From NCBI GenBank assembly GCA_004764695.1, contig SMSO01000032.1:8588483-8652482 (forward strand): a stretch of DNA of 64,000 bases, given 5' to 3'. Shown one piece after another: positions 1-64,000 of the stretch (positions are counted from its first letter, which is position 1; every line of letters starts with the position of its first letter). Both the position numbers and the translations under genes were made by a program. This DNA comes from Schizochytrium sp. TIO01 (Eukaryota > Protista > Bigyra: Labyrinthulomycetes). Below the pieces are notes generated by a model. It was given only the letters and a program-made list of their open reading frames with translations, did not search any database and had not been told where the DNA came from.

Positions 1-189
1 CTCGTTGTCTTCACACAGCTCGTTTATCTGCCGCAGCATTTCTTCAGTGAGCCTCACTCTTTTGTTAATAGCAGCAGCTGCCTCGAGGGCAGTGCTGTCG
101 CCTCCCCGAGGTTCATTTTGGGGTTGTTGCAGCATAACGACCAAGGTGCGGATAGCTAGACTCGCAGCAGGAAGAGTGGTCCGCCAAGT

Positions 190-240
190 CTTGCGCCTAA
201 GCCTTGCGCCTAAGCCTTGCGCCTAAGCCTTGCGCCTAAG
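190..240. repeat. 13-bp tandem repeat (CTTGCGCCTAAGC) x ~4
   Basis: Directly visible perfect tandem units. Confidence 0.95.
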
Positions 241-259
241 TCTAGAAGCCCGTTCTTAA

Positions 260-640
260 CGCGGTCAACGCAAGGATGAGCTCAAAAGGCAAGTTTGGTT
301 GTTTACTTCAACCGGAGTAAGGCCGGCTTCGACCTACAACAAAGCTGGGTTTCAATTCGCAACCGCCTTAGGCTACTCCGACGAAGACCTGTTCTGCTCA
401 CGTAAGAAAAGAGAAGATCTCAGATCGAGGCAAGCGCTCATCTAAGGCCCTGCCGAAAGACCCGATCCTCAAAACTGGGGCAGGCACGTGAGCAAGCAAG
501 TCCCAAGGATGCCTTGCGCGTGCCGCCCCGTGACCGAGGCGGGCTGCGCTTTCCCGAAGCCCCGATTGGGGTTGCCGTCGATTCGCCAATGCCGAGCGCA
601 GTTGGGCTGCCTCCTCGGCGGTCAATTCTGAGCAATCATG
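260..640 (+). mobile_element. Decayed tyrosine-recombinase (DIRS/Crypton-type) N-terminal fragment
   Basis: Frame-shifted pieces TGVRPASTYNKAGFQFATALGYSDEDL, ALPKDPILKT, CRPVTEA and QLGCLLGG occur in the order expected for the YR SAM-like domain, the P-I/V-T motif and the pre-catalytic-Arg helix. Heavily mutated. Confidence 0.3.
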
Positions 641-750
641 AGCAAAGAGGAGCACAATACACTATACCTACTACGCAGGAAAGTACTACTGCCTCTAGAG
701 AAAGAAAAGAACATTCAACTAATTACACTCAGTTAGTCCATAGTAAACAC

Positions 751-784
<34 letters not shown>
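751..784. repeat. (GCAA)n microsatellite
   Basis: Directly visible. Confidence 0.95.
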
Positions 785-1380
785 TATTCCTCTAGAAACA
801 GTAAGCAACCAGCAAACAATGAATAGACTATCCATCCATCACTCAACCAAACAAACACCTCAGGCCCAAACCCAGGTCTCGCTTGCCCACCTCCAGCATA
901 CCAGGCAGCCAAGCCACCACGCCAGCATCAAAGTACATGCCATTTATCCACACATACATTTTTGCACACCACAAAGCTCACAACAGCCATAACGCTGCCT
1001 CCACACATCCACCTACCCACCCACCCGCATAGGCCAGCCAGCCAGCCAGCAACCCAGCAAACAAGCAAACAAGCAAACAAGCAAACAATCAAGTCAATCA
1101 AGTCAAGTCGGTCCATGGCCTTCGACAATCAACAATCAAACGCTCCATCCTCAAGTTTGCAAGACATTTATTTACTTATCTTCGCCTTCCATCCATCCAT
1201 CCATCCATTCCACCATAGCTAGTGACTGCCCAATCGACTGGCGTAGGGCAGCGGAACGTTCAGAACGCTCGCTCTCTCAGCCAGCGAGGTCGAGCTCTCA
1301 AGGCAGGCAGCAGCCAGGCAGCCTTCTTGGGCAAGCAAGCCTCGCTGCGTGCGGGCGGGCGGGCAGGATTTTGAGAGCGC

Positions 1381-1620
1381 GGTCCGCTTCGAGGCAGAAG
1401 GGTTCATGGCGAGATGTGGGCCGGAAGGTAGCGCAGTGGCGGAGAAGTGACACCACTTCTCCGCCGGTTGTTGAGGTATGGGCGCTAGCAGGCGGCCAAG
1501 CGGGTGCTCAAGGAACTGTGGTACGGCGCCAGAGCAGCGCGAGATTTCTTGGAATTAGCTGGCCTTCTCCGAAGTGCACGCGCGGCGCGTGGACCTCCTC
1601 GCGGGAGCACTCGCTGACTG
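1381..1620 (+). mobile_element. Possible decayed DIRS-type reverse transcriptase C-terminal fragment
   Basis: Overlapping frames give ARFLGISW and ARDFLELAGLLRSARAARGP, reminiscent of the RT FLG motif or the following LxxLxGxL..A..P segment. They overlap, so at most one is real. Confidence 0.2.
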
Positions 1621-1660
1621 ACTGACAGCGGCAAAGCGCGCACATGCATGCATGCATATG

Positions 1661-1800
1661 CATACATACATACATACATACATACATACATACATACATA
1701 CATACATACATACATACATACATACATACATACATACATACATACATACATACATACATACATACATACATACATACATACATACATACATACATACATA
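1661..1800. repeat. (CATA)35 microsatellite
   Basis: 140 bp perfect tetranucleotide tract. Confidence 0.98.
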
Positions 1801-1836
1801 CGCGCGAGGCGCGTGATCGCACGCGTGCATGCGCAT

Positions 1837-1881
1837 GCATTTGCATTTGCATTTGCATTTGCATTTGCGTTTGCATTTGCA
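1837..1881. repeat. (GCATTT)n hexanucleotide repeat
   Basis: Directly visible, one mismatch. Confidence 0.9.
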
Positions 1882-2455
1882 CTTGATCTGCATGCGCATG
1901 TGTCGCACGAGGCAGCGTTAAACTTGGGTTGAGGTCAGGGTTGGAGCCTCTGTGTGGGGACCCGCTCTCCGTTGCTCACGTGCCGCTTGACCTTGATTGA
2001 CCTGACCTTGCTGTGGCTTTTGACCCTTTGTTGAAGCGCTGGTTAAATGCCAGGAACCGCGTGGCTATCGGTTCTTGTCTCTGGCTGCCTCGTTTGGGAC
2101 CGACAGACTCGGAGTAGGGACCTCGTGAGTAGTGAGTGACCTCATCTCACGGCGAGGCCTTTCACTGAATGCTGAAGGGAGAAAAGCCGGCGACGAAATG
2201 GATGAGAACCCACGCATCGCACGATGCGAGGGATTGCTCAGCTGGGACGGCATTGAAGAAGGAGGAGGAGAAGACTAGCATGCAGGAGAGAAGTGAAGCG
2301 GAGGACTGACTGGAGACAGTTGAGGAGGAGACCGACCCTGAGGGAGGCTTGCTGAGGGAGGAAACGATTTAGAGCTCTCTCTATGAAAGCGTCGAGGATG
2401 TGAATATCTTTGGCTGAGGGAGGGCCGAGGTGCCTGGGCATTGGGCGGAATGCCT

Positions 2456-2555
2456 TTGTCTGCCTCTGTCTATCTCTCTGTTTATCTCTCTGTTTATCTC
2501 TCTGTCTGTCTCTCTGTCTGTCTCTCTGTCTGTCTCTCTGTCTATCTCTCTGTCT
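2456..2555. repeat. CT-rich imperfect 12-bp tandem repeat (TCTCTCTGTCTR-like)
   Basis: Directly visible. Confidence 0.9.
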
Positions 2556-4100
2556 ACTTGGCGGCGCTCGAATGGACCAAATGAAACCACCGTTCTAGTT
2601 TTAGGTTACTTCCTACCTATCCCCTACTACGAATGCGACTGGGAGAACGAGATCTGTGGGTTTCCAGTGTCCGGGTTCCGATCGCTCACTGTACCTGCAG
2701 GCCTGTTGCGAACAATACGAACATCAATTCGTATCGCGGAAATACTCATCGAACTACTACTAGGAAAACCTTGTAGCTGCTGGGAACGCGAGTTCTAAGG
2801 CCTTCTAGGGAGCGATATACGAGGTCGTGGCTAGCAGGTTGTTTTCTGTTTATCGCATACCCTCCCAACAAAGATGCGCACCTTTTTTCTCAAGTACGAA
2901 AGTTTGTTGTGGTATATGAAAATTATGTTTCTTACAAAACGCATTCAGGACAAGGGAAAAGGGAGTGAAAAAAGCTACTCGAGTCAACGACATTTATGTC
3001 CGCACAGAATCTATAGCAAATAGTGCACAGCACACAGCGTGCAGCACACAGCAAAGCGCTCCGCGGACAACTTCGGGAACTATGAAAGGAGATACTATGT
3101 GTTCAGCTTTCACAGTGTCGAAGCTAGGTAGCTCGGTATTGTTAGAAATGAAAATAGATATGCCTCGAAAGTAACAAAAACAAACCAATACATACTCTGT
3201 TCCTTAATTGCTAGCTAGTAATATGGTGAGATGCTGTTTTCAGATACATCAATTTTATCCCAAACTGTCCTTTCGTAAAGTGATTTTCTGCAATGAAATG
3301 GCCAGTTATTGATTGCCAAATATAGTGCAGGAGTGTGGCTTCATATGGCCTCATGACTCACAACATGCAACAAAGAAAGGTTGTTAAAGCACGGCAAAAT
3401 GAATCAAAGGTTGGAGTACAGATGCGAGTTTGGTTTGCAGCTTTCTTTCGTAATCTAATAGACTATGACCTCTAGATATTTATTTAATTTTGTTTTACTT
3501 TATTAAATAAGCGTATAACAAATAACGCAGTGCGAAACTGATATAGTTTCCATCATGAGCTGCTATTGTTATTGGGGGCAAACGTTGTTGATATGCTACA
3601 TGACTCACATCATAACCACAATTCAATCGTGATATAGCTTAAAATTCGATAATCTTTGCGATATAAGACCAATAGCAAAAGGTGTAGTAGCTTCTATCCT
3701 AGAAATCTATCTATCGACACTAAACTATATAGTATCTGTATCTGCGTGTATCCTTTATCAGATTATTTGCTTTGCTTCGCTTTGCTTCGCTTTGCTGTCA
3801 TACAATCTTTCCAGAATCTAGCAATTCTGAAACTGCGGTATTATTTACGGCTTGCTACTGCAAATAGTGGTAATGTTGCTTTCCCCTGGTTGTATGATTT
3901 ATAGTACCTTTTGCGGGCAGAGAAGACGTTTATTGTCATCAATTAATAGCGGTCTTTGCAAAGTCCTAAGTTCACCTAACCGCACAAGAAAATTATTTTC
4001 TACTATACAAAAAAGAAAAAAAGAAAAAGTGAGTACCCGGCTAGTATAACTAACATCAGTAATTGAACCTGAATGCTGTAGTGCAACGTTTTACCACCGT

Positions 4101-5219
4101 TCAATTTGCTTCAAGATTTGACTTGGGTGAGGCCGGGTTTGACTGGACACTAGATATTGCGTTCGATGTCATCGGTGCTGAAGGCTGAACCCGTGAATCA
4201 TTACTAGTAGATTGGCGTTTGATATACGTAGCTGCTGAGCCACCATCTCGTATCGATGAGCGCGCCCGTTTCATGGTACCATTAGTAGAGCTATTAAGTT
4301 TCCCATTCGATATAGAAGTAAGAAGCCTGAGGAACATGCGAGGACGCAGTAAAGATAACAAAAATAAGGACGCAATGGCCTCTAGAAGACAGGGTATAAA
4401 ATAAGCAGCCACAAAGCGGTATTTGTAAAAAGATAGGGTCTTATAAGCATCTTCAAAAGTTGTTCGAACCATCCATCCAGCTATAAAGATGACATAGATT
4501 GTTGCTATGATCATTAAACCCCGAACATACCGAAAAATGGAGACAATTACAGGAAATGCTGAATGGTCTGACCGGTTTCGCAGCGATTTCCACACGGATG
4601 TGCATAACTTGTACAACTTCTTAATTCGATATAGATAAAATAGGCCAACACCAATGAATGAGATTTCGAAAAGACGAGACCAAACATGAGCAAAGTGATG
4701 AGCATAGTGATTGCCAATCACAGAAATAGTTCCCAAAATTGCACTGAGTGCACAGCATAAGGCCGTTAGGAATAAAGGTGAATAACTTCGCTTTGATGAT
4801 GAAAACGGATTGGTTACCATGATGAGGAGCTGCTCAAAAGTAAATACACAAAACAAATGCATAGATGATAGCGCAACAAATCCCAGCACCCAAAATGAAG
4901 ATACAAGATCAAAAGGACAAAACGAATAAAGATCACCTCCAGTGCACCCCGACATGATGACTCGGCACAAGCTGAATATTATGCTAACAGTGTATGTAAT
5001 AGTTCGACCATTCCTGTTCTTGTTAATGCCGTAAATCATCTCGTCACAAAGCATGATTATTGAAAATGCCAGCGCAAGTATTTGTAGAATAAGAATAATT
5101 TTGCTCAAACCTAGGAAAGTTCGAGCCAACGATTCATCTAGATACTCGAGCAAATTGTGTCTACAGCCATTTGTTACATTGTCCACGGAGGTGTTTGCAG
5201 GTTGGCTGCAGGTAGCCAT
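4101..5219 (-). CDS. Orphan 7-transmembrane (GPCR-like) protein, 372 aa
   Basis: Seven hydrophobic segments between about aa 35 and 291; short N-terminus with N-glycosylation sequons (NTS, NVT) and Cys; basic loop between TM5 and TM6; Ser/Thr-rich C-tail. Confidence 0.7.
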   Translation of the reverse strand: MATCSQPANTSVDNVTNGCRHNLLEYLDESLARTFLGLSKIILILQILALAFSIIMLCDEMIYGINKNRNGRTITYTVSIIFSLCRVIMSGCTGGDLYSFCPFDLVSSFWVLGFVALSSMHLFCVFTFEQLLIMVTNPFSSSKRSYSPLFLTALCCALSAILGTISVIGNHYAHHFAHVWSRLFEISFIGVGLFYLYRIKKLYKLCTSVWKSLRNRSDHSAFPVIVSIFRYVRGLMIIATIYVIFIAGWMVRTTFEDAYKTLSFYKYRFVAAYFIPCLLEAIASLFLLSLLRPRMFLRLLTSISNGKLNSSTNGTMKRARSSIRDGGSAATYIKRQSTSNDSRVQPSAPMTSNAISSVQSNPASPKSNLEAN

Positions 5220-6611
5220 TATTTGATGGCTGGTAAGGCGAGCATGTATCGAGGTTATTGTAAATGCGACGCCGCCGTCGCATGCACAGTACCCAAGCCT
5301 CCGTGTTGTTGTTTTGAATGAGGATTGTTCAGAGAGTCTAAAAAATAACTATATTATGACGAGTGCACCTTGTGCGCACTCCGTTATCCTCTCTCTATAG
5401 AACGCCTCTACTTGGGAACAACTGACATCTTTTAGTTAATACAGGATTGGTTCATGTAAAAATCATACTTATATTTGCAATCACTTTTACTCCAAACCGC
5501 TCCGTCGAATCCACCCTTCCCGTATTATTTACCACAGCCGTACAGTTTCGTGCTAGCTTTAATAATATTCAATCGCGTCAGACAAGTTTAACGCGAAAAA
5601 GATCCGTTGCACAGTTGGTAGTTTTTTTAGTTTTTCCCCCCAAAAAGAAGATCTTTTTCTCACTTATCTTATTGTTTATTTTTTAATTTATTTTTTTAAT
5701 ATTAGATTAAAATTGAATAATAATGATAATAATGATACAATAGTAATAATAAAGATCTCGGACTAAATAGACCTATGTAGCTGACGAGATAATGGCCTCG
5801 TTTTAATGTGTTCATGCCTTGATTGTACTTTCCTTAGCTTTACACGCAAAAAAAAAATATGTCGGGCCGACTGAATTTAACAATGGCGACTGAAGCTGAG
5901 TAAAGTCATCTTCTTCAATGGATAGTATCAAAATAAAGGGTGATAGAACGGTTGAAACAAAAGGAAAAGAACATAGATATCAATTAATTCGTTATCGACA
6001 AACTTCCAAAAGCAGGTTTCTGTTGGCTTTAAGTCGAAATATTTTGATAATTTGAGCAGTTTGAATTTGCACACGTACTTCTGTCCATGAAGTGTCCATA
6101 TGCTGTTAAATAGAGTTAAAGCGAAAATCTGGTTTTGCCTATGCGTTGTGTTTTGATGGAATTGCATGTTATTACTATGTATGACTCACGTTTTTCTGTT
6201 AGCAGCTTCTTCGTATAATACGTTAGATGAACTTGTCACAGTAACTAGTGAACAGAATTTGCAGTTTTGTACTACAATGTTTAAAAGTGGAAGATACGGG
6301 GCTTTCACAATAGCAGATACGAGCAAAATGGTTCTATTCATTTATAGCAGAAAAGATGTTCCCTAAGCATCACAATTCAAAGTAATTGCGTGACATGTGT
6401 TAGCTGCTCAATCTAGTAATTGCGTGTAAACATGTACGAAGAAAAGAGAATGTAAATGAATAACGCAATCTCCCTGGCGTTTTAAAGTGTTCCAGAAGTG
6501 TTTATTTCTGCCGGGTTAGAAACTAGCTAAAATAACAACAACAAATTTTTTGGGGGAAGAACTAGAATCTACAGTTTAAAAACAGTTTACTAAATTTGCA
6601 ATGATACAAGC

Positions 6612-9600
6612 TTAACATGCTATACTTTGCTGCAGCGAAGAAGCTTGTTTTCTGTTTCGCAAAATTCGAGAAAAGCTTTCTGTTGAGAATGACGAGGTGT
6701 TCGTCCGTGGTGGTGGTATTGGGAATGCCCTTGTTTCAAGGTGAGGAGCAAATGATACCCTCTGTGTAGAACAAACAAACTGATGTCCAACATCATCAAT
6801 GGTCACTAGTCGGCTCCATAGGGCTACCATTCGTTGCCAGATTACTTTCAAAATACTTTCGGTCGATGGTGCTTCGGTAGAAGAATTTAAAATCTTTTGC
6901 TGGAGGGTGTCGCGAAGTATGGGCGGCGAAGTTAAAAGCAGTAACCCAATATATAAACTTGTGCGACTTGCGAAAGGAAAACAGGAATATAGCAAACAGC
7001 AACCAGAAAACGACAGCCCCAAAACCAAAAGAATGATCTCAATAGCATCCGAAGCAAATGAGTTCGCACGACTTAAACAAAGAGCAAGTTTTTCACCAGC
7101 ATCAGCAATATCCCCTGTCAATTCCTGCACCCAGCGAATCTCACGCCACACTAATGCCGTTTTCTCGATAAGATTGAGACCTCGCTTTGGATCATCGATT
7201 TGATGATTCCAAACAAAGAAATCTTCCGACATTGGCTCGCGAGGGAAAACAATGTCTTCAGGTCGATTATACAAGTGTCCGGAGAGGGGAATACTGATTT
7301 CAGAAGGTGCATCGTCGGCATTTTGAAAGAAAAAGGAGCTTACAGATGACCTACGCGGAGAAGTTGAAGACCCACTTTGCACAGAACCTACGTCGGTGTC
7401 AACGCTATCTGAATGCAATACGCGTTGCTGCTCCGTATCTAATGGAAGGCGGTCTACACATGAACCTCCTTGTTGCTTCCGTGAGGGTCTCTTGTCTCGC
7501 ATTCTTTCACCACATCCATCTTCCTTCTCTTGATGCACGTCATCAATAAAATTCTCATCATCTTCCTCTTCCTCAGCATCTGTAAGGCAAACAGTATCCT
7601 CACATTGTGTTACAGCCACTTGAACAGAGGAAGCATTCGAGCCTGCGCTCCATTTTCTCCTGGTAAAAAAAACATTTTCCATGTGAGCTTTGGCAGCATA
7701 AAACGCATTCGGTGGATGTTGAGAGCTAGGCAATGGCGCTTGCAGCTTTGTGCCTTGTTTGTCTTCCTCAGTCTCAGGCAATGCCACTCTCTTCGTAGGA
7801 ATTTTGCGAACAGTTTCCCAATTCATGCATAGATCGTGTCCAGAAAAGTAGAACCTGCTAATGGCTGTTGAGCACATCGTAAACACAACCGGCATGCTCC
7901 AGGTTGGTAGAATAAAGAAGAATGCAAAAGCAACAAACCAAAAGGATAACGATACCCATGGTTGTTTCCATGATCGAACCCCGTCAAAAAAGGCGCAGGG
8001 TGCGTGAATAAAGTGTCTGTACCAATACGAGCGAACAATTCTAATGCGCACAGCATTTCTTCGAATTTCTACCAGTGCACCGAGAGTATCTTTCATTTTG
8101 GCTGGTCGATACGCATTGCGAATCGAATCATTTGCTTCACCAGGTCGCAAGGGGTTGAGATAGAGCTTCCAGAGTGACCGTTGATCAATAAAGAGTGTCG
8201 TAGTAAAACGAAGTTTAACATAACCAAGGCTGACCTTGGGGAAATCAAGACCACTCTTGTCAATGATTGGTACAGCTGGACGTACGCGGCATTTTTGAGA
8301 TTTTCCCGGCCGTGGATAAATTTCGAACCATTGTTCAAAGCTTTCAAGCAGATGCAATATTGGGACATTCACTTGCCCAAGTACATAATAGCTAGCGAAG
8401 GACATTGCACGTGCGGGTTTGTAAATAACAAGCTCAAAATCACTAGCCAAGTCTGTAAGCTCAAAGACATAAGGCTTTTCATACTCCCAAACAGCTTTCT
8501 CTTGCGTTTTAACTTGTTGTTGCGGTGACAGGGGTGAACGTTTGAGTTGCTTCTTGGCGTTTTCATCTATTTTTTCAGGAGTTTTTTTACTATGAACGCT
8601 TGTTGTTGACTCCCCTCTCTCCCTCGTCTTGAAAGCATTTTCCTTCTCGAGGCCCTCCAATCTAGGTGAGTAGTGCCACGTCTCTCCTAGACTCATAGAG
8701 TACCCCATTGCTTTTGATAGCTCTGGCTCTAAGATAGGTCGGCTCCCGTCGCGTCCAATTTGTCTTGTTTCCATAATTTGAACTTGAACTCTACCTATAG
8801 TATTCTCTGTTAGCTCATAGTCTTCCTCTTCCTCCCTCGCCTCGCCCATCAATCCTTCTTCCTCTTCATCTACATCTGTTCCTTCCTCTTCTTCATTATC
8901 ATTGGCCTTCACCAGAGCATGGTTTGCCCTACCACCTTGATGGGCATATATTTCCTCAGAACTCTTCAGTTCGTTGTCAGCTCGAGATGATGTTTTCTGC
9001 TCAGGCCGTGATCTCTGATCCTCCTCCACCTGACAGAGCGACTTAGTTTCCTCCTCTTCGTCAAGATCCTCTTTAAATTCCTCTTCTGCCTTTTGCCGAC
9101 CTTTGCAACCTTGAACTAAATCTAGAGTGTCTACTTTCTGCTGTTCTTTTATTGCGTTTTCTGTCCCATCTAGATGTGCCTTTGGTGCTGCTTGTCCCAC
9201 TGGCCCTCGCAACTTTTCTTCCCGAAGATATACATCGCATTCTTCTGCGTATACTTCTTTAAGCTCGCACGTCTGCCTCCAACCATCGACTGATAATGAT
9301 TTTACGGGAGGGGTTTCTCTCTTCGAGGAGGCTTTGCGATTGAGTGTGAGCGAGGATAGGCTGCAAGATATGCGCTGTTGAGCGCCGAGGGCAGCACTCT
9401 GGAGGGAGCTCGAAGACTCCCCTACGCCCAGGATGTGTAACCGGGAGTCCTGCACATTAGCGCTCTCAGTTTCAGGTTCCCACTTCAAGGCCTGCACAGG
9501 CGAGGTATCAACAAAGCTTTCAGCGGAGGTGGACGAAGTTGAAACTGATGTTAAGATGGCCCTCATGGATTTGGGTTCTAAAACACGCGGCGAGCTACAA

Positions 9601-9905
9601 GCCGTCGGATCCGCGACAAGGGACTTGGGCGAAGGCAAACGGGGACGAGGCACTGCAGCGTGAACTTTGCACCCGACAGAGCTCTGGGCACGGTCGGCAC
9701 AGCCTTCGTGCACGAGTATTGAACAGTCTTGGCAGCGCAAGAACTGCCTATTCAGAGCAATGAGGAACCTCCTGCAGGCGGCGCAAGTCGCAGGATGCCG
9801 GAGAGTAGTCCAGGTAAAGGCGTGCACAGCCCCCAAGCCCCCAGGGCCTCCTTCTTCTTCCCCGCCACCGCCCGTCTTTTCGTGGTCTGCGCTCATGAGG
9901 ACCAC
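6612..9905 (-). CDS. C1 (zinc/DAG-type) + C2 + MCTP/PRT_C-like transmembrane protein, 1097 aa
   Basis: N-terminal H-x12-C-x2-C-x13-C-x2-C-x4-H-x2-C C1 motif; C2 elements (GRVQVQIME; VWEYEKPYVFELTDLASDFELVIY..LGQVNVPI..QWFEI; LGYVKL); MCTP-like SWKQPWVSLSFW TM hairpin and VQELTGDIADAGEKL PRT_C-like segment followed by TM helices. Confidence 0.8.
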   Translation of the reverse strand: MVLMSADHEKTGGGGEEEGGPGGLGAVHAFTWTTLRHPATCAACRRFLIALNRQFLRCQDCSILVHEGCADRAQSSVGCKVHAAVPRPRLPSPKSLVADPTACSSPRVLEPKSMRAILTSVSTSSTSAESFVDTSPVQALKWEPETESANVQDSRLHILGVGESSSSLQSAALGAQQRISCSLSSLTLNRKASSKRETPPVKSLSVDGWRQTCELKEVYAEECDVYLREEKLRGPVGQAAPKAHLDGTENAIKEQQKVDTLDLVQGCKGRQKAEEEFKEDLDEEEETKSLCQVEEDQRSRPEQKTSSRADNELKSSEEIYAHQGGRANHALVKANDNEEEEGTDVDEEEEGLMGEAREEEEDYELTENTIGRVQVQIMETRQIGRDGSRPILEPELSKAMGYSMSLGETWHYSPRLEGLEKENAFKTRERGESTTSVHSKKTPEKIDENAKKQLKRSPLSPQQQVKTQEKAVWEYEKPYVFELTDLASDFELVIYKPARAMSFASYYVLGQVNVPILHLLESFEQWFEIYPRPGKSQKCRVRPAVPIIDKSGLDFPKVSLGYVKLRFTTTLFIDQRSLWKLYLNPLRPGEANDSIRNAYRPAKMKDTLGALVEIRRNAVRIRIVRSYWYRHFIHAPCAFFDGVRSWKQPWVSLSFWFVAFAFFFILPTWSMPVVFTMCSTAISRFYFSGHDLCMNWETVRKIPTKRVALPETEEDKQGTKLQAPLPSSQHPPNAFYAAKAHMENVFFTRRKWSAGSNASSVQVAVTQCEDTVCLTDAEEEEDDENFIDDVHQEKEDGCGERMRDKRPSRKQQGGSCVDRLPLDTEQQRVLHSDSVDTDVGSVQSGSSTSPRRSSVSSFFFQNADDAPSEISIPLSGHLYNRPEDIVFPREPMSEDFFVWNHQIDDPKRGLNLIEKTALVWREIRWVQELTGDIADAGEKLALCLSRANSFASDAIEIILLVLGLSFSGCCLLYSCFPFASRTSLYIGLLLLTSPPILRDTLQQKILNSSTEAPSTESILKVIWQRMVALWSRLVTIDDVGHQFVCSTQRVSFAPHLETRAFPIPPPRTNTSSFSTESFSRILRNRKQASSLQQSIAC

Positions 9906-11265
9906 AGCGATGGATTTTCACAGGATTTCCAAACTCAGCAACAACGAAATCAACAACCTTACTATTTCAAAATCCTCGAGTTTCAAAATTTGTTGATTTT
10001 TGTCCGAGTCAAACCGTCTGCGTCTGGTGCACAAAGGGAGTGCTAGCTCCGTTTCAAGAGGTATTCTCTTCACGCGGATTCTCCTCTCTTCTCGGTGGGC
10101 TACAGAAATCCTGCCGGAGAGAGGATAGATCAGAAAATTAGGTCAGTTCTGTCTGTCGTAAGCTCAGCTCCAGAGTTCGAGCACGATGCCCTCCATGTGC
10201 GGGACCAGGCAACACAACTACCCCAGGCCGCTGCGAGGTCCTCTCGTCTGCACCAGGGCTCGGTGATTCGCTTTTCAATCTCCTCGCACGCCAGACACTC
10301 CGTCATATCTGGGTTCTGCCTTTATCTGAGCGGCGCGGAGTAGGCGTGCATTTATCCATTCGCGCTCGTCTTTGTTCATTCGCTATATGCCACAATGCGC
10401 GAAAATGATGTGCAAATGTGCATCCGAGTCGCCGCCATTTCGGCATGCATTCGTCTATTCTCCCAAACCCAAAAATAAATCCCACCTCACATAGCTGCAT
10501 GGGCCCTCTCTTCAGACTTTGGTGGCCTTTCACGACGTTCACGTCGCGAGGTATTTGTCCAAATCCCGAGCGAATGCAAATCTGTCCAACTTGGGTCAGC
10601 GCCGCGACAGTGCGCACAATACCCCCCCTCTGGGGTGTAGCCTGGGGAGTCAGTCCCAGTGAATGAAGGAGGACTCTATGTGCTCCTAAGTACTGCTATG
10701 TCCTCGCTTCCACTCTCATCGAGATAGTCAGAGGCCATAATCGCTGGGCTAGCTCTGATTCGGTTCATGCGAAGGCTGATCAGTTGTTGGTTTCTTACGC
10801 AGGTTCAGTACAGCTGAGGCAGCTGAGCATATTATCTTGCAGGTGTACTGCACATCGCCCGTGCTGCCTCTGAGGCCATGGCCCGTGGGCTTGCATGCGT
10901 TGGAATCGCCGCCCAACTTCAAGATATGTAGGCGCCTATCTGTCATGATGCATGTATGTAGTGTATTTAGTGTGTGCAAAACCCTTATTGAGAAGAAACA
11001 GCTCAGAGGCTTGGTTTGACTTGAGTGGAGTGGTTTGATTGGCAGAAAACCTTGGAGAACAGACGTAAAAAGGAGGTAAACAGAAGCAGGTCTGCACTAT
11101 TGTGGTAAATGGGAATTGCAACTGACTGACTTAGCGAGTACCTGAATGGAGCGCCATACTTGTCGGGCTTCTTGCGCGTCAGGGCGAAAACCAGAACCTT
11201 ATAATCCTGTGTAGTGACATTGCTGGTATAGAGTGGTGGCATCGCAAGATTCTTCTACTAAAGAT

Positions 11266-11336
11266 TCTCCCATGATGTAATGGTAACATATCAGACTTTG
11301 AATCTGAATCCCTGGGTTCGATTCCCGGTGGGAGAT
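11266..11336 (+). tRNA. tRNA-Gln (anticodon UUG)
   Basis: Full cloverleaf: acceptor TCTCCCA/TGGGAGA, D-stem ATGT/ACAT, anticodon stem TCAGA/TCTGA with loop CT-TTG-AA, T-arm CTGGG-TTCGATT-CCCGG; downstream T-run terminator. Confidence 0.95.
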
Positions 11337-14011
11337 ATTTCAAACACTTCTTTTTATCACTTTTGTTCTAGTTTACTCTCTAGGAAACTACTAACTTACT
11401 ATAAGGTGTTTTTATTTTTTAAATTTTAAATGTAGGTTTGATTTGGGGCATTATTGCCCTGATGGTGAGAGCTGTCAAGGATTTGGAGACAAGCACCGAT
11501 CGAGCATATTTTGTAAGAAGGAAAGATAAGAGTTGTGCAGGGGTGCGCAACTTACTTGATTTCGGTTCTTGCGTTGTTGTTTCTTTTCTAAAATTATGCA
11601 TTTCTGAGTAACTATTCCAGCTTGAGTAAGTGCTTTAACTTGAGTTCTAATAGGCTCTTGACGGAAAAGCATAAATTCAACACAAAACCGCGAGTAAAGC
11701 GTGCAAGCTTACTCAAATTCAGATAAGCAAGGATGGTAATGACTTGCCAAAGCGAATGGTTTGCAAACTTTATCGTCGTCAACAACCTGGTGCTGTTATA
11801 AGTTATGTGCTCCAAGACCAAGAGGTCTCCGTGGGGGGAAACAGCTAAGGAAAAGCCCAAACCGACTTCAAGAAATTACAAGAAATTCGTTAATTCGATA
11901 TGCTATTGTTCGAAGATATAGCTTCGATTCAGCGCGAGTCGTTCACTTTCTACGATTTCCTCCTGCTCTCATACATTCCTATTTCCTTTCATGGGGCAAT
12001 CAGAAAGCGTGCCTTGATTCATACCAGTCAGTTGTTTTTCGCGTCTTGTTCTGCAGGTGTAGCGAGCTACGAAACCAATCTCGGTCCTTGCAGAATCTTA
12101 TCTACAAATTTAAAGCTGCTAATGGCAGTTGATTATATGCCCCAAAACCTTGTCAATGAGTAAGCTCGTAGTTTACAGCGTATCGCATGACGCTTTGCGG
12201 AGACTAAAGCTATCGAGAAAAACCTCCGTGCATACTACTTAGTCTACTCTACATGATTATTTTTATAAGACCATGCTGACCATAACGTTCCATAACTATG
12301 AAGAAGATACCCACGGTCCAGGATATGTCCTGCCAGAGCCGTACAGATATATGTGATGCTAGTTTCCGTTTGGGGCTTCGAGCAATCTGCAGGACCTTGC
12401 TTCTAAATTTGCTGCCAACGATGACATCAGAGTCGGGTGCAACCGGTACTCTCTGATGTCATTGATGAATGGTATCTTTACCATGGGCCACAGCTCAGAG
12501 GAATGTGATTGCAGATTCTTATATCGACATGATGTTGAATTGCGTTCACAAGAAGAACTATGCGCAGCGACATTGCGCATAGACTGGAACATGAAGTGGC
12601 TACTGATGAATTACAAAGTATAATGAATCGTCTACACGGCATTGCGAAAGCGAACCATGGGCTGACATTGTGCGCTTCTCTCGTATTATGAATACAACAA
12701 TGCTTGTGGCTGTGCTGAGCAGCATTCGGTTTACTTTGATTTTTTTCGTTGCGAAGGGAAACGTGCAAGGATTTCCATAGATTCTCGGAGCTGTAGGGGC
12801 TATACTGATGGAGGCGTCTCGCATAACGATGGCATGGTCGATATAAACATAGGCATGGGCATTTTCTGTCAAAATTTGTGCATTTTGCGAGATGCTCATA
12901 ATGGCATTTTAGCCGTGCAATTGCAAGAAAAATAAAGCGTAGCTTTTTACAATACTGTTTTTACCTTGTATACTTGCGAAGATCCTAAATTTCGCACTAG
13001 AGAGATTAAAGCGAATCTGACCTTGAGATATTATTCTTCCACCTAGCTATCTCCTCATCCACTTTGATATGAAATTTAAGATATAAGCCTTGAACTAGCT
13101 ACTCCTTTCAATACTTATAACGCTTTGAAATAATTATTGTGTCGTACGTTTGTAAGTTCTTCTCAGAATTTAACAAATATTTAATTTTGAATTAGGAATT
13201 GTCTCTCGCTGGAACGGTCGTATTATACAAGAAAAAGACTGAGAGGTACCTGTAATTTGAGAAAATATACTGGCCATTTCTCTCAAAGAAGAAAACTGAT
13301 GCTTCATTAGCGCAAAAAGTGATTTGTATCTTGTAGAGCAGGATTTAAAGAGAGATATTTGCGCCGGTCCACTATTTTGTCAGTTCATATGTAAAAGAAA
13401 TATGAGAGGGCTCCAGCAATGCTTAAAACGACAGATACAGAAACAAGTATAGGCCTTAAAAGTAAACATTGCACGACCTATCCAAAAGCTGATCGAACTT
13501 AACGAATACAAGTACAACATATGATCAAAATTGGTAATTGCCGGAGCAATTTTCATTCATTCAAATAATGTTCTGCGAAACTTATAGTCACGTAATTCAT
13601 GTGTGCTTTAGCGTTTGATTTTGATTTAGAGCTTGCTTGAAAAAGTCAACATTGAGTGCGCGCTATTCGAAATATAAATTCATCGCTGCAACATTGACTG
13701 ACCGTCACTTTACGAGAGGTAATGGACTATAATGGCCTCTACATTGGTATGAATTAAAAAGGACACATGCTGAAGCCAATACAAAAAAAGGGTGGATTGT
13801 ATTCATCCTTAATTTTTGCCCTTCGTTAAATATCCTCGAGCTAATTTCAGTTATATCGCTGGTATCTGTGAGTGTGTTTTATGTCACTGTCTTTTGGCTT
13901 GACATCGTTACTCATATTCCTCCTTATGGAGAAAAACTCCTTAACCCCTAGGTAGTTCACAAAGCGTAGGCAATTGTGAGCATACTCAATGGCGAAGACG
14001 TCAGATTAAAT

Positions 14012-14082
14012 TCTCCCATGATGTAATGGCAACATATCAGACTTTGAATCTGAATCCCTGGGTTCGATTCCCGGTGGGAGAT
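14012..14082 (+). tRNA. tRNA-Gln (anticodon UUG), second copy
   Basis: Identical to the 11266 copy except one D-loop T>C; followed by T-runs. Confidence 0.95.
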
Positions 14083-14879
14083 AATATATTTTCCGTATTT
14101 TTTTCTCTTTCACAGTCTTCTTGTTTAGTAATATAATAGAACACAGTCTATAGTTTTTTAAAGGAAACAAAGGACTTTTTGAATATAAATTTGCTTACTA
14201 GGAGTCTATTTATATAGTACCTTAAAGAGTAACAAGAACGAGATTATAGTAAAATACTTTTTACTGTCGCGTGCACAGCTTGGATTATTCATATGTTTAT
14301 ACTGCACGTGGTTGTGCAAAGAACTTCTTCATGAGCATGATTGCTGTAGCACTCCAGGTTTTACTTGGAGAATTTTTGGTAATGCAGACATTTTCATTGC
14401 TGGAATAGAAAAGATACTCAGGCTGCACAATCTGGAGTGGGTTTTGGGCTGCACGTGAACGTGCTAACTTTTTTATAATCTCAGTATTGGAGTAGTTAGT
14501 CTAATGATAGAATATAGCATAGTACTGCATACTTGTGCGAAAAGTCATTGAGCGGCGTGTGCAGCGCACTCGTTCGCCGGACCTTGCGATATTGAGAGCT
14601 GTGAAGACATAACCTATTGCTCGTGACGACAAGTACTCTGGTGGCGAGCGTGGACTGGTGAACGTGCAGCTACCTGTGCAGGTGCGGTGGTTCTCCGAAG
14701 CTTCTGTTACTGTCTTGTGTTTAGCTGGGGGACGTCAACCGAGCATTACGGCAGTCTAAAGAGCGCCTCGCTTCTACTGTACAGGTTGAAGAATACAAAC
14801 GATTGACCATTTGTAGTTGCAATCGACCAAGCTTCTTGTACAGTCATTCGGTAGAGAGATCTCCAGTGGAAGTGAAACA

Positions 14880-16859
14880 ATGCCACGTATTTCAGCCCCA
14901 GTGCCAACTCACAAACCAAACGTTGCTCCTGCCACACGTCGTGAAATCGCAGCTATTGTTGCAAGTGGCCGGGCAGTACAATCTAAGACTGCACCATCCA
15001 CACATGCTAAAATTATCTCTGAAAATCAACCTGGACGAAATGCGAAACGAGGTATCATTTCGAAACTGCCTCAGGAGCAAGTATATGATCACGAGGACTC
15101 CCCAGTTACGCACTTGAGTGACCCGTATGCGTCGGCGACAGACTATGTGAACTACGATGATGATAAATCAATGTTTTCTCAAAGTGAGAGCATTGCCGTA
15201 GAGCCCACAACACCTGAAGAGCAAGTTGCAGGATGGCTTAGTCGGGTCACTCGCTGCTACGTGCGACCCAATCATTTGTGCGAAGATTTAAAAGACGGTG
15301 TTGCTTTGTGTCGTCTCCTCTCTCGTATTGATGGTAGCGGTGTTGAAGGAGGATTCCATGAGGCACCATCAAGCAAAGCAGATGCTCGTGAAAATGTTCA
15401 AATGTTTTTCCGGGGTTGCCAAACACTGGGCCTTGCAGAGTGTATGGAGCTTTTCACCTACAAGGATTTGCGGGCTAAACGCAAAGATTTGGTTCTGGAG
15501 GTTCTCGCTGGTATGGCCCACGAACTTGATGGCCCATTCTGGTATCGTATAAAGTCTGGCGCGGAGGATATGTCATCATTCTTTTCTGGGGAAGAAGAAG
15601 AAGTCATCTGCGATGAAATGCTTATTCCTCAACAAAATGATTACTTTCAACAGTCTTCCCATGATTTCTCAGTGTGTTCTTCGGAGGCAGATAGCTCTGA
15701 TCAAATAAATGACGAAGACAATAGCGATAGCGATGTTGAGCTTCCTTCTGGCAGACTTGATCTTAAGAACAAGAAAAGTGCGATGAACAGAAGGCAAGAG
15801 AAGAAATCCACTAAAAATACTGTGAAGAAGGAGCTAACTTTGCTTGGCAAAGCCAAACCTCTAAATCTTGGAAAAGATGTTCAAAAAGTCAAAGAAAGTT
15901 CCACAGGGCGACAACAGCGTGTTATGAGCTCAGGAAGCAGTACTATTGACCAGACGAAAAGGGCTATCAATAAATCTTTTAGCCCGAAAGTAGTTGGTGT
16001 TCAGGAGGAATCGTCAGAATATGAAATGAGTGGGAGTGAAAGTGAGGACTATTGCCAAGCCGTATTAGAAGAAGTTGACAATCATTCTGATTTTGGTCGA
16101 GTAGCTTGCGCAGAACTGAAAAAGAAGCAAAAGGAAAATCTTGCTTATGATAATTCTTCTGTAGACGACGCTAACATTGCCTTCGAAAGCGACCCCACCG
16201 TAGACCCTGGAAATGTGCCAAGATCAAATTTGGTAAAGCCTTTACCCAAGATCAACGCAATTAAATCAGTTCCAACAACTCGCCTGCGCGGTTCTAGTGA
16301 AGATGGTTTTGTAGTACCACCCAAGTCATCTTCGAGAAGCAGCGGAGAGAAATCATATGCAGCGCGAAATGAAACCAAGCCCAAGAAGTCAAAGAAGAAG
16401 GCGAAGCAACGTCGGAAGGCAAACTCCATGTCTCTTTCACCTTCAATCTTTATTAGCGAGGGTGAGTCTTGTTCAGACTCTGCATATTCTGAAGATGAGG
16501 CAATTTCAACTTCTCGTAAGAAGAAAGCCCTCAAGCAATCCTCGTGTACTTCCTCTTTGTCCGCGTTAAAGCGTGGTACTGTCCAGGTTTCAAAGCCTTC
16601 TTTGGCTCGGCGAGCTCCTCGTTCTAGTAAGAAACCTACGGGATCTCAGGTTAAGCAGTTTGGGAAACAAGGTCGAGTGGCAAAGCGAAAGCGCAAGCCC
16701 GTCGCAGTTTCGTTCTTTATGGGCATGGTAGGATTAGTGATGATGATATGTGCAGCGATTGCAGTTATTGTGCTTGCTGAATTGATTGGTCTTGTGAACT
16801 TTCGTGTTGGAGAGAGGCTCGGTCTCATTCGCCCTGCGCCCCCTGCATGGTTCTTTTAA
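14880..16859 (+). CDS. Calponin-homology (CH) domain protein with C-terminal transmembrane anchor (~659 aa from first ATG)
   Basis: CH motif EEQVAGWL..EDLKDGVALCRLL..ARENVQMFFRGC..LF...DL; long Ser/acidic/basic low-complexity linker; KRKRKP then ~30 hydrophobic residues and a 20-aa tail. The ORF track starts at TTG 14817; first ATG is 14880. Confidence 0.85.
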   Translation: MPRISAPVPTHKPNVAPATRREIAAIVASGRAVQSKTAPSTHAKIISENQPGRNAKRGIISKLPQEQVYDHEDSPVTHLSDPYASATDYVNYDDDKSMFSQSESIAVEPTTPEEQVAGWLSRVTRCYVRPNHLCEDLKDGVALCRLLSRIDGSGVEGGFHEAPSSKADARENVQMFFRGCQTLGLAECMELFTYKDLRAKRKDLVLEVLAGMAHELDGPFWYRIKSGAEDMSSFFSGEEEEVICDEMLIPQQNDYFQQSSHDFSVCSSEADSSDQINDEDNSDSDVELPSGRLDLKNKKSAMNRRQEKKSTKNTVKKELTLLGKAKPLNLGKDVQKVKESSTGRQQRVMSSGSSTIDQTKRAINKSFSPKVVGVQEESSEYEMSGSESEDYCQAVLEEVDNHSDFGRVACAELKKKQKENLAYDNSSVDDANIAFESDPTVDPGNVPRSNLVKPLPKINAIKSVPTTRLRGSSEDGFVVPPKSSSRSSGEKSYAARNETKPKKSKKKAKQRRKANSMSLSPSIFISEGESCSDSAYSEDEAISTSRKKKALKQSSCTSSLSALKRGTVQVSKPSLARRAPRSSKKPTGSQVKQFGKQGRVAKRKRKPVAVSFFMGMVGLVMMICAAIAVIVLAELIGLVNFRVGERLGLIRPAPPAWFF

Positions 16860-18322
16860 ACCGAATGCTTAGGCAACTAAAGCATAAAATGAAGATTGTT
16901 GAATTTAAAGAAATCAAATGCTGCGTTTTAAAAGTTTGTCAGTCAAACCTAAACGATGGGAGATGGCATGATATTTAATTTACGTCCATTTTGAAAGGGT
17001 ACAAAATTCTATATGGTGTTGTTGAAGAAGGTATCAGAACGCCGAATCCTTGCGAATCAAATTAATTCTTGCAACTCATGTTGATTTTTGATGAAGTTGT
17101 TAGATCTTTGCTGTGAGAAGAGGGAGATAAAGTAAAGCAATTGGCGACTAGGGTAGGATATGAGAACAGTCTCGTGTTTTTTTCAATATTTAAAACAAAT
17201 ATCTAAGAACTGGACTAGTATTAGTAGTTCAAGTACTTAGTAATTTGCTATTTTACACGAGCTAATTGCACGTGTGTCAAGGATTGTTATTTTCTATTTT
17301 CTTTCTACGAGTTCCAATTTGTGTTCACTTTTGGCTTTTTCTGTCATACGATGTCAACCACTGACTATGCGCACAATGAAACGATGTGTTGGTTACAAAC
17401 ATTGGAACCATTTCATACATCGGCTAGCATGCAGGTGCTGTAGTACTGTAAAAGTGTGCAATGTATATGAGGGGTACAGATTGAGTAGATGTATGATCTC
17501 ATCTGATCTCTCTTGATCTCTTCTTTTTGTGACTGTTTTGAAGTGCAAGATGCTGATAGTCTTTATTTGTTTGTAGCGCATAAAACACATTCGTTTTATA
17601 ACCAGGAGTATGTTCTCTCTCTAATTTGACATGAAATAAAACAAAATAAAATAAAATAAATTAAATTAAATTAAAACGAATTCTAGGTAGTACTTTCAGT
17701 ATGTAGAGAGCTCAAACATGTCCATCAACTTATATATACTCCCGCCAAAATACGGTGTGAGAAAAGAGTTTTCAAGGACATCAACTTTCTCCTAAAGATT
17801 ATCTATTCATTTTCATAGAGATAATATAGTAATACACATTTGATAAATTGCTCTTTCCCCCTGTCTAAAAGTCAAGTGTTTTAAAAATCAAAACATAACA
17901 GAAGCTCAAGCATATGCACACAAAGTCGAAGAAAAAGAAATTGAATGCAAAAGAAACGAAAATTTTACGTTCATTGTAGTTGTTTGTTGAGGTTACGGGA
18001 ATTACCTTTATAAGGCTTACTATGCTATCATCATCGCCATCATCATCATCAACAACCGTCATCACGGGTTGCGAGCGATGTTGCCGTTGTCAAAAGAATG
18101 AAGAATACAAAGACAAAGAAGAGCAGGAGAGTGCATCTAAAATCTTTGTACCTCCACTCCGGTCAAATGTGAGACATTATTCATGCAAATCGTTTGATGT
18201 TGTTTTATCATTATGCATGAAACAATCAATCGTTCATTGCTATGAGAGTACAAAAGATTGCGGCAGTCGAGTGTGTTGTTTGAGCTGTCGGTTGTGTGAG
18301 AATATTTCTCAGCGGTGTGTCT

Positions 18323-19897
18323 TTAGACGTGGGTAATTACATCAGGGTCACTGTTATCGCGAAATGAAGATGCTACCTTAATACCGCTAGTACTGGCGGG
18401 TTGGGGGCTCTCATTCTGTACTCGGCCGCGGCGGCCTGTGGTTGCAGGGGCTGAAGCCACGGGCGGGAGTGCTGATGCTGATGCTGATGATGCGTCGGCA
18501 GGTCTGACGTTAACGTAGATTTCCTCACTGGCGGGCCTAATATGCGCCTCGAGCTGGGCGCTGTCCTCAGAGGAGATACGGTCGTGAGCATCGTCGTCTT
18601 CCTCATCATCTTCGACAGGGCGCGAGGAAGAGGAGGCTGAGCTTGCGGACAAAGACGAGACGGAACTGCCGGTATCGCAGTGATCATCGTCGTCGTCAAA
18701 GTTCACAATAATCCTCTCGGGATCGAAATCTTCAGGCACTGTCTTGTTCCGCTTCATGGTGGCAGCGGAGGCAGTGTTCTTCTTAGCGGGCTTGTTCACA
18801 TTTGCTGGGTGCAACTTTGCAGTGAGCTGAGCTAAGGTGTACTTTGGTTTGAGGTCATCGCGCTTAGGCATGGTAGTCTCATAGCCGTAAGTCACAAAAT
18901 CTTGTGCGAACATCTCAAGAACAACATCCATGGTCTCCTGGTCATAAAGGTCGTACCATGCGGGTCCCTTTGAAGCGCGCTTGTTTGCGTGAGGCATGTT
19001 GGTCAGGGCGTAGATGACCTTTTCTGGGAGGTCCGCGTAGCGGCTCTGGTAGAGATCAGTCTCCTGGCCATCACGCCGCTTGATGATTTTAAGGTCTTCC
19101 TGTCGGATGATGTATGGCACAAGCTGCTGTCCGCGGAAGTGCGTAAAAGAATGCATGGGGAGCACATGGCAATAAACGTCCCACTCCTCGGTGGATCCGG
19201 TCATCTCAAAGACGGTGAACTTTTTGCGCCACTCTTTCACAAAGTGGGCAAAAGACTCGCAGCTGTGCGCCTGGTTGTAGCGGTAGACCGAGACCATGCG
19301 CGAAAAGGGGTTACGGACAATGGCAAAGCTGTCCTGGAGATCGGCGGGCTTAATGAATTTGTGCGAAATGAGCTTCTCCGCAGTGTAGTGCATGAGGTAG
19401 CCATCATAGTTCACGCCGTGAAGGTATTGCGGGGCACCGCCAAAGCCAAACATAATTTTGCCGAAAGCCCACATACAGAGTCGGCGGACGATATCCCGGC
19501 GGCCCATAACGTTAGCGGCCATGACAAATGTTGACATGAAGAAAGTTGCAAATCCACAGACCCAGAAAGAAATAGAGATGGGTGGTGGGCACCAGCGATC
19601 CCAGCTGCATGCCGCGATTCCCCAGTCGGGAACAGCAAAATAAACGATGGTTGCCGTGATGAAGACCGTCAAGGCATAGAGGTTCTCAAACGACTTGATG
19701 GGGAAATTTGACTGTTCCAGCAATCGATACCTGTAGAAAAAGTATAGCTGGCCAATTTTGTGATACAGGTTGGAGACGCGCCGACACTTGGCCTCAACGT
19801 TATAGAGCTTTATCAAACTCGTGCCACCGCATCGGGGTACGTGAATGAAGAGGAGCTTCTCCTCCTTGCTCTCTTCCTCCTTCACAAGCCAAGGCAT
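18323..19897 (-). CDS. Sulfotransferase family 2-like protein with internal TM hairpin, 524 aa
   Basis: 5'-PSB-like FIHVPRCGGTSL; 3'-PB-like FAIVRNPFSRMVSVY; typical C-terminal HAN...WYDLY..ETMDVVLEMFAQDFVTYGY; disordered tail. Confidence 0.85.
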   Translation of the reverse strand: MPWLVKEEESKEEKLLFIHVPRCGGTSLIKLYNVEAKCRRVSNLYHKIGQLYFFYRYRLLEQSNFPIKSFENLYALTVFITATIVYFAVPDWGIAACSWDRWCPPPISISFWVCGFATFFMSTFVMAANVMGRRDIVRRLCMWAFGKIMFGFGGAPQYLHGVNYDGYLMHYTAEKLISHKFIKPADLQDSFAIVRNPFSRMVSVYRYNQAHSCESFAHFVKEWRKKFTVFEMTGSTEEWDVYCHVLPMHSFTHFRGQQLVPYIIRQEDLKIIKRRDGQETDLYQSRYADLPEKVIYALTNMPHANKRASKGPAWYDLYDQETMDVVLEMFAQDFVTYGYETTMPKRDDLKPKYTLAQLTAKLHPANVNKPAKKNTASAATMKRNKTVPEDFDPERIIVNFDDDDDHCDTGSSVSSLSASSASSSSRPVEDDEEDDDAHDRISSEDSAQLEAHIRPASEEIYVNVRPADASSASASALPPVASAPATTGRRGRVQNESPQPASTSGIKVASSFRDNSDPDVITHV

Positions 19898-20961
19898 CTT
19901 GCTTTTGTTTTTATTTGTGTGTAGGTCAACTCCGCCACTAGCGAGTTGTCAAGGCGCACCTGCCTCAACAGTCACGTACAAGCTAATAAAGTTTCTGCTG
20001 CCGCAGAAGAGGGTCTAAGGGAAAGAAAAGCGAAGTGTGTAGTACTTCAGTAGTAGAGAAGTAGTAAAAAGAGAAAAAAGAAAGCTTTTCTCACAAACAA
20101 CCACGAGGGAGGGTCAAGCTTGCTTCTGAGGGTTTCTCTTTCCGCGTGGCGACCAAAGGGCTAGATCACTCCGTCTGCTCTCCTGCTGTGCCTCTCTCCG
20201 CGACCGATGGGTCCGTCTTTGATGAATACGGGTTTGTGCGTATGTATGTATGTATGTATATAATGTAAGTGATTGAACAACGAGGTATGTTTATGACGAA
20301 GGAGTAAGCTGTCGGCGCCTAGTACCCTCCTACGTGAACAGCTAAGAGTCTACCACCCCTTACGCAATTACTAATGCTGCCTCTCGCTCGACGCGCTAGC
20401 TCTAGCTAGCTCAAAGCTCGCGGTCTCAGGCACGCAGGGCAGGGCTCCTCGCCGACTGCTGCTGCTGCTGCCTTCTTCGCGCCGCGGTTCTCTGTCACCC
20501 CGGCTGCGTCTGCCGCGGCGGTGTTCCTTCCTGCGCCAGCGGCCCTGCCGACTCGTGCGGCGCCGCCTCGATCGGAGATTGTGGTTTGCCGGCCAATCTG
20601 ATTCTCTTTTCGCTTTCCCTCTCTTTCTCTTTCTTTTCTTTTACTTGCCTCCTCCTTCAACAAATATGTCTCGCTGGTCTTCTCACGCTGCCGCCGCCGC
20701 CGCTGCCTTCGCTGCTGCCTTCGCTGCTGCCTTCGCTGCTGCTGACGCTGGAGCTCGCAGGCCGTCTCTCGTCGAGCTCGCCTGCCTTTATTTATCTGTC
20801 TGCCGCTCTGCTGCTTCAGGCCGCGGGAGAGAGCTCAATGCTGTGCCGAGCGGGTGAGCGGTCAGCTCGCTTGGGTGTTCTTACTATGATGGCGAAGTCT
20901 GTGTAGGTATGGAATAATATGAATGAATGTTTATATTTGAAAAATTAAGCGGTAGCTGAGA

Positions 20962-20989
20962 TAAATAAGTAAGTAAGTAAGTAAGTAAG

Positions 20990-21036
<47 letters not shown>

Positions 21037-21037
21037 A
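20962..21037. repeat. Compound (TAAG)n(TAAA)n microsatellite
   Basis: Directly visible. Confidence 0.95.
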
Positions 21038-21934
21038 TGTATTTCTTTTGAATACTCCGGTCTGTCGATAAAACTAATCTCTAAGTATCGCCGCCGCTTT
21101 TTTTCTCATCATGGCAAAAGCTCTCACTCCTTTCCTTTCCTTTTCTATTCTACTTTTTCTAAAATAACAATTATACAATTAAATCATTAAAAATAAAATT
21201 AAAAAGGGAATATTTATTTGTTTTTGTTTGAAATTCTTTCGCGAAAACTAGTAGACTGATAAAAGGTTTCTAGTTTCAAGAAAACCAACCAAAGAGTTAC
21301 ATTTTCAACAAACAGATCATGCATGCACGGGCAGTACGTAAGTAAGTAGGTGGTCCCTCGCAGTCTTTGTAGCAGAAACAAAACGACGAGGAGTCTTTTT
21401 CTTCTTCTTTTCGTTTCTCCTTCTTCTTCCTGCACTTCTTTTAAAAATTAAATACTCTTCTTATCATAATACGTATATATGCGCCCATATAAAGTTGCCT
21501 CTACAGAATCCTCAGCGGTAGGAGTCGCCGTGCCTCTCTTACTGTTAGCGGTAGGACGGGCTACGCGTGTGGAAGTATGGAAGGAAGGAGAGAAAGAGGC
21601 CCTTCTCTCCTTCAAGTTATACAACCTGCTTCTCAGAGCATTAAAGGTCAGCACAGCGCCGCTTTCTGCTCGAGCCATCTCTGAGAATTTCCGAGTTCTC
21701 GGCGCCTCTGCTGCGCCAGTATCGCCTCCCTCCCTGCCTGCTCCGGCTTAGAGCGTGTCTGCGTGCTCATCAGCCGCCTCATGCTTGCGCTCTTCGCTGT
21801 CGCTTCGAAGAAGGAGCACCCGTGATACACATGCTCACTGTATAACAAGCTTGATAACAGGTAGCTAGCTAGCTAGCTATCTATCTATCTATCTATCTAT
21901 ATATATATATATATATATCTACAGGGGCTTTTGT

Positions 21935-22014
21935 GAAACAAAGAAACAAAGAAACAAAGAAACAATGAAACAATGAAACAAAGAAATAATGAAACAATGA
22001 AACAATGAAACAAT
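21935..22014. repeat. 8-bp tandem repeat GAAACAAW x10
   Basis: Directly visible. Confidence 0.9.
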
Positions 22015-23869
22015 TTCAAAGATCGGCTTACAAAGAACGGCAGTAAGGACCAGTATGGATCCCTATTTCCAACAAAGTAAGTAAATAAATAGATAGATCA
22101 ATCAATCAATCAATCAATCAATGATCTGTAATGGGTAGGTAAGTAAAGAACAGACAAATTAATAGGTTCATTCTCGTGGCATCACATTCTCTTCTCAAAC
22201 GAAGAAGCTGGTTTCTTTCTTTCTTTCATTCTTTCTTTTATTTAGTTTAATATTCTGTCATTCTTTCATTTTTATATTCTTTCCTCCCTTCGAAGTCCTC
22301 CTGAGGAATCGCTCGAATTGGCGCGAGAGAGAGAGAGACGGGGTCCCAACCCACGCACGCGAGATAAGTTTGCGGCGGCTGCGTCTCTCCACCGTCGCCT
22401 CTCGCGCGCCTCCACCTCCCTCCGCGCCCTCGCCTCGTGCCTTCCGCTCAGCTCGCTGTTTCAGGCTCTCTGCTTCGAACTTGGCTTCCGCAGCGTGGAA
22501 TCCGAAAAGCAAGTACATTTATACATACATTTATACATACATTTATTTATACATACATTTTGCATACACACAGATAGATACATGCATACATATACGCAAG
22601 CAGACTAGAAGCTAGAAAAAGCTCGATGCTCGAAACAACAAGAGAGAAAGGAGAGAGAAAGGAGAGAAAGAGGCCTGGATTAGAAACAGCGGCAGACATT
22701 TATTTATTCACTCACTCACCATCGCTCGCAGTCGTTCTTTCGTTCTTCTTCGCGCAGTTCAATTGAGTTTCGGCGAAAGTGAGATGGTCAGAGCGGAAAG
22801 GAAAGAAAGGAGAGAAAGAAAGAAAGAAAGAAAGAGAGAAAAAGAGAAAGAAAGAAAGTGAGCGGCAAAATAAATGTAGTATTTTTTTGCCCATCCACCA
22901 CAAAGAGGAAACTCTAGGAGGTGTAAGGAGGACTGGAAAGAGGAAGGCGGCGGTCTGCTGGAAGAGGATTCAAGAGGAAGGAAACGCAGGGGTCAGCGCA
23001 CAAAGTGGTTGGAAGGGCGATCGTTGTGTTGCTGTATAGCGGGAATTGGAAAAGGAAAGAAAAGGAAGTAAAGGGAAAAAACACGACAGTAACATAACAA
23101 CAACCTCCCGTAGATGATCTAGGCGCTCCTACTACAGGTGTGCTCAAAGAACAGCGGAAGCGATTCTTTTCTCATAGCTATGAATAAAGGCCGCGCGATG
23201 CAAAATAATTCGTTCTAATGACGTTTGATCTCCTCACGAAAGAGGAAAACAGCGATGAAAAGAAAAGGGATTATTAGAGAGAGAGCCTGAGAAAAAGTCT
23301 TGCGATGAAGATGAGCTGAAAAGACCTGAGACTATCGAAAACGAAGTTGAATGTTGAGAATTGCGATGAACTCTGGAGTGAGATCAAGATCAGCGTAGGG
23401 GTTAAAGACCAAAGGCAAGGCCAAGGCCAAGATCAAGATTTTAGGGTGCGCTCGCCTGCTTAGAGCTGTGTGCTTTCGCTTAAGCTCAAACTCAAGCTCA
23501 ATCTCAGGTGACGGTGTACTAGACCATTGGTGGCTAGCTGACGAGGAAGATCTCGCTTCGTTCTTTTGGTCATAATTGCTTTTGGGGTCACAAGACTCGA
23601 GGCAAAACTATTTATATATATGCATGTATGCATGCATCCATAAATGCATGAATGCATGCATGCATGAATGAATGAATGAATGAATGAATGAATGCATATG
23701 CTTCATGTGCGCCGTTTGCAGCTTGCAGCCAAGTCCAACCCAAAGATCAATTACAACTTCAAGGTCATCTTCAAGATCAAGTTCAGGTTGCTCGGACTTT
23801 GTCGCTTCAAGGATTCGTGAAAATGTGGTCAATCTGGAGATCACTGTGACGAGTTGGATCTCGCAGGAG

Positions 23870-24330
23870 CTGCCCGGGCAAGCTCAAACCGCCAATAAGC
23901 ACGCTCGTAACTTCGAATGAGGAACTACAACGTGCAGTTGCGCTATTCGATGACGAAGACGCGGGAGCGAATTCTTGAGCTCCAGAAGAAGGCCTTTCCA
24001 TTTGTTTCTCTAAAAGACGGAGATGGTTTATGATGAAACAGCGAGTGTACCTGTCTACCAGTCGCTATTACAGGATGATCGGAGCCCTAAGTCTTAAGCC
24101 CTCGTGGGGCAGGAACCAGAAGTTCCCACTGCATCATTTGAAACCTGCAGCGAGTCAGGCTCGAGAGTGTTGTGTCGAACGAGATTATTTCAGGCGCAAT
24201 CAGGATCGCAATCAACGCCCATGAGTGTCGTGCGTAACTCGGGTCACAAGGCCTCGAGATGAATTCACCAAGCTTTTCCAAATCTGCTCTTGCTTCAAGC
24301 AAGTTTTCTGCATTACATTTCACATCTTCA
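23870..24330 (+). mobile_element. Decayed tyrosine-recombinase fragment
   Basis: Frame-shifted pieces TANKHA / VTSNEELQRAVALFD and GAIRIAINAH..LGSQGL (putative eroded HxxR box), the latter resembling VRIAIAARK..TFHSAR at 36064-36135. Confidence 0.3.
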
Positions 24331-25431
24331 GAACCTCCAGAACGTACTAAGTAGTTTGCTGGCGTTCCATGCTTTTATTTTCTCTCCGAGTCATGCTACT
24401 TTTTATTAATGTTAAAAATAAATAATTTAATAATAATAATAATAACACCTCTAAAAAAGCACTACTGTGATTTTTAAAAATAATGGCTTGAAATACTAAA
24501 ACCTTCAATTTTCAATTTAAAACATAACGAAACTAAATACTTTACAGAAAGAGAAACACCACGAAAAGACTCCTTTCGGAGAATCCTCGCCATGACGGAA
24601 CGGGACACCTCCCAGGTTTCCCATATCCGCCTCTATTAGTAGTAACAATGTGCTACGTACTCTAGAGGTAGGTAGGTTCACAGTCGCTGGCTGGCCTTTA
24701 TTTATATATGAAGCATATACACTCCATAGCTCTGGGGAACTCACCAATTAACAACAGCCCTTTCCACTCCTTGCTTTGACAACCTCCCCTTATTGCACTC
24801 TAGTTCCAGTGCTGACCGCCTACCGCTGCTTTGTGACACCCACTTTGGCTGCCTTGGCTGCGCAGGTGCGCCAGTAGGCATTCTCGTTGGGTGTTATTTC
24901 AAGATAGTGAGCACTTATCGATTGATTGATTCACTGATTGACTGATCGTTGGTTTTAGTGCAAAGTGAGTGTCTCAGGAATGCCTCGCACAAACAAATAA
25001 AGGAGTGAGAGCGGGTCGAGGTTCTTCGTTCTCTAGGGACTCTTACAGTTTGCAGTAACTAGATGCCTCTATCGACCAATTACACAGATCGATCCGTCCA
25101 TCAGTCAATCAATCAATCAATCAATCAATCGAAAGTCGCTCTAAATCGTTATGGATGGTGCCTTAATCGAAGAGACCATCTCAAGTCAGGCCGAGAGCAG
25201 GGCCTATTCGTCTTTTGGTCGACTTGGGGAAACTCCTTATGCATCGAAATTAGCCCATGATTTATAGCCAGATGTCAGCCGATTGAATAGCCAGGCTCAA
25301 GGTCAGCAGGAACTCCTCTCTTTTGCTATTGGAGTTGAAACATCACGAAAGCGGAGCAGGAATCCACCGTTCCTAGGTATTCTTTCCATAGTTTCCATCC
25401 ACGGAAGAAATTTATTTATGTTTGACCGATC

Positions 25432-25715
<284 letters not shown>

Positions 25716-26889
25716 TTGATTGATTTATAAGTGGGAAAGAGAGAAATAAAACACATTAATCAATCGATAATCAATCAATCGCCTCTTAGTAATAGTGGGT
25801 ATCTAGATGTCCTTAATGAGCTCCCTACAACTTATTTGCTTCCCAACTTCTACTCATCTGTGTACATACTACTGCTACGGTGGAGGCGGCCACCCGCGGG
25901 TTGCTCTCTCACGGGTCACGGCGCTCCGGCTCTGATGAAAGGCTCTTCAGGGCGGGCGTCACGAGGGCCTCCAGGACCTCCGGGCGCTAGGCGAGGCAAG
26001 GCAGGGCTAGGCGGCCAGCCTCCGGGTCCGCCTGCGTCGATTGCGCCCTGCTGCTTTGGCCGCGGGTGGCCTTTCCGCTATCCCTGTAAATCCATGTCTG
26101 TGCATACGTAGCTACTCTCAGTTCTCTGTTCTCTGTTCGCTCCATTGGCCAAGCAGAGCGTTTCCTTTCATGCAGAGACTTACTTATAGCGGCCAATTCT
26201 TCACTTGCAGCAGCGCGATAAGTCACTGTGCCCAAGTTTGTTCCATTGGCGCCGCCGCAGGGAACTGGGAAATAAACACGTCTCACCTCGGAGTTGCTTT
26301 GATAGACTGTGAGGGCGGAAAAGAAGAAGAAGAAGAAGAAGAAGAAGAAGAAGAAATAAGCAGAGAGAAAGAATCTCGGAGAAAGAAGGATCCGGGATCT
26401 GCGCCTGCTTATGCGTGGTACGCACCTGGCTAGCTAGCTGAAGGGCCAGTAGATAAAGGCTGCCACGAGACGGCGCTGTACCGGCACCCGTAAAGCGACG
26501 CCCTCACGCGCTCGGGCTGCTGCTATTACGAAGCACGAAGGAGATCTTTCGCTGCTCCGGCGGCGCAAATATCGATTCCCTGCTTTTCTTCTCTCTTGAT
26601 GGGTGCTACGAGTAATCCCTACTGGATACCATCTAATGATCCTTTCAATTGCCCATTTATTCAATTAGTCATTCAATTCATCAATCAAAAATTAAATTAT
26701 TCTTTCAATTAATCAATCAATCAAAATCCATCAATCAACCAATCAACTCAATCAATAACTTTTGTTCACCTCATGTAGAGAAAACCATAGACGTATACTA
26801 TCTTTTAATAGGTTAATAAAACAAACGTTTGAAGCATCATTATGCAGGATTTCTACCGGGGGTTCAGGAAGACACCCCCCCCCCCCCCC

Positions 26890-27150
26890 TGTGGGACACC
26901 TCAATCCTGTCTCAGTGCAGTAAGACGCGCCGAACGAGCCCAGAATGAAGAAACCATCACTTGATTCTTCTCTGATTTAAAACTTGAGAGAAGCTCAATG
27001 CAGGAGGAGCATATGCCCTCAGGCCGGCGGTGACGTTCAACTTGGGCCAAAGTCGAGCGTCGTTCACTTTGGGCTTGCGAGAAGGGGCGCGGAGTAAGGC
27101 AAACGAGGTGGCTAACCTTGGAGATGCGTCGACTGCCATACAGATTCACT
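26890..27150 (+). mobile_element. Decayed tyrosine-recombinase N-terminal fragment
   Basis: GTPQSCLSAVRRAE resembles the T.xSYLSAVR SAM-like helix of DIRS YRs; downstream, in a shifted frame, FTLGLREGARSKANEVANL resembles the G-x-R-x-x-E-x-x-x-L box. Confidence 0.35.
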
Positions 27151-27514
27151 CACAGTAACGTTGAAGAAACTAACAAAGAAGCAAAGAAGCAGAAGGAAAG
27201 AAAGAAAGAACGAACGAAAGAACGAAAGAACGAAAGAAAGAGAAAAAGCAGCTCCTTTCAGGACTAGTGCGAGCTATGCATTTGGGGCCTACGCCTAACC
27301 AATTAGTACTTATTTCAGCCAATTCTTTGTACTTTGCAGAACTTTTGAAGCGTTAGAGGAACGAGTTCGTCAGCTCTTTCTCTATTGAAGGGTGGCTAGC
27401 CCCGTTCCTAGCTCTTGGGTAGCTAGCTCCTAGGTAGAGAGGCGCTATGAGGACACTAGGCGCGCGGTAGTACCCACTGGTAGGAGCGCTAGTATGGTGG
27501 GTAATTACATGCGG

Positions 27515-27712
27515 GAGCCGCAGATGTAGTGGTAAAACTCGCTGTTGAATTGGAGTCTAAGATCGCGAGTTCGAGTTTGCGAGGACAGACCAAGAGTCGG
27601 CCGAGCTGAGGCCCGAAAAGGCTTCAGCTGAAAGGCATTACATCGGATCCGGTACGACACTCAGGGCCTTCGACGCGGATTGAGCAGCCGCGAAAGCGCT
27701 GCGCGGATTGGT
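27515..27712 (+). other. tRNA-like Pol III promoter (A/B box) followed by GC-rich hairpins; possible SINE head or ncRNA
   Basis: TGTAGTGGTAA (A-box-like, ~27525-27535) and GAGTTCGAGT (B-box-like, ~27567-27576) at tRNA-like spacing, without a valid cloverleaf; downstream stems AGCTGAGGCC/GGCTTCAGCT and CGC-GAAA-GCG. Confidence 0.35.
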
Positions 27713-30700
27713 AGTCTTGATTTTCGATTCTTCTTCTTCTCGCTAGCGCGGCATTATGTTACTTAGTAAAGTCGCATCTTTCTCATCATGAGGGGTCTTC
27801 TCTTGTAGTAACTAATACATGGCTAGGTACCTGAAAATATAGTGATATTTGGCGCTTATCTGGGCGACGCGGACTCGAAGAGTTTCCAGTGGGGCAGTTT
27901 CTTCGTGAGTGAACAGCTGCGGGGGTTCTCGCCTTTATACTCACAGCGTAGCTACCAACATCGGCGAAATAACATATTTTAATCAAAATCTCCGAGTATA
28001 CAGAACTCCCGCAGCAAGCATATTACATGTTATTTTTTTATATTAGAGATGACGGACACAATATGTCTTTGGACGTTACTTTGTTCTGGCCGCCCACTCC
28101 TCGTCTAAGGGAGTTTCAAGCAAGGCAAACTTTACAGTGAAGTCTGAGGGCGGCCGAGGCATCTTTTATGGTTACATTCAATGCAGGGGACAGGTAACCT
28201 TCGTACTTTTCAATAAAGTAACGTCTTACAAGCTCCATTTGAATAACATCTGCCTAGGTAGTACTATTAGGAGCATCGAAAAAATGGTACCCTTCCCAAT
28301 AAGTATCGCAATTACTACTATTAAAAAACTGTATTAAAAAAAAAACTCATTGTTTAAAATTAAAAGTTTTCTTTTTTTCTTTTTAATGAAATTGTGCTTG
28401 TTTTTAAAAGGAAATTGAAAGAACCTATAATAGAACAGATAGAACACATCGGACATAGGGTTTGGTTGATCTTGTTTTACTCAGCAATTCTTTCAAGTTG
28501 ACGTTTGCTGGCCTGAGAGTTTTCAATTTAAAATAAGAAATATATCTTATTTCATCAAAATGGTACTTGAAACGTAGAGGTTAGTTTTTCCGACAAAAAG
28601 GTTTTTTCATTCTTTTTAATTATTATATTTTAATTTTCTAAAAATGAAACTGCAAATATATAGAAGCCACGATGTGTCTGAGACGCCAACCAAAAACATC
28701 ATCTTCTTCGCAACGAGAACCAACGTAATTGTAAATATGCAAGTCATGCAACGGTGCCAAGTACTAACTTCAATTGAGTTGAGCAGTTTGCAAGAATACA
28801 GAGGAGCACATATCCACTGGCAAGAAATACCCAACACCTGCTAGAATTATGACTACCCAGGATCTGAAAAACTGGGATCGTCTCGATCAGATGCGGAATT
28901 GTCCTCTAGAGTAGCTGAAAGCAGAAACATCATCCATCAGTGCAAAATCATTCTGACTTTGACGCTACGTTTAATGTCTTTTGCACCAGCAATATACAGA
29001 CAGTCAGGTACCTAACTCCGACTGTTGTGGAGCTTTTCCGTTTGTCAGCGGATAAATGTTGATGGCAGTTGGAGCAGGATGCAAACGCCAGGAAGGATGC
29101 AAAACGAGCAGATAAAAGCGCGTGTTGGATCGAGGATCGTTTGCAAAAGAACACCATGCCTCGTAAAAGCAGTTCAAAGAAGAACGTGAAATATCATTTT
29201 CTGAAGGTACCTACCTTCTAGGTCCTACGTTTGTCAGAATTTTCAGGCATGGTGCAGATTTTGGTATTAGGTGAATGATGTATCTATATATCATACATTT
29301 CGCATGTCCATCTCTTTGGTAATTTGCTTCATGGAAGGGCTCCAAGATTGATTCATTGTATTCTTCCTCCCAGCTTAAGCGATAGGCAAAGCTTGGAGTT
29401 AGATTAGAATCACAATCCTCACGTTTCAGACTTGGTGCTGATGAGGTGCAGGAGCTTTTGAGAGTATTCGGCCACAACTCTTTCAAATGCAGGCGCTTGA
29501 TTGGGTGTAGTAAGTTCTATTTTGTCAGATCTGTTTAATTACTGAAGGCTTGATTGAGACACAACGTACGCACCCAACGCGTGCTCTCTGTAGTACGACC
29601 TGAGTAGTATTTATCTGGCTGTAGAACCAGGAGAATTACCTACCTACCTTCTTCATCAAACAACAAAGAAAGATTGAAGAACCAGAGTGAGCAGAGAAAA
29701 AGAATAAGGAAGTGATGTTATAAAAGTTGAGCAACCTACTGCATCTCAAACAATCGTGAAAGCTAGCCACTGTTCAAAGCAACGGAGACGAGGAGGAATC
29801 TATAACCTTCTTTGGTCGACGCGAGATATGACAGGTACACACCTTTGAAAATCCTTGAATCCCTCGATCATTGATCTCATGACGATATTTCTAGATGCAT
29901 TGCAGCCCACGTCGGAATGTGTGCACGCTGGGCACCTCACAGAGGACAAGGATGAGGAGCCTCCGGTACTTCCTTGGTTTCCGAGCTGGCACTTGCCAAG
30001 CTACACTAAAGGAAAGTTAGCTCACTCAAGAGACAAAACTTAATACATTCCCCGTATGAGCCAACTTGAATGGACCAAAGTTCCATTCCCGCACACCTCA
30101 CCTGAAACATTTGTAATTAATCAGCTGCCGCGTGCTCAAGCCTCTCTCTCGCTGAGTCTCACGTGTGATACTAAAGGCGAATGCAGGGCAGGGCAAGAAG
30201 AAAATGTAGTAGCTCAGCTCGAAACTGCCTCTGAAGTGGTCAAATTGGGGAATATACACCGGGGGCATTTTTCGATGCCATTTCTGGTTTTTGTCATGAA
30301 CGAACTTGCACCCCGAGAGATCACCGCTTTAAACCAAAGTCACGGCCATCTCCAGTTGTGCAGTAGGCCTCCTCAGCTATGAAATAGCCCATTCGATCGC
30401 GGAGGTTATCACCATCGATGATGCCTCCGCACCTGCATTTCACTGTTAAGCGCTCCGCGCGTGCACGTTTCTTCACTCCGGAGTCATGGCTGCAAAAAAT
30501 AAGAGAGAAAACCTCTCTCTTTCTCTCTCTCTCTCTCTGTCATAGTCTTCAATAGCGCTTGAGTATATTCGGCATGTGCTGTTGAAAGAGGGAGTGTGCG
30601 CTTGTAAGTGCTTCGGCTTCAGATTGAACTGCGAGTGCACAAGTGAGCGAGCTAGCTCAGCCACGCCTCTAAGAAAGCGGGCTGCGCTCGCGCTGCTGCG

Positions 30701-31719
30701 TTGCATAGACAGTGAGGTGTCTAGGCTCCGAGCTGCTCGCGGTCCAGCGTAGCTCGAGGGAAACTAGCAGGGCGTAGTCCACTGTCCAGCTGCAGCAGCA
30801 CGTAGGCGGCAGAGGGCTCTTCTGGCTGGCAATTCTTCGCACTCTTTATGGGCATCCATCTCCTTAGTATCCTGGAGTTTGTGACTTACCTTCTTTCCTC
30901 CTTCTTCTCTTCTCTTCTCTTCTCTTCTCTTCTCTTCTTGAGATCGGTGAGAATATGGGCATCGCAAAGAGGTCGAGCTTCAGTTTGAGGTTGGGCTTGC
31001 AGAAACTGGGACAGAGTAGGCTGGAGACTGATAAGCTAATGTGCAAAGGCCCAGGGAGGGCAATCCATGTTTTCATGCCGCTGCGACGTAGGACTCAGTT
31101 TCGATGTACTTTCTTTTGAACAATCAAGAAACCAAATTATGCAGATCATTATAGCACTTCCTTCCATCCACACACTAGGTACTACCTCTATCATACAAAC
31201 CATCGGCAAAGACTTCGTCGGAAAAACGTTTTTAATGTTTTGGTTTGCTTTGGTTTTTTACCCACTCACGAGCAAGAAATGTCGTTCACCCCTTTTTTCC
31301 TTAATCCGCCTGTAGCACTGAAGAAACTTTTCGTTTTCATTTTTCTTTTTTTTTTTTTTTTTAATATTTAAAGAAAATAATAATAATAAATAAGCAATGC
31401 TTGGAGAACGTTTTTATTTTCAAAGCAAGGAGAACGTTCTCTTGGCGATGATGACAGTTTTTATTTTAATAAAAAGAAGGAGTAAAAACTACTCAAGCGA
31501 TGGTAGGTTTCTTCTGCTTCGGGACTTTCTTTCCTCTCATGCAACACCCAAAGTGCTCCTTCTTCTCCTCCCCGTTCCTCTTCCATAGGTACTCGAAGCT
31601 GATAATCCGCCGTGTTTGAACAATCAGAACCACGTGCAAAAGTGAATGATGCCTTTATATATTGTGAGTAATACGGTGGGCTAAGGTTCGCTCTTGTATC
31701 AGTAGCAGGGTAGTGTACT

Positions 31720-32170
31720 AGGTAGGCGCCCGAGATTCGGACGGCACGTCGGTCATTGCTACTTATCCATTTCGTTATTCCCAACACCTTCATGGTACCT
31801 CTCCTGGGCAAGCAAACTTGGGCAAGCAAGATGTCGCTTTCACGTGCAGAGTTTGCTATTCACTTACTTCAAGGTATCATCAATTCTGGGCTTGGAGCAG
31901 ACCATCTCGAAATCTTGGTGGACAGCTTACTTTTGATACAGCAGATCACTTCAAGCTCTTCGCAGCATCTCTTGAGCCAATCAAATGAGACCAAATCAAA
32001 TCGAATACCGAGCGAGCGAGGGAGCGAGAGCCTGTTGACATCCTCCTCCACACGGGCTGCCTGCCTGGCCCTGAGACGTGGCAAGCTTGCACTTGGTGTT
32101 GGGCAAACCAGATTATCCTCCTCGTTGGAGCCCATTTCGTGAACCATGCGAATCGAACTTGCACCACCGA
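31720..32170 (-). mobile_element. Decayed DIRS-type RT/RNase H fragment
   Basis: Minus-strand pieces ACHVSGPGRQPVWRRM (cf. AC.V..PGR.F.RRM), VFDLIW (cf. DL.WW) and KWISSNDRRAVRIS (cf. W/H-I-x-x-x-x-N-x-x-A-D-x-x-S-R) in the expected order. Confidence 0.4.
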
Positions 32171-32519
32171 AACCGAAGAGAGGTCTCCATCATCACTGCG
32201 AAATGTCTCACTGACTCACTCACTCACTCACTCACCCACGCACTGACTTGCTGAGCACCGAAGAGCCCAACCCGATCTTAACAACGCCCGCCCGAATTGC
32301 CACACGCTTCAGCGGCGTCGGAGCTTTGGGGTGCCCTGAGTTGTGGTGCACGGGTCTCTCAAAACTAGGCTCATCAAGCCACGAAGGTGTCTCTGAGAGT
32401 GAGTTTACATGCAGGTACCCAAAGACCTACGTGCATGCATGCATCATCGAAGGCGAGCAAGCAAGCACCAAGCACCAAGCAATCGTGAAACAGCGAATGC
32501 ACTGCATGCATGCATGCAT

Positions 32520-32860
32520 GCATGAAGTCCATATCATGAAATACTCGTCATGACGAATGGCGATCGAGGCGCTTGGAGCGTCGATGGCGGAGGTTCAACT
32601 TGCTTGCAGGCGATCAACTGTCTGCCGGTGAAAGGTCGCTTCTCTCTAAACAATGTGCAAGATGGCATGGAGTGAACGTATGTATCATTCTTGAGACTTG
32701 AGGACAAATAAATTGTCTGCCTCCGCAAGACGTGCACGTGACACCGGCCCATGTAAGAGGTCGAGGGCCTGCCTGCTACACGAAAGGAGCGAAATGCGAG
32801 AGAGCGGAGGCAATGTTGGGAGAGGACCGACAGGGGCAAGGGCGATTTGACTGACTGTGA
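32520..32860 (+). mobile_element. Decayed tyrosine-recombinase C-terminal fragment, homologous to 36120-36480
   Basis: VHIMKYSS*RMAIEALGASMAEVQLACRRS approximately fits H-x-x-R/K...G.....I...GRW.S spacing; shares TGGCnGAGGTTCAACTTG and AAGrGCrATTTGACTG blocks with 36184-36477 at similar spacing. Confidence 0.45.
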
Positions 32861-33380
32861 AAAATGTGGCAACAGCAAACCTCAAAAGGTGTCCGCCTTT
32901 GAGAACGCTCAGCGAGCAGCTTGTTCTTTTTCTTTTTTCCCCCCTCGTTTTTGGTCTTTCTTTCTTCATAGTTTCTCCGACAATCTCTTACTCAAGAAAG
33001 AGCTCTTTTAAAAGCTTTCTTTAAACCCTTTTTAATTGAAAAGCATTTTTTAATTTAAAGTTATTTATTTTTAATGAGGTCACGGTCTTTTTCTCCTGAA
33101 TAGAACGACAGAGGATCTGAAATCAGCAATAAGTTTTAATAAAGTTAAACAAATTTTGATCTCTGGGGTATAGATAAAGTAGGTAGTAGTTACTTTTTTT
33201 TTTGGAAAGCTTATTAGTAAAATAAGGGGACTCAAAAGTTTTACCGACGTGATGCCTAAAATCTTCTATGGATTACCTATAATACAAAAGAGTTTATTAT
33301 TGGCATAGGATGATTGTTATTTAACTCGAACTATGATAATGGCTACTCGAAAGTAAATGTTACGAATTTGTTTTTAACTT

Positions 33381-36300
33381 TTAGAAGAGCTCGAGGAGAA
33401 AATTGATGAATGGCACGCTTTCGGAAGAGCTCGTTCGGTGGATGCGCGTGCTAATTGTGGTTCGGGTTCCATCACAATATAGAGACAGGACCAAGTAGAG
33501 TATTTTAGATAGCGTACTGACGATAGCGGACACTTCACTTTCAAAAGGGCAGAACAAAGTAGGGTATTTAAACAACCAAACTTGAGGAGCTCGAATCCCG
33601 CGATGACGGCCATCACATATCATCGACATGAAGACGCTGTCTTGGAGCACATCCTTCGAATTACATAGACTCGCAGCCGAGAGGAGTAGCGCTAGTGCAT
33701 TGGGCTGTCAGTCTGAAGCTTTGCGAGCAAAGGCTTTCAATGATGCCTTCCTCGTTGGCACTCATGATGCATCCCCTCACTGTTTCACCTTGGAAATAAA
33801 GATGAACAAGCTCATAGGTGTCGCATACATGCTATAAACCGGCCGGCGGCTCTGCGAAAGGTGCATCTAGTAGCGTCTCTGGCATGGACCATACTCTGGC
33901 ATGGACCATACTCCGCATTCGCCACTCCGCCGCCTCCGCCTCCTCGTTCCGAAGTCTTCGCAGCCACAAGAACGAAGCAGAGCAATCATAATACGAAGAA
34001 CCGGAGAAAGCCAATGTGGTACCCCTGCAAGGGGAGAACCGGCGCCGTGGATACCGTTTACAGTGATGGCTCTTAGTCCAGTGCAGACTACGTCTGAGTT
34101 CTCCAAGGGCGCGAACGCCGGCGTGCGGGAAGAATTGGGCTCGGGCTGAGAGAAGAAGACCTTGACGCCGTTGAACCCTGCCGCCAAGGGCGTCGCGAAG
34201 AACCTCGGCATCGCCACGATCATCAACCATCGAACTCGATGGCAGCAGCGGTAAATCTGAACCCATCGCTGGCGACAGCTCGACGCTCTGGGAGACCTTC
34301 TCGAGCTCTAGCTGTCCAGGACCTGGTTCAACGCTTGGGCGTCAGTGCGGGCACGTTGCAAGCTGCACGAGCTGCACGGGCTGCACAGGCTGCATGAGCT
34401 GCATGAGCTGCATGAGCTGCACGTCGACCCGCGAGGCCCAGCGGCTAGATTTTTGCGGCAAGGCGAGCGAGGAAGAAGCTCATCGCGATGGCAAGTTAAG
34501 CGAAGAATTCGACGGTCCGTGCGATCCTTTGTCATGAGGCGCTCTTGATTCCGGTGAAGCCGAGGAGGCTGGGCCTCGTACGCGCCTGCAAACGCGCCAG
34601 TAAGACGAGCCTGAGCTGCGCTCAAGCGGAGACGGCGAGGGCTGCTTGCCTGCGTGCGTGCATCCACGCACGCACCAGGCGAGGCATCTCGAGCGCTTCC
34701 TTACAAAGGTTTTGGAGATGCTGCGGTTTGGAGCCGAAGGATTTGAAAATTCAAACGCGAGTTCTGCTTCGAAATTCAAAAACAGCGGCATTCATTTGTA
34801 GAGTGTGGGAAAAGGAATAGACTCAACAAACGAAATCCTCGCCTGAAGCCGAAGGACGGCCAATGCGCGGTGGGGCTTCGATAGATAGGACGACAGCGGC
34901 CTGGCGGCAGGAGAAGAGAGCGGCGGCAAGCAAGGCCTGCTTGCCATGCTCAGAACGGCGCCTCAAAGCAATTCGGCGCTTCCATGCGTAAATTGAAACG
35001 AAGATTGACAATCTCAGATACAAAAATAAACATTTTTTCACCCTATTTTTCTAAATTGCAATGTTTTTACTTCAAACAACTTTAGAGAAAGAACAAAGAG
35101 TTTAAAACGTTATTTTTGAATAACTCATTCTAATTTTAAAAGAAAAAAGAAAAATGCTCGCAAAAACGATTTTAAAAGGAGAAAAGAATGCAGAAGTTGA
35201 AAAAGCAATAAATTTAAATTAATTTATTTTAAAAATAAATGCCGCCTGTCTCTCTGTTTGTTTGGATGGAAGAGGAAAACGATTAACAATTACGCTGCTG
35301 CCGTCTGAATTATTTTGAATTCTTGAAGAGCGAGTGAAACGCGGATGCCAAATCGCAGAGTCCTCCGCGCGTATCGATGTTTCCAATGCGGAGGACGCCC
35401 CCGTTTGAAATGGCAGACCCGAAGGCGAAAGCTCTGGGACGAATGGGATGGGATGCAGTTTTTGAAAATTGAATTCAAATCGCGCGGCAAACAGGCAAGA
35501 TAAGATCTCTGAGAGAGCTTTGCGCCGCGCGAAGCATTCATTGAAATGCCGGTTCGCTCGCTCCGTTGGGATGATGCTCCACGAGGAGAGCGAGCCGAAC
35601 AGCCGCGCGGGGCAACTGGCCTTGAGCTTCGCGACGCAAGAGAAACATTGGGACTGGTGACGGCTCAAGCTGCAGGGATTGGCTCTTGTCAAACGAAGGC
35701 AGAACCGCTTCTCCTCGAGAGGAGCCCCGGGAAGGCCTCGCCGAGGGACCACGTCGAAGCGCGGCGGCGACGGCGGAAGCGAGCGAGCGAAAGCAGCACG
35801 CGACGGATTAGATTCGGCCCCGAACAGCGAAGGGAACGCAGCAAGCGGGCGGGCTTCAGGGCTCAGCGGTAGTACCCATCACGAATCACGAGCGGGTTTG
35901 AGAGGCGCGGATTCCAAGTCTGAGGCAGATATGATGGAAAGAAGGAGCGACAGAGACCGACCGGATTCTGCTGGCGGGGATTCTTCAGCCTTGCGAGCGA
36001 CAGGTTGGGAGAGACAAAGGTCTGATGCCTGAGTGAAGGCGACCCTGCGTGGGCTCAAGCCCGGTGCGGATTGCCATTGCCGCCCGCAAACTGAGATTGG
36101 ACTTGAACGCGAACGTCACATTTCATTCAGCCCGGATTCCAGCAGACCCAGCTCGCTGGACTTTGATGTGGCGCACATCAGCGTGGCTGAGGTTCAACTT
36201 GAAATTGCAATGAGAGAGGCCGCTGATTCCGCCGTGAACTCGGTCGATTGGGCAGGAAGAACCAAGCAACCCTGGCTCTGACATGGACGGAGTGAAATGG

Positions 36301-36480
36301 CCGAATGAACGAGCTCGAGGGCGGAGATAATCCTGCCCTGGGATGATCTCCAGAGCAACGCCAGGATCCACCGCTTAGAAGAAGGGCGAGTGAAATAAAG
36401 GTGCTCGTGCTCGTGCTCATTGTGGTGCAGAATGAGCTAAAAAGGAGCAAAGTCCGCGTGAAGAGCAATTTGACTGGTAG
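33381..36480 (+). mobile_element. Near-complete, heavily decayed DIRS-type (YR) retrotransposon: RT - RNase H - tyrosine recombinase
   Basis: Ordered eroded motifs across frameshifts and stops. RT: EEKIDEWHAFG (33393), AKAFNDAF (33727), ASPHCFT, VYSDG (34056; YxDD), EELG..*EKKT..P..NLGI (34129-34212), VDPRGPAARFLR (34423). RNase H: ASLQ/GFG (34695), IDRTTAAW (34881). YR: KTINNYAAAV (35276), LRWDD, IAARKLRLDLNANVTFHSAR (36076-36135). Confidence 0.6.
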
Positions 36481-38889
36481 ACCGAAGGGCCGCGGCGACC
36501 TTAGTATCGACCGTGAAACTATGTGTCATGAAGAATCAACGACGATGCTCCACATTGCAACTGCAGTTCTTGCTAGCTAGTTAATTTTGAAGATCTAGGA
36601 ACCTCGACTACAACTGACGATACACCTGCGACTAGTTGGTGTGGATCAACGCACGGGAAGCGAAGAACTTGACGGAGTTGCTAATAAGAATGAAGGAGGC
36701 AAACGTTGGCATGCATGATGCCTTCCGGCTCAACCGTAGGGAATCCCAAGACGTGGTCACGGTGGCAGGACAACGCGCTTTTCCCTATTTGGAACAGCCT
36801 GAAAGGGAAAAAATAGAACAAGAATCGCAGGCTTGTATGCTGTGCATCTTGCTGGCGAAAACCGAGAGGCGGCTGCAAGATGCGACGGTGGCAGTTGCAG
36901 GGAAACGTAGAGGGTCGTGCGAGAAGACCAACGTGCGAGCAGCTACTCTAGCCAGAAGAAATAAGATCAAAAGAGAAAACTCTTTGAAGAATGAATATGT
37001 TGGGACCTGGTAACATCTTCAAGTTTTTCTCTAGTTGGCCTCTACCTTTCCTTTCTTTCTTTCTTTCTTTCTTTCTTTTTTTTTTTTTTTTTTTTTTTTT
37101 CTTTTTCTTTCTTTTTCTTTCTTTTTGCTTTTTCTTCTGTTCTTTTCTCTACCAAGTTCTGATGAAAGGAAAGGCCCAGCTCGGACTTGGCTTTATTTAT
37201 TATTATACTCAGACTCGTGGACGAGGATCATTTATTTATCTCGCTCGAAAGACCAGCGAGAGGAAACTGAGCTCAGAGCCGTGTTGTAGAAAGTGGACTA
37301 GCAGAGACTCACTGCACAGCGCACGCACTGGGAACTAGTCAAGAATGCGGACCGATCGAAAATCAAAATCAGTCAGCGGCCGAGGATGAAGCTGCGAAAT
37401 CAGTCATTCACTTCATTTCGTTTGCTAGTTTTATTCTTTTTTCTTCTTTTTTTGTAGACTTCCTAGGGTTACAATATAATTACATGCTAGTCGCTGGATA
37501 GCTGAAGAAGTCGTTCTTTTGCGAGCTGAGCTGTGTTGAAGTTGCCAAAATCCAGCGAAGAAAAAATATGATTATTTCTTTAGACATTACAAGTAAGGTA
37601 CTGCGCTCTACCGACGTCACACGTCGGTACGAGCAAAGGCTTTTCAGAAATGAAGCGAACCTTTGTCCAAGGTCTCCAAAAAGACTTGCAAAGCACTTCA
37701 GAGATAGTAAGTAGGTACCTCCTCCTTTGTATCTCGACAAAGTTCGTCTCACATTTTGTAAACTCTGGTGTTCTTCTTTGCTCTCTATGAATTATTATCG
37801 TTGCTGACTGGTGAGGGTTATTGTCAAATACTGAGTTCTAATTAGCTAATTAGAAATTAATGTCCGAGCTCTACTTAGTACGCAACTCAAGTGAGAGAAA
37901 GCAAGCTAACAATCTCTGAAATCCTTTATGGTGTCTCGGTTGGTGAATATTTTGCGAAAGTTTCGAACATTTTCTTGAATACTATAAAGCACACGCTACC
38001 GTTCTCCCTTCGAAAGGTAGCAATGTTTTCAATTCCATACAACTCTTGTTTCAAACTCTCTTCTCTACCTTCAGCTGTTATTCCTCACAGCAGGAAAAAG
38101 AACCCGAATCTTTAAAATTAAAATCTCCATTCAAGACTTTGCAGCATCAAGCTACTTAAAAGTCAGAAATGTCATCTACCTACGTGCTACGTACGTACAG
38201 GATCTTTGCTTTTAAAAAACAATAAGCCAAAAACAGATTTCCACGATGAGCTTACCAAAAATGCGTTGCCTTAAAAATCGCCTTTCAGTACATAGTGATG
38301 TATTATGCATTATGCACTCGCAAATTCCAATACAGTCTCTACACCTCAGGGCTGTTGTGGTATTTTAATGATGGGAAAAATCGGCTTGCTGAAGAATTCA
38401 AGAAAATAAAGCAGCTCACCTGCAGCGTGTTCCCTCTACTAATTAGCTTATGCCAAATTCTGCAGTCTCCCAAAAGCTTTAATGCCTCCCAGGACAATAC
38501 AAGACTATAATAGCAGGAGCTTCATATTCCTACAACTATATATTTATAGCCGACTGACTTGTCTACGATTGTTGACACTAGCTTCCAGCCGACTGACAAA
38601 ATAAATCTTAGTAGCAAACTATTTAGCAAATTATGTATTCAGAGTTTTTGCAGTGGACTACAACTTGAATGAGCGCACGCTACTATTCGAAAGAATCACT
38701 TCGATACTTCGCAGTATAAAAAAATTGACAACTTCGAAGAGCTGTGGTTGTTGAATAGAAAGAAACCTTGAACTTTTCACAGAGCTAGATGATTACTGGT
38801 CTGTCTATTGAACTTTATTTATCATGCAATCCATTTTCCACATATCAAGAATAAGAACGCACAAACCAATGCCTCACAGTGAATTAATT

Positions 38890-39540
38890 TTCTTTAATCA
38901 GAAACGACGACATCAACATCAGAGTCCTCACGCCCTGTTGTTTGCTTTCTCTCAACATCTTATCTTGGCTCCTTGTCAGTGTTTACAATTGTGATGGTCA
39001 TGGGGAATCTTCAAGGTCAAAAACAGTACCTACGAAGGTTCTACCAATCTTCTTCTTCAGGTTCACAGCAAGAAGGGAAAACGCCAAGGTCAAAAAGTTT
39101 CTTTTCTTCAATAATGCCATCCAGCTCGCACGCAGTGCACTGTATGGCGGTCCTTTTGAAGTGGCCGTGGCAGTGCTACTTTTAACACTACCACAGGAGT
39201 CTCCAGGTAGCGAACGCTGTTGTTTGCTCGCCTTTTGCTGTCGCTGTTTCTGAGTTTTTTCTTACCGGATAAACTTTCTCAGTTCTGTGAACCCGAGCAT
39301 TGCAGGAAATGCAAAAGGCGCCGACGACACAGGCAAAAAAGGCACCGCACACGCAAGAGCTGGTGCTGGTGGCAGGAACTCGCAGCTGATTATTGCTAAA
39401 ATTATCATCCCCGCCATAATGTGGTGCAGGGAGGTCAGATTCGTGGAGCGCCCATATTGGCGAGGGAGGTCATAAGGCAAACACATATGGTAGTTTGTCC
39501 AATTGATTCGGCGTCAAAGCAAAGCAAACTGTTTGATTAA
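38890..39540 (-). pseudogene. Possible decayed membrane-protein gene remnant
   Basis: One minus frame reads ~200 codons with a few stops and hydrophobic segments (IMAGMIILAIISC, FLTLAFSLLAV); no family recognised. Confidence 0.2.
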
Positions 39541-40806
39541 AAGGGTGGTTTCAATGATCAAAGATCAACTCAAGCTTGGAGTTTCACTAATTCCACTCGG
39601 ATATTGACCCACTGCTGATGAGCGGATACGTTTCTTCGACGCACAATGCGCAGTCGTGCAACTCCACATAACGATGCTTCACATCACAAAGCTGAGCACC
39701 ACCGCTGAAAAGAAGAACTAGGTTCGAGACGCTCTTTTTTTCTTCGTTTAAAGTTCTCTTTCTCTCACTCTCTCTTATATTCTCCAGCTATTCGTTTTAC
39801 TGGCCAGCACCCAGCCCCAAGGGAGACCTACACCTACACAGGCCACCCGCGAGGTCAAATTCGGGCGGTCATTTGATGAAATGGCGACCACGGCCAAGAA
39901 TAAAAACATAACTCTGTGCAAGATGCAACTAGGTGCTTGGCGACAGCACTGCATCACAGTTTCGTGTCTTGAGAAATGCCATAATGACATCCGCGGATCA
40001 TAAAATTAAAAACTAAAACACATACTAGGTAGTACAGTAAGCACACACTAAAATTTAAAATGAAAAAGAAAAGAAAAGAAAAGAAAGCAAGTTAATGGGC
40101 TAAGATAATTAAAAGGCTTACTTTTGCCACGCCGCGGCGAGGTTACCCAACTTTCTAAGAACTATTATGCGTAAGAAGAAGAGCAAATTTTGTGAAAACA
40201 CGTGCTGTGCTTTCTCCTCAATCTTTTTTTAACTACTATGAAGAGCTAAGTAAGCATAGGCTTATTTATATAGTAGATATATACATACATACGCACGTGT
40301 CCATGCACGGTCAAGTCCATGCCGAGTTGTGTATTCATTGTCGTCGCACCTCCAGTCACTTAGCGAGAGCCGTCTAAATTGGCTAGAGGTATTCACGGTC
40401 ACAGTGTCCTCGCTGCCTCAGGGTGGCGCAAAGGTCTTGTGGAGATTAGTCTCACGCTTGAGGTGAGATAGTTTTACGTTGGCTGACTCTCTGTCCATTC
40501 GATTTCTGTGCAGGCAACCTGGTGATCCATTTCCCGACGACGGCTTGCCAAGAGTGCTTTGAGCTGTAGCATCAATAACAACAACAACAACAACAGCAGC
40601 AACAACAACAAAAGAAACCAACGACGAGTCTTAGATTGTAGATAAGAGAGAAATCAAGTCGATAGTTTGTTCTGAAGGTTGTGGATCCTGTAGGATCCTT
40701 CACACAAGCACTGCACAGTACAAACAAATTGTGAATTCTACCCAATCGAACCGTGAGCCCGTACATCCCTTTTATTACCCTGCCGTTGAGGCGGTGAGAG
40801 TTTAGT

Positions 40807-43800
40807 ATGAATTCACCAAATGCTGAGGTACAACAAAACAAAATATATTCTCAGCAAAAGTGGTGTCGGGTACAAGGACCTGATGTCTGGCATCTCGTGG
40901 ATGGTGACACAAACACATTTGCTAGCGCTTTAGAAGAGGAAGAAAACAAAGGAAGTGATGCAGAGGATGAGAGCAAACAACGCATGAATTTAGGCAAAGT
41001 TGAGGAGCTCCCGTATTTTCCAGGCCAGCTAACCAACGTGGAGGATGCACTTGATCTACCGGGTCTTCATGAAGCTGCACTCCTTGATCTCATTCGGCGG
41101 CGCCTAGTGGAAGATGAAAACCCTTGCACGTGGGTGGGCAGTGTTCTGGTTAGTCTCAACCCTGGAAAAGACTTGCCTGGGCGGCGCGGCATCTCAGATG
41201 CATACTTTGACGTTCTTACGGAGGATGAAAAGGATCAGAACCAAGAGACAAGCTCAAGGGAACTCACGCTTCAAAGTAGCGCAACAGGAGCTGGCAATGA
41301 TGCCCCTGACAGAGAGCAAGATGGTTCCAATATAGAAGAGAAAAAGTCACAGTGTAATGATGACTCTGCGGCACCGCTTTACTCAAGCTCGAGATCTGTT
41401 GCTCATCTTGCTAGTGTTGCAGATCGTGCCTATACAAATATGATGGCTGGGCCAACTCGTAAAAGCCAAACCATTATGGTGAATGGAGAGAGTGGCGCAG
41501 GTAAAACTGAAGCAACAAAGTTTATTACTCGCTGCCTTGCACGAAAATCTCGCAAGGCAAGGTCAGAGTCTTCGCGAGCCTCAAAAGCAAAAGTGGACAG
41601 CTATTTCGGTAAAATGGGCCTGCGCCAGCCTGTGATGGTTGGTACAGGACGTGGAAGAGGACGTGGCCGTGGTGGTCGAGGGGGTGCAAGTGGATCGAGG
41701 GCTCCGTCACTGACGAATCTTGCTGGGCAACAGCCTGCATCAGCACATGCTGAAGTAGGATCTGCAGTGGAGGAATTCATGCTCAAAGTGTCCCCAGTCT
41801 TTGAAGCCTTCGGTAATGCATCAACAGAATCAAATCATAACTCGAGTCGATTTGGAAAATTCTTGCAACTCGAATATGATCGAGACGGTGTCCTTATTGG
41901 AGCGCGTACTAGGCACTTTCTTCTTGAAAAGACACGGGTCATTCGGCACACATCCCGACAACGAAACTTCCACATCTTCTATCAATTACTTGCTCGCATG
42001 CAGCAGGTGAGCAACAGTAAAGATACAAGCCCGGAAGAGGACGAGGAGTTTGCTCTAGGATCTTGCAGCTCATCATATAATTATATGACTTCATTAACAG
42101 AAGAAGGCGTTCAGAGTTCCCTAGAAGTAGAAACACCTTGCTTTTCAGCTGCAGACGACCAAGCCATGACTGAAGTACGCGAAGCTCTTGATGAAATTGG
42201 AGTTGATTCTAAACACCGCAAGCTTCTCTGGCAGACTCTTTTGTGTGTTCTTGAAATAGGCAACATCGAGTTTCAGCAAGCAGATCGTGGCCATGGTCTT
42301 GAAGGTTGTTGCTTAGACTCTGACTCTATACGCTCTAGTGCAGCTCTTCAACATGTAGCGAACTTTCTTGATGTTGATTTGGGGATTTTAGATCAGGCCC
42401 TGTGCTTTCGAACAGTTTCTGCAGGTGGATCTAAACGATCCTCAGTGCTTTCGCACCCCCTCACAATGACCGAGGCACTTAATTCAAGAGACGGTCTCGC
42501 GAAAGGACTTTACACTGCGCTGTTTGATTTTGTGGTCGATACTGTCAATCAGCGCATCAATGTAGGTAATGCTGACAAGCAGGTATCTGCCACAATTGGC
42601 CTCTTGGATGTTTTTGGTTTTGAGCAGACGCAGAAAAACTCGTTTGAACAGCTCTGTATGAACTATGCAAATGAAAAGCTGCAGCACAAGTTCGAGACTC
42701 ACTTGCTCGAGATTGAACGTAGCTTCCTTGAAGATGAAGGTCTTGACGCAGCCACAGATATGGCGCCATTTGAAGATAGCAGCGATGTTATAGCTGCTCT
42801 TGAAGACAAAACCTCAGGTGTTTTAACTGTGCTTGACGAGGCAAGTGCTCTTAACTTGACTGATGCTGCATTTATGGATTCTTTGCGTTCCAAGGTTGAG
42901 CACGTATCAGAGATTGATATCCCCAAGCAGGGCGGGGCGCTTCTTTTTACAATCAAACACCGCGCTGCAAACGTACAATACGATGCGCACGACTTTGTTC
43001 TCAAGAACAATGATGCCCTGCAGGCTGACGTAGCCGATATGCTTCTTCAAAGCAAAAATGATTTTGTTGCGAAACTTTTTGAGGCTTCTACGACAGGAGA
43101 AAATGCTGAACTTACTTCAAGCACGGAGGCCCATGATGTTAATGCACAGTGTAGCTCACCATCTGTCGGTGGTCAGCGACATTCTCTCCGTATGGCACTC
43201 GAGACTGGAGCTGCCGTGGCCGAATTTAAAGCAGCGCGGACTATGGCTTCCACCAAAACAATAGCAATGCTGTTTCGAAGGCAGCTTGTACACCTCGATC
43301 AGGCTATAGAAGCAACTTCAGTTCACTTTGTTCGATGTATAAAACCCTGGACAGGCCAAGCACACGGATCTGCTGCGAAACAAAACGGTTCGAGCAAATT
43401 AAACTTCCATGGTCAATTAGTACTCAATCAATTGAGCCATCTATCGGTCTTAGAGATGGTTCGTTTCCGCTCAGCAGGCTTTTGTGGACGTTTCGATCAC
43501 GAGGCTTTCTTTCGCAAATTCCGTGCATTGGCACAAATAAATCATTGTGCTCCTAGGGAGGGCGAGTCACAGCGCAAACTTGCAATTCAGCTTTTACAGC
43601 ACATTTTACCACCGACTTCATATGAAGAAAGCCAGCATCGAGTTGGTCTGGACCACATTCTTCTCCAATCAACGGCACTTGCTTTTCTCAACATCATGGA
43701 AAATATCTTGCGTCAAGCTGCCGCACGAAAAATCCAGAGGGTTGTCCGCGATAAACTTTTGGTTGACCACAAAAGGATCGATTTTGCTGTCACAAGTGTA

Positions 43801-45489
43801 CAAGCATTGTGGCGTGGGTTCGTATGCCGGGAGGAGTACACTGAAACTAGACTCACCATCGTTGATCTGCAATCGTGGTGGAGAGGAAGAACGGTTCAAC
43901 TTGATTATGAGTTCACACGAGATGCTATTATTCACTTACAAAGTGTCATCCGCATGCTTCTTCAATATCAAGAGTACAACGTCGTTGTTCACAGTGCTAA
44001 AACGATCCAAATCTGGTTTCAATACTGGACAGAAAAACATGCACGCAAACGAAGGCGTCGTCTTATGGCAGTTTGGAAGATTCAAAGCTGGTACCGCAAA
44101 ATGGTGAAAGCCCGCTTGCAAAGAGCTACAGAAGAGAACGAGAGACAGAAACTGCGCTGGGATGACTCATTGCTGAAAGATGATTTCCTCCGACACTCTG
44201 GCAAGGTAATTTGCAACAACGAAACCCATCGTCAGTTCATTCCTCTTCTCACCGGTGTTCCTGATCAAACCGAGGCATTTCTATTGCTTTTGCAAGATCG
44301 ATTTGTTCTTGCTACATCGGTACAGAAATGTGATGAGCTGCTATTGACGCCGGAGACTCGTGTCTACGCGCGAGACAAAGAAGTTTTCTTCATCAAAGGC
44401 GTGGCGCCACATCTCGAGACTGTCTATGAATTCAAGGATGCGCAAGGTCGCGCAGTCGACTGGGTTCTTGCCATGTCCAAACCTTTGAATGTAAGGGAAC
44501 AAATTCGTTTCGATCAAGCAAAACAAAAGCAACAGCGTCAATCTAAACTTTCGCGTCGGCGGGGACCGCTGCAACTACGCCAGGCCAGCTCCCCGCGCCA
44601 CCAGATGACTTCTGACGCGGAATCCGTTGCCACGGAAAGATCATCAGGTTCTTGTTCAGTGTCTTCGGTCACCTCCTCCAGTCGTGCTAAGAAGATTGCT
44701 TCGAGTATCTTCCGCAAATCGAAAAAGGGTAACTTGAAGACAAGTGTATGTCAGGTGTGGTGTGAGTTACGCCTTGAGGAATGCATGATCCTCATGTATG
44801 ACGGTTCTCTAGCAAAAGACCCTGTTGCTGGTCTTACCCTCCTTCCCCGCATTAATTTTGTTCATTTAACTCAGGACACGCCTGTTCAGGTAGTCCTCGA
44901 CGACTTTTCAGTTCCCGGAGAACAGGGTAAGCTGACGTTTACAAGCGAAACAAGTGCAATGTTAGACAAGTGGGCGGCTGATCTTAAAGTACGTACGCCT
45001 GGAGTAAAGATTACAAAATATGATGCTTTACCAAGCGATGTACAGCGTTTCGTGCAAAAGGGTGAATCTCTTGAACGCGAAAAAAGGTTTGCTGAGGCTG
45101 TTGCTTCATTTTCTCGAGCTGTGCAAGAGGTTGGTTGGCCTCGCCTCAAGTCTAATACGACTGCTGCAAAGGCGCTGCATCATCGTGCTGCTTGCAACTA
45201 TCAACGTAAATGGTATTGTGCAGCGATCCACGATGCAGAGTTAGCTCTTTTGGCACAGCCCAAGAACGCGCAAGCGCATGTACGGAAGGGACTTGCGTTT
45301 ATGGAGCTTGGCCTTGATGCAAAAGCAAAGGTTGCACTGGAAGAGGCCATTAATATTGATGCCGACTGCACAGAAGCTCGAACTGCTCTTGCAAATCTGC
45401 GAGATAAGGAAAAGGGGCATCGGATATGTAATATTCCTCGCTTGAACCGTAAAAAGGCAAATAAGCCATCTATCCCAGGTACCGCATAA
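40807..45489 (+). CDS. Unconventional myosin: motor + 6 IQ + 2 PH + 3 TPR, 1560 aa
   Basis: P-loop GESGAGKT, FEAFGNA...NSSRFGK (switch I), LLDVFGFE..NSFEQLCMNYANEKLQ (switch II), HFVRCIKP; six IQ-like motifs; PDK1-type PH-like segment, second PH-like segment, three TPRs at the C-terminus. Confidence 0.95.
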   Translation: MNSPNAEVQQNKIYSQQKWCRVQGPDVWHLVDGDTNTFASALEEEENKGSDAEDESKQRMNLGKVEELPYFPGQLTNVEDALDLPGLHEAALLDLIRRRLVEDENPCTWVGSVLVSLNPGKDLPGRRGISDAYFDVLTEDEKDQNQETSSRELTLQSSATGAGNDAPDREQDGSNIEEKKSQCNDDSAAPLYSSSRSVAHLASVADRAYTNMMAGPTRKSQTIMVNGESGAGKTEATKFITRCLARKSRKARSESSRASKAKVDSYFGKMGLRQPVMVGTGRGRGRGRGGRGGASGSRAPSLTNLAGQQPASAHAEVGSAVEEFMLKVSPVFEAFGNASTESNHNSSRFGKFLQLEYDRDGVLIGARTRHFLLEKTRVIRHTSRQRNFHIFYQLLARMQQVSNSKDTSPEEDEEFALGSCSSSYNYMTSLTEEGVQSSLEVETPCFSAADDQAMTEVREALDEIGVDSKHRKLLWQTLLCVLEIGNIEFQQADRGHGLEGCCLDSDSIRSSAALQHVANFLDVDLGILDQALCFRTVSAGGSKRSSVLSHPLTMTEALNSRDGLAKGLYTALFDFVVDTVNQRINVGNADKQVSATIGLLDVFGFEQTQKNSFEQLCMNYANEKLQHKFETHLLEIERSFLEDEGLDAATDMAPFEDSSDVIAALEDKTSGVLTVLDEASALNLTDAAFMDSLRSKVEHVSEIDIPKQGGALLFTIKHRAANVQYDAHDFVLKNNDALQADVADMLLQSKNDFVAKLFEASTTGENAELTSSTEAHDVNAQCSSPSVGGQRHSLRMALETGAAVAEFKAARTMASTKTIAMLFRRQLVHLDQAIEATSVHFVRCIKPWTGQAHGSAAKQNGSSKLNFHGQLVLNQLSHLSVLEMVRFRSAGFCGRFDHEAFFRKFRALAQINHCAPREGESQRKLAIQLLQHILPPTSYEESQHRVGLDHILLQSTALAFLNIMENILRQAAARKIQRVVRDKLLVDHKRIDFAVTSVQALWRGFVCREEYTETRLTIVDLQSWWRGRTVQLDYEFTRDAIIHLQSVIRMLLQYQEYNVVVHSAKTIQIWFQYWTEKHARKRRRRLMAVWKIQSWYRKMVKARLQRATEENERQKLRWDDSLLKDDFLRHSGKVICNNETHRQFIPLLTGVPDQTEAFLLLLQDRFVLATSVQKCDELLLTPETRVYARDKEVFFIKGVAPHLETVYEFKDAQGRAVDWVLAMSKPLNVREQIRFDQAKQKQQRQSKLSRRRGPLQLRQASSPRHQMTSDAESVATERSSGSCSVSSVTSSSRAKKIASSIFRKSKKGNLKTSVCQVWCELRLEECMILMYDGSLAKDPVAGLTLLPRINFVHLTQDTPVQVVLDDFSVPGEQGKLTFTSETSAMLDKWAADLKVRTPGVKITKYDALPSDVQRFVQKGESLEREKRFAEAVASFSRAVQEVGWPRLKSNTTAAKALHHRAACNYQRKWYCAAIHDAELALLAQPKNAQAHVRKGLAFMELGLDAKAKVALEEAINIDADCTEARTALANLRDKEKGHRICNIPRLNRKKANKPSIPGTA

Positions 45490-45932
45490 CTTGGTGGATT
45501 CAACAAAGGAAGTATGCACATGAAATGGAGACCGTCATCGATTCTGTATTATATCTTATTTTATTTTCTGTCCCGATTATTTCCTTGAAAAAGTACCCTT
45601 GCAAAGGTAGCATACGAGTAAGACCTAGTCCTCGTTTCAAATACTAATATCATGAGACGGTATTGATGGCAATTACTTCTATAATTAGATTTTTAAAGCC
45701 CAAGAGTATGAGACTACTCCCCTTCCTTCTAATCACAAGAATGAACACAACGAGAACTTTCGGTACTATAGAACAAGGTGGCAGTCAGGTTTTACCCCCT
45801 TTTCTTTAAAGATTTGCCATCAGTATACTGTTAATGGAAGAGGATTAAATTCCATCTTTCTCGCCTCTTATTGCTACCTCAAAAAAAATCAAACAAAGGA
45901 GTTACGAAAATAACATGAAAACACATTGATAT

Positions 45933-48900
45933 CTATTCATCTATAGGAGAGACTAGGAAGCTTTCTTCAAGGTCTGGAAAAGCCTCTAGCACACCTGCCA
46001 GAGCGTAAAAGTAACTTTTCTTCTGATTGGATGACTTGTAGGCAAAGCCGCCAAAGGGGTTGAGTTTCTCGTTGAAAGAAGGAGGAAGGATTTTCTCCCC
46101 ATGGAAAATATAACAGAACTCGGTCTCCTCGCCTTCAAGCTGGAGTTTTTCGATTGTCACCTTTTGCCAACGGTCCTTTAAGCTATGAACAGTTTGCTCA
46201 GGTAGCTCATATGGACCGTTGTAGCTTAATGCAGAACCGACTGTAAGAGCTGATGCAGAGATGAACTGGCGATCGGCACCAAAATATAAGAAGCCCCCAT
46301 AATGTAGCAAGCGGCGAATAGTGCTCTTATCATTTTGATTTTCGAGGAAATGAAGCTCTGTCATGTCAAGATTGTGCACTGGATAGGCCCAGCAGTAAAA
46401 GTGAGCATCAGCTGGGATAAACCAATGTCGCTGCAAACCGCGACGATTTACACCTCGTTCTTTGTGCAAATTAACTCCGCCAAGAGGACTTATTCTACCT
46501 GTCAACTTTTTACCGAGTGAATAGTACCCAACGAACTTGCGAGGGCAAATGAAGGTGTATTGATTGTTTGCAAAGTCAATTTTAATGTCTAGTCGAGGAG
46601 TTGACATCACACCGAAAGTATTTAGGTTAAGATAAGGCCATTGAGGAGGCTCAACCTGTGGGTCGAGGGAATCGTTGAAGATTGCTCCTTCAAGGCGATC
46701 TACGAGCGAATTACCATAAGACGCTTCTCTTTCTCCGACAAGCTCAAGCCATTTTAAAAACTGCTTTCGCGGCATTGCAGTCTCTCGATGCAGAGCACGA
46801 CGTACAAAGTCTGCTAAATCGCTCACAAGTGCGAGGACCTTAGCACTGTGAGGATTATCAGACCCAGGCTCGTCATATTGGAGCTTACCATTGTATTTTT
46901 GTAGGAGATCAGGGGATAGCTCTGAGATTCTATGGATAATGTGATCAATCCTTTCCTTAAAGCTCTCTTTATTGTTATCGCTGAAGGCATGCTCTTGTAA
47001 ACCTTCGAAGGATGCGTGGTTTTGAAAAATTTCGACCCGTGTTTCCTCTTCGAAAACCTCAACGTTGCCTGAATTCGGAGCTGCTGCGATGGAAGGCTTG
47101 CGCTCTTCGGTACTTTTCAGAGCTATTTTTTGACTTTTCTCAGGCTTTCTTTTGCCTACTACAAGCCTCAGAGATGTTTGGTAGGTCTCGATTTGCTTTA
47201 TAAGAATCTTGTTCACAGCAAAGAGGAACAACTCACTAGGATGATCCAGATATAGGAACTGAATGTCTTGAAGCCCGTTCCATAGCAGGTCACCATCACT
47301 CCATGGGATTCTAGAGCCACGAAGATCAAGTTCACGAAGTGAAGGACAGTTTAAGCGAATAGAAGATGCAACATCGGCAAAGTTACCCGAATGGTTGAGG
47401 CGTAGCTCGCGAAGAAATGGAGTCTTTTTGGTGAGATTGCGGATGTTTTCGTCAGTGAGATTACCAGAGAAGCTTACCAATGAGAGATAACGCATAGAAC
47501 GACTGATACAGTTAATAAAGTTCGGGTACTCGTCCGTTTTCATGTGAACGTTCACATTATCGAGGTGTAAAGCTCGCAAGGATGAGCCACAACGTTTCAT
47601 CAATTCTACCAGCGAGTGCCCATAAAATTCTGAGTTGGCATCGCAGTGAGGATCAATAACCAGCGCTAGCTCATGGAGACCAGTGCAATGATTTGCTATA
47701 GAAATAAGTGTGTCGTTCGTAAGATTCGGAAGGTTACGCAGACGAAGCTCGCGTAGGTACTTGTGACTGCCTTGGGCGATATGAGCAATACCAGAGTCAG
47801 AAACATCAAGACACGAGTCAAGAGTAAGTGATGTTAAAGCAATGGACCCTCTTTCATGGAAAGCCTGTAAACCTGCATCAGACACCTTTGTGCAAAAGCT
47901 AAGGTTCAAGTTCTGTAGACTCTGACATTTGATGGCAACAAGCCTCAGCAAATCGTCATTGACACTTACACAGTGGGTTAGATCAAGAGTACGAACGCAT
48001 TGGAACATACGTACAGGGTCCATTCTGCTAAACACGAAGGGGAGCCAGTACTCATTAAAATTCATTCCATTCTGCACGCGACGAACACCTGCCCTTCCTG
48101 TGCAACAAAGCAACGTAGTACAAGGCAATTGGACTGGACAAAGCACACTCTTCTTTGCAATCTCTGATTCAACATCTACCAAAGGGAAAGGGTCCCCTTC
48201 TAAAACAAGAGTTTCTTTGAGGGATTTACGAAAGTGCTTGTAGGCACGGTATGATGCCCAGTCCGCCGAAGCCCAGAACAACGAAATGCCGAATGTCAGA
48301 GGGCAAACAAGGATCTTCATCATCCAGCTCGCAACGTAAAGTGGAATCGAGGAGCATTGACTCACGTCATGTTCAGGATCCCACTGGAAGAACTCAGCCA
48401 ACGCACGCTTCACAGATCTGAAGACCTTATCTTCACTACTAGGATGTTTCTTAAAAGTGGTGCTGTCGTCACGTTCGTGTAGATCATCGCCATCTTCGAT
48501 TCGCTGCAAATATATGTCCACATCAGAATCTCCAACAATATGACGGGCTAGTAGTAGATTGCGGAGTATGGGAATATCATTGAGCAGGTAATACGCTTCG
48601 ACAAGTTGCCGGGTGACCGCTAATAACGAAGTTATAAGCGTGATTGAGAAAATAATACCAATAGTGCCATGCTGAAATGAAGTCAGGTAGACAATCTCCA
48701 CAGCGAGCTGAGGCAGATCCTTGAGTAGCATGACTGCTGCGGTGAGGATCGACATGCGTGCAGCCATAAAATCAACCTTTGCTTGTGTGGAGATAGAATC
48801 TTTGATGAAACTCCCCACCGATTCTCCAATAATTTTTTGACGAAGTGATTCTTGATCTCTGAATGATTGCTTCACAAATACAGTGAAGCCCGAGATTGGC

Positions 48901-49778
48901 TCTACCAGAGCAAGAATGACGCCAAAGAAGTATTTTCGTATGCGCTTGGGATCCTTCCAGTCAACTTGCCTGAACATGGATGCACCAATAACAAGACGGC
49001 CAAGAAAAGTAGCAGCAAGTGCAGCAACGGAGATCCAAAACAAAAATGACCAGAAGGTGGAGATCAAAGGCACAAGTTGAGTCACTAGGAAGAGAATGTC
49101 GGTAATCATATTTGCACTTTCAAGAAGTGCGTCTATAATCCCACCATACATGTCTTGCCGTTGACGTTTCTCAAACTCGTGTGGTAGAGTAATGCGCCGT
49201 GGCATACCTTTTCCCTTCATCCACCGTGTTTGACAAAATGTTATTCCAAGAAGCCTTCCCATAGATTGACATGTTGTGGCTACAGGCTTAAAAAAGCTTG
49301 CAAAACTGTTTGTTTGACCTTTATATGCTTCCACAGGGTTATCAGACCTGAACATAACTTCATCATAAATTTCTGCATGGTACTCATGAAGGTATTCAAT
49401 TCTATCCATAAACTTGGAGACAATGCGCATAAAATCTTCTAAATCTCCCATGAGTGCCTCAGCTCCACTGCGATAAAGTTCACGACCACGCTTAGCAGTA
49501 TCCACCGCAGTTTTCCGAGAATGTTTCTCGTCTCCATGTTGACGAAGAGCACGGTAGTCAATCGTGTAGTAGTGGTCAATGTTTGCGAGGCGGTTGCCGA
49601 TGGTGACAGCAGCCTCTACAAGCTTAGGGTCGTAAAGAAATTTACCATTTTCGATTGCCCGGATGAGGCGATGCTTGATAACAACATCCGTATCATGCTC
49701 TTTCGAGGCTTCACATTCTTCATCAATTATGTGATCAACTTCTTCGTTCTTACTTAGGATCCTTTCATACAAAGACAT
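45933..49778 (-). CDS. Half-XK(R)-like multipass membrane + LRR protein, paralog 1 (~1281 aa from first usable ATG)
   Basis: Long ORF; TM block with NMITDILF and LLKDLPQLAVEIVYL; cysteine-containing LRRs (LQNLNLSFCTKVSDAGL); duplicated C-terminal GGFxY module; collinear with the two downstream paralogs. The ORF track begins at GTG 49838, so the start is uncertain. Confidence 0.85.
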   Translation of the reverse strand: MSLYERILSKNEEVDHIIDEECEASKEHDTDVVIKHRLIRAIENGKFLYDPKLVEAAVTIGNRLANIDHYYTIDYRALRQHGDEKHSRKTAVDTAKRGRELYRSGAEALMGDLEDFMRIVSKFMDRIEYLHEYHAEIYDEVMFRSDNPVEAYKGQTNSFASFFKPVATTCQSMGRLLGITFCQTRWMKGKGMPRRITLPHEFEKRQRQDMYGGIIDALLESANMITDILFLVTQLVPLISTFWSFLFWISVAALAATFLGRLVIGASMFRQVDWKDPKRIRKYFFGVILALVEPISGFTVFVKQSFRDQESLRQKIIGESVGSFIKDSISTQAKVDFMAARMSILTAAVMLLKDLPQLAVEIVYLTSFQHGTIGIIFSITLITSLLAVTRQLVEAYYLLNDIPILRNLLLARHIVGDSDVDIYLQRIEDGDDLHERDDSTTFKKHPSSEDKVFRSVKRALAEFFQWDPEHDVSQCSSIPLYVASWMMKILVCPLTFGISLFWASADWASYRAYKHFRKSLKETLVLEGDPFPLVDVESEIAKKSVLCPVQLPCTTLLCCTGRAGVRRVQNGMNFNEYWLPFVFSRMDPVRMFQCVRTLDLTHCVSVNDDLLRLVAIKCQSLQNLNLSFCTKVSDAGLQAFHERGSIALTSLTLDSCLDVSDSGIAHIAQGSHKYLRELRLRNLPNLTNDTLISIANHCTGLHELALVIDPHCDANSEFYGHSLVELMKRCGSSLRALHLDNVNVHMKTDEYPNFINCISRSMRYLSLVSFSGNLTDENIRNLTKKTPFLRELRLNHSGNFADVASSIRLNCPSLRELDLRGSRIPWSDGDLLWNGLQDIQFLYLDHPSELFLFAVNKILIKQIETYQTSLRLVVGKRKPEKSQKIALKSTEERKPSIAAAPNSGNVEVFEEETRVEIFQNHASFEGLQEHAFSDNNKESFKERIDHIIHRISELSPDLLQKYNGKLQYDEPGSDNPHSAKVLALVSDLADFVRRALHRETAMPRKQFLKWLELVGEREASYGNSLVDRLEGAIFNDSLDPQVEPPQWPYLNLNTFGVMSTPRLDIKIDFANNQYTFICPRKFVGYYSLGKKLTGRISPLGGVNLHKERGVNRRGLQRHWFIPADAHFYCWAYPVHNLDMTELHFLENQNDKSTIRRLLHYGGFLYFGADRQFISASALTVGSALSYNGPYELPEQTVHSLKDRWQKVTIEKLQLEGEETEFCYIFHGEKILPPSFNEKLNPFGGFAYKSSNQKKSYFYALAGVLEAFPDLEESFLVSPIDE

Positions 49779-51499
49779 ATTATCTAAATCTGTTCTGAGC
49801 GCAGCAGCTTCCAACTGGGGGGGGGGGAGAACCTTCACTTCACTCTATCTGACGCCCATCAGGTGCTCGATTGCCTTGCCCGGACTCAATGAAAGCAGTT
49901 CGGAGTTTGGGGTCTGCTGTCGAGACCGTCGCTATTGTCCAGGAGGGATTTTAAAAAATGGTACCCGTAAGTACCTACTCTCAAAGCACCTTCCCGAAAG
50001 GGCTTTCTATTCGAAGAGTGCTTTTTTTGTTTTAACACGGCAATGCTTTCCACTTTTAATTAATACAGGAACAATGAATTGGCGAATCCAAGTTCAGTCC
50101 AAGTGCTGCGGTTTATGATTTTCTTGTTGAACAGGCTTACAGACTGAGCTGCTTATGTCGAAAGCAACAGTGGGATTGATGCTAATTGAGAATAAAGTCT
50201 GCTCATCCAGAGGAAGATTGAAAAGCCTTTAGATTGCAGATACAAATAGGTAGTTTTGCTCGAAAATTCAGGTTGGATGCAAAGGACACCAACATTAAGT
50301 ATACCAGCGGCTACCTAGTATATTTGATAGGAATATAGTAGATAGTATATTTGTAGGCTACTCGTAATAATACAAGCATGTGCACACGCAGGCCTCGTGT
50401 GCTAGCCTGCTTATATACTAAAGCCATCCTGACTAAGACAATGAGCTTGGCTGGTCCTGTGCCACATATTTGGTAGAACTGTAGTAGCTTTCAGAGTATG
50501 TTTCATGTGCGAGAATGTAGTTGCTGACCCATCTTCATTTTAAAAGGCACCCAAGCTTGAAGTTGAAATATCTCAAGCTTTAGATGCGTGTGCACCAAAA
50601 AGTTTTGATTAAAGAAAAAAAGGATTCAACCATTGGTTATGATCATTCTGATATAGTGATGAAGTTAAACTTGCGGAACTTGGCAAAGTAAGTAGTAGTT
50701 CTACTGAAGTCACTACATCGGTGTTCTGGTATTATTCTCTTCAAGCTGGATATCTTGGCACGTGCTCTACCAAGTCAATGCTTTCTGGAGGTTTGTATTT
50801 TTTGGATTCTTCAGCACCTGCTCAAAGCATCCAACTAAAATTGAATGGAATTTGCACTTAGGTCGAGGGGCTGTTGAGAGAAAACTGTTGGAGACTAAAT
50901 CCTTGCCAAAGTCGCAGGAGCGGAAGCTAAGAAGTGAGCACGCTACCCCTTCCCCCGCTTTCATCCAAAATCATTTACGCCACTTGTAATGTTGTGCTCA
51001 CTAATACAAAAATGCAGTGTGCACGTGCATGGTGTGTGTGCAGCCAGAAAATGTTTTCCGCTACCCCAAGATGACGAGCTCATTGAAGGGCAGGCTGCCA
51101 AGAGCACTACGCATTGACTTATTCACGAGAGGCGAGGCGTCATATAATTTCAAACATCAGCCTAATTGCCTGCATAAAAATCTTCCCAGTTCGATCTGAA
51201 CGAGTAATTAGCAGGAAATTGTTGTCAATGAAGATCACATTACCCCTATGGAGAATAGACTGAGCATCAGTGAAAAATATTCAAGTTCTCACATGTTAAG
51301 CATATGGTTTACTCCCATCTGAATTGATGATGAAGCTATTTAGTAGAAATGAAAGGTAATCAATGTGCTTGATCACACAGTTTTTCAAGATGCAAAATAG
51401 TTCAATTTCAAAGGAGATTTACATGCAAATATACACAACACTCGGAGTGATAGGAGATGTACAAATCCGAATAGAATTTAAAAAAAAGTATAGTATAAT

Positions 51500-54400
51500 T
51501 TAATGATGAAGAGGTTTAGGAATAAGGTCATCCGGGATGACCTCGAGGACATTGCAGAGGGAATAGAAGTAGCTATCATATTTTTTCGTTGGGTCTTTGG
51601 AATCAACTCTGTACGCAAATCCACCGAATTGGTTCTTTGTCTTGTTAAACACAGGTGGAAGAATAGTTTCATTTTGGAAAATATAGCAGAAGTAAGCCTT
51701 TTCAGCAATTTCGGGAATGAGACCCTGAATGGTGACTTCTTGCCAACGTTTCTCGGCTCCCAAGAGCTCTACAGTTTGGTCTGGTAGCTTGAAGGGGCCG
51801 TTAAAGCTAAGAGCTGATCCTATCGTAAGTGCAGATGCAGCGACGAAGTGACGATCAGCATCGAAATAGAGATAGCCACCGTAGTGCAGAAATCGACGCA
51901 CAGTATCGCCGTAGCGCTGATGCTCAAGGAAGTTGAGTAAGGAAGAGTCGAGGCCCTCAACAGGATATGCCCAACAGTAGAATCGTGCATTTTCTGGAAT
52001 GAACCAAAACTGTTGAAGACCTGCACGTGTTGCACCGGGAACCTGGTGTAAGTTCACCTCACCCAATGGACTGATTTTACCCTTGAGAAACTTGTTGTCC
52101 AATGAAAGTGAAAAGATGTCCACAAATTCATCAGGGCAGATAAATTCATACTCGTTCTTAGAAAAATCGATTTTGATGTTGAGACGACGAGTGGACATAA
52201 CTCCAAACGAGGACAACGAAATGTAAGGCCAGGGTACAGAACTAGATATAGAGTCTGCCTCGCCTTCTCCACTACGAGATACAACAGCAGCACGCAAGCG
52301 GGACTGCAGAGTTGTGCCATGTTCTAGTTCGCCTTCGCATACAAGGCTAGACCACACTTTATAGTCTGAGGAATTGAACGACAAACGATAGTCCGCGCGG
52401 CGAACATAATCAAGGATGTCACTAACAAGTGCCAAGATAGCCATGTCTGGAACGTTATTGTATTGAAGTTTTCCAGCATAGAGTTCTTTAAACCTTGGTA
52501 AAATCTTGTTGATGGCCTCAATTTGCGAGCAAATTGAGTTTTGCTCTTCATGCATTCGGATCGCTGGATGAACCACCTCTGATGCATCTGCAGTGGTATT
52601 GCCATCATCTGCTATTGTAATTCGCGTCTCTGCATTCGAAGTGGACCTTCCAAAACAGGAGGCTGTAAACATGGATTTTTTGGATAGCCTCTGGCGGAGT
52701 TTGTCGTACTTTTTAAGACGATTCGCATTGTGACCCAGATAAATACGAATCTTTTCGGGAAGTACACGGTGTGTCCAAAACCAAAATTTCTCATTCGGGT
52801 GGTCAAGCTGGAGAACCTCCAAATCAGGAAGCATAGTCCAGAGCTCTGTGCTTGTGTTCCATGGTACCTGGGTTCCGTTCATGCCAATGATGTTGAGCGA
52901 AGGACAGTTTTCGGTAAAGTAAGACACATTCTTGATCTTCGGAATGTCTGCAATCCGTAGCTCTCGAAGAAAAGGCGTACGCATAGTTAGAGCGTCCAGG
53001 CGAGAGTCAGAGAGAGACTCCATGCCTCCAAGTGACAACACTCGTACAAATCGACTGAGGCTATCTATGAACTCCTGAAAGTCAGAATCCTTAAATTTGA
53101 AGTTGATATTGTCCAGATGAAGCGAGCGAAGGGATGAACCACAGCGCGTCATGAGGTGTGCAAACGTGCTTCCTTTCATTGAGCAAAACCCATCTCGCTC
53201 TTCTTGGATAAAGACATCTTTATAGATAAGATCAACATCAAGGGCAAGCTCCCGAAGTCGGGGGCAGTTGTCGCCGATGTGGTTTAAGCTAAGTTCAGTC
53301 AACTCAGGAAGATTTCGTAGACTGAGCCGGGAAAGATGACGGTGACTATTCTTTGCAATATGTTCGATACCATCATCCGTGATTTTCATACAGTTGTCTA
53401 AGGTAATTGAAGCGAGAGCAATGCAACCCTCATCACGCAAGGCTTTAAGGCCATTGTCAGTGACATTTGAGCAAAAGCTGAGATTCAAGTTTTGAAGACT
53501 CGGACACTTTCTTGCAACAAGTTGAAGTACCTGATCATCGACACTAATGCAGTCTGTGAGCTCAAGGGTGCGAATACACTTGAAAAGACCAATGTGATCC
53601 ATGCGACTAAACGTGAAACTAAGAATACCTTCATCAAAGTTGATACCATTCTGTACCCGCTTCACACCGGTGTCTCGGCTTAGAAAGCGCTTCAGAGGAT
53701 TAAAGCCTCTCTGATTATGTGAGCTTTCAGGTTTGGAGCTGACTTTGGCATCTATTTTGACGATTGGAAACGGCTCACCTTCCATGACTAAAGTTCCGTT
53801 CAATGTATCGCGAAAATGTTTGAATGCAGTCCAAGAATACATACTTGCCGAAGACCATGTCAGCGAAAGTCCAAGCGTAATTGGCGCCATGACAAGTTTC
53901 AAGAGCCAGCTTGTCACGAATAAGCAGCAAGTGGTTTCAGGTGCATTAAAAGGATCCCAGTCGAAAAATTTCAACAGTGCAGATTTAACGCTTTGATCGG
54001 ATCGTCGTGCACGGTTCTGAAAGTACTTGCCTCCACTCGAGCGACGGCGGCCAGGACCAGGGCCTCCACGCTCTCTACCTGCGTTGTTTGGGTGAAACGA
54101 GGCTGTCTCGGGACTGTCCTCGTCATTGTTAGGTTCGCCGGTCCTTGTTGCTCGCCTAGGTCTCCCGTGATCTTTGTCTTCGTATGTATCATTTGCAATA
54201 CGAAATGTGTCGTCAGCGTTTGGGTTCAGAACAAGGTGACGTGCCAAGACAAGGTTGCGTAGCATGGGGATATCTTGAAGGAGATTGTAAGACTCTGCGA
54301 TTTGCCGTGTAGCTGCAAGCAAAGAGGTGATGAGCGCAACCCAATAGACGACTCCAAAGGTGCTGTGCTCATAGCTCGTAATATAGAGGAACTCAACGAT

Positions 54401-55510
54401 AATTTGAGGGATATCCTGAACAAGCATTACTACAGCCGTGAGGATAGACATGCGAGCAGCCATGTAGTCTGCTTTAGCTTGCGTAGCAATTGGATCCTTG
54501 ATGAAGCTTCCCACAGACTCACCAATAATACTCTGACCAAGAGATTCTTGATCTTTAAAGGAAAGGCGAACAAAGTCGTTGAAACCAGAGTTGGGCTCTA
54601 TGATTGCAACAACCAGACCAAAAAAGTACTTGCGCACGCGCTTAGGATCCTTCCAATCAACATGCTTACGCATCGATACACCAATGCAAAGACGACCGAA
54701 AAAAGTTAGGGCAAATGCTCCAATGGAAATCCAAAAGAGGTACGCCCACGATGTTTTAACCAAAACAATAAGTTCAGTAAACACAAAAAGCATATCGGAT
54801 ACCATATTGGCTACCTCTAGAAGGGCATCGAGTATCGCACCATACAGGTCTTGGCGTTGTCTTTTCTCAAATTCATGCGGCAGGGTGATAACTCGCGGCA
54901 TTGGCAAGCCGTATTTTTTCTCAAAGTGCTTGACAAACTTTCGTGGAACGAAGCCCATACCAACAAACCATACTGCCGAATGAAATCCACTAGAAATTGA
55001 TTCACATAGGTAAGCCCAAAATCCAACAATGGGCTTATATGTCTTGTCTCGATTTTTGTAGCGACTTGCAATTTCACAGTGTGACTCTTCGTGATATTCC
55101 TGAAGAAATTCGATGCGCTCTGTAAGTTTAGAGACAATATGCATGAAGTCTTCAAGATCGTTTAACATGATTTCAGACATGCGCTGGTTCAGGTAACGTC
55201 CCTTGATGCACTTGGCACCGCCTTGCGTAACATAGTGATCCAGATTAGCAAGGCGTGTACCAATGTCCACAGCAGCCTCAATTAGTTTCGGGTCGTACAA
55301 AAATTTACCGTCTTCGATAGCCTTTAGGTGGACATGAGTGATATACTCTTCATCATTATCATTATCTGTTGTAGCTTTGCTGCGAAGAATACTGTGTAGC
55401 CGCCGATCGTCTGCCTTACTCTTCTGCAGGACTTCTTTCACCTCCGATTCGCTGGGCTCCAGTTGATGGAAACTTGGAGTTTTTTGCAAAGTTTGTCTAG
55501 TATCCCCCAT
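51500..55510 (-). CDS. Half-XK(R)-like multipass membrane + LRR protein, paralog 2, 1336 aa
   Basis: Same architecture; NMVSDMLF, MLVQDIPQIIVEFLYI, LQNLNLSFCSNVTDNGL; long near-identical blocks with paralog 1 (ITLPHEFEKRQRQD, IIGESVGSFIKD). Confidence 0.9.
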   Translation of the reverse strand: MGDTRQTLQKTPSFHQLEPSESEVKEVLQKSKADDRRLHSILRSKATTDNDNDEEYITHVHLKAIEDGKFLYDPKLIEAAVDIGTRLANLDHYVTQGGAKCIKGRYLNQRMSEIMLNDLEDFMHIVSKLTERIEFLQEYHEESHCEIASRYKNRDKTYKPIVGFWAYLCESISSGFHSAVWFVGMGFVPRKFVKHFEKKYGLPMPRVITLPHEFEKRQRQDLYGAILDALLEVANMVSDMLFVFTELIVLVKTSWAYLFWISIGAFALTFFGRLCIGVSMRKHVDWKDPKRVRKYFFGLVVAIIEPNSGFNDFVRLSFKDQESLGQSIIGESVGSFIKDPIATQAKADYMAARMSILTAVVMLVQDIPQIIVEFLYITSYEHSTFGVVYWVALITSLLAATRQIAESYNLLQDIPMLRNLVLARHLVLNPNADDTFRIANDTYEDKDHGRPRRATRTGEPNNDEDSPETASFHPNNAGRERGGPGPGRRRSSGGKYFQNRARRSDQSVKSALLKFFDWDPFNAPETTCCLFVTSWLLKLVMAPITLGLSLTWSSASMYSWTAFKHFRDTLNGTLVMEGEPFPIVKIDAKVSSKPESSHNQRGFNPLKRFLSRDTGVKRVQNGINFDEGILSFTFSRMDHIGLFKCIRTLELTDCISVDDQVLQLVARKCPSLQNLNLSFCSNVTDNGLKALRDEGCIALASITLDNCMKITDDGIEHIAKNSHRHLSRLSLRNLPELTELSLNHIGDNCPRLRELALDVDLIYKDVFIQEERDGFCSMKGSTFAHLMTRCGSSLRSLHLDNINFKFKDSDFQEFIDSLSRFVRVLSLGGMESLSDSRLDALTMRTPFLRELRIADIPKIKNVSYFTENCPSLNIIGMNGTQVPWNTSTELWTMLPDLEVLQLDHPNEKFWFWTHRVLPEKIRIYLGHNANRLKKYDKLRQRLSKKSMFTASCFGRSTSNAETRITIADDGNTTADASEVVHPAIRMHEEQNSICSQIEAINKILPRFKELYAGKLQYNNVPDMAILALVSDILDYVRRADYRLSFNSSDYKVWSSLVCEGELEHGTTLQSRLRAAVVSRSGEGEADSISSSVPWPYISLSSFGVMSTRRLNIKIDFSKNEYEFICPDEFVDIFSLSLDNKFLKGKISPLGEVNLHQVPGATRAGLQQFWFIPENARFYCWAYPVEGLDSSLLNFLEHQRYGDTVRRFLHYGGYLYFDADRHFVAASALTIGSALSFNGPFKLPDQTVELLGAEKRWQEVTIQGLIPEIAEKAYFCYIFQNETILPPVFNKTKNQFGGFAYRVDSKDPTKKYDSYFYSLCNVLEVIPDDLIPKPLHH

Positions 55511-58500
55511 TATGGCCGCAACGGAGAAGGTTTGCCCCTTGCTGCTTTTGAAAAAACTGTGTTCTCAAGGATTTCGTGTTCTGCTTTTGCAAAAGCCCTT
55601 CACAGACCAATAGTTGCACCACCGCGCAGAAAACAGCACGTGCTTCTAAGTCCAAGTATAGCTAGGACTTTAGCCTCTCGTTCTCTAGCTAAGAAAGGCA
55701 GTTTGTGCGTGAATAGACGCACTACTCGACTAAGCCAGCATCGATTGGGTTTTGATGTCCTCTGGAAGTGGAAGGACTTAAGGCCCACTGCAAACCCAGG
55801 AATGATCATCTGATGCTCATTTGTTATTCACTAGTTTATAAAGTAGGTACCTACGTAAGAGGTACATAGGTAGCAGTAATGATTTTAAAAAATGACTTCG
55901 GTGTGCACAATTGTGCGCACAGGGGTAATATAGAAGTTTTTATGTATTTTGAAAACTTTGTTGTATAGTTATTGATAGTGCCTTTGGGTTACCAAAACAA
56001 GAGACTTCTGGGCCACCCCCTTCAGCACCTCCATTTTTCAAAATGGGATGCGAAAATGGAAAGGAAGAAATGGACTCCTTGGATGATCTATTGCAGATGC
56101 TCTGTCAACTTCCAGTCTAGTTAGTTCCCACGTTCGATTTTCATGCATGCCCATTGCCCACTCTGCGCACCTTTTACTCCATGCTGATTGCATGCCAACC
56201 ATTTCGCAATGGCGAATTTACAAAACACTACATATCAGATTATTGATTGGATGGCTTCATTTATCATCCACTAAAATGGGATCATCTATCAATTAAAACG
56301 TAATATCTTAAGTAGGTTGAGAACTTCAGATTTAAGCAAACGATCGAAGAGTGACGTAAACTCGTTCTGTCGCACGATTGAGGTTGATTTAAGAGCATTT
56401 TGAAGACGAAAATAGTGGCCATGACAGAAGTAGTGGGTGGTATCACTATGTGCTGTACATGCTGTGCTGGGCACACTGGCTGGCAGATTGCGAGTGCACT
56501 CCCGGTGCTTCCTTTTGTAGGTACTGCTATTACCACATTTTGACTATAAAATATGTTAGCATTTTGGACAGCGATTCGAATCACAGTTGACATTGCAAGG
56601 AATATTTCAGTAAACATAGTCAAATTGATGGATAGAGATAGATTCTACTGGTTCGGAATAAATGTTATATGATCTCAGCGCGGATCTAAATTAACTGATC
56701 CATGACCTACCACGATTCTCTATACCTTTTGGTTGGCTAGGACTACTTTATCAACGATGTGTAGGTAGACAATTGGTGTACAGACTCAGGGCGCTCGAAA
56801 GAGGGAAGTTGGCTGCTAGCAATTGCGCTTTCATTCGAAGAAAAGGTTCAACTTCATCAAATGGGCAATATGCTAAACTCGAAAAGTTCACACCTTGTAT
56901 TGTTCACATATAGAACAAATAGCGTACCTCAAAATTTATTAAGATCCTCAAAAATGTGTGCACATTGTACCTTATCTTAATTTGAAATAGTTTGAACAAG
57001 TTGCTAAACATTATGAACTTCAAACTTAGCAAACTCATATTGCCCGCGAGTTTGTGTTGCCAGCCATAATTAAAAAGGCTTGTTTGTGTGCAGGCGTAGC
57101 TGCTATTGGCGATCTTCGAAGAACAAGGAAAATGGATACTCCGGTGCTTATTACAGGAAGTGAATGCAAGAAGTCTAGAGCTGGACCAAAAAGGGTACCT
57201 CAGGTTTATGAGTGTAGCAACTTGCACATGCATACCTACGACATACAAGATAAGGGTTGCACGTTTGCTATGACATCGTAATTACATAAACTTGTCTAAG
57301 TCCGTGATAACAACAGACAATCGAAAAAACTCGAGCATGTTGGAGCGCATAGTAAAAGATTCACAGTCTTCCTTTTAAGATACTCAAAAGGGCGTTCACC
57401 ATTCAAATTCAAGACTACCTTGCAGACGAAAATAACAAGCGATATAGCCAGGGAACTACTTCTGGTTACTTTCGTAAGAATGGAAAGGGTTTTGAACAAA
57501 ATAGTGTATTAGTGCGTCTTAAAAAATAACCAGAGTGCGATTGATTCTCACAAAACAGACAAAGATTGTCAAGGCTAGACAAAAACCAAATATCCACCCT
57601 TGGCACTAGCCGATGGTCTACGTTGGTTTCGTTAGATTTTACGATTGTACATCGCCCCCCCCCCCCTCGGGTTTTGAAGTTGCGTTTGGAGGCTAGCCTG
57701 GAGGAATGATACTCTCATTCTCAAGCATCTTGATGGGCTGATACTCAGGGGAAATAATGCCAATATGTTAGCTATGAACTCGATTCTCTGGCTTTGGACT
57801 TACGGCTGGAAAATAATACAAACTTTGACGAAAAGCTCTTCAATATTATATTCTATGAGGTTATGGCACTCTCTTTATTAAATTGAATAGAAACACCTGT
57901 GATCACCTGTCCATTCTCACGTGATAAGCCTCGGGCAAACTGAGTAATGAGAGATTTGGTTGTGTCTATATTTAGTTCTGCCTACATCACCCTAACAGGT
58001 ACACTGAAGGTTTCCCTGAGGTTTGGTGCCCAGCAATTAGGATGATGTGTTTTAAGAAAGCTTTAATTGCTGCTCTTATGTGGCATATTGGAGAGTTACC
58101 ATTCGCAATTTCTGATTGAGACGTCTAGGAAACCAAGCTTCCGTTTTCCTTTTTTCAATATTCACGAAAGTCTCTCATCAGTAACAATCATACGTTTTGC
58201 GTAAAGCGAAATCAATTGACTCACTCTATGTTCACCTTCAAGAGGCTATCAATCAAGCTCATAGTCTAAGAGAAGAGCTTTAAAGCGATCAAACCAAGTA
58301 TTAGCATTATTTGTGTTGCAACATTCGATCTTCAGTGCCACCTTAGTGAGATTTGGTTTGTCTCTTTGTCTATGACTAAACCATGAACAGTATATTTTTA
58401 GTGATGGAGGGGCTATTGCTGAAACAATGTTCCCTTCTTTGATGTACATGGCCCCTTATAGATTTAAGGCATCGTCCCGTGAGACAGGAACTTCAAAGGG

Positions 58501-60004
58501 GATTAAGATACAAAAAGGTTTCAAAAACATTTTATAGCATATACAGCCAAAACGACTGGACGCCCTAATGTTTTAGACTCGTCACACGAACTAGCATGCC
58601 TCCACAGGAGTGTTATGTTATGAACTTTAATGCCTAAATGCTTTTAAAAGAATCTACAAGGATCAGCACAATCCTTATAATGGTCCGCGTTCTTGCAATT
58701 TAGTTTGATCAATTCCCCGCGGAAGACTTCAATTATCTTAGACTTCTACAAGATGCATAGATCTAGTGATCTAGCTGCAGGTTTGTCAGCGTCTTTCTGT
58801 GGGCCAGACTGAGCCGTCTATGGATGAGTTCAAAACCAAACCTCCAGCTCTTGCGGTCTTGGCCTTTCCATCGCTAGTCTTTTCAGTCTCGTACTCGCTT
58901 CATATGCCAGAGCACGCATTTAAAGAGGTTTTCACAGCTGGAGGCATTCCTTTGCTTGCTCTGCACGCATTTTTGTCCACATCTATGCGGCTTTCATAGC
59001 GCGTTTCTCTCAATCTCATCACGTGCAAGTTTAACTGCAGGAAAGAATTCAACTATGCGAAATGAAAAACTGTCCTCCTTCAAGCAATGTCATTACCTAT
59101 CAGCTGAGCCACGTCTTGCAATTGTGCCTGCTTCCACGCCTTGAATAGTCTCGGTCAAAGACGCAACCTTATGCCTTTTGCAGCTTGCCTAGCCTACTCG
59201 GAGAAGCTGAGATTTTCTTTTGGTAAATAAAACACAGCCTTTATCCATCTCGCACGATTTTATCTAAACCCCAAAAGATTGATATGAATGCAGTGAGAGT
59301 GATGATAAGAGCACTTCCCGACTCGATTCCTGCAGTCATATTTCATAATATATACAATTCAGAACAAGCGCCTAAAATTACTACTCGTGATAAAGTACGA
59401 TAATATTATGGTGCGTCGTACTCACCGTGTGTTTGTGTACTCTCAATCACGCCTTATTGAGCGTAAGAATGGTTCCCGCACTATTAGTACTTTCCTTAAG
59501 ACTTACTTGCAGAGACTAAACTTCCCAGCCCACACAAGTTAAAGACTCGTCAGCCAATAATGGGGCAATGGCTCTCATGTGCTGGCACTAGTCTGAATAT
59601 CGAGCTTGTCTCCGTTCCTGCCTCAAGGATCGGGTACGACATTGCAAGATGCAAAAAAACTATGTCCAAGCAAATATAGCATAGCTAAAGTAATATTTAG
59701 CCACAATGTCCGTCGATCATCATAACAGGAACGTGACAATTCAGCAATGACCATAGAACTTAGTCTTTCACCTAAAAACACAAGCAAAATAATCAACGTA
59801 TCGTCGAAGCCTTGCGTTGGCTTTGACGAGATTGTTCGTACGCAGCACAAGTTGATCTAGCGAGCAAGCCTCTTCGTGCGCCGGTGGCAGTCTCTTTGCT
59901 CCCGCCACCCTACTTGATTGGGTTCTTGCCGACATCCTGCCCGGGATCGGCGCGTGCCGCATCCAGGTTAGGCTGACAAGCATCGACAGCTTTGGCATAA
60001 ACCC

Positions 60005-63000
60005 ATGAACAATCCTGAGGTTTATGTTGTTGAAAGAAGCGATGAGAATGATGAAGATGATGATGACGAGGAGGAGGAGGAAGTCGAACGACGTGTTCTC
60101 AAAAACTGGAAAGAGGTTAGACTAAATACAAGGCATGTGGAAGCGATATCAAGAGGCGAGTTTCTTTATGACCTGCCACTGGTTGAGCGGCTGACAGAGC
60201 TTGGTAGTAGGCTTTCCACGCTAGATCACTACGTGTCTCTCAATGCAAAAAATGAACGAGAAATTCGTGGGCCGAGAGCGGCCATGTTGATGAGTGACCT
60301 GCAAGATTATCTAGAGGTGCTTTCACAATTGCACGAACGAGCTAATGTTTTGCACTATGATCATGAGATGTTAAACAGGGTTGTTTTTGACCAATCCCTT
60401 ACGAAAAACCATGCTGCATGGGTTCTTAAAAAATTCAGGATTGCACTCTACAAACTCGCACGAATGATTGGGATCTTCCCAGAGCTATTTCGGCCAGATC
60501 GTGATAGCCAGAGGAGAAGAATTGACGCAGCAGATTTAGCAAAAGTGCCTACACCGTTTCTGAGTTTTGAAGAGCAGCTTGACCAGGTTTGCGGGAGGAC
60601 AGCTAGCCTCCTTTTTGCTGCCACGAACCAGAGCCTCCATTGGTGGTTTGTTTGTGGCGTGCTTTATAGCGTGTCAGAGAACATTGCTCTCTTTGCACTT
60701 GGGTTATGCTTTATCGTTTTATCTTTTGCAAGTCGCCTTGGGCTGTGCTTGAGTTTCTGGTATGACGTCGAGTGGACTATGCCATCCACCGTATATCGTT
60801 TCTGGGGTGGAACTCTTTGTGCACTAGTTGACCCCCGCTTGGGGATTAAGATAATTGCTAAAGGAGCAGTGTATCATGAACGTAGCCTTCAGGTTAGTGA
60901 TATACGTACATCGCAGATCCCTCTACAAAAGGACGTCGTTGCGGCGGGCGCAAGTGCAAGCTACCGAACAGTGTATAGCTTGTTTTACATGGGTCTTTTG
61001 CAGCTTCTCGAAGATGTTCCCATGCTTGGGATTCAAGGTATTTACTTACAAAGTTACGGAAAGGAATACGGCTACAGCCATGCCGTCGCGACCGCTCAGG
61101 GAATCACTGCAACATTTGTGATTGTTCAGCTATTCTATATGTGGAGTCATGTACGCCGTGTGCGCTCTCTTCGGTTGTTGTTGAACGCTAGGAATCTGGT
61201 TATTGAGCATGCTCTCCCTCCAGAAGACGATGGCCTCACAGAAGAGCAAATGGATACTGATGATGAGGATGAGGAGGCAGTAGCAATGGACCTAGCTAAT
61301 AAACGGACTGGAAAGCGGGCTGCAAAGCGTATGGCGCGGCTGCAAAAGCTAAAACGGAGAAGAGAAAAACGTAAGAAAAAAATGCATGATAGTTTATCAG
61401 CTTTTACTGTGAAGCAAGTCATGCGTCGTTATGCAGACCCCCCTGTTCGACCATATGTAGATTTTTCATTGTTGCCTTCGATCTGGTGGCAGCGGCTCGA
61501 TATTTATACCGTTCGTAAATTCTACAAAGTGCACGGAATGTCTCCTGCTGGTGTAGGCGCATCGGACGCTGTGCATTCCAGCCGATGTTTGCTCTTTAAC
61601 TTGTTAGAGCGTGAAGCACCATATAATGCGTTGCGGACACTTCAGGTCACGCACTCCAGCGAGGTCAATGCCAACATTATCCGTTCCATTATTACTACTT
61701 CGCCAACGCTTCAACACCTCAATGTGTCGTACTGCGAGCATGTCGATGATGAAGCTATGGCTGTTCTTCAGGAGACTGAAGCAACTCTTGTATCGATTTA
61801 TGTAGATGGTTGCATTCAGATTACAGATGAGGGTATTCGTGCTCTTTCCTTGGGCTGTAAATCTACCCTTGTGCGTCTTTCAATGAGAAATGTTTTGTAT
61901 GTGACAGATCTAGGAATTGCATGTCTTGCGATGCGTTGTTTCGAACTTCGAGAACTATACCTTGATCGCGACCCTTTCATTATTCAAGCGCTTCTGCAGA
62001 AGGAGGGCATTTTGCCAACGGCGAAGTGGGATACCGACTCTTACCTAGACGATCAATTTCATAGCTCTGGACGGCTTTTCGAGGTCATTAGCCAAAAGGT
62101 TCTCTCACGGCTGCACAAAGCTGTGGCCAAAAAAGATTCTCCGATTGGAAAAATTGGTGATCAAGGTCTTATAGCACTAGGCGTGAGTTGTCCAAAGCTA
62201 ACAACCCTCATGATAGACTATGCCACGGGTATGACTGCAGAGGGCCTTAGTAGATTCTGCTATTTAGTCACCCCGTTTCTACAACATCTCGGATTATCTG
62301 GGCATCAAGAGGTAACTGATGAAAGATTGCGAGAAATTGTTACACGTTTACCTCATTTGAAGACACTACGCCTTTCAAGAACGTCAATTACTGACCAGAG
62401 CGTGCCTCTTATCATCGGTTTGCGGCAAAGCTTGCGAGCCTTGTCGCTCGAAGGTACCTCTGTTTCTGTAGCGGGAATAGCAGATATACAAAAAAGCGTC
62501 CCGGCTTACGACTTTGCTCATGTTTCACTCAATTCTCGAGCAGAACATCTTATTCAGCGATACAAAAAGCTATGTGCATGTTTTTTACGAGTAGCAGAAG
62601 TGACACAGAACACAGAAATCCAAGAAGTAATAGAGTCCAAAATTTTACAAGAGATTGAAAGCTGCAATGAACAACTTAGCAAGATTGCAAAAGGGGACAT
62701 ATATGCATCGTGGTCGTCATTCATTCCATCTTCGTGGCCTGGCCATTCCAAGGGAAGAGAACACAATTTGGAAACTATTGTTGCTCAAGGTATTCGTCAT
62801 TTAGCATTTGCAGTAGATTTTATTCGTCGTATGCTTTGGCGACATGCCCCCTCTCCACTAGGTTACACGGCGAAGGAACAGTCTGCATGGCATACAACAT
62901 ATAGTTCTCAGGACCTTGAGGCCTTACAGGACGAATGTGCAGAATATCAGCGACTTATTGTCGATGGCAATGTAAGCAGTGTCGCAACGGAGGCTGGCCA

Positions 63001-63775
63001 AGATAATAATGCTGATGACAGTATGGTTGACACATTTCCCTTTGCAAGTCTACCCCCCATGGGCCTGGAACTTGTGTTAGGACCAAGCCTGAAATTTAAC
63101 TTAGCTCTTTGCACCTACACGTTTATGGTTCCTTTAGCACTGCGGGACATGGTCATCGATCAAGAGACGTCGACGCTCTGTGGGCGTATTTCTCCGAAGG
63201 GACCAATGTCAATGGAAATGCGAAAATTGTGTTCACGGGGAGAACTCGCTCGAGCTTCGCAGTTTGTGTATGTGCATCCCCTCCTGGACCGACGGCGAGC
63301 AGCATGGTTTCGAGAGAATAAAGTAATGCCAACTGGTCTTGTACGCTTAGTAACATGGGGTGGTTTCGCGTTTTTAGATCATGATGGTGATTTTGTAGGC
63401 GCAGCAGCGCATAGTTTAGGTGCGACCATAGGGTTCAACGGACCATTTCCTGTTGAGAAAAAGGTCCTCGGACACCTGCAGCTGGCGAAGCGCTTTCGAA
63501 AGTATAACGGGGATTTACGTTATGCGTTTCTCCATGGCAATGAGGGAGGGTCCCCACATAATACTTGTGGAGCCTTTGTCTTTAGAGCACGCCCTCTTTC
63601 TGAAAATCTTGAGAAGGCTTGCCCGGTAATGTACACAATAGCTCCTGAGTGGACGCCTGAACCTGAGCAGTGGGCATTAAATCATTCACATCTTTTTCAT
63701 AAACACAAGCTAGAAGGCGATACTTTGGCCATTTCAATCGAAGATAGTGGCGAACACCACGACTTGAAAACGTAA
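60005..63775 (+). CDS. Half-XK(R)-like multipass membrane + LRR protein, divergent paralog 3, 1256 aa
   Basis: Shares GEFLYD..RL..LDHY N-domain, LLEDVPMLGIQGIYL, LL.AR.LV, LRRs (LQHLNVSYCEHVDDEAM), DFIRR, GRISP.G, WGGFAF and FNGPF motifs with paralogs 1 and 2. Confidence 0.9.
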   Translation: MNNPEVYVVERSDENDEDDDDEEEEEVERRVLKNWKEVRLNTRHVEAISRGEFLYDLPLVERLTELGSRLSTLDHYVSLNAKNEREIRGPRAAMLMSDLQDYLEVLSQLHERANVLHYDHEMLNRVVFDQSLTKNHAAWVLKKFRIALYKLARMIGIFPELFRPDRDSQRRRIDAADLAKVPTPFLSFEEQLDQVCGRTASLLFAATNQSLHWWFVCGVLYSVSENIALFALGLCFIVLSFASRLGLCLSFWYDVEWTMPSTVYRFWGGTLCALVDPRLGIKIIAKGAVYHERSLQVSDIRTSQIPLQKDVVAAGASASYRTVYSLFYMGLLQLLEDVPMLGIQGIYLQSYGKEYGYSHAVATAQGITATFVIVQLFYMWSHVRRVRSLRLLLNARNLVIEHALPPEDDGLTEEQMDTDDEDEEAVAMDLANKRTGKRAAKRMARLQKLKRRREKRKKKMHDSLSAFTVKQVMRRYADPPVRPYVDFSLLPSIWWQRLDIYTVRKFYKVHGMSPAGVGASDAVHSSRCLLFNLLEREAPYNALRTLQVTHSSEVNANIIRSIITTSPTLQHLNVSYCEHVDDEAMAVLQETEATLVSIYVDGCIQITDEGIRALSLGCKSTLVRLSMRNVLYVTDLGIACLAMRCFELRELYLDRDPFIIQALLQKEGILPTAKWDTDSYLDDQFHSSGRLFEVISQKVLSRLHKAVAKKDSPIGKIGDQGLIALGVSCPKLTTLMIDYATGMTAEGLSRFCYLVTPFLQHLGLSGHQEVTDERLREIVTRLPHLKTLRLSRTSITDQSVPLIIGLRQSLRALSLEGTSVSVAGIADIQKSVPAYDFAHVSLNSRAEHLIQRYKKLCACFLRVAEVTQNTEIQEVIESKILQEIESCNEQLSKIAKGDIYASWSSFIPSSWPGHSKGREHNLETIVAQGIRHLAFAVDFIRRMLWRHAPSPLGYTAKEQSAWHTTYSSQDLEALQDECAEYQRLIVDGNVSSVATEAGQDNNADDSMVDTFPFASLPPMGLELVLGPSLKFNLALCTYTFMVPLALRDMVIDQETSTLCGRISPKGPMSMEMRKLCSRGELARASQFVYVHPLLDRRRAAWFRENKVMPTGLVRLVTWGGFAFLDHDGDFVGAAAHSLGATIGFNGPFPVEKKVLGHLQLAKRFRKYNGDLRYAFLHGNEGGSPHNTCGAFVFRARPLSENLEKACPVMYTIAPEWTPEPEQWALNHSHLFHKHKLEGDTLAISIEDSGEHHDLKT

Positions 63776-64000
63776 ATTATACATAAATTGAAGAATAGTG
63801 ATTATTTGAGACCTAAATCAGCAGTATTTCAATGTTTTGCCCGAAATGATAGCTCTATAGTTTGTTAAGACAATTTTCTATAGTACTTCCGCTCCTTTTA
63901 ATTCTTTGAAAGCTCGACTCATATCGTCCATAACCGTAGCTACCTAGGCATTTGAAAATGTGTTCAAAAAGTGGGGAAAAGCTAAGCTCAACATTTATCA

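What the first reader, a model, noticed from the sequence alone, without database searches (positions are those of the whole stretch)
45933..63775. Three-gene cluster encoding an unrecognised half-XKR-like membrane module fused to LRRs: candidate sensor-gated scramblase/channel system
Seen: three ~1,250-1,340 aa intronless paralogs (two tandem on minus, one divergent on plus) share the order helical N-domain - 4-5 hydrophobic helices - cysteine-containing LRRs - helical domain - duplicated C-terminal module. The membrane block has a D-bearing TM1 (NMITD/NMVSD in paralogs 1-2), an (E/Q/K)-D-x-P-(Q/M)-x-x-x-(E/Q)-x-x-Y helix and a following S/T-rich helix. Established: this pattern resembles the first repeat of XK-related (XKR8/CED-8) scramblases (D..TD; ESAPQL.LQ.Y), which are built from two repeats. 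The LRRs are FBXL/AMN1-type but no F-box is evident. LRRC8/VRAC channels are a precedent for heteromeric pore+LRR paralog families. Inference: these are half-XKR subunits that homo- or hetero-oligomerise into a scramblase or channel controlled by a cytosolic LRR sensor, e.g. for immunity/cell death, self-recognition or osmotic signalling.
Basis: partly seen in the sequence, partly recalled or inferred. Interest (0 to 1): 0.88.

Follow-up and report, generated by a model that had tools for sequence, protein, structure and literature searches.

The report
Single-repeat XKR-like membrane proteins with LRRs
Three neighbouring genes of a marine protist encode large membrane proteins whose membrane part looks like one half of the animal XKR "eat-me signal" lipid scramblases, joined to a leucine-rich-repeat domain; this architecture has not been described and could show how the scramblase fold arose and how it is controlled.

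Summary
Three intronless paralogs (p1 45933-49778 minus, p2 51500-55510 minus, p3 60005-63775 plus) share one domain order. p1 and p2 appear as separate 3.9-4.3 kb contigs in assemblies that look like transcriptomes.

The hallmark residues keep the XKR spacing: N/D-x3-D on TM1 and E/Q-D-x-P-Q/E-L on TM3. They are nearly invariant in about 99 protein clusters from marine protists, and nearly all longer members that I scanned carry FBXL-type LRRs after the module.

Sequence membership in Pfam XK-related is not met. No F-box is present.

The family has two old subtypes. Type A (p1, p2) keeps the buried polar cluster. Type B (p3 and Hondaea GBG29090) has lost it. A and B genes appear to be adjacent in both genera (in Hondaea inferred from accession order), which suggests an A-B pair that mimics ND-CD.

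Oligomerisation, scrambling and LRR gating remain untested; the homodimer prediction gave no verdict. I class it as a new variant of a known kind.

The parts
45933..49778 (-). Paralog p1 (type A), 1281 aa from the ATG at 49778. The ORF is listed from a GTG at 49838.
   Evidence: ORF. It is identical to database protein P0001, which has 1281 aa. Transcript-like contigs end at 49809-49905.
49224..49676 (-). p1 N-terminal helical domain (aa 55-205), predicted cytosolic.
   Evidence: AF2 model helices. It is conserved in all full-length family members and has no fold match above noise.
48543..49166 (-). p1 XKR-ND-like membrane module (aa 225-432): TM1, TM2, a partly inserted helical hairpin (EP..G), TM3 (KDLPQL) and TM4.
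48267..48347 (-). p1 extra hydrophobic helix (aa 498-524), specific to type A. Its topology is uncertain: fifth TM helix or re-entrant helix.
   Evidence: Hydropathy 1.5-1.8. The motif NW..K.L.AP.TLG.SL is conserved in the window's and Hondaea's type A proteins and absent from type B.
47229..48005 (-). p1 cysteine-containing (FBXL/AMN1-type) LRR domain, aa ~612-870.
   Evidence: Pfam LRR_6 at 3e-5, plus LRR_4. No F-box. Strain differences here are 13 nonsynonymous to 4 synonymous.
46668..46976 (-). p1 three-helix bundle (aa 955-1057).
45954..46637 (-). p1 beta-rich, internally duplicated C-domain (aa 1068-1295).
   Evidence: AF2 model. Self hhalign probability 91.8%. No fold match. Only four copies in the genome.
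51500..55510 (-). Paralog p2 (type A), 1336 aa.
   Evidence: ORF. It equals P0002. Transcript-like contigs of 4272-4276 nt start at 51472-51511.
54239..54862 (-). p2 XKR-ND-like membrane module (aa 217-424).
   Evidence: 62% identical to the p1 module. Motifs LEVANMVSD and QDIPQI.
52787..53584 (-). p2 LRR domain (aa ~643-908).
   Evidence: Pfam LRR_At5g56370, LRR_6 and LRR_4, all sub-threshold. Alignment to p1.
51503..52228 (-). p2 beta-rich C-domain.
   Evidence: Alignment A3. Genome search hit at 1.3e-121.
60005..63775 (+). Paralog p3 (type B), 1256 aa, divergently oriented to p2 across a 4.5 kb spacer.
   Evidence: ORF. It equals P0004. Sister to Hondaea GBG29090 with support 100.
60575..61192 (+). 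p3 degenerate XKR-ND-like module (aa 191-396). The TM1 E and D, the EP of the hairpin and the TM4 RQ..E are lost; EDVPML is kept.
   Evidence: Profile hit at 4.6e-61. Residue comparison.
61622..62494 (+). p3 LRR domain (aa ~540-830).
   Evidence: Pfam LRR_6 at 9e-8.
63038..63694 (+). p3 beta-rich C-domain.
   Evidence: Alignment A3. Genome search hit at 1.9e-106.

Best explanation
The three genes encode members of a thraustochytrid family of about 1,300-aa membrane proteins.

Membrane part. It is a single copy of the N-terminal repeat (ND) of XK-related lipid scramblases: TM1, TM2, a helix partly inserted from the cytosolic side, TM3 and TM4. Both ends face the cytosol. The cytosolic N-terminal helical domain, the FBXL-type LRR domain, a helical bundle and a duplicated beta-rich domain therefore hang from this module.

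Subtypes. Type A proteins (p1, p2) keep the membrane-buried polar cluster that marks the XKR ND: E240, N243-x3-D247 on TM1 and [E/Q/K]-D-x-P-Q-L on TM3, together with R281, E313 and Q411/E414. Type B (p3) keeps the fold but has lost most of that cluster.

Most likely mechanism (inferred, not shown). The type A module perturbs or thins the bilayer and scrambles phospholipids as the XKR ND does. It probably pairs with a second half-module, and the neighbouring type B is an attractive partner because an A-B pair would imitate the ND-CD pseudo-twofold pair of XKRs. The cytosolic LRR and C-terminal domains would bind a protein or ligand that switches the activity or places it in the cell.

What is shown: gene structure, probable transcription, domain order, fold similarity, residue conservation and the A/B split. 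What is inferred: homology with XKR (about 0.75), scrambling activity (about 0.35), A-B pairing (about 0.3) and LRR control (about 0.4). The overall confidence of 0.5 refers to the statement as a whole: an XKR-ND-like module with a membrane-perturbing role under cytosolic control.
For: Model. AF2 model of p1 aa 40-450 built from a 61-sequence alignment: mean pLDDT 81.8, pTM 0.79, membrane block above 90.

Fold searches.
- Foldseek against the PDB ranks XKR4 (9boj) and XKR8 (8xej, 7dce) first to third at probability 0.92-0.93. The next rows mostly have probability 0.2 or below; the highest is 0.63.
- Matched chain ranges are 3-192 in XKR8/9 and 108-363 in XKR4. These are the ND only.

Published ND features. 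Four TM helices plus a partly inserted helix; a hydrophilic TM3 kinked at a conserved PQL; conserved acidic residues on TM1 and TM3 (PMC8298096). In XKR4 these are D125, D129, E313 and P316; in XKR8, D26, D30 and E141 (PMC12334663).

Corresponding residues here. The same spacings occur and are nearly invariant across the 99 hits: N243 64/77, D247 74/77, E/Q373 73/80, D374 78/80, P376 71/80. Counting along the ungapped start of the XKR8 match puts D26 on N243 and D30 on D247.

Topology. K/R-rich loops fall on the predicted cytosolic side, which fits XKR topology (sequence).

Sequence-level hints.
- Two collinear, in-register local profile alignments to an XK-like protein of the same genome cover the TM1 motif (E 0.017) and the TM3-TM4 motif (E 0.049).
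- The language-model search listed a cluster carrying PF09815 at a weak score of 0.78.

Module plus LRR is a unit. All but one of the 27 longer hits scanned (P0005 gave none at E<=0.01) show LRR_6, LRR_4 or FBXL-type repeats, which in most lie after the module.

A/B split and adjacency. p3 groups with Hondaea GBG29090 (support 100), while p1 and p2 fall among Hondaea type A genes. GBG29090, 29091 and 29092 have consecutive accessions on one contig.

Selection pattern. Between strains the membrane block shows 2 nonsynonymous to 7 synonymous changes and the LRR shows 13 to 4 (Fisher p = 0.014).
Against: - No significant sequence match to Pfam XK-related, for any paralog or for 19 short family members, even at E<=10. 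A six-frame search of the genome with PF09815 did not pick these genes.
- A profile of the module finds no XKR chain in the PDB sequence set at E<=10.
- Global profile-profile alignment to the genome's XK-like protein failed.
- I could not view the superposition, so residue equivalences come from alignment ranges and are not exact for TM3 (2 residues off).
- Only one repeat is present. A purified XKR4 monomer that scrambles has both repeats, and the cavities discussed for lipid passage lie between ND and CD.
- The homodimer prediction scored 0.00, which the tool counts as no verdict.
- The type-A-specific hydrophobic helix could be a fifth TM helix, which would put the type A LRRs on the other side of the membrane.
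- No functional data of any kind exist.
Confidence: 0.5

Rival explanations
1. The membrane block is an ion channel or a small-solute or proton transporter, not a lipid scramblase. The conserved buried charges (E240, D247, R281, E313, D374, H407 in most members, E414) would form a permeation or binding site, with the LRR as a regulatory domain.
For: There is an unusually dense set of nearly invariant charged and polar residues inside the predicted membrane helices. The XKR9 authors note that the ND acidic cluster distantly resembles a divalent-cation site (PMC8298096). Scramblase folds such as TMEM16 also conduct ions (established knowledge).
Confidence: 0.15
2. The similarity to XKR is convergent, a common four-helix membrane bundle. 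The block would be only a membrane anchor that holds a cytosolic LRR scaffold or adaptor at a membrane, for example as a substrate receptor or docking platform derived from FBXL proteins.
Against: An anchor would not need about 12 nearly invariant polar residues in the membrane across about 99 clusters. All XKR structures top two independent searches, and the hypothesis was made before those searches. The XKR-specific features are reproduced: the partly inserted helix between TM2 and TM3, E-x2-P-Q-L on TM3 and D-x3-D spacing on TM1. No F-box is present.
Confidence: 0.2
3. The proteins are innate-immunity or regulated-cell-death executioners. The LRR would sense a pathogen or danger signal. The helical bundle and C-domain (also found in a separate protein with a CaaX-like C-terminal end) or the XKR-like module would then damage or remodel the membrane, by analogy with CC-NLR resistosomes.
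Against: The CC-like matches tie with release factor 2 and designed bundles. There is no NB-ARC, TIR, death-fold or kinase domain. The polymorphism counts are small, come from one strain pair, and cover only 40 of 56 sites.
Confidence: 0.12

Closest known systems
XK-related (XKR) lipid scramblases: XKR8, XKR9, XKR4, CED-8, XK (Pfam PF09815; PDB 7DCE, 8XEJ, 7P14, 7P16, 9BOJ)
   Same: The fold and connectivity of the N-terminal repeat are shared: TM1-TM2 splayed around a partly inserted cytosolic helix, followed by TM3-TM4. TM3 is hydrophilic and carries E-x2-P-Q-L. TM1 carries polar or acidic residues at i and i+4. Both termini are predicted cytosolic, and regulation by cytosolic parts is plausible.
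   Different: Only one repeat is present (4 TM plus a hairpin) instead of two (8 TM). There is no significant sequence match to PF09815. An invariant Asp sits next to the TM3 Glu, and there are extra conserved residues (R281, E313-P314, H407, Q411, E414). The module is fused to a 200-aa helical N-domain, FBXL-type LRRs, a helical bundle and a beta-rich domain. There is no caspase-site tail. The family occurs in protists, not animals.
FBXL / AMN1-type cysteine-containing LRR proteins (the names given to the homologs by automatic annotation)
   Same: The LRR type is the same (Pfam LRR_6, LRR_At5g56370, about 26-residue repeats with Cys).
   Different: No F-box was detected, so there is no evidence of SCF ligase function. 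These proteins are membrane-embedded and three times longer.
LRRC8/VRAC channels (pannexin-like pore plus C-terminal LRR; heteromeric paralogs)
   Same: The design principle is shared: a four-helix membrane module followed by a cytosolic LRR domain, encoded by several paralogs.
XK-like single-repeat protein of the same genome (L017 ORF, G000:C32; homolog in Hondaea, P0100)
   Same: It also appears to carry only an ND-like half (TM1 with D..SD, TM3 with ESVPQF, then one more TM helix). It gives collinear weak local profile alignments to the family studied here.
   Different: It has a mucin-like Thr/Pro-rich N-terminal ectodomain and an extra TM helix, and no LRR. It gives a sub-threshold PF09815 hit (20.4 bits against a cut-off of 24.8), which the three paralogs do not.

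Membership tests
XK-related (PF09815) | Significant match to the family's sequence profile | tested here: not met
   No PF09815 hit for p1-p3, their membrane blocks or 19 short family members at E<=10. A six-frame genome search with PF09815 found only another gene. The PDB sequence profile search found no XKR.
XK-related (PF09815) | ND fold: TM1-TM2, a partly inserted intracellular helix, TM3-TM4 | tested here: met
   [not shown]
XK-related (PF09815) | Two structurally related repeats (ND + CD, 8 TM) in one chain | tested here: not met
   There is one module only: four long helices plus a hairpin at aa 225-432. There is no second copy in the protein and no further copy in the genome.
XK-related (PF09815) | Conserved acidic/polar residues on TM1 (D-x3-D) and on TM3 (E-x2-P-Q-L kink) | tested here: met
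   Type A has N243-x3-D247 and [K/Q/E]373-D374-x-P376-Q-L, nearly invariant family-wide. This was compared with PMC8298096 and PMC12334663. Type B (p3) has lost the TM1 acidic residues. The superposition of side chains was not seen directly.
XK-related (PF09815) | Phospholipid scrambling activity | not testable with these tools
   This needs liposome or cell assays.
FBXL (F-box/LRR-repeat proteins) | F-box domain N-terminal to the LRRs | tested here: not met
   No F-box family hit at E<=10 in the whole proteins or in the 100 aa before the LRRs.
FBXL (F-box/LRR-repeat proteins) | Cysteine-containing LRRs | tested here: met
   LRR_6 at 3e-5 (p1) and 9e-8 (p3). LRR_At5g56370 at 6.5e-4 (p2).
LRRC8 / pannexin-like | Pannexin-type four-helix membrane fold | tested here: not met
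   [not shown]
CC-NLR coiled-coil domain | Four-helix CC bundle similar to resistosome CC domains | tested here: inconclusive
   [not shown]

The most novel reading that the evidence does not exclude
The cluster would encode a 'split XKR'. An active half-scramblase (type A) and a degenerate half (type B) would assemble into an ND-CD-like unit whose lipid-scrambling or membrane-disrupting activity is switched by ligand binding to the fused cytosolic LRR receptor. Sensor and membrane executioner would then sit in one polypeptide, and the system would be a living model of the pre-duplication ancestor of animal apoptotic scramblases.
Probability: 0.17. Interest if true: 0.88.

Novelty: new variant of a known kind. 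Interest (0 to 1): 0.68.

Why it matters
- Origin of the fold. XKR scramblases are described as an animal family ("conserved from nematodes to humans") with a novel fold built from two repeats. How they move lipids, and which repeat does what, is still debated. A natural single-repeat version that keeps the hallmark buried acidic cluster would show that the ND is an independent, older module. It would make it directly testable whether an ND alone, an ND homodimer or an ND/degenerate-ND pair is enough to scramble lipids.
- Regulation. The constant fusion to an LRR domain in about a hundred protist protein clusters points to a mode of control, ligand or partner binding, that is unknown for XKRs.
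- Annotation. The current 'F-box/LRR-repeat protein' labels on the Hondaea homologs are misleading, and a Pfam-less membrane domain can be defined from alignment A5.
- Biology of the host group. Thraustochytrids are industrial lipid producers with elaborate membrane extensions, so lipid-handling membrane proteins specific to the group are of practical interest.

Tried and rejected
1. Pfam scans of whole proteins, domain pieces and 19 family members at E<=10 gave no XK-related, TMEM26, pannexin or F-box hit.
2. A PDB sequence search with the module profile returned only a chance 58-aa glycoprotein hit at E 1.2.
3. I tried to collect true XKR sequences for a profile-profile test by searching with the genome's own XK-like protein. 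Only 2 relatives were found. Global hhalign against that thin profile failed (probability 0.1%). Local hhalign gave only sub-significant, though in-register, motif alignments.
4. Complex prediction on two copies of the p1 membrane block scored 0.00. The tool's verdict is 'no answer', so this is not evidence either way. The alignment was not used by that tool, and the A-B pair could not be tried because the cap is 1.
The Hondaea gene neighbourhood therefore rests on consecutive accession numbers and a shared contig length, not on inspected DNA.
7. Taxonomy of the wider family: most members come from unnamed metagenome or EukProt records, and only Picozoa and Hondaea are named.
8. No tandem repeats lie in 45-64 kb and no RNA families in the cluster.
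9. The LRRC8-like reading is rejected on fold.
Full report
**Organism and setting**

The window is eukaryotic. The gene just upstream (40807-45489, +) encodes a myosin head with IQ and TPR motifs. Earlier notes of the scan call the genome a labyrinthulomycete or thraustochytrid-like protist. My own searches agree: the only named full-length homologs come from the thraustochytrid Hondaea fermentalgiana. The window is G000:C31:8588483-8652482 of a 64-Mb assembly.

**The observation**

Three long ORFs lie at the stated coordinates.
- p1: 45933-49838 (-). The true start is probably the ATG at 49778, giving the 1281-aa database protein P0001.
- p2: 51500-55510 (-), 1336 aa.
- p3: 60005-63775 (+), 1256 aa.

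They align over their whole length. p1 and p2 are 49% identical, and p1 and p3 are 25% identical.

Four assemblies of about 35-40 Mb from four studies hold the genes. The run type is only guessed as RNA, but these assemblies are about half the genome size.
- The genes appear as separate contigs of 3.9-4.3 kb.
- No joints are seen.
- Nothing covers the spacer 49906-51471.

This is what two intronless mRNAs would give.

**Domain order (p1 numbering)**

- Helical N-domain, aa 55-205.
- Membrane block, aa 225-432.
- Disordered charged linker.
- A hydrophobic helix, aa 498-524, found only in type A.
- Cysteine-containing LRRs, aa ~612-870 (Pfam LRR_6, LRR_4, LRR_At5g56370).
- Three-helix bundle, aa 955-1057.
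- Beta-rich C-domain, aa 1068-1295 (models).

The C-domain's internal duplication is supported by a profile self-comparison (probability 91.8%, E 7e-7). No F-box is detectable even at E<=10. The quoted motifs are all present.

**The family**

A word-based search found only one homolog outside this genome. A profile of the N-terminal half, searched against 1.84 billion cluster representatives, found 99 proteins.
- About ten besides the three paralogs are full-length relatives of 1,195-1,396 aa.
- The rest match only profile positions ~205-435, which is the membrane block, in proteins of 130-1,080 aa.
- All but one of the 27 longer hits that I scanned (P0005 gave none at E<=0.01) show FBXL-type LRR matches, which in most lie after the module.

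So 'membrane module + LRR' is a recurrent unit, and it has no Pfam model. Named sources are Hondaea, a Picozoa single-cell assembly, and two records labelled Durusdinium trenchii. The rest are marine metagenome or EukProt entries.

In this genome the module occurs only in p1-p3. The C-domain occurs only in p1-p3 and in one 483-aa protein elsewhere.

**Test of the XKR idea**

An AlphaFold2 model of p1 aa 40-450, built from a 61-row alignment, reached mean pLDDT 81.8 and pTM 0.79, with the membrane block above 90. It shows a long TM1, then TM2, a short helical hairpin, a disordered loop, a long TM3 and a long TM4.

Three structure searches agree.
- Foldseek against the PDB places XKR4 (9boj) and XKR8 (8xej, 7dce) at ranks 1-3 with probability 0.92-0.93 over about 200 columns. 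Most later rows are at 0.2 or below, and the highest is 0.63. E-values are weak (0.3-0.4).

All XKR matches cover residues ~3-192 of XKR8/9 or 108-363 of XKR4. That is only the first repeat.

- the hypothesis was stated before the search;
- every solved member of one small family comes out on top by two methods;
- the family-specific details described next are reproduced.

**Family-specific details**

The XKR9 paper describes two related repeats, each with four TM helices and a helix partly inserted from the inside. It also describes an unusually hydrophilic TM3 kinked at a conserved PQL, and a strongly conserved acidic cluster on TM1 and TM3 of the ND (PMC8298096). The XKR4 paper names D125, D129, E313 and P316 (D26, D30 and E141 in XKR8). 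It reports a pseudo-twofold relation of ND and CD, and membrane thinning at the ND (PMC12334663).

Aligning all 99 hits to the profile gives nearly invariant residues at the following positions:

| Helix | Residue (p1 numbering) | Conservation |
|---|---|---|
| TM1 | E240 | 68/77 |
| TM1 | N243 | 64/77 |
| TM1 | D247 | 74/77 |
| End of TM2 | R281 | 88/90 |
| Hairpin | E313 | 85/93 |
| Hairpin | P314 | 79/93 |
| Hairpin | G317 | 90/93 |
| TM3 | E/Q373 | 73/80 |
| TM3 | D374 | 78/80 |
| TM3 | P376 | 71/80 |
| TM3 | Q/E377-L378 | 57/80; 38/80 |
| TM4 | H407 | 67/76 |
| TM4 | Q411 | 59/73 |
| TM4 | E414 | 59/73 |

The spacings N/D-x3-D and E-x2-P-(Q/E)-L equal those of XKRs. Counting from the ungapped start of the XKR8 match puts D26 on N243 and D30 on D247. 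For TM3 the count is two residues off. I could not view the superposition itself.

The distribution of K and R in the loops puts the N-terminus, the TM2-hairpin-TM3 loop and the C-terminus in the cytosol, as in XKRs (sequence).

**Sequence-level evidence is weak**

- No PF09815 hit for any family member.
- No XKR chain found with the module profile.
- Only a 0.78 language-model lead to a cluster carrying PF09815.
- A six-frame scan of the genome with PF09815 found a different gene (L017 ORF, 640 aa; 20.4 bits against a cut-off of 24.8). It has a mucin-like ectodomain and itself looks like a single ND half.
- Local profile alignment of the 77-row module alignment to that protein and its Hondaea ortholog gave two collinear, in-register but sub-significant segments. 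One covers the TM1 motif (E 0.017) and one covers TM3-TM4 (E 0.049). The global alignment failed.

I therefore do not file the proteins in PF09815. I rate remote homology with the XKR ND at about 0.75.

**Two subtypes**

A quick maximum-likelihood tree of twelve full-length proteins (SH-aLRT supports; the careful search did not finish) gives these groupings:
- p3 groups with Hondaea GBG29090 (support 100).
- p1 and p2 are sisters (support 100) inside a clade that holds five Hondaea proteins (GBG29091, 29092, 31100, 31101, 30408).

The A/B split therefore predates the two genera, while type A was duplicated independently in each.

Type B has lost most of the polar cluster in both genera:
- TM1 LE..N...D becomes LFAATNQSLH in p3 and LFAVTSQVLS in Hondaea.
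- The hairpin EP becomes DP or DA.
- TM4 RQ..E becomes VQ.. .
- Hondaea type B also loses the ED of TM3.

GBG29090, 29091 and 29092 carry consecutive accessions and EukProt numbers on one 414-kb contig. If they are adjacent, a B gene sits next to A genes in both genera.

In XKRs the ND carries the conserved acidic cluster and the CD does not. An A-B pair would mimic ND-CD. This is an inference. The only complex job, a p1 homodimer, returned no verdict.

**Other parts**

- Extra helix. Type A has a conserved extra hydrophobic helix (motif NW..K.L.AP.TLG.SL, hydropathy 1.5-1.8) that type B lacks. If it spans the membrane, the type A LRRs would face the other side. The intracellular character of FBXL-type LRRs argues for a re-entrant or peripheral helix, but this is open.
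- Beta-rich domain. It has no match. It could not be folded alone, so I do not call it a new fold.
- Strain differences in p1 (window against runs X2 and X3; 40 of 56 sites were listed). There are 2 nonsynonymous to 7 synonymous changes in the membrane block and 13 to 4 in the LRR (Fisher p = 0.014). This hints that the LRR evolves under relaxed or diversifying selection while the module is constrained.

**Mechanism and verdict**

Shown:
- real and probably transcribed genes;
- the domain order;
- an XKR-ND-like fold with the hallmark residues;
- a wide protist family that joins this module to LRRs;
- an ancient active-like/degenerate pair kept side by side.

Inferred:
- the module perturbs the bilayer and scrambles lipids (about 0.35);
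- it works as a pair of halves, perhaps A-B (about 0.3);
- the cytosolic LRR and C-terminal domains regulate or localise it (about 0.4).

Rivals are an ion or solute pathway through the buried charges, a mere anchor with a convergent fold, and an immune or cell-death executioner.

I found no paper that describes an XKR-like module fused to LRRs or a single-repeat XKR. Databases call the homologs F-box/LRR proteins.

I classify the finding as a new variant of a known kind.

Noticed in passing
L017:13-1935 (+) = G000:C32:1431487-1433409: A 640-aa ORF with a Thr/Pro-rich mucin-like N-terminal region and one TM helix. It then has what looks like a single XKR ND half (TM1 with D..SD, TM3 with ESVPQFSLQ, then TM4). 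It gives a sub-threshold PF09815 hit (20.4 bits against 24.8) and has a Hondaea ortholog, P0100. This is a second kind of single-repeat XK-like protein in the same genome.
   Followed up: partly
L008:1366-2817 (-) = G000:C30, about 8904613-8906064: A 483-aa protein (P0102) with a helical N-terminal half, the same duplicated beta-rich C-domain as p1-p3, and a C-terminal CCLIS that looks like a CaaX prenylation box. Only one other homolog was found (P0103, 496 aa). It suggests that the C-domain works at membranes.
   Followed up: partly
window 40807-45489 (+): A 1560-aa intronless myosin (motor domain E 9e-137) with an IQ motif and C-terminal TPR repeats, convergent with p1.
   Followed up: no
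window 57665-59186: Part of the 4.5-kb spacer between p2 and p3 is 65% identical over 1.5 kb to G000:C6:823574-825196, with weaker copies elsewhere. It holds no ORF above 66 aa, so it is possibly a degraded repeat or a non-coding element.
   Followed up: partly
[not shown]
   Followed up: partly
window 49779-49838: The ORF lister starts p1 at a GTG. The database protein starts at the ATG at 49778. One strain's contig has a 1-base deletion at 49828, which would break the frame if this stretch were coding, so it is more likely 5' UTR.
   Followed up: partly
window 11266-11336 and 14012-14082 (+): Two tRNA genes (Rfam 63.5 and 61 bits).
   Followed up: no
P0003, P0010 (database proteins): Two full-length family members are labelled Durusdinium trenchii (a dinoflagellate). 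They branch deeply, outside the two thraustochytrid groups. Whether they are true dinoflagellate genes or come from a labyrinthulomycete contaminant is unknown.
   Followed up: no
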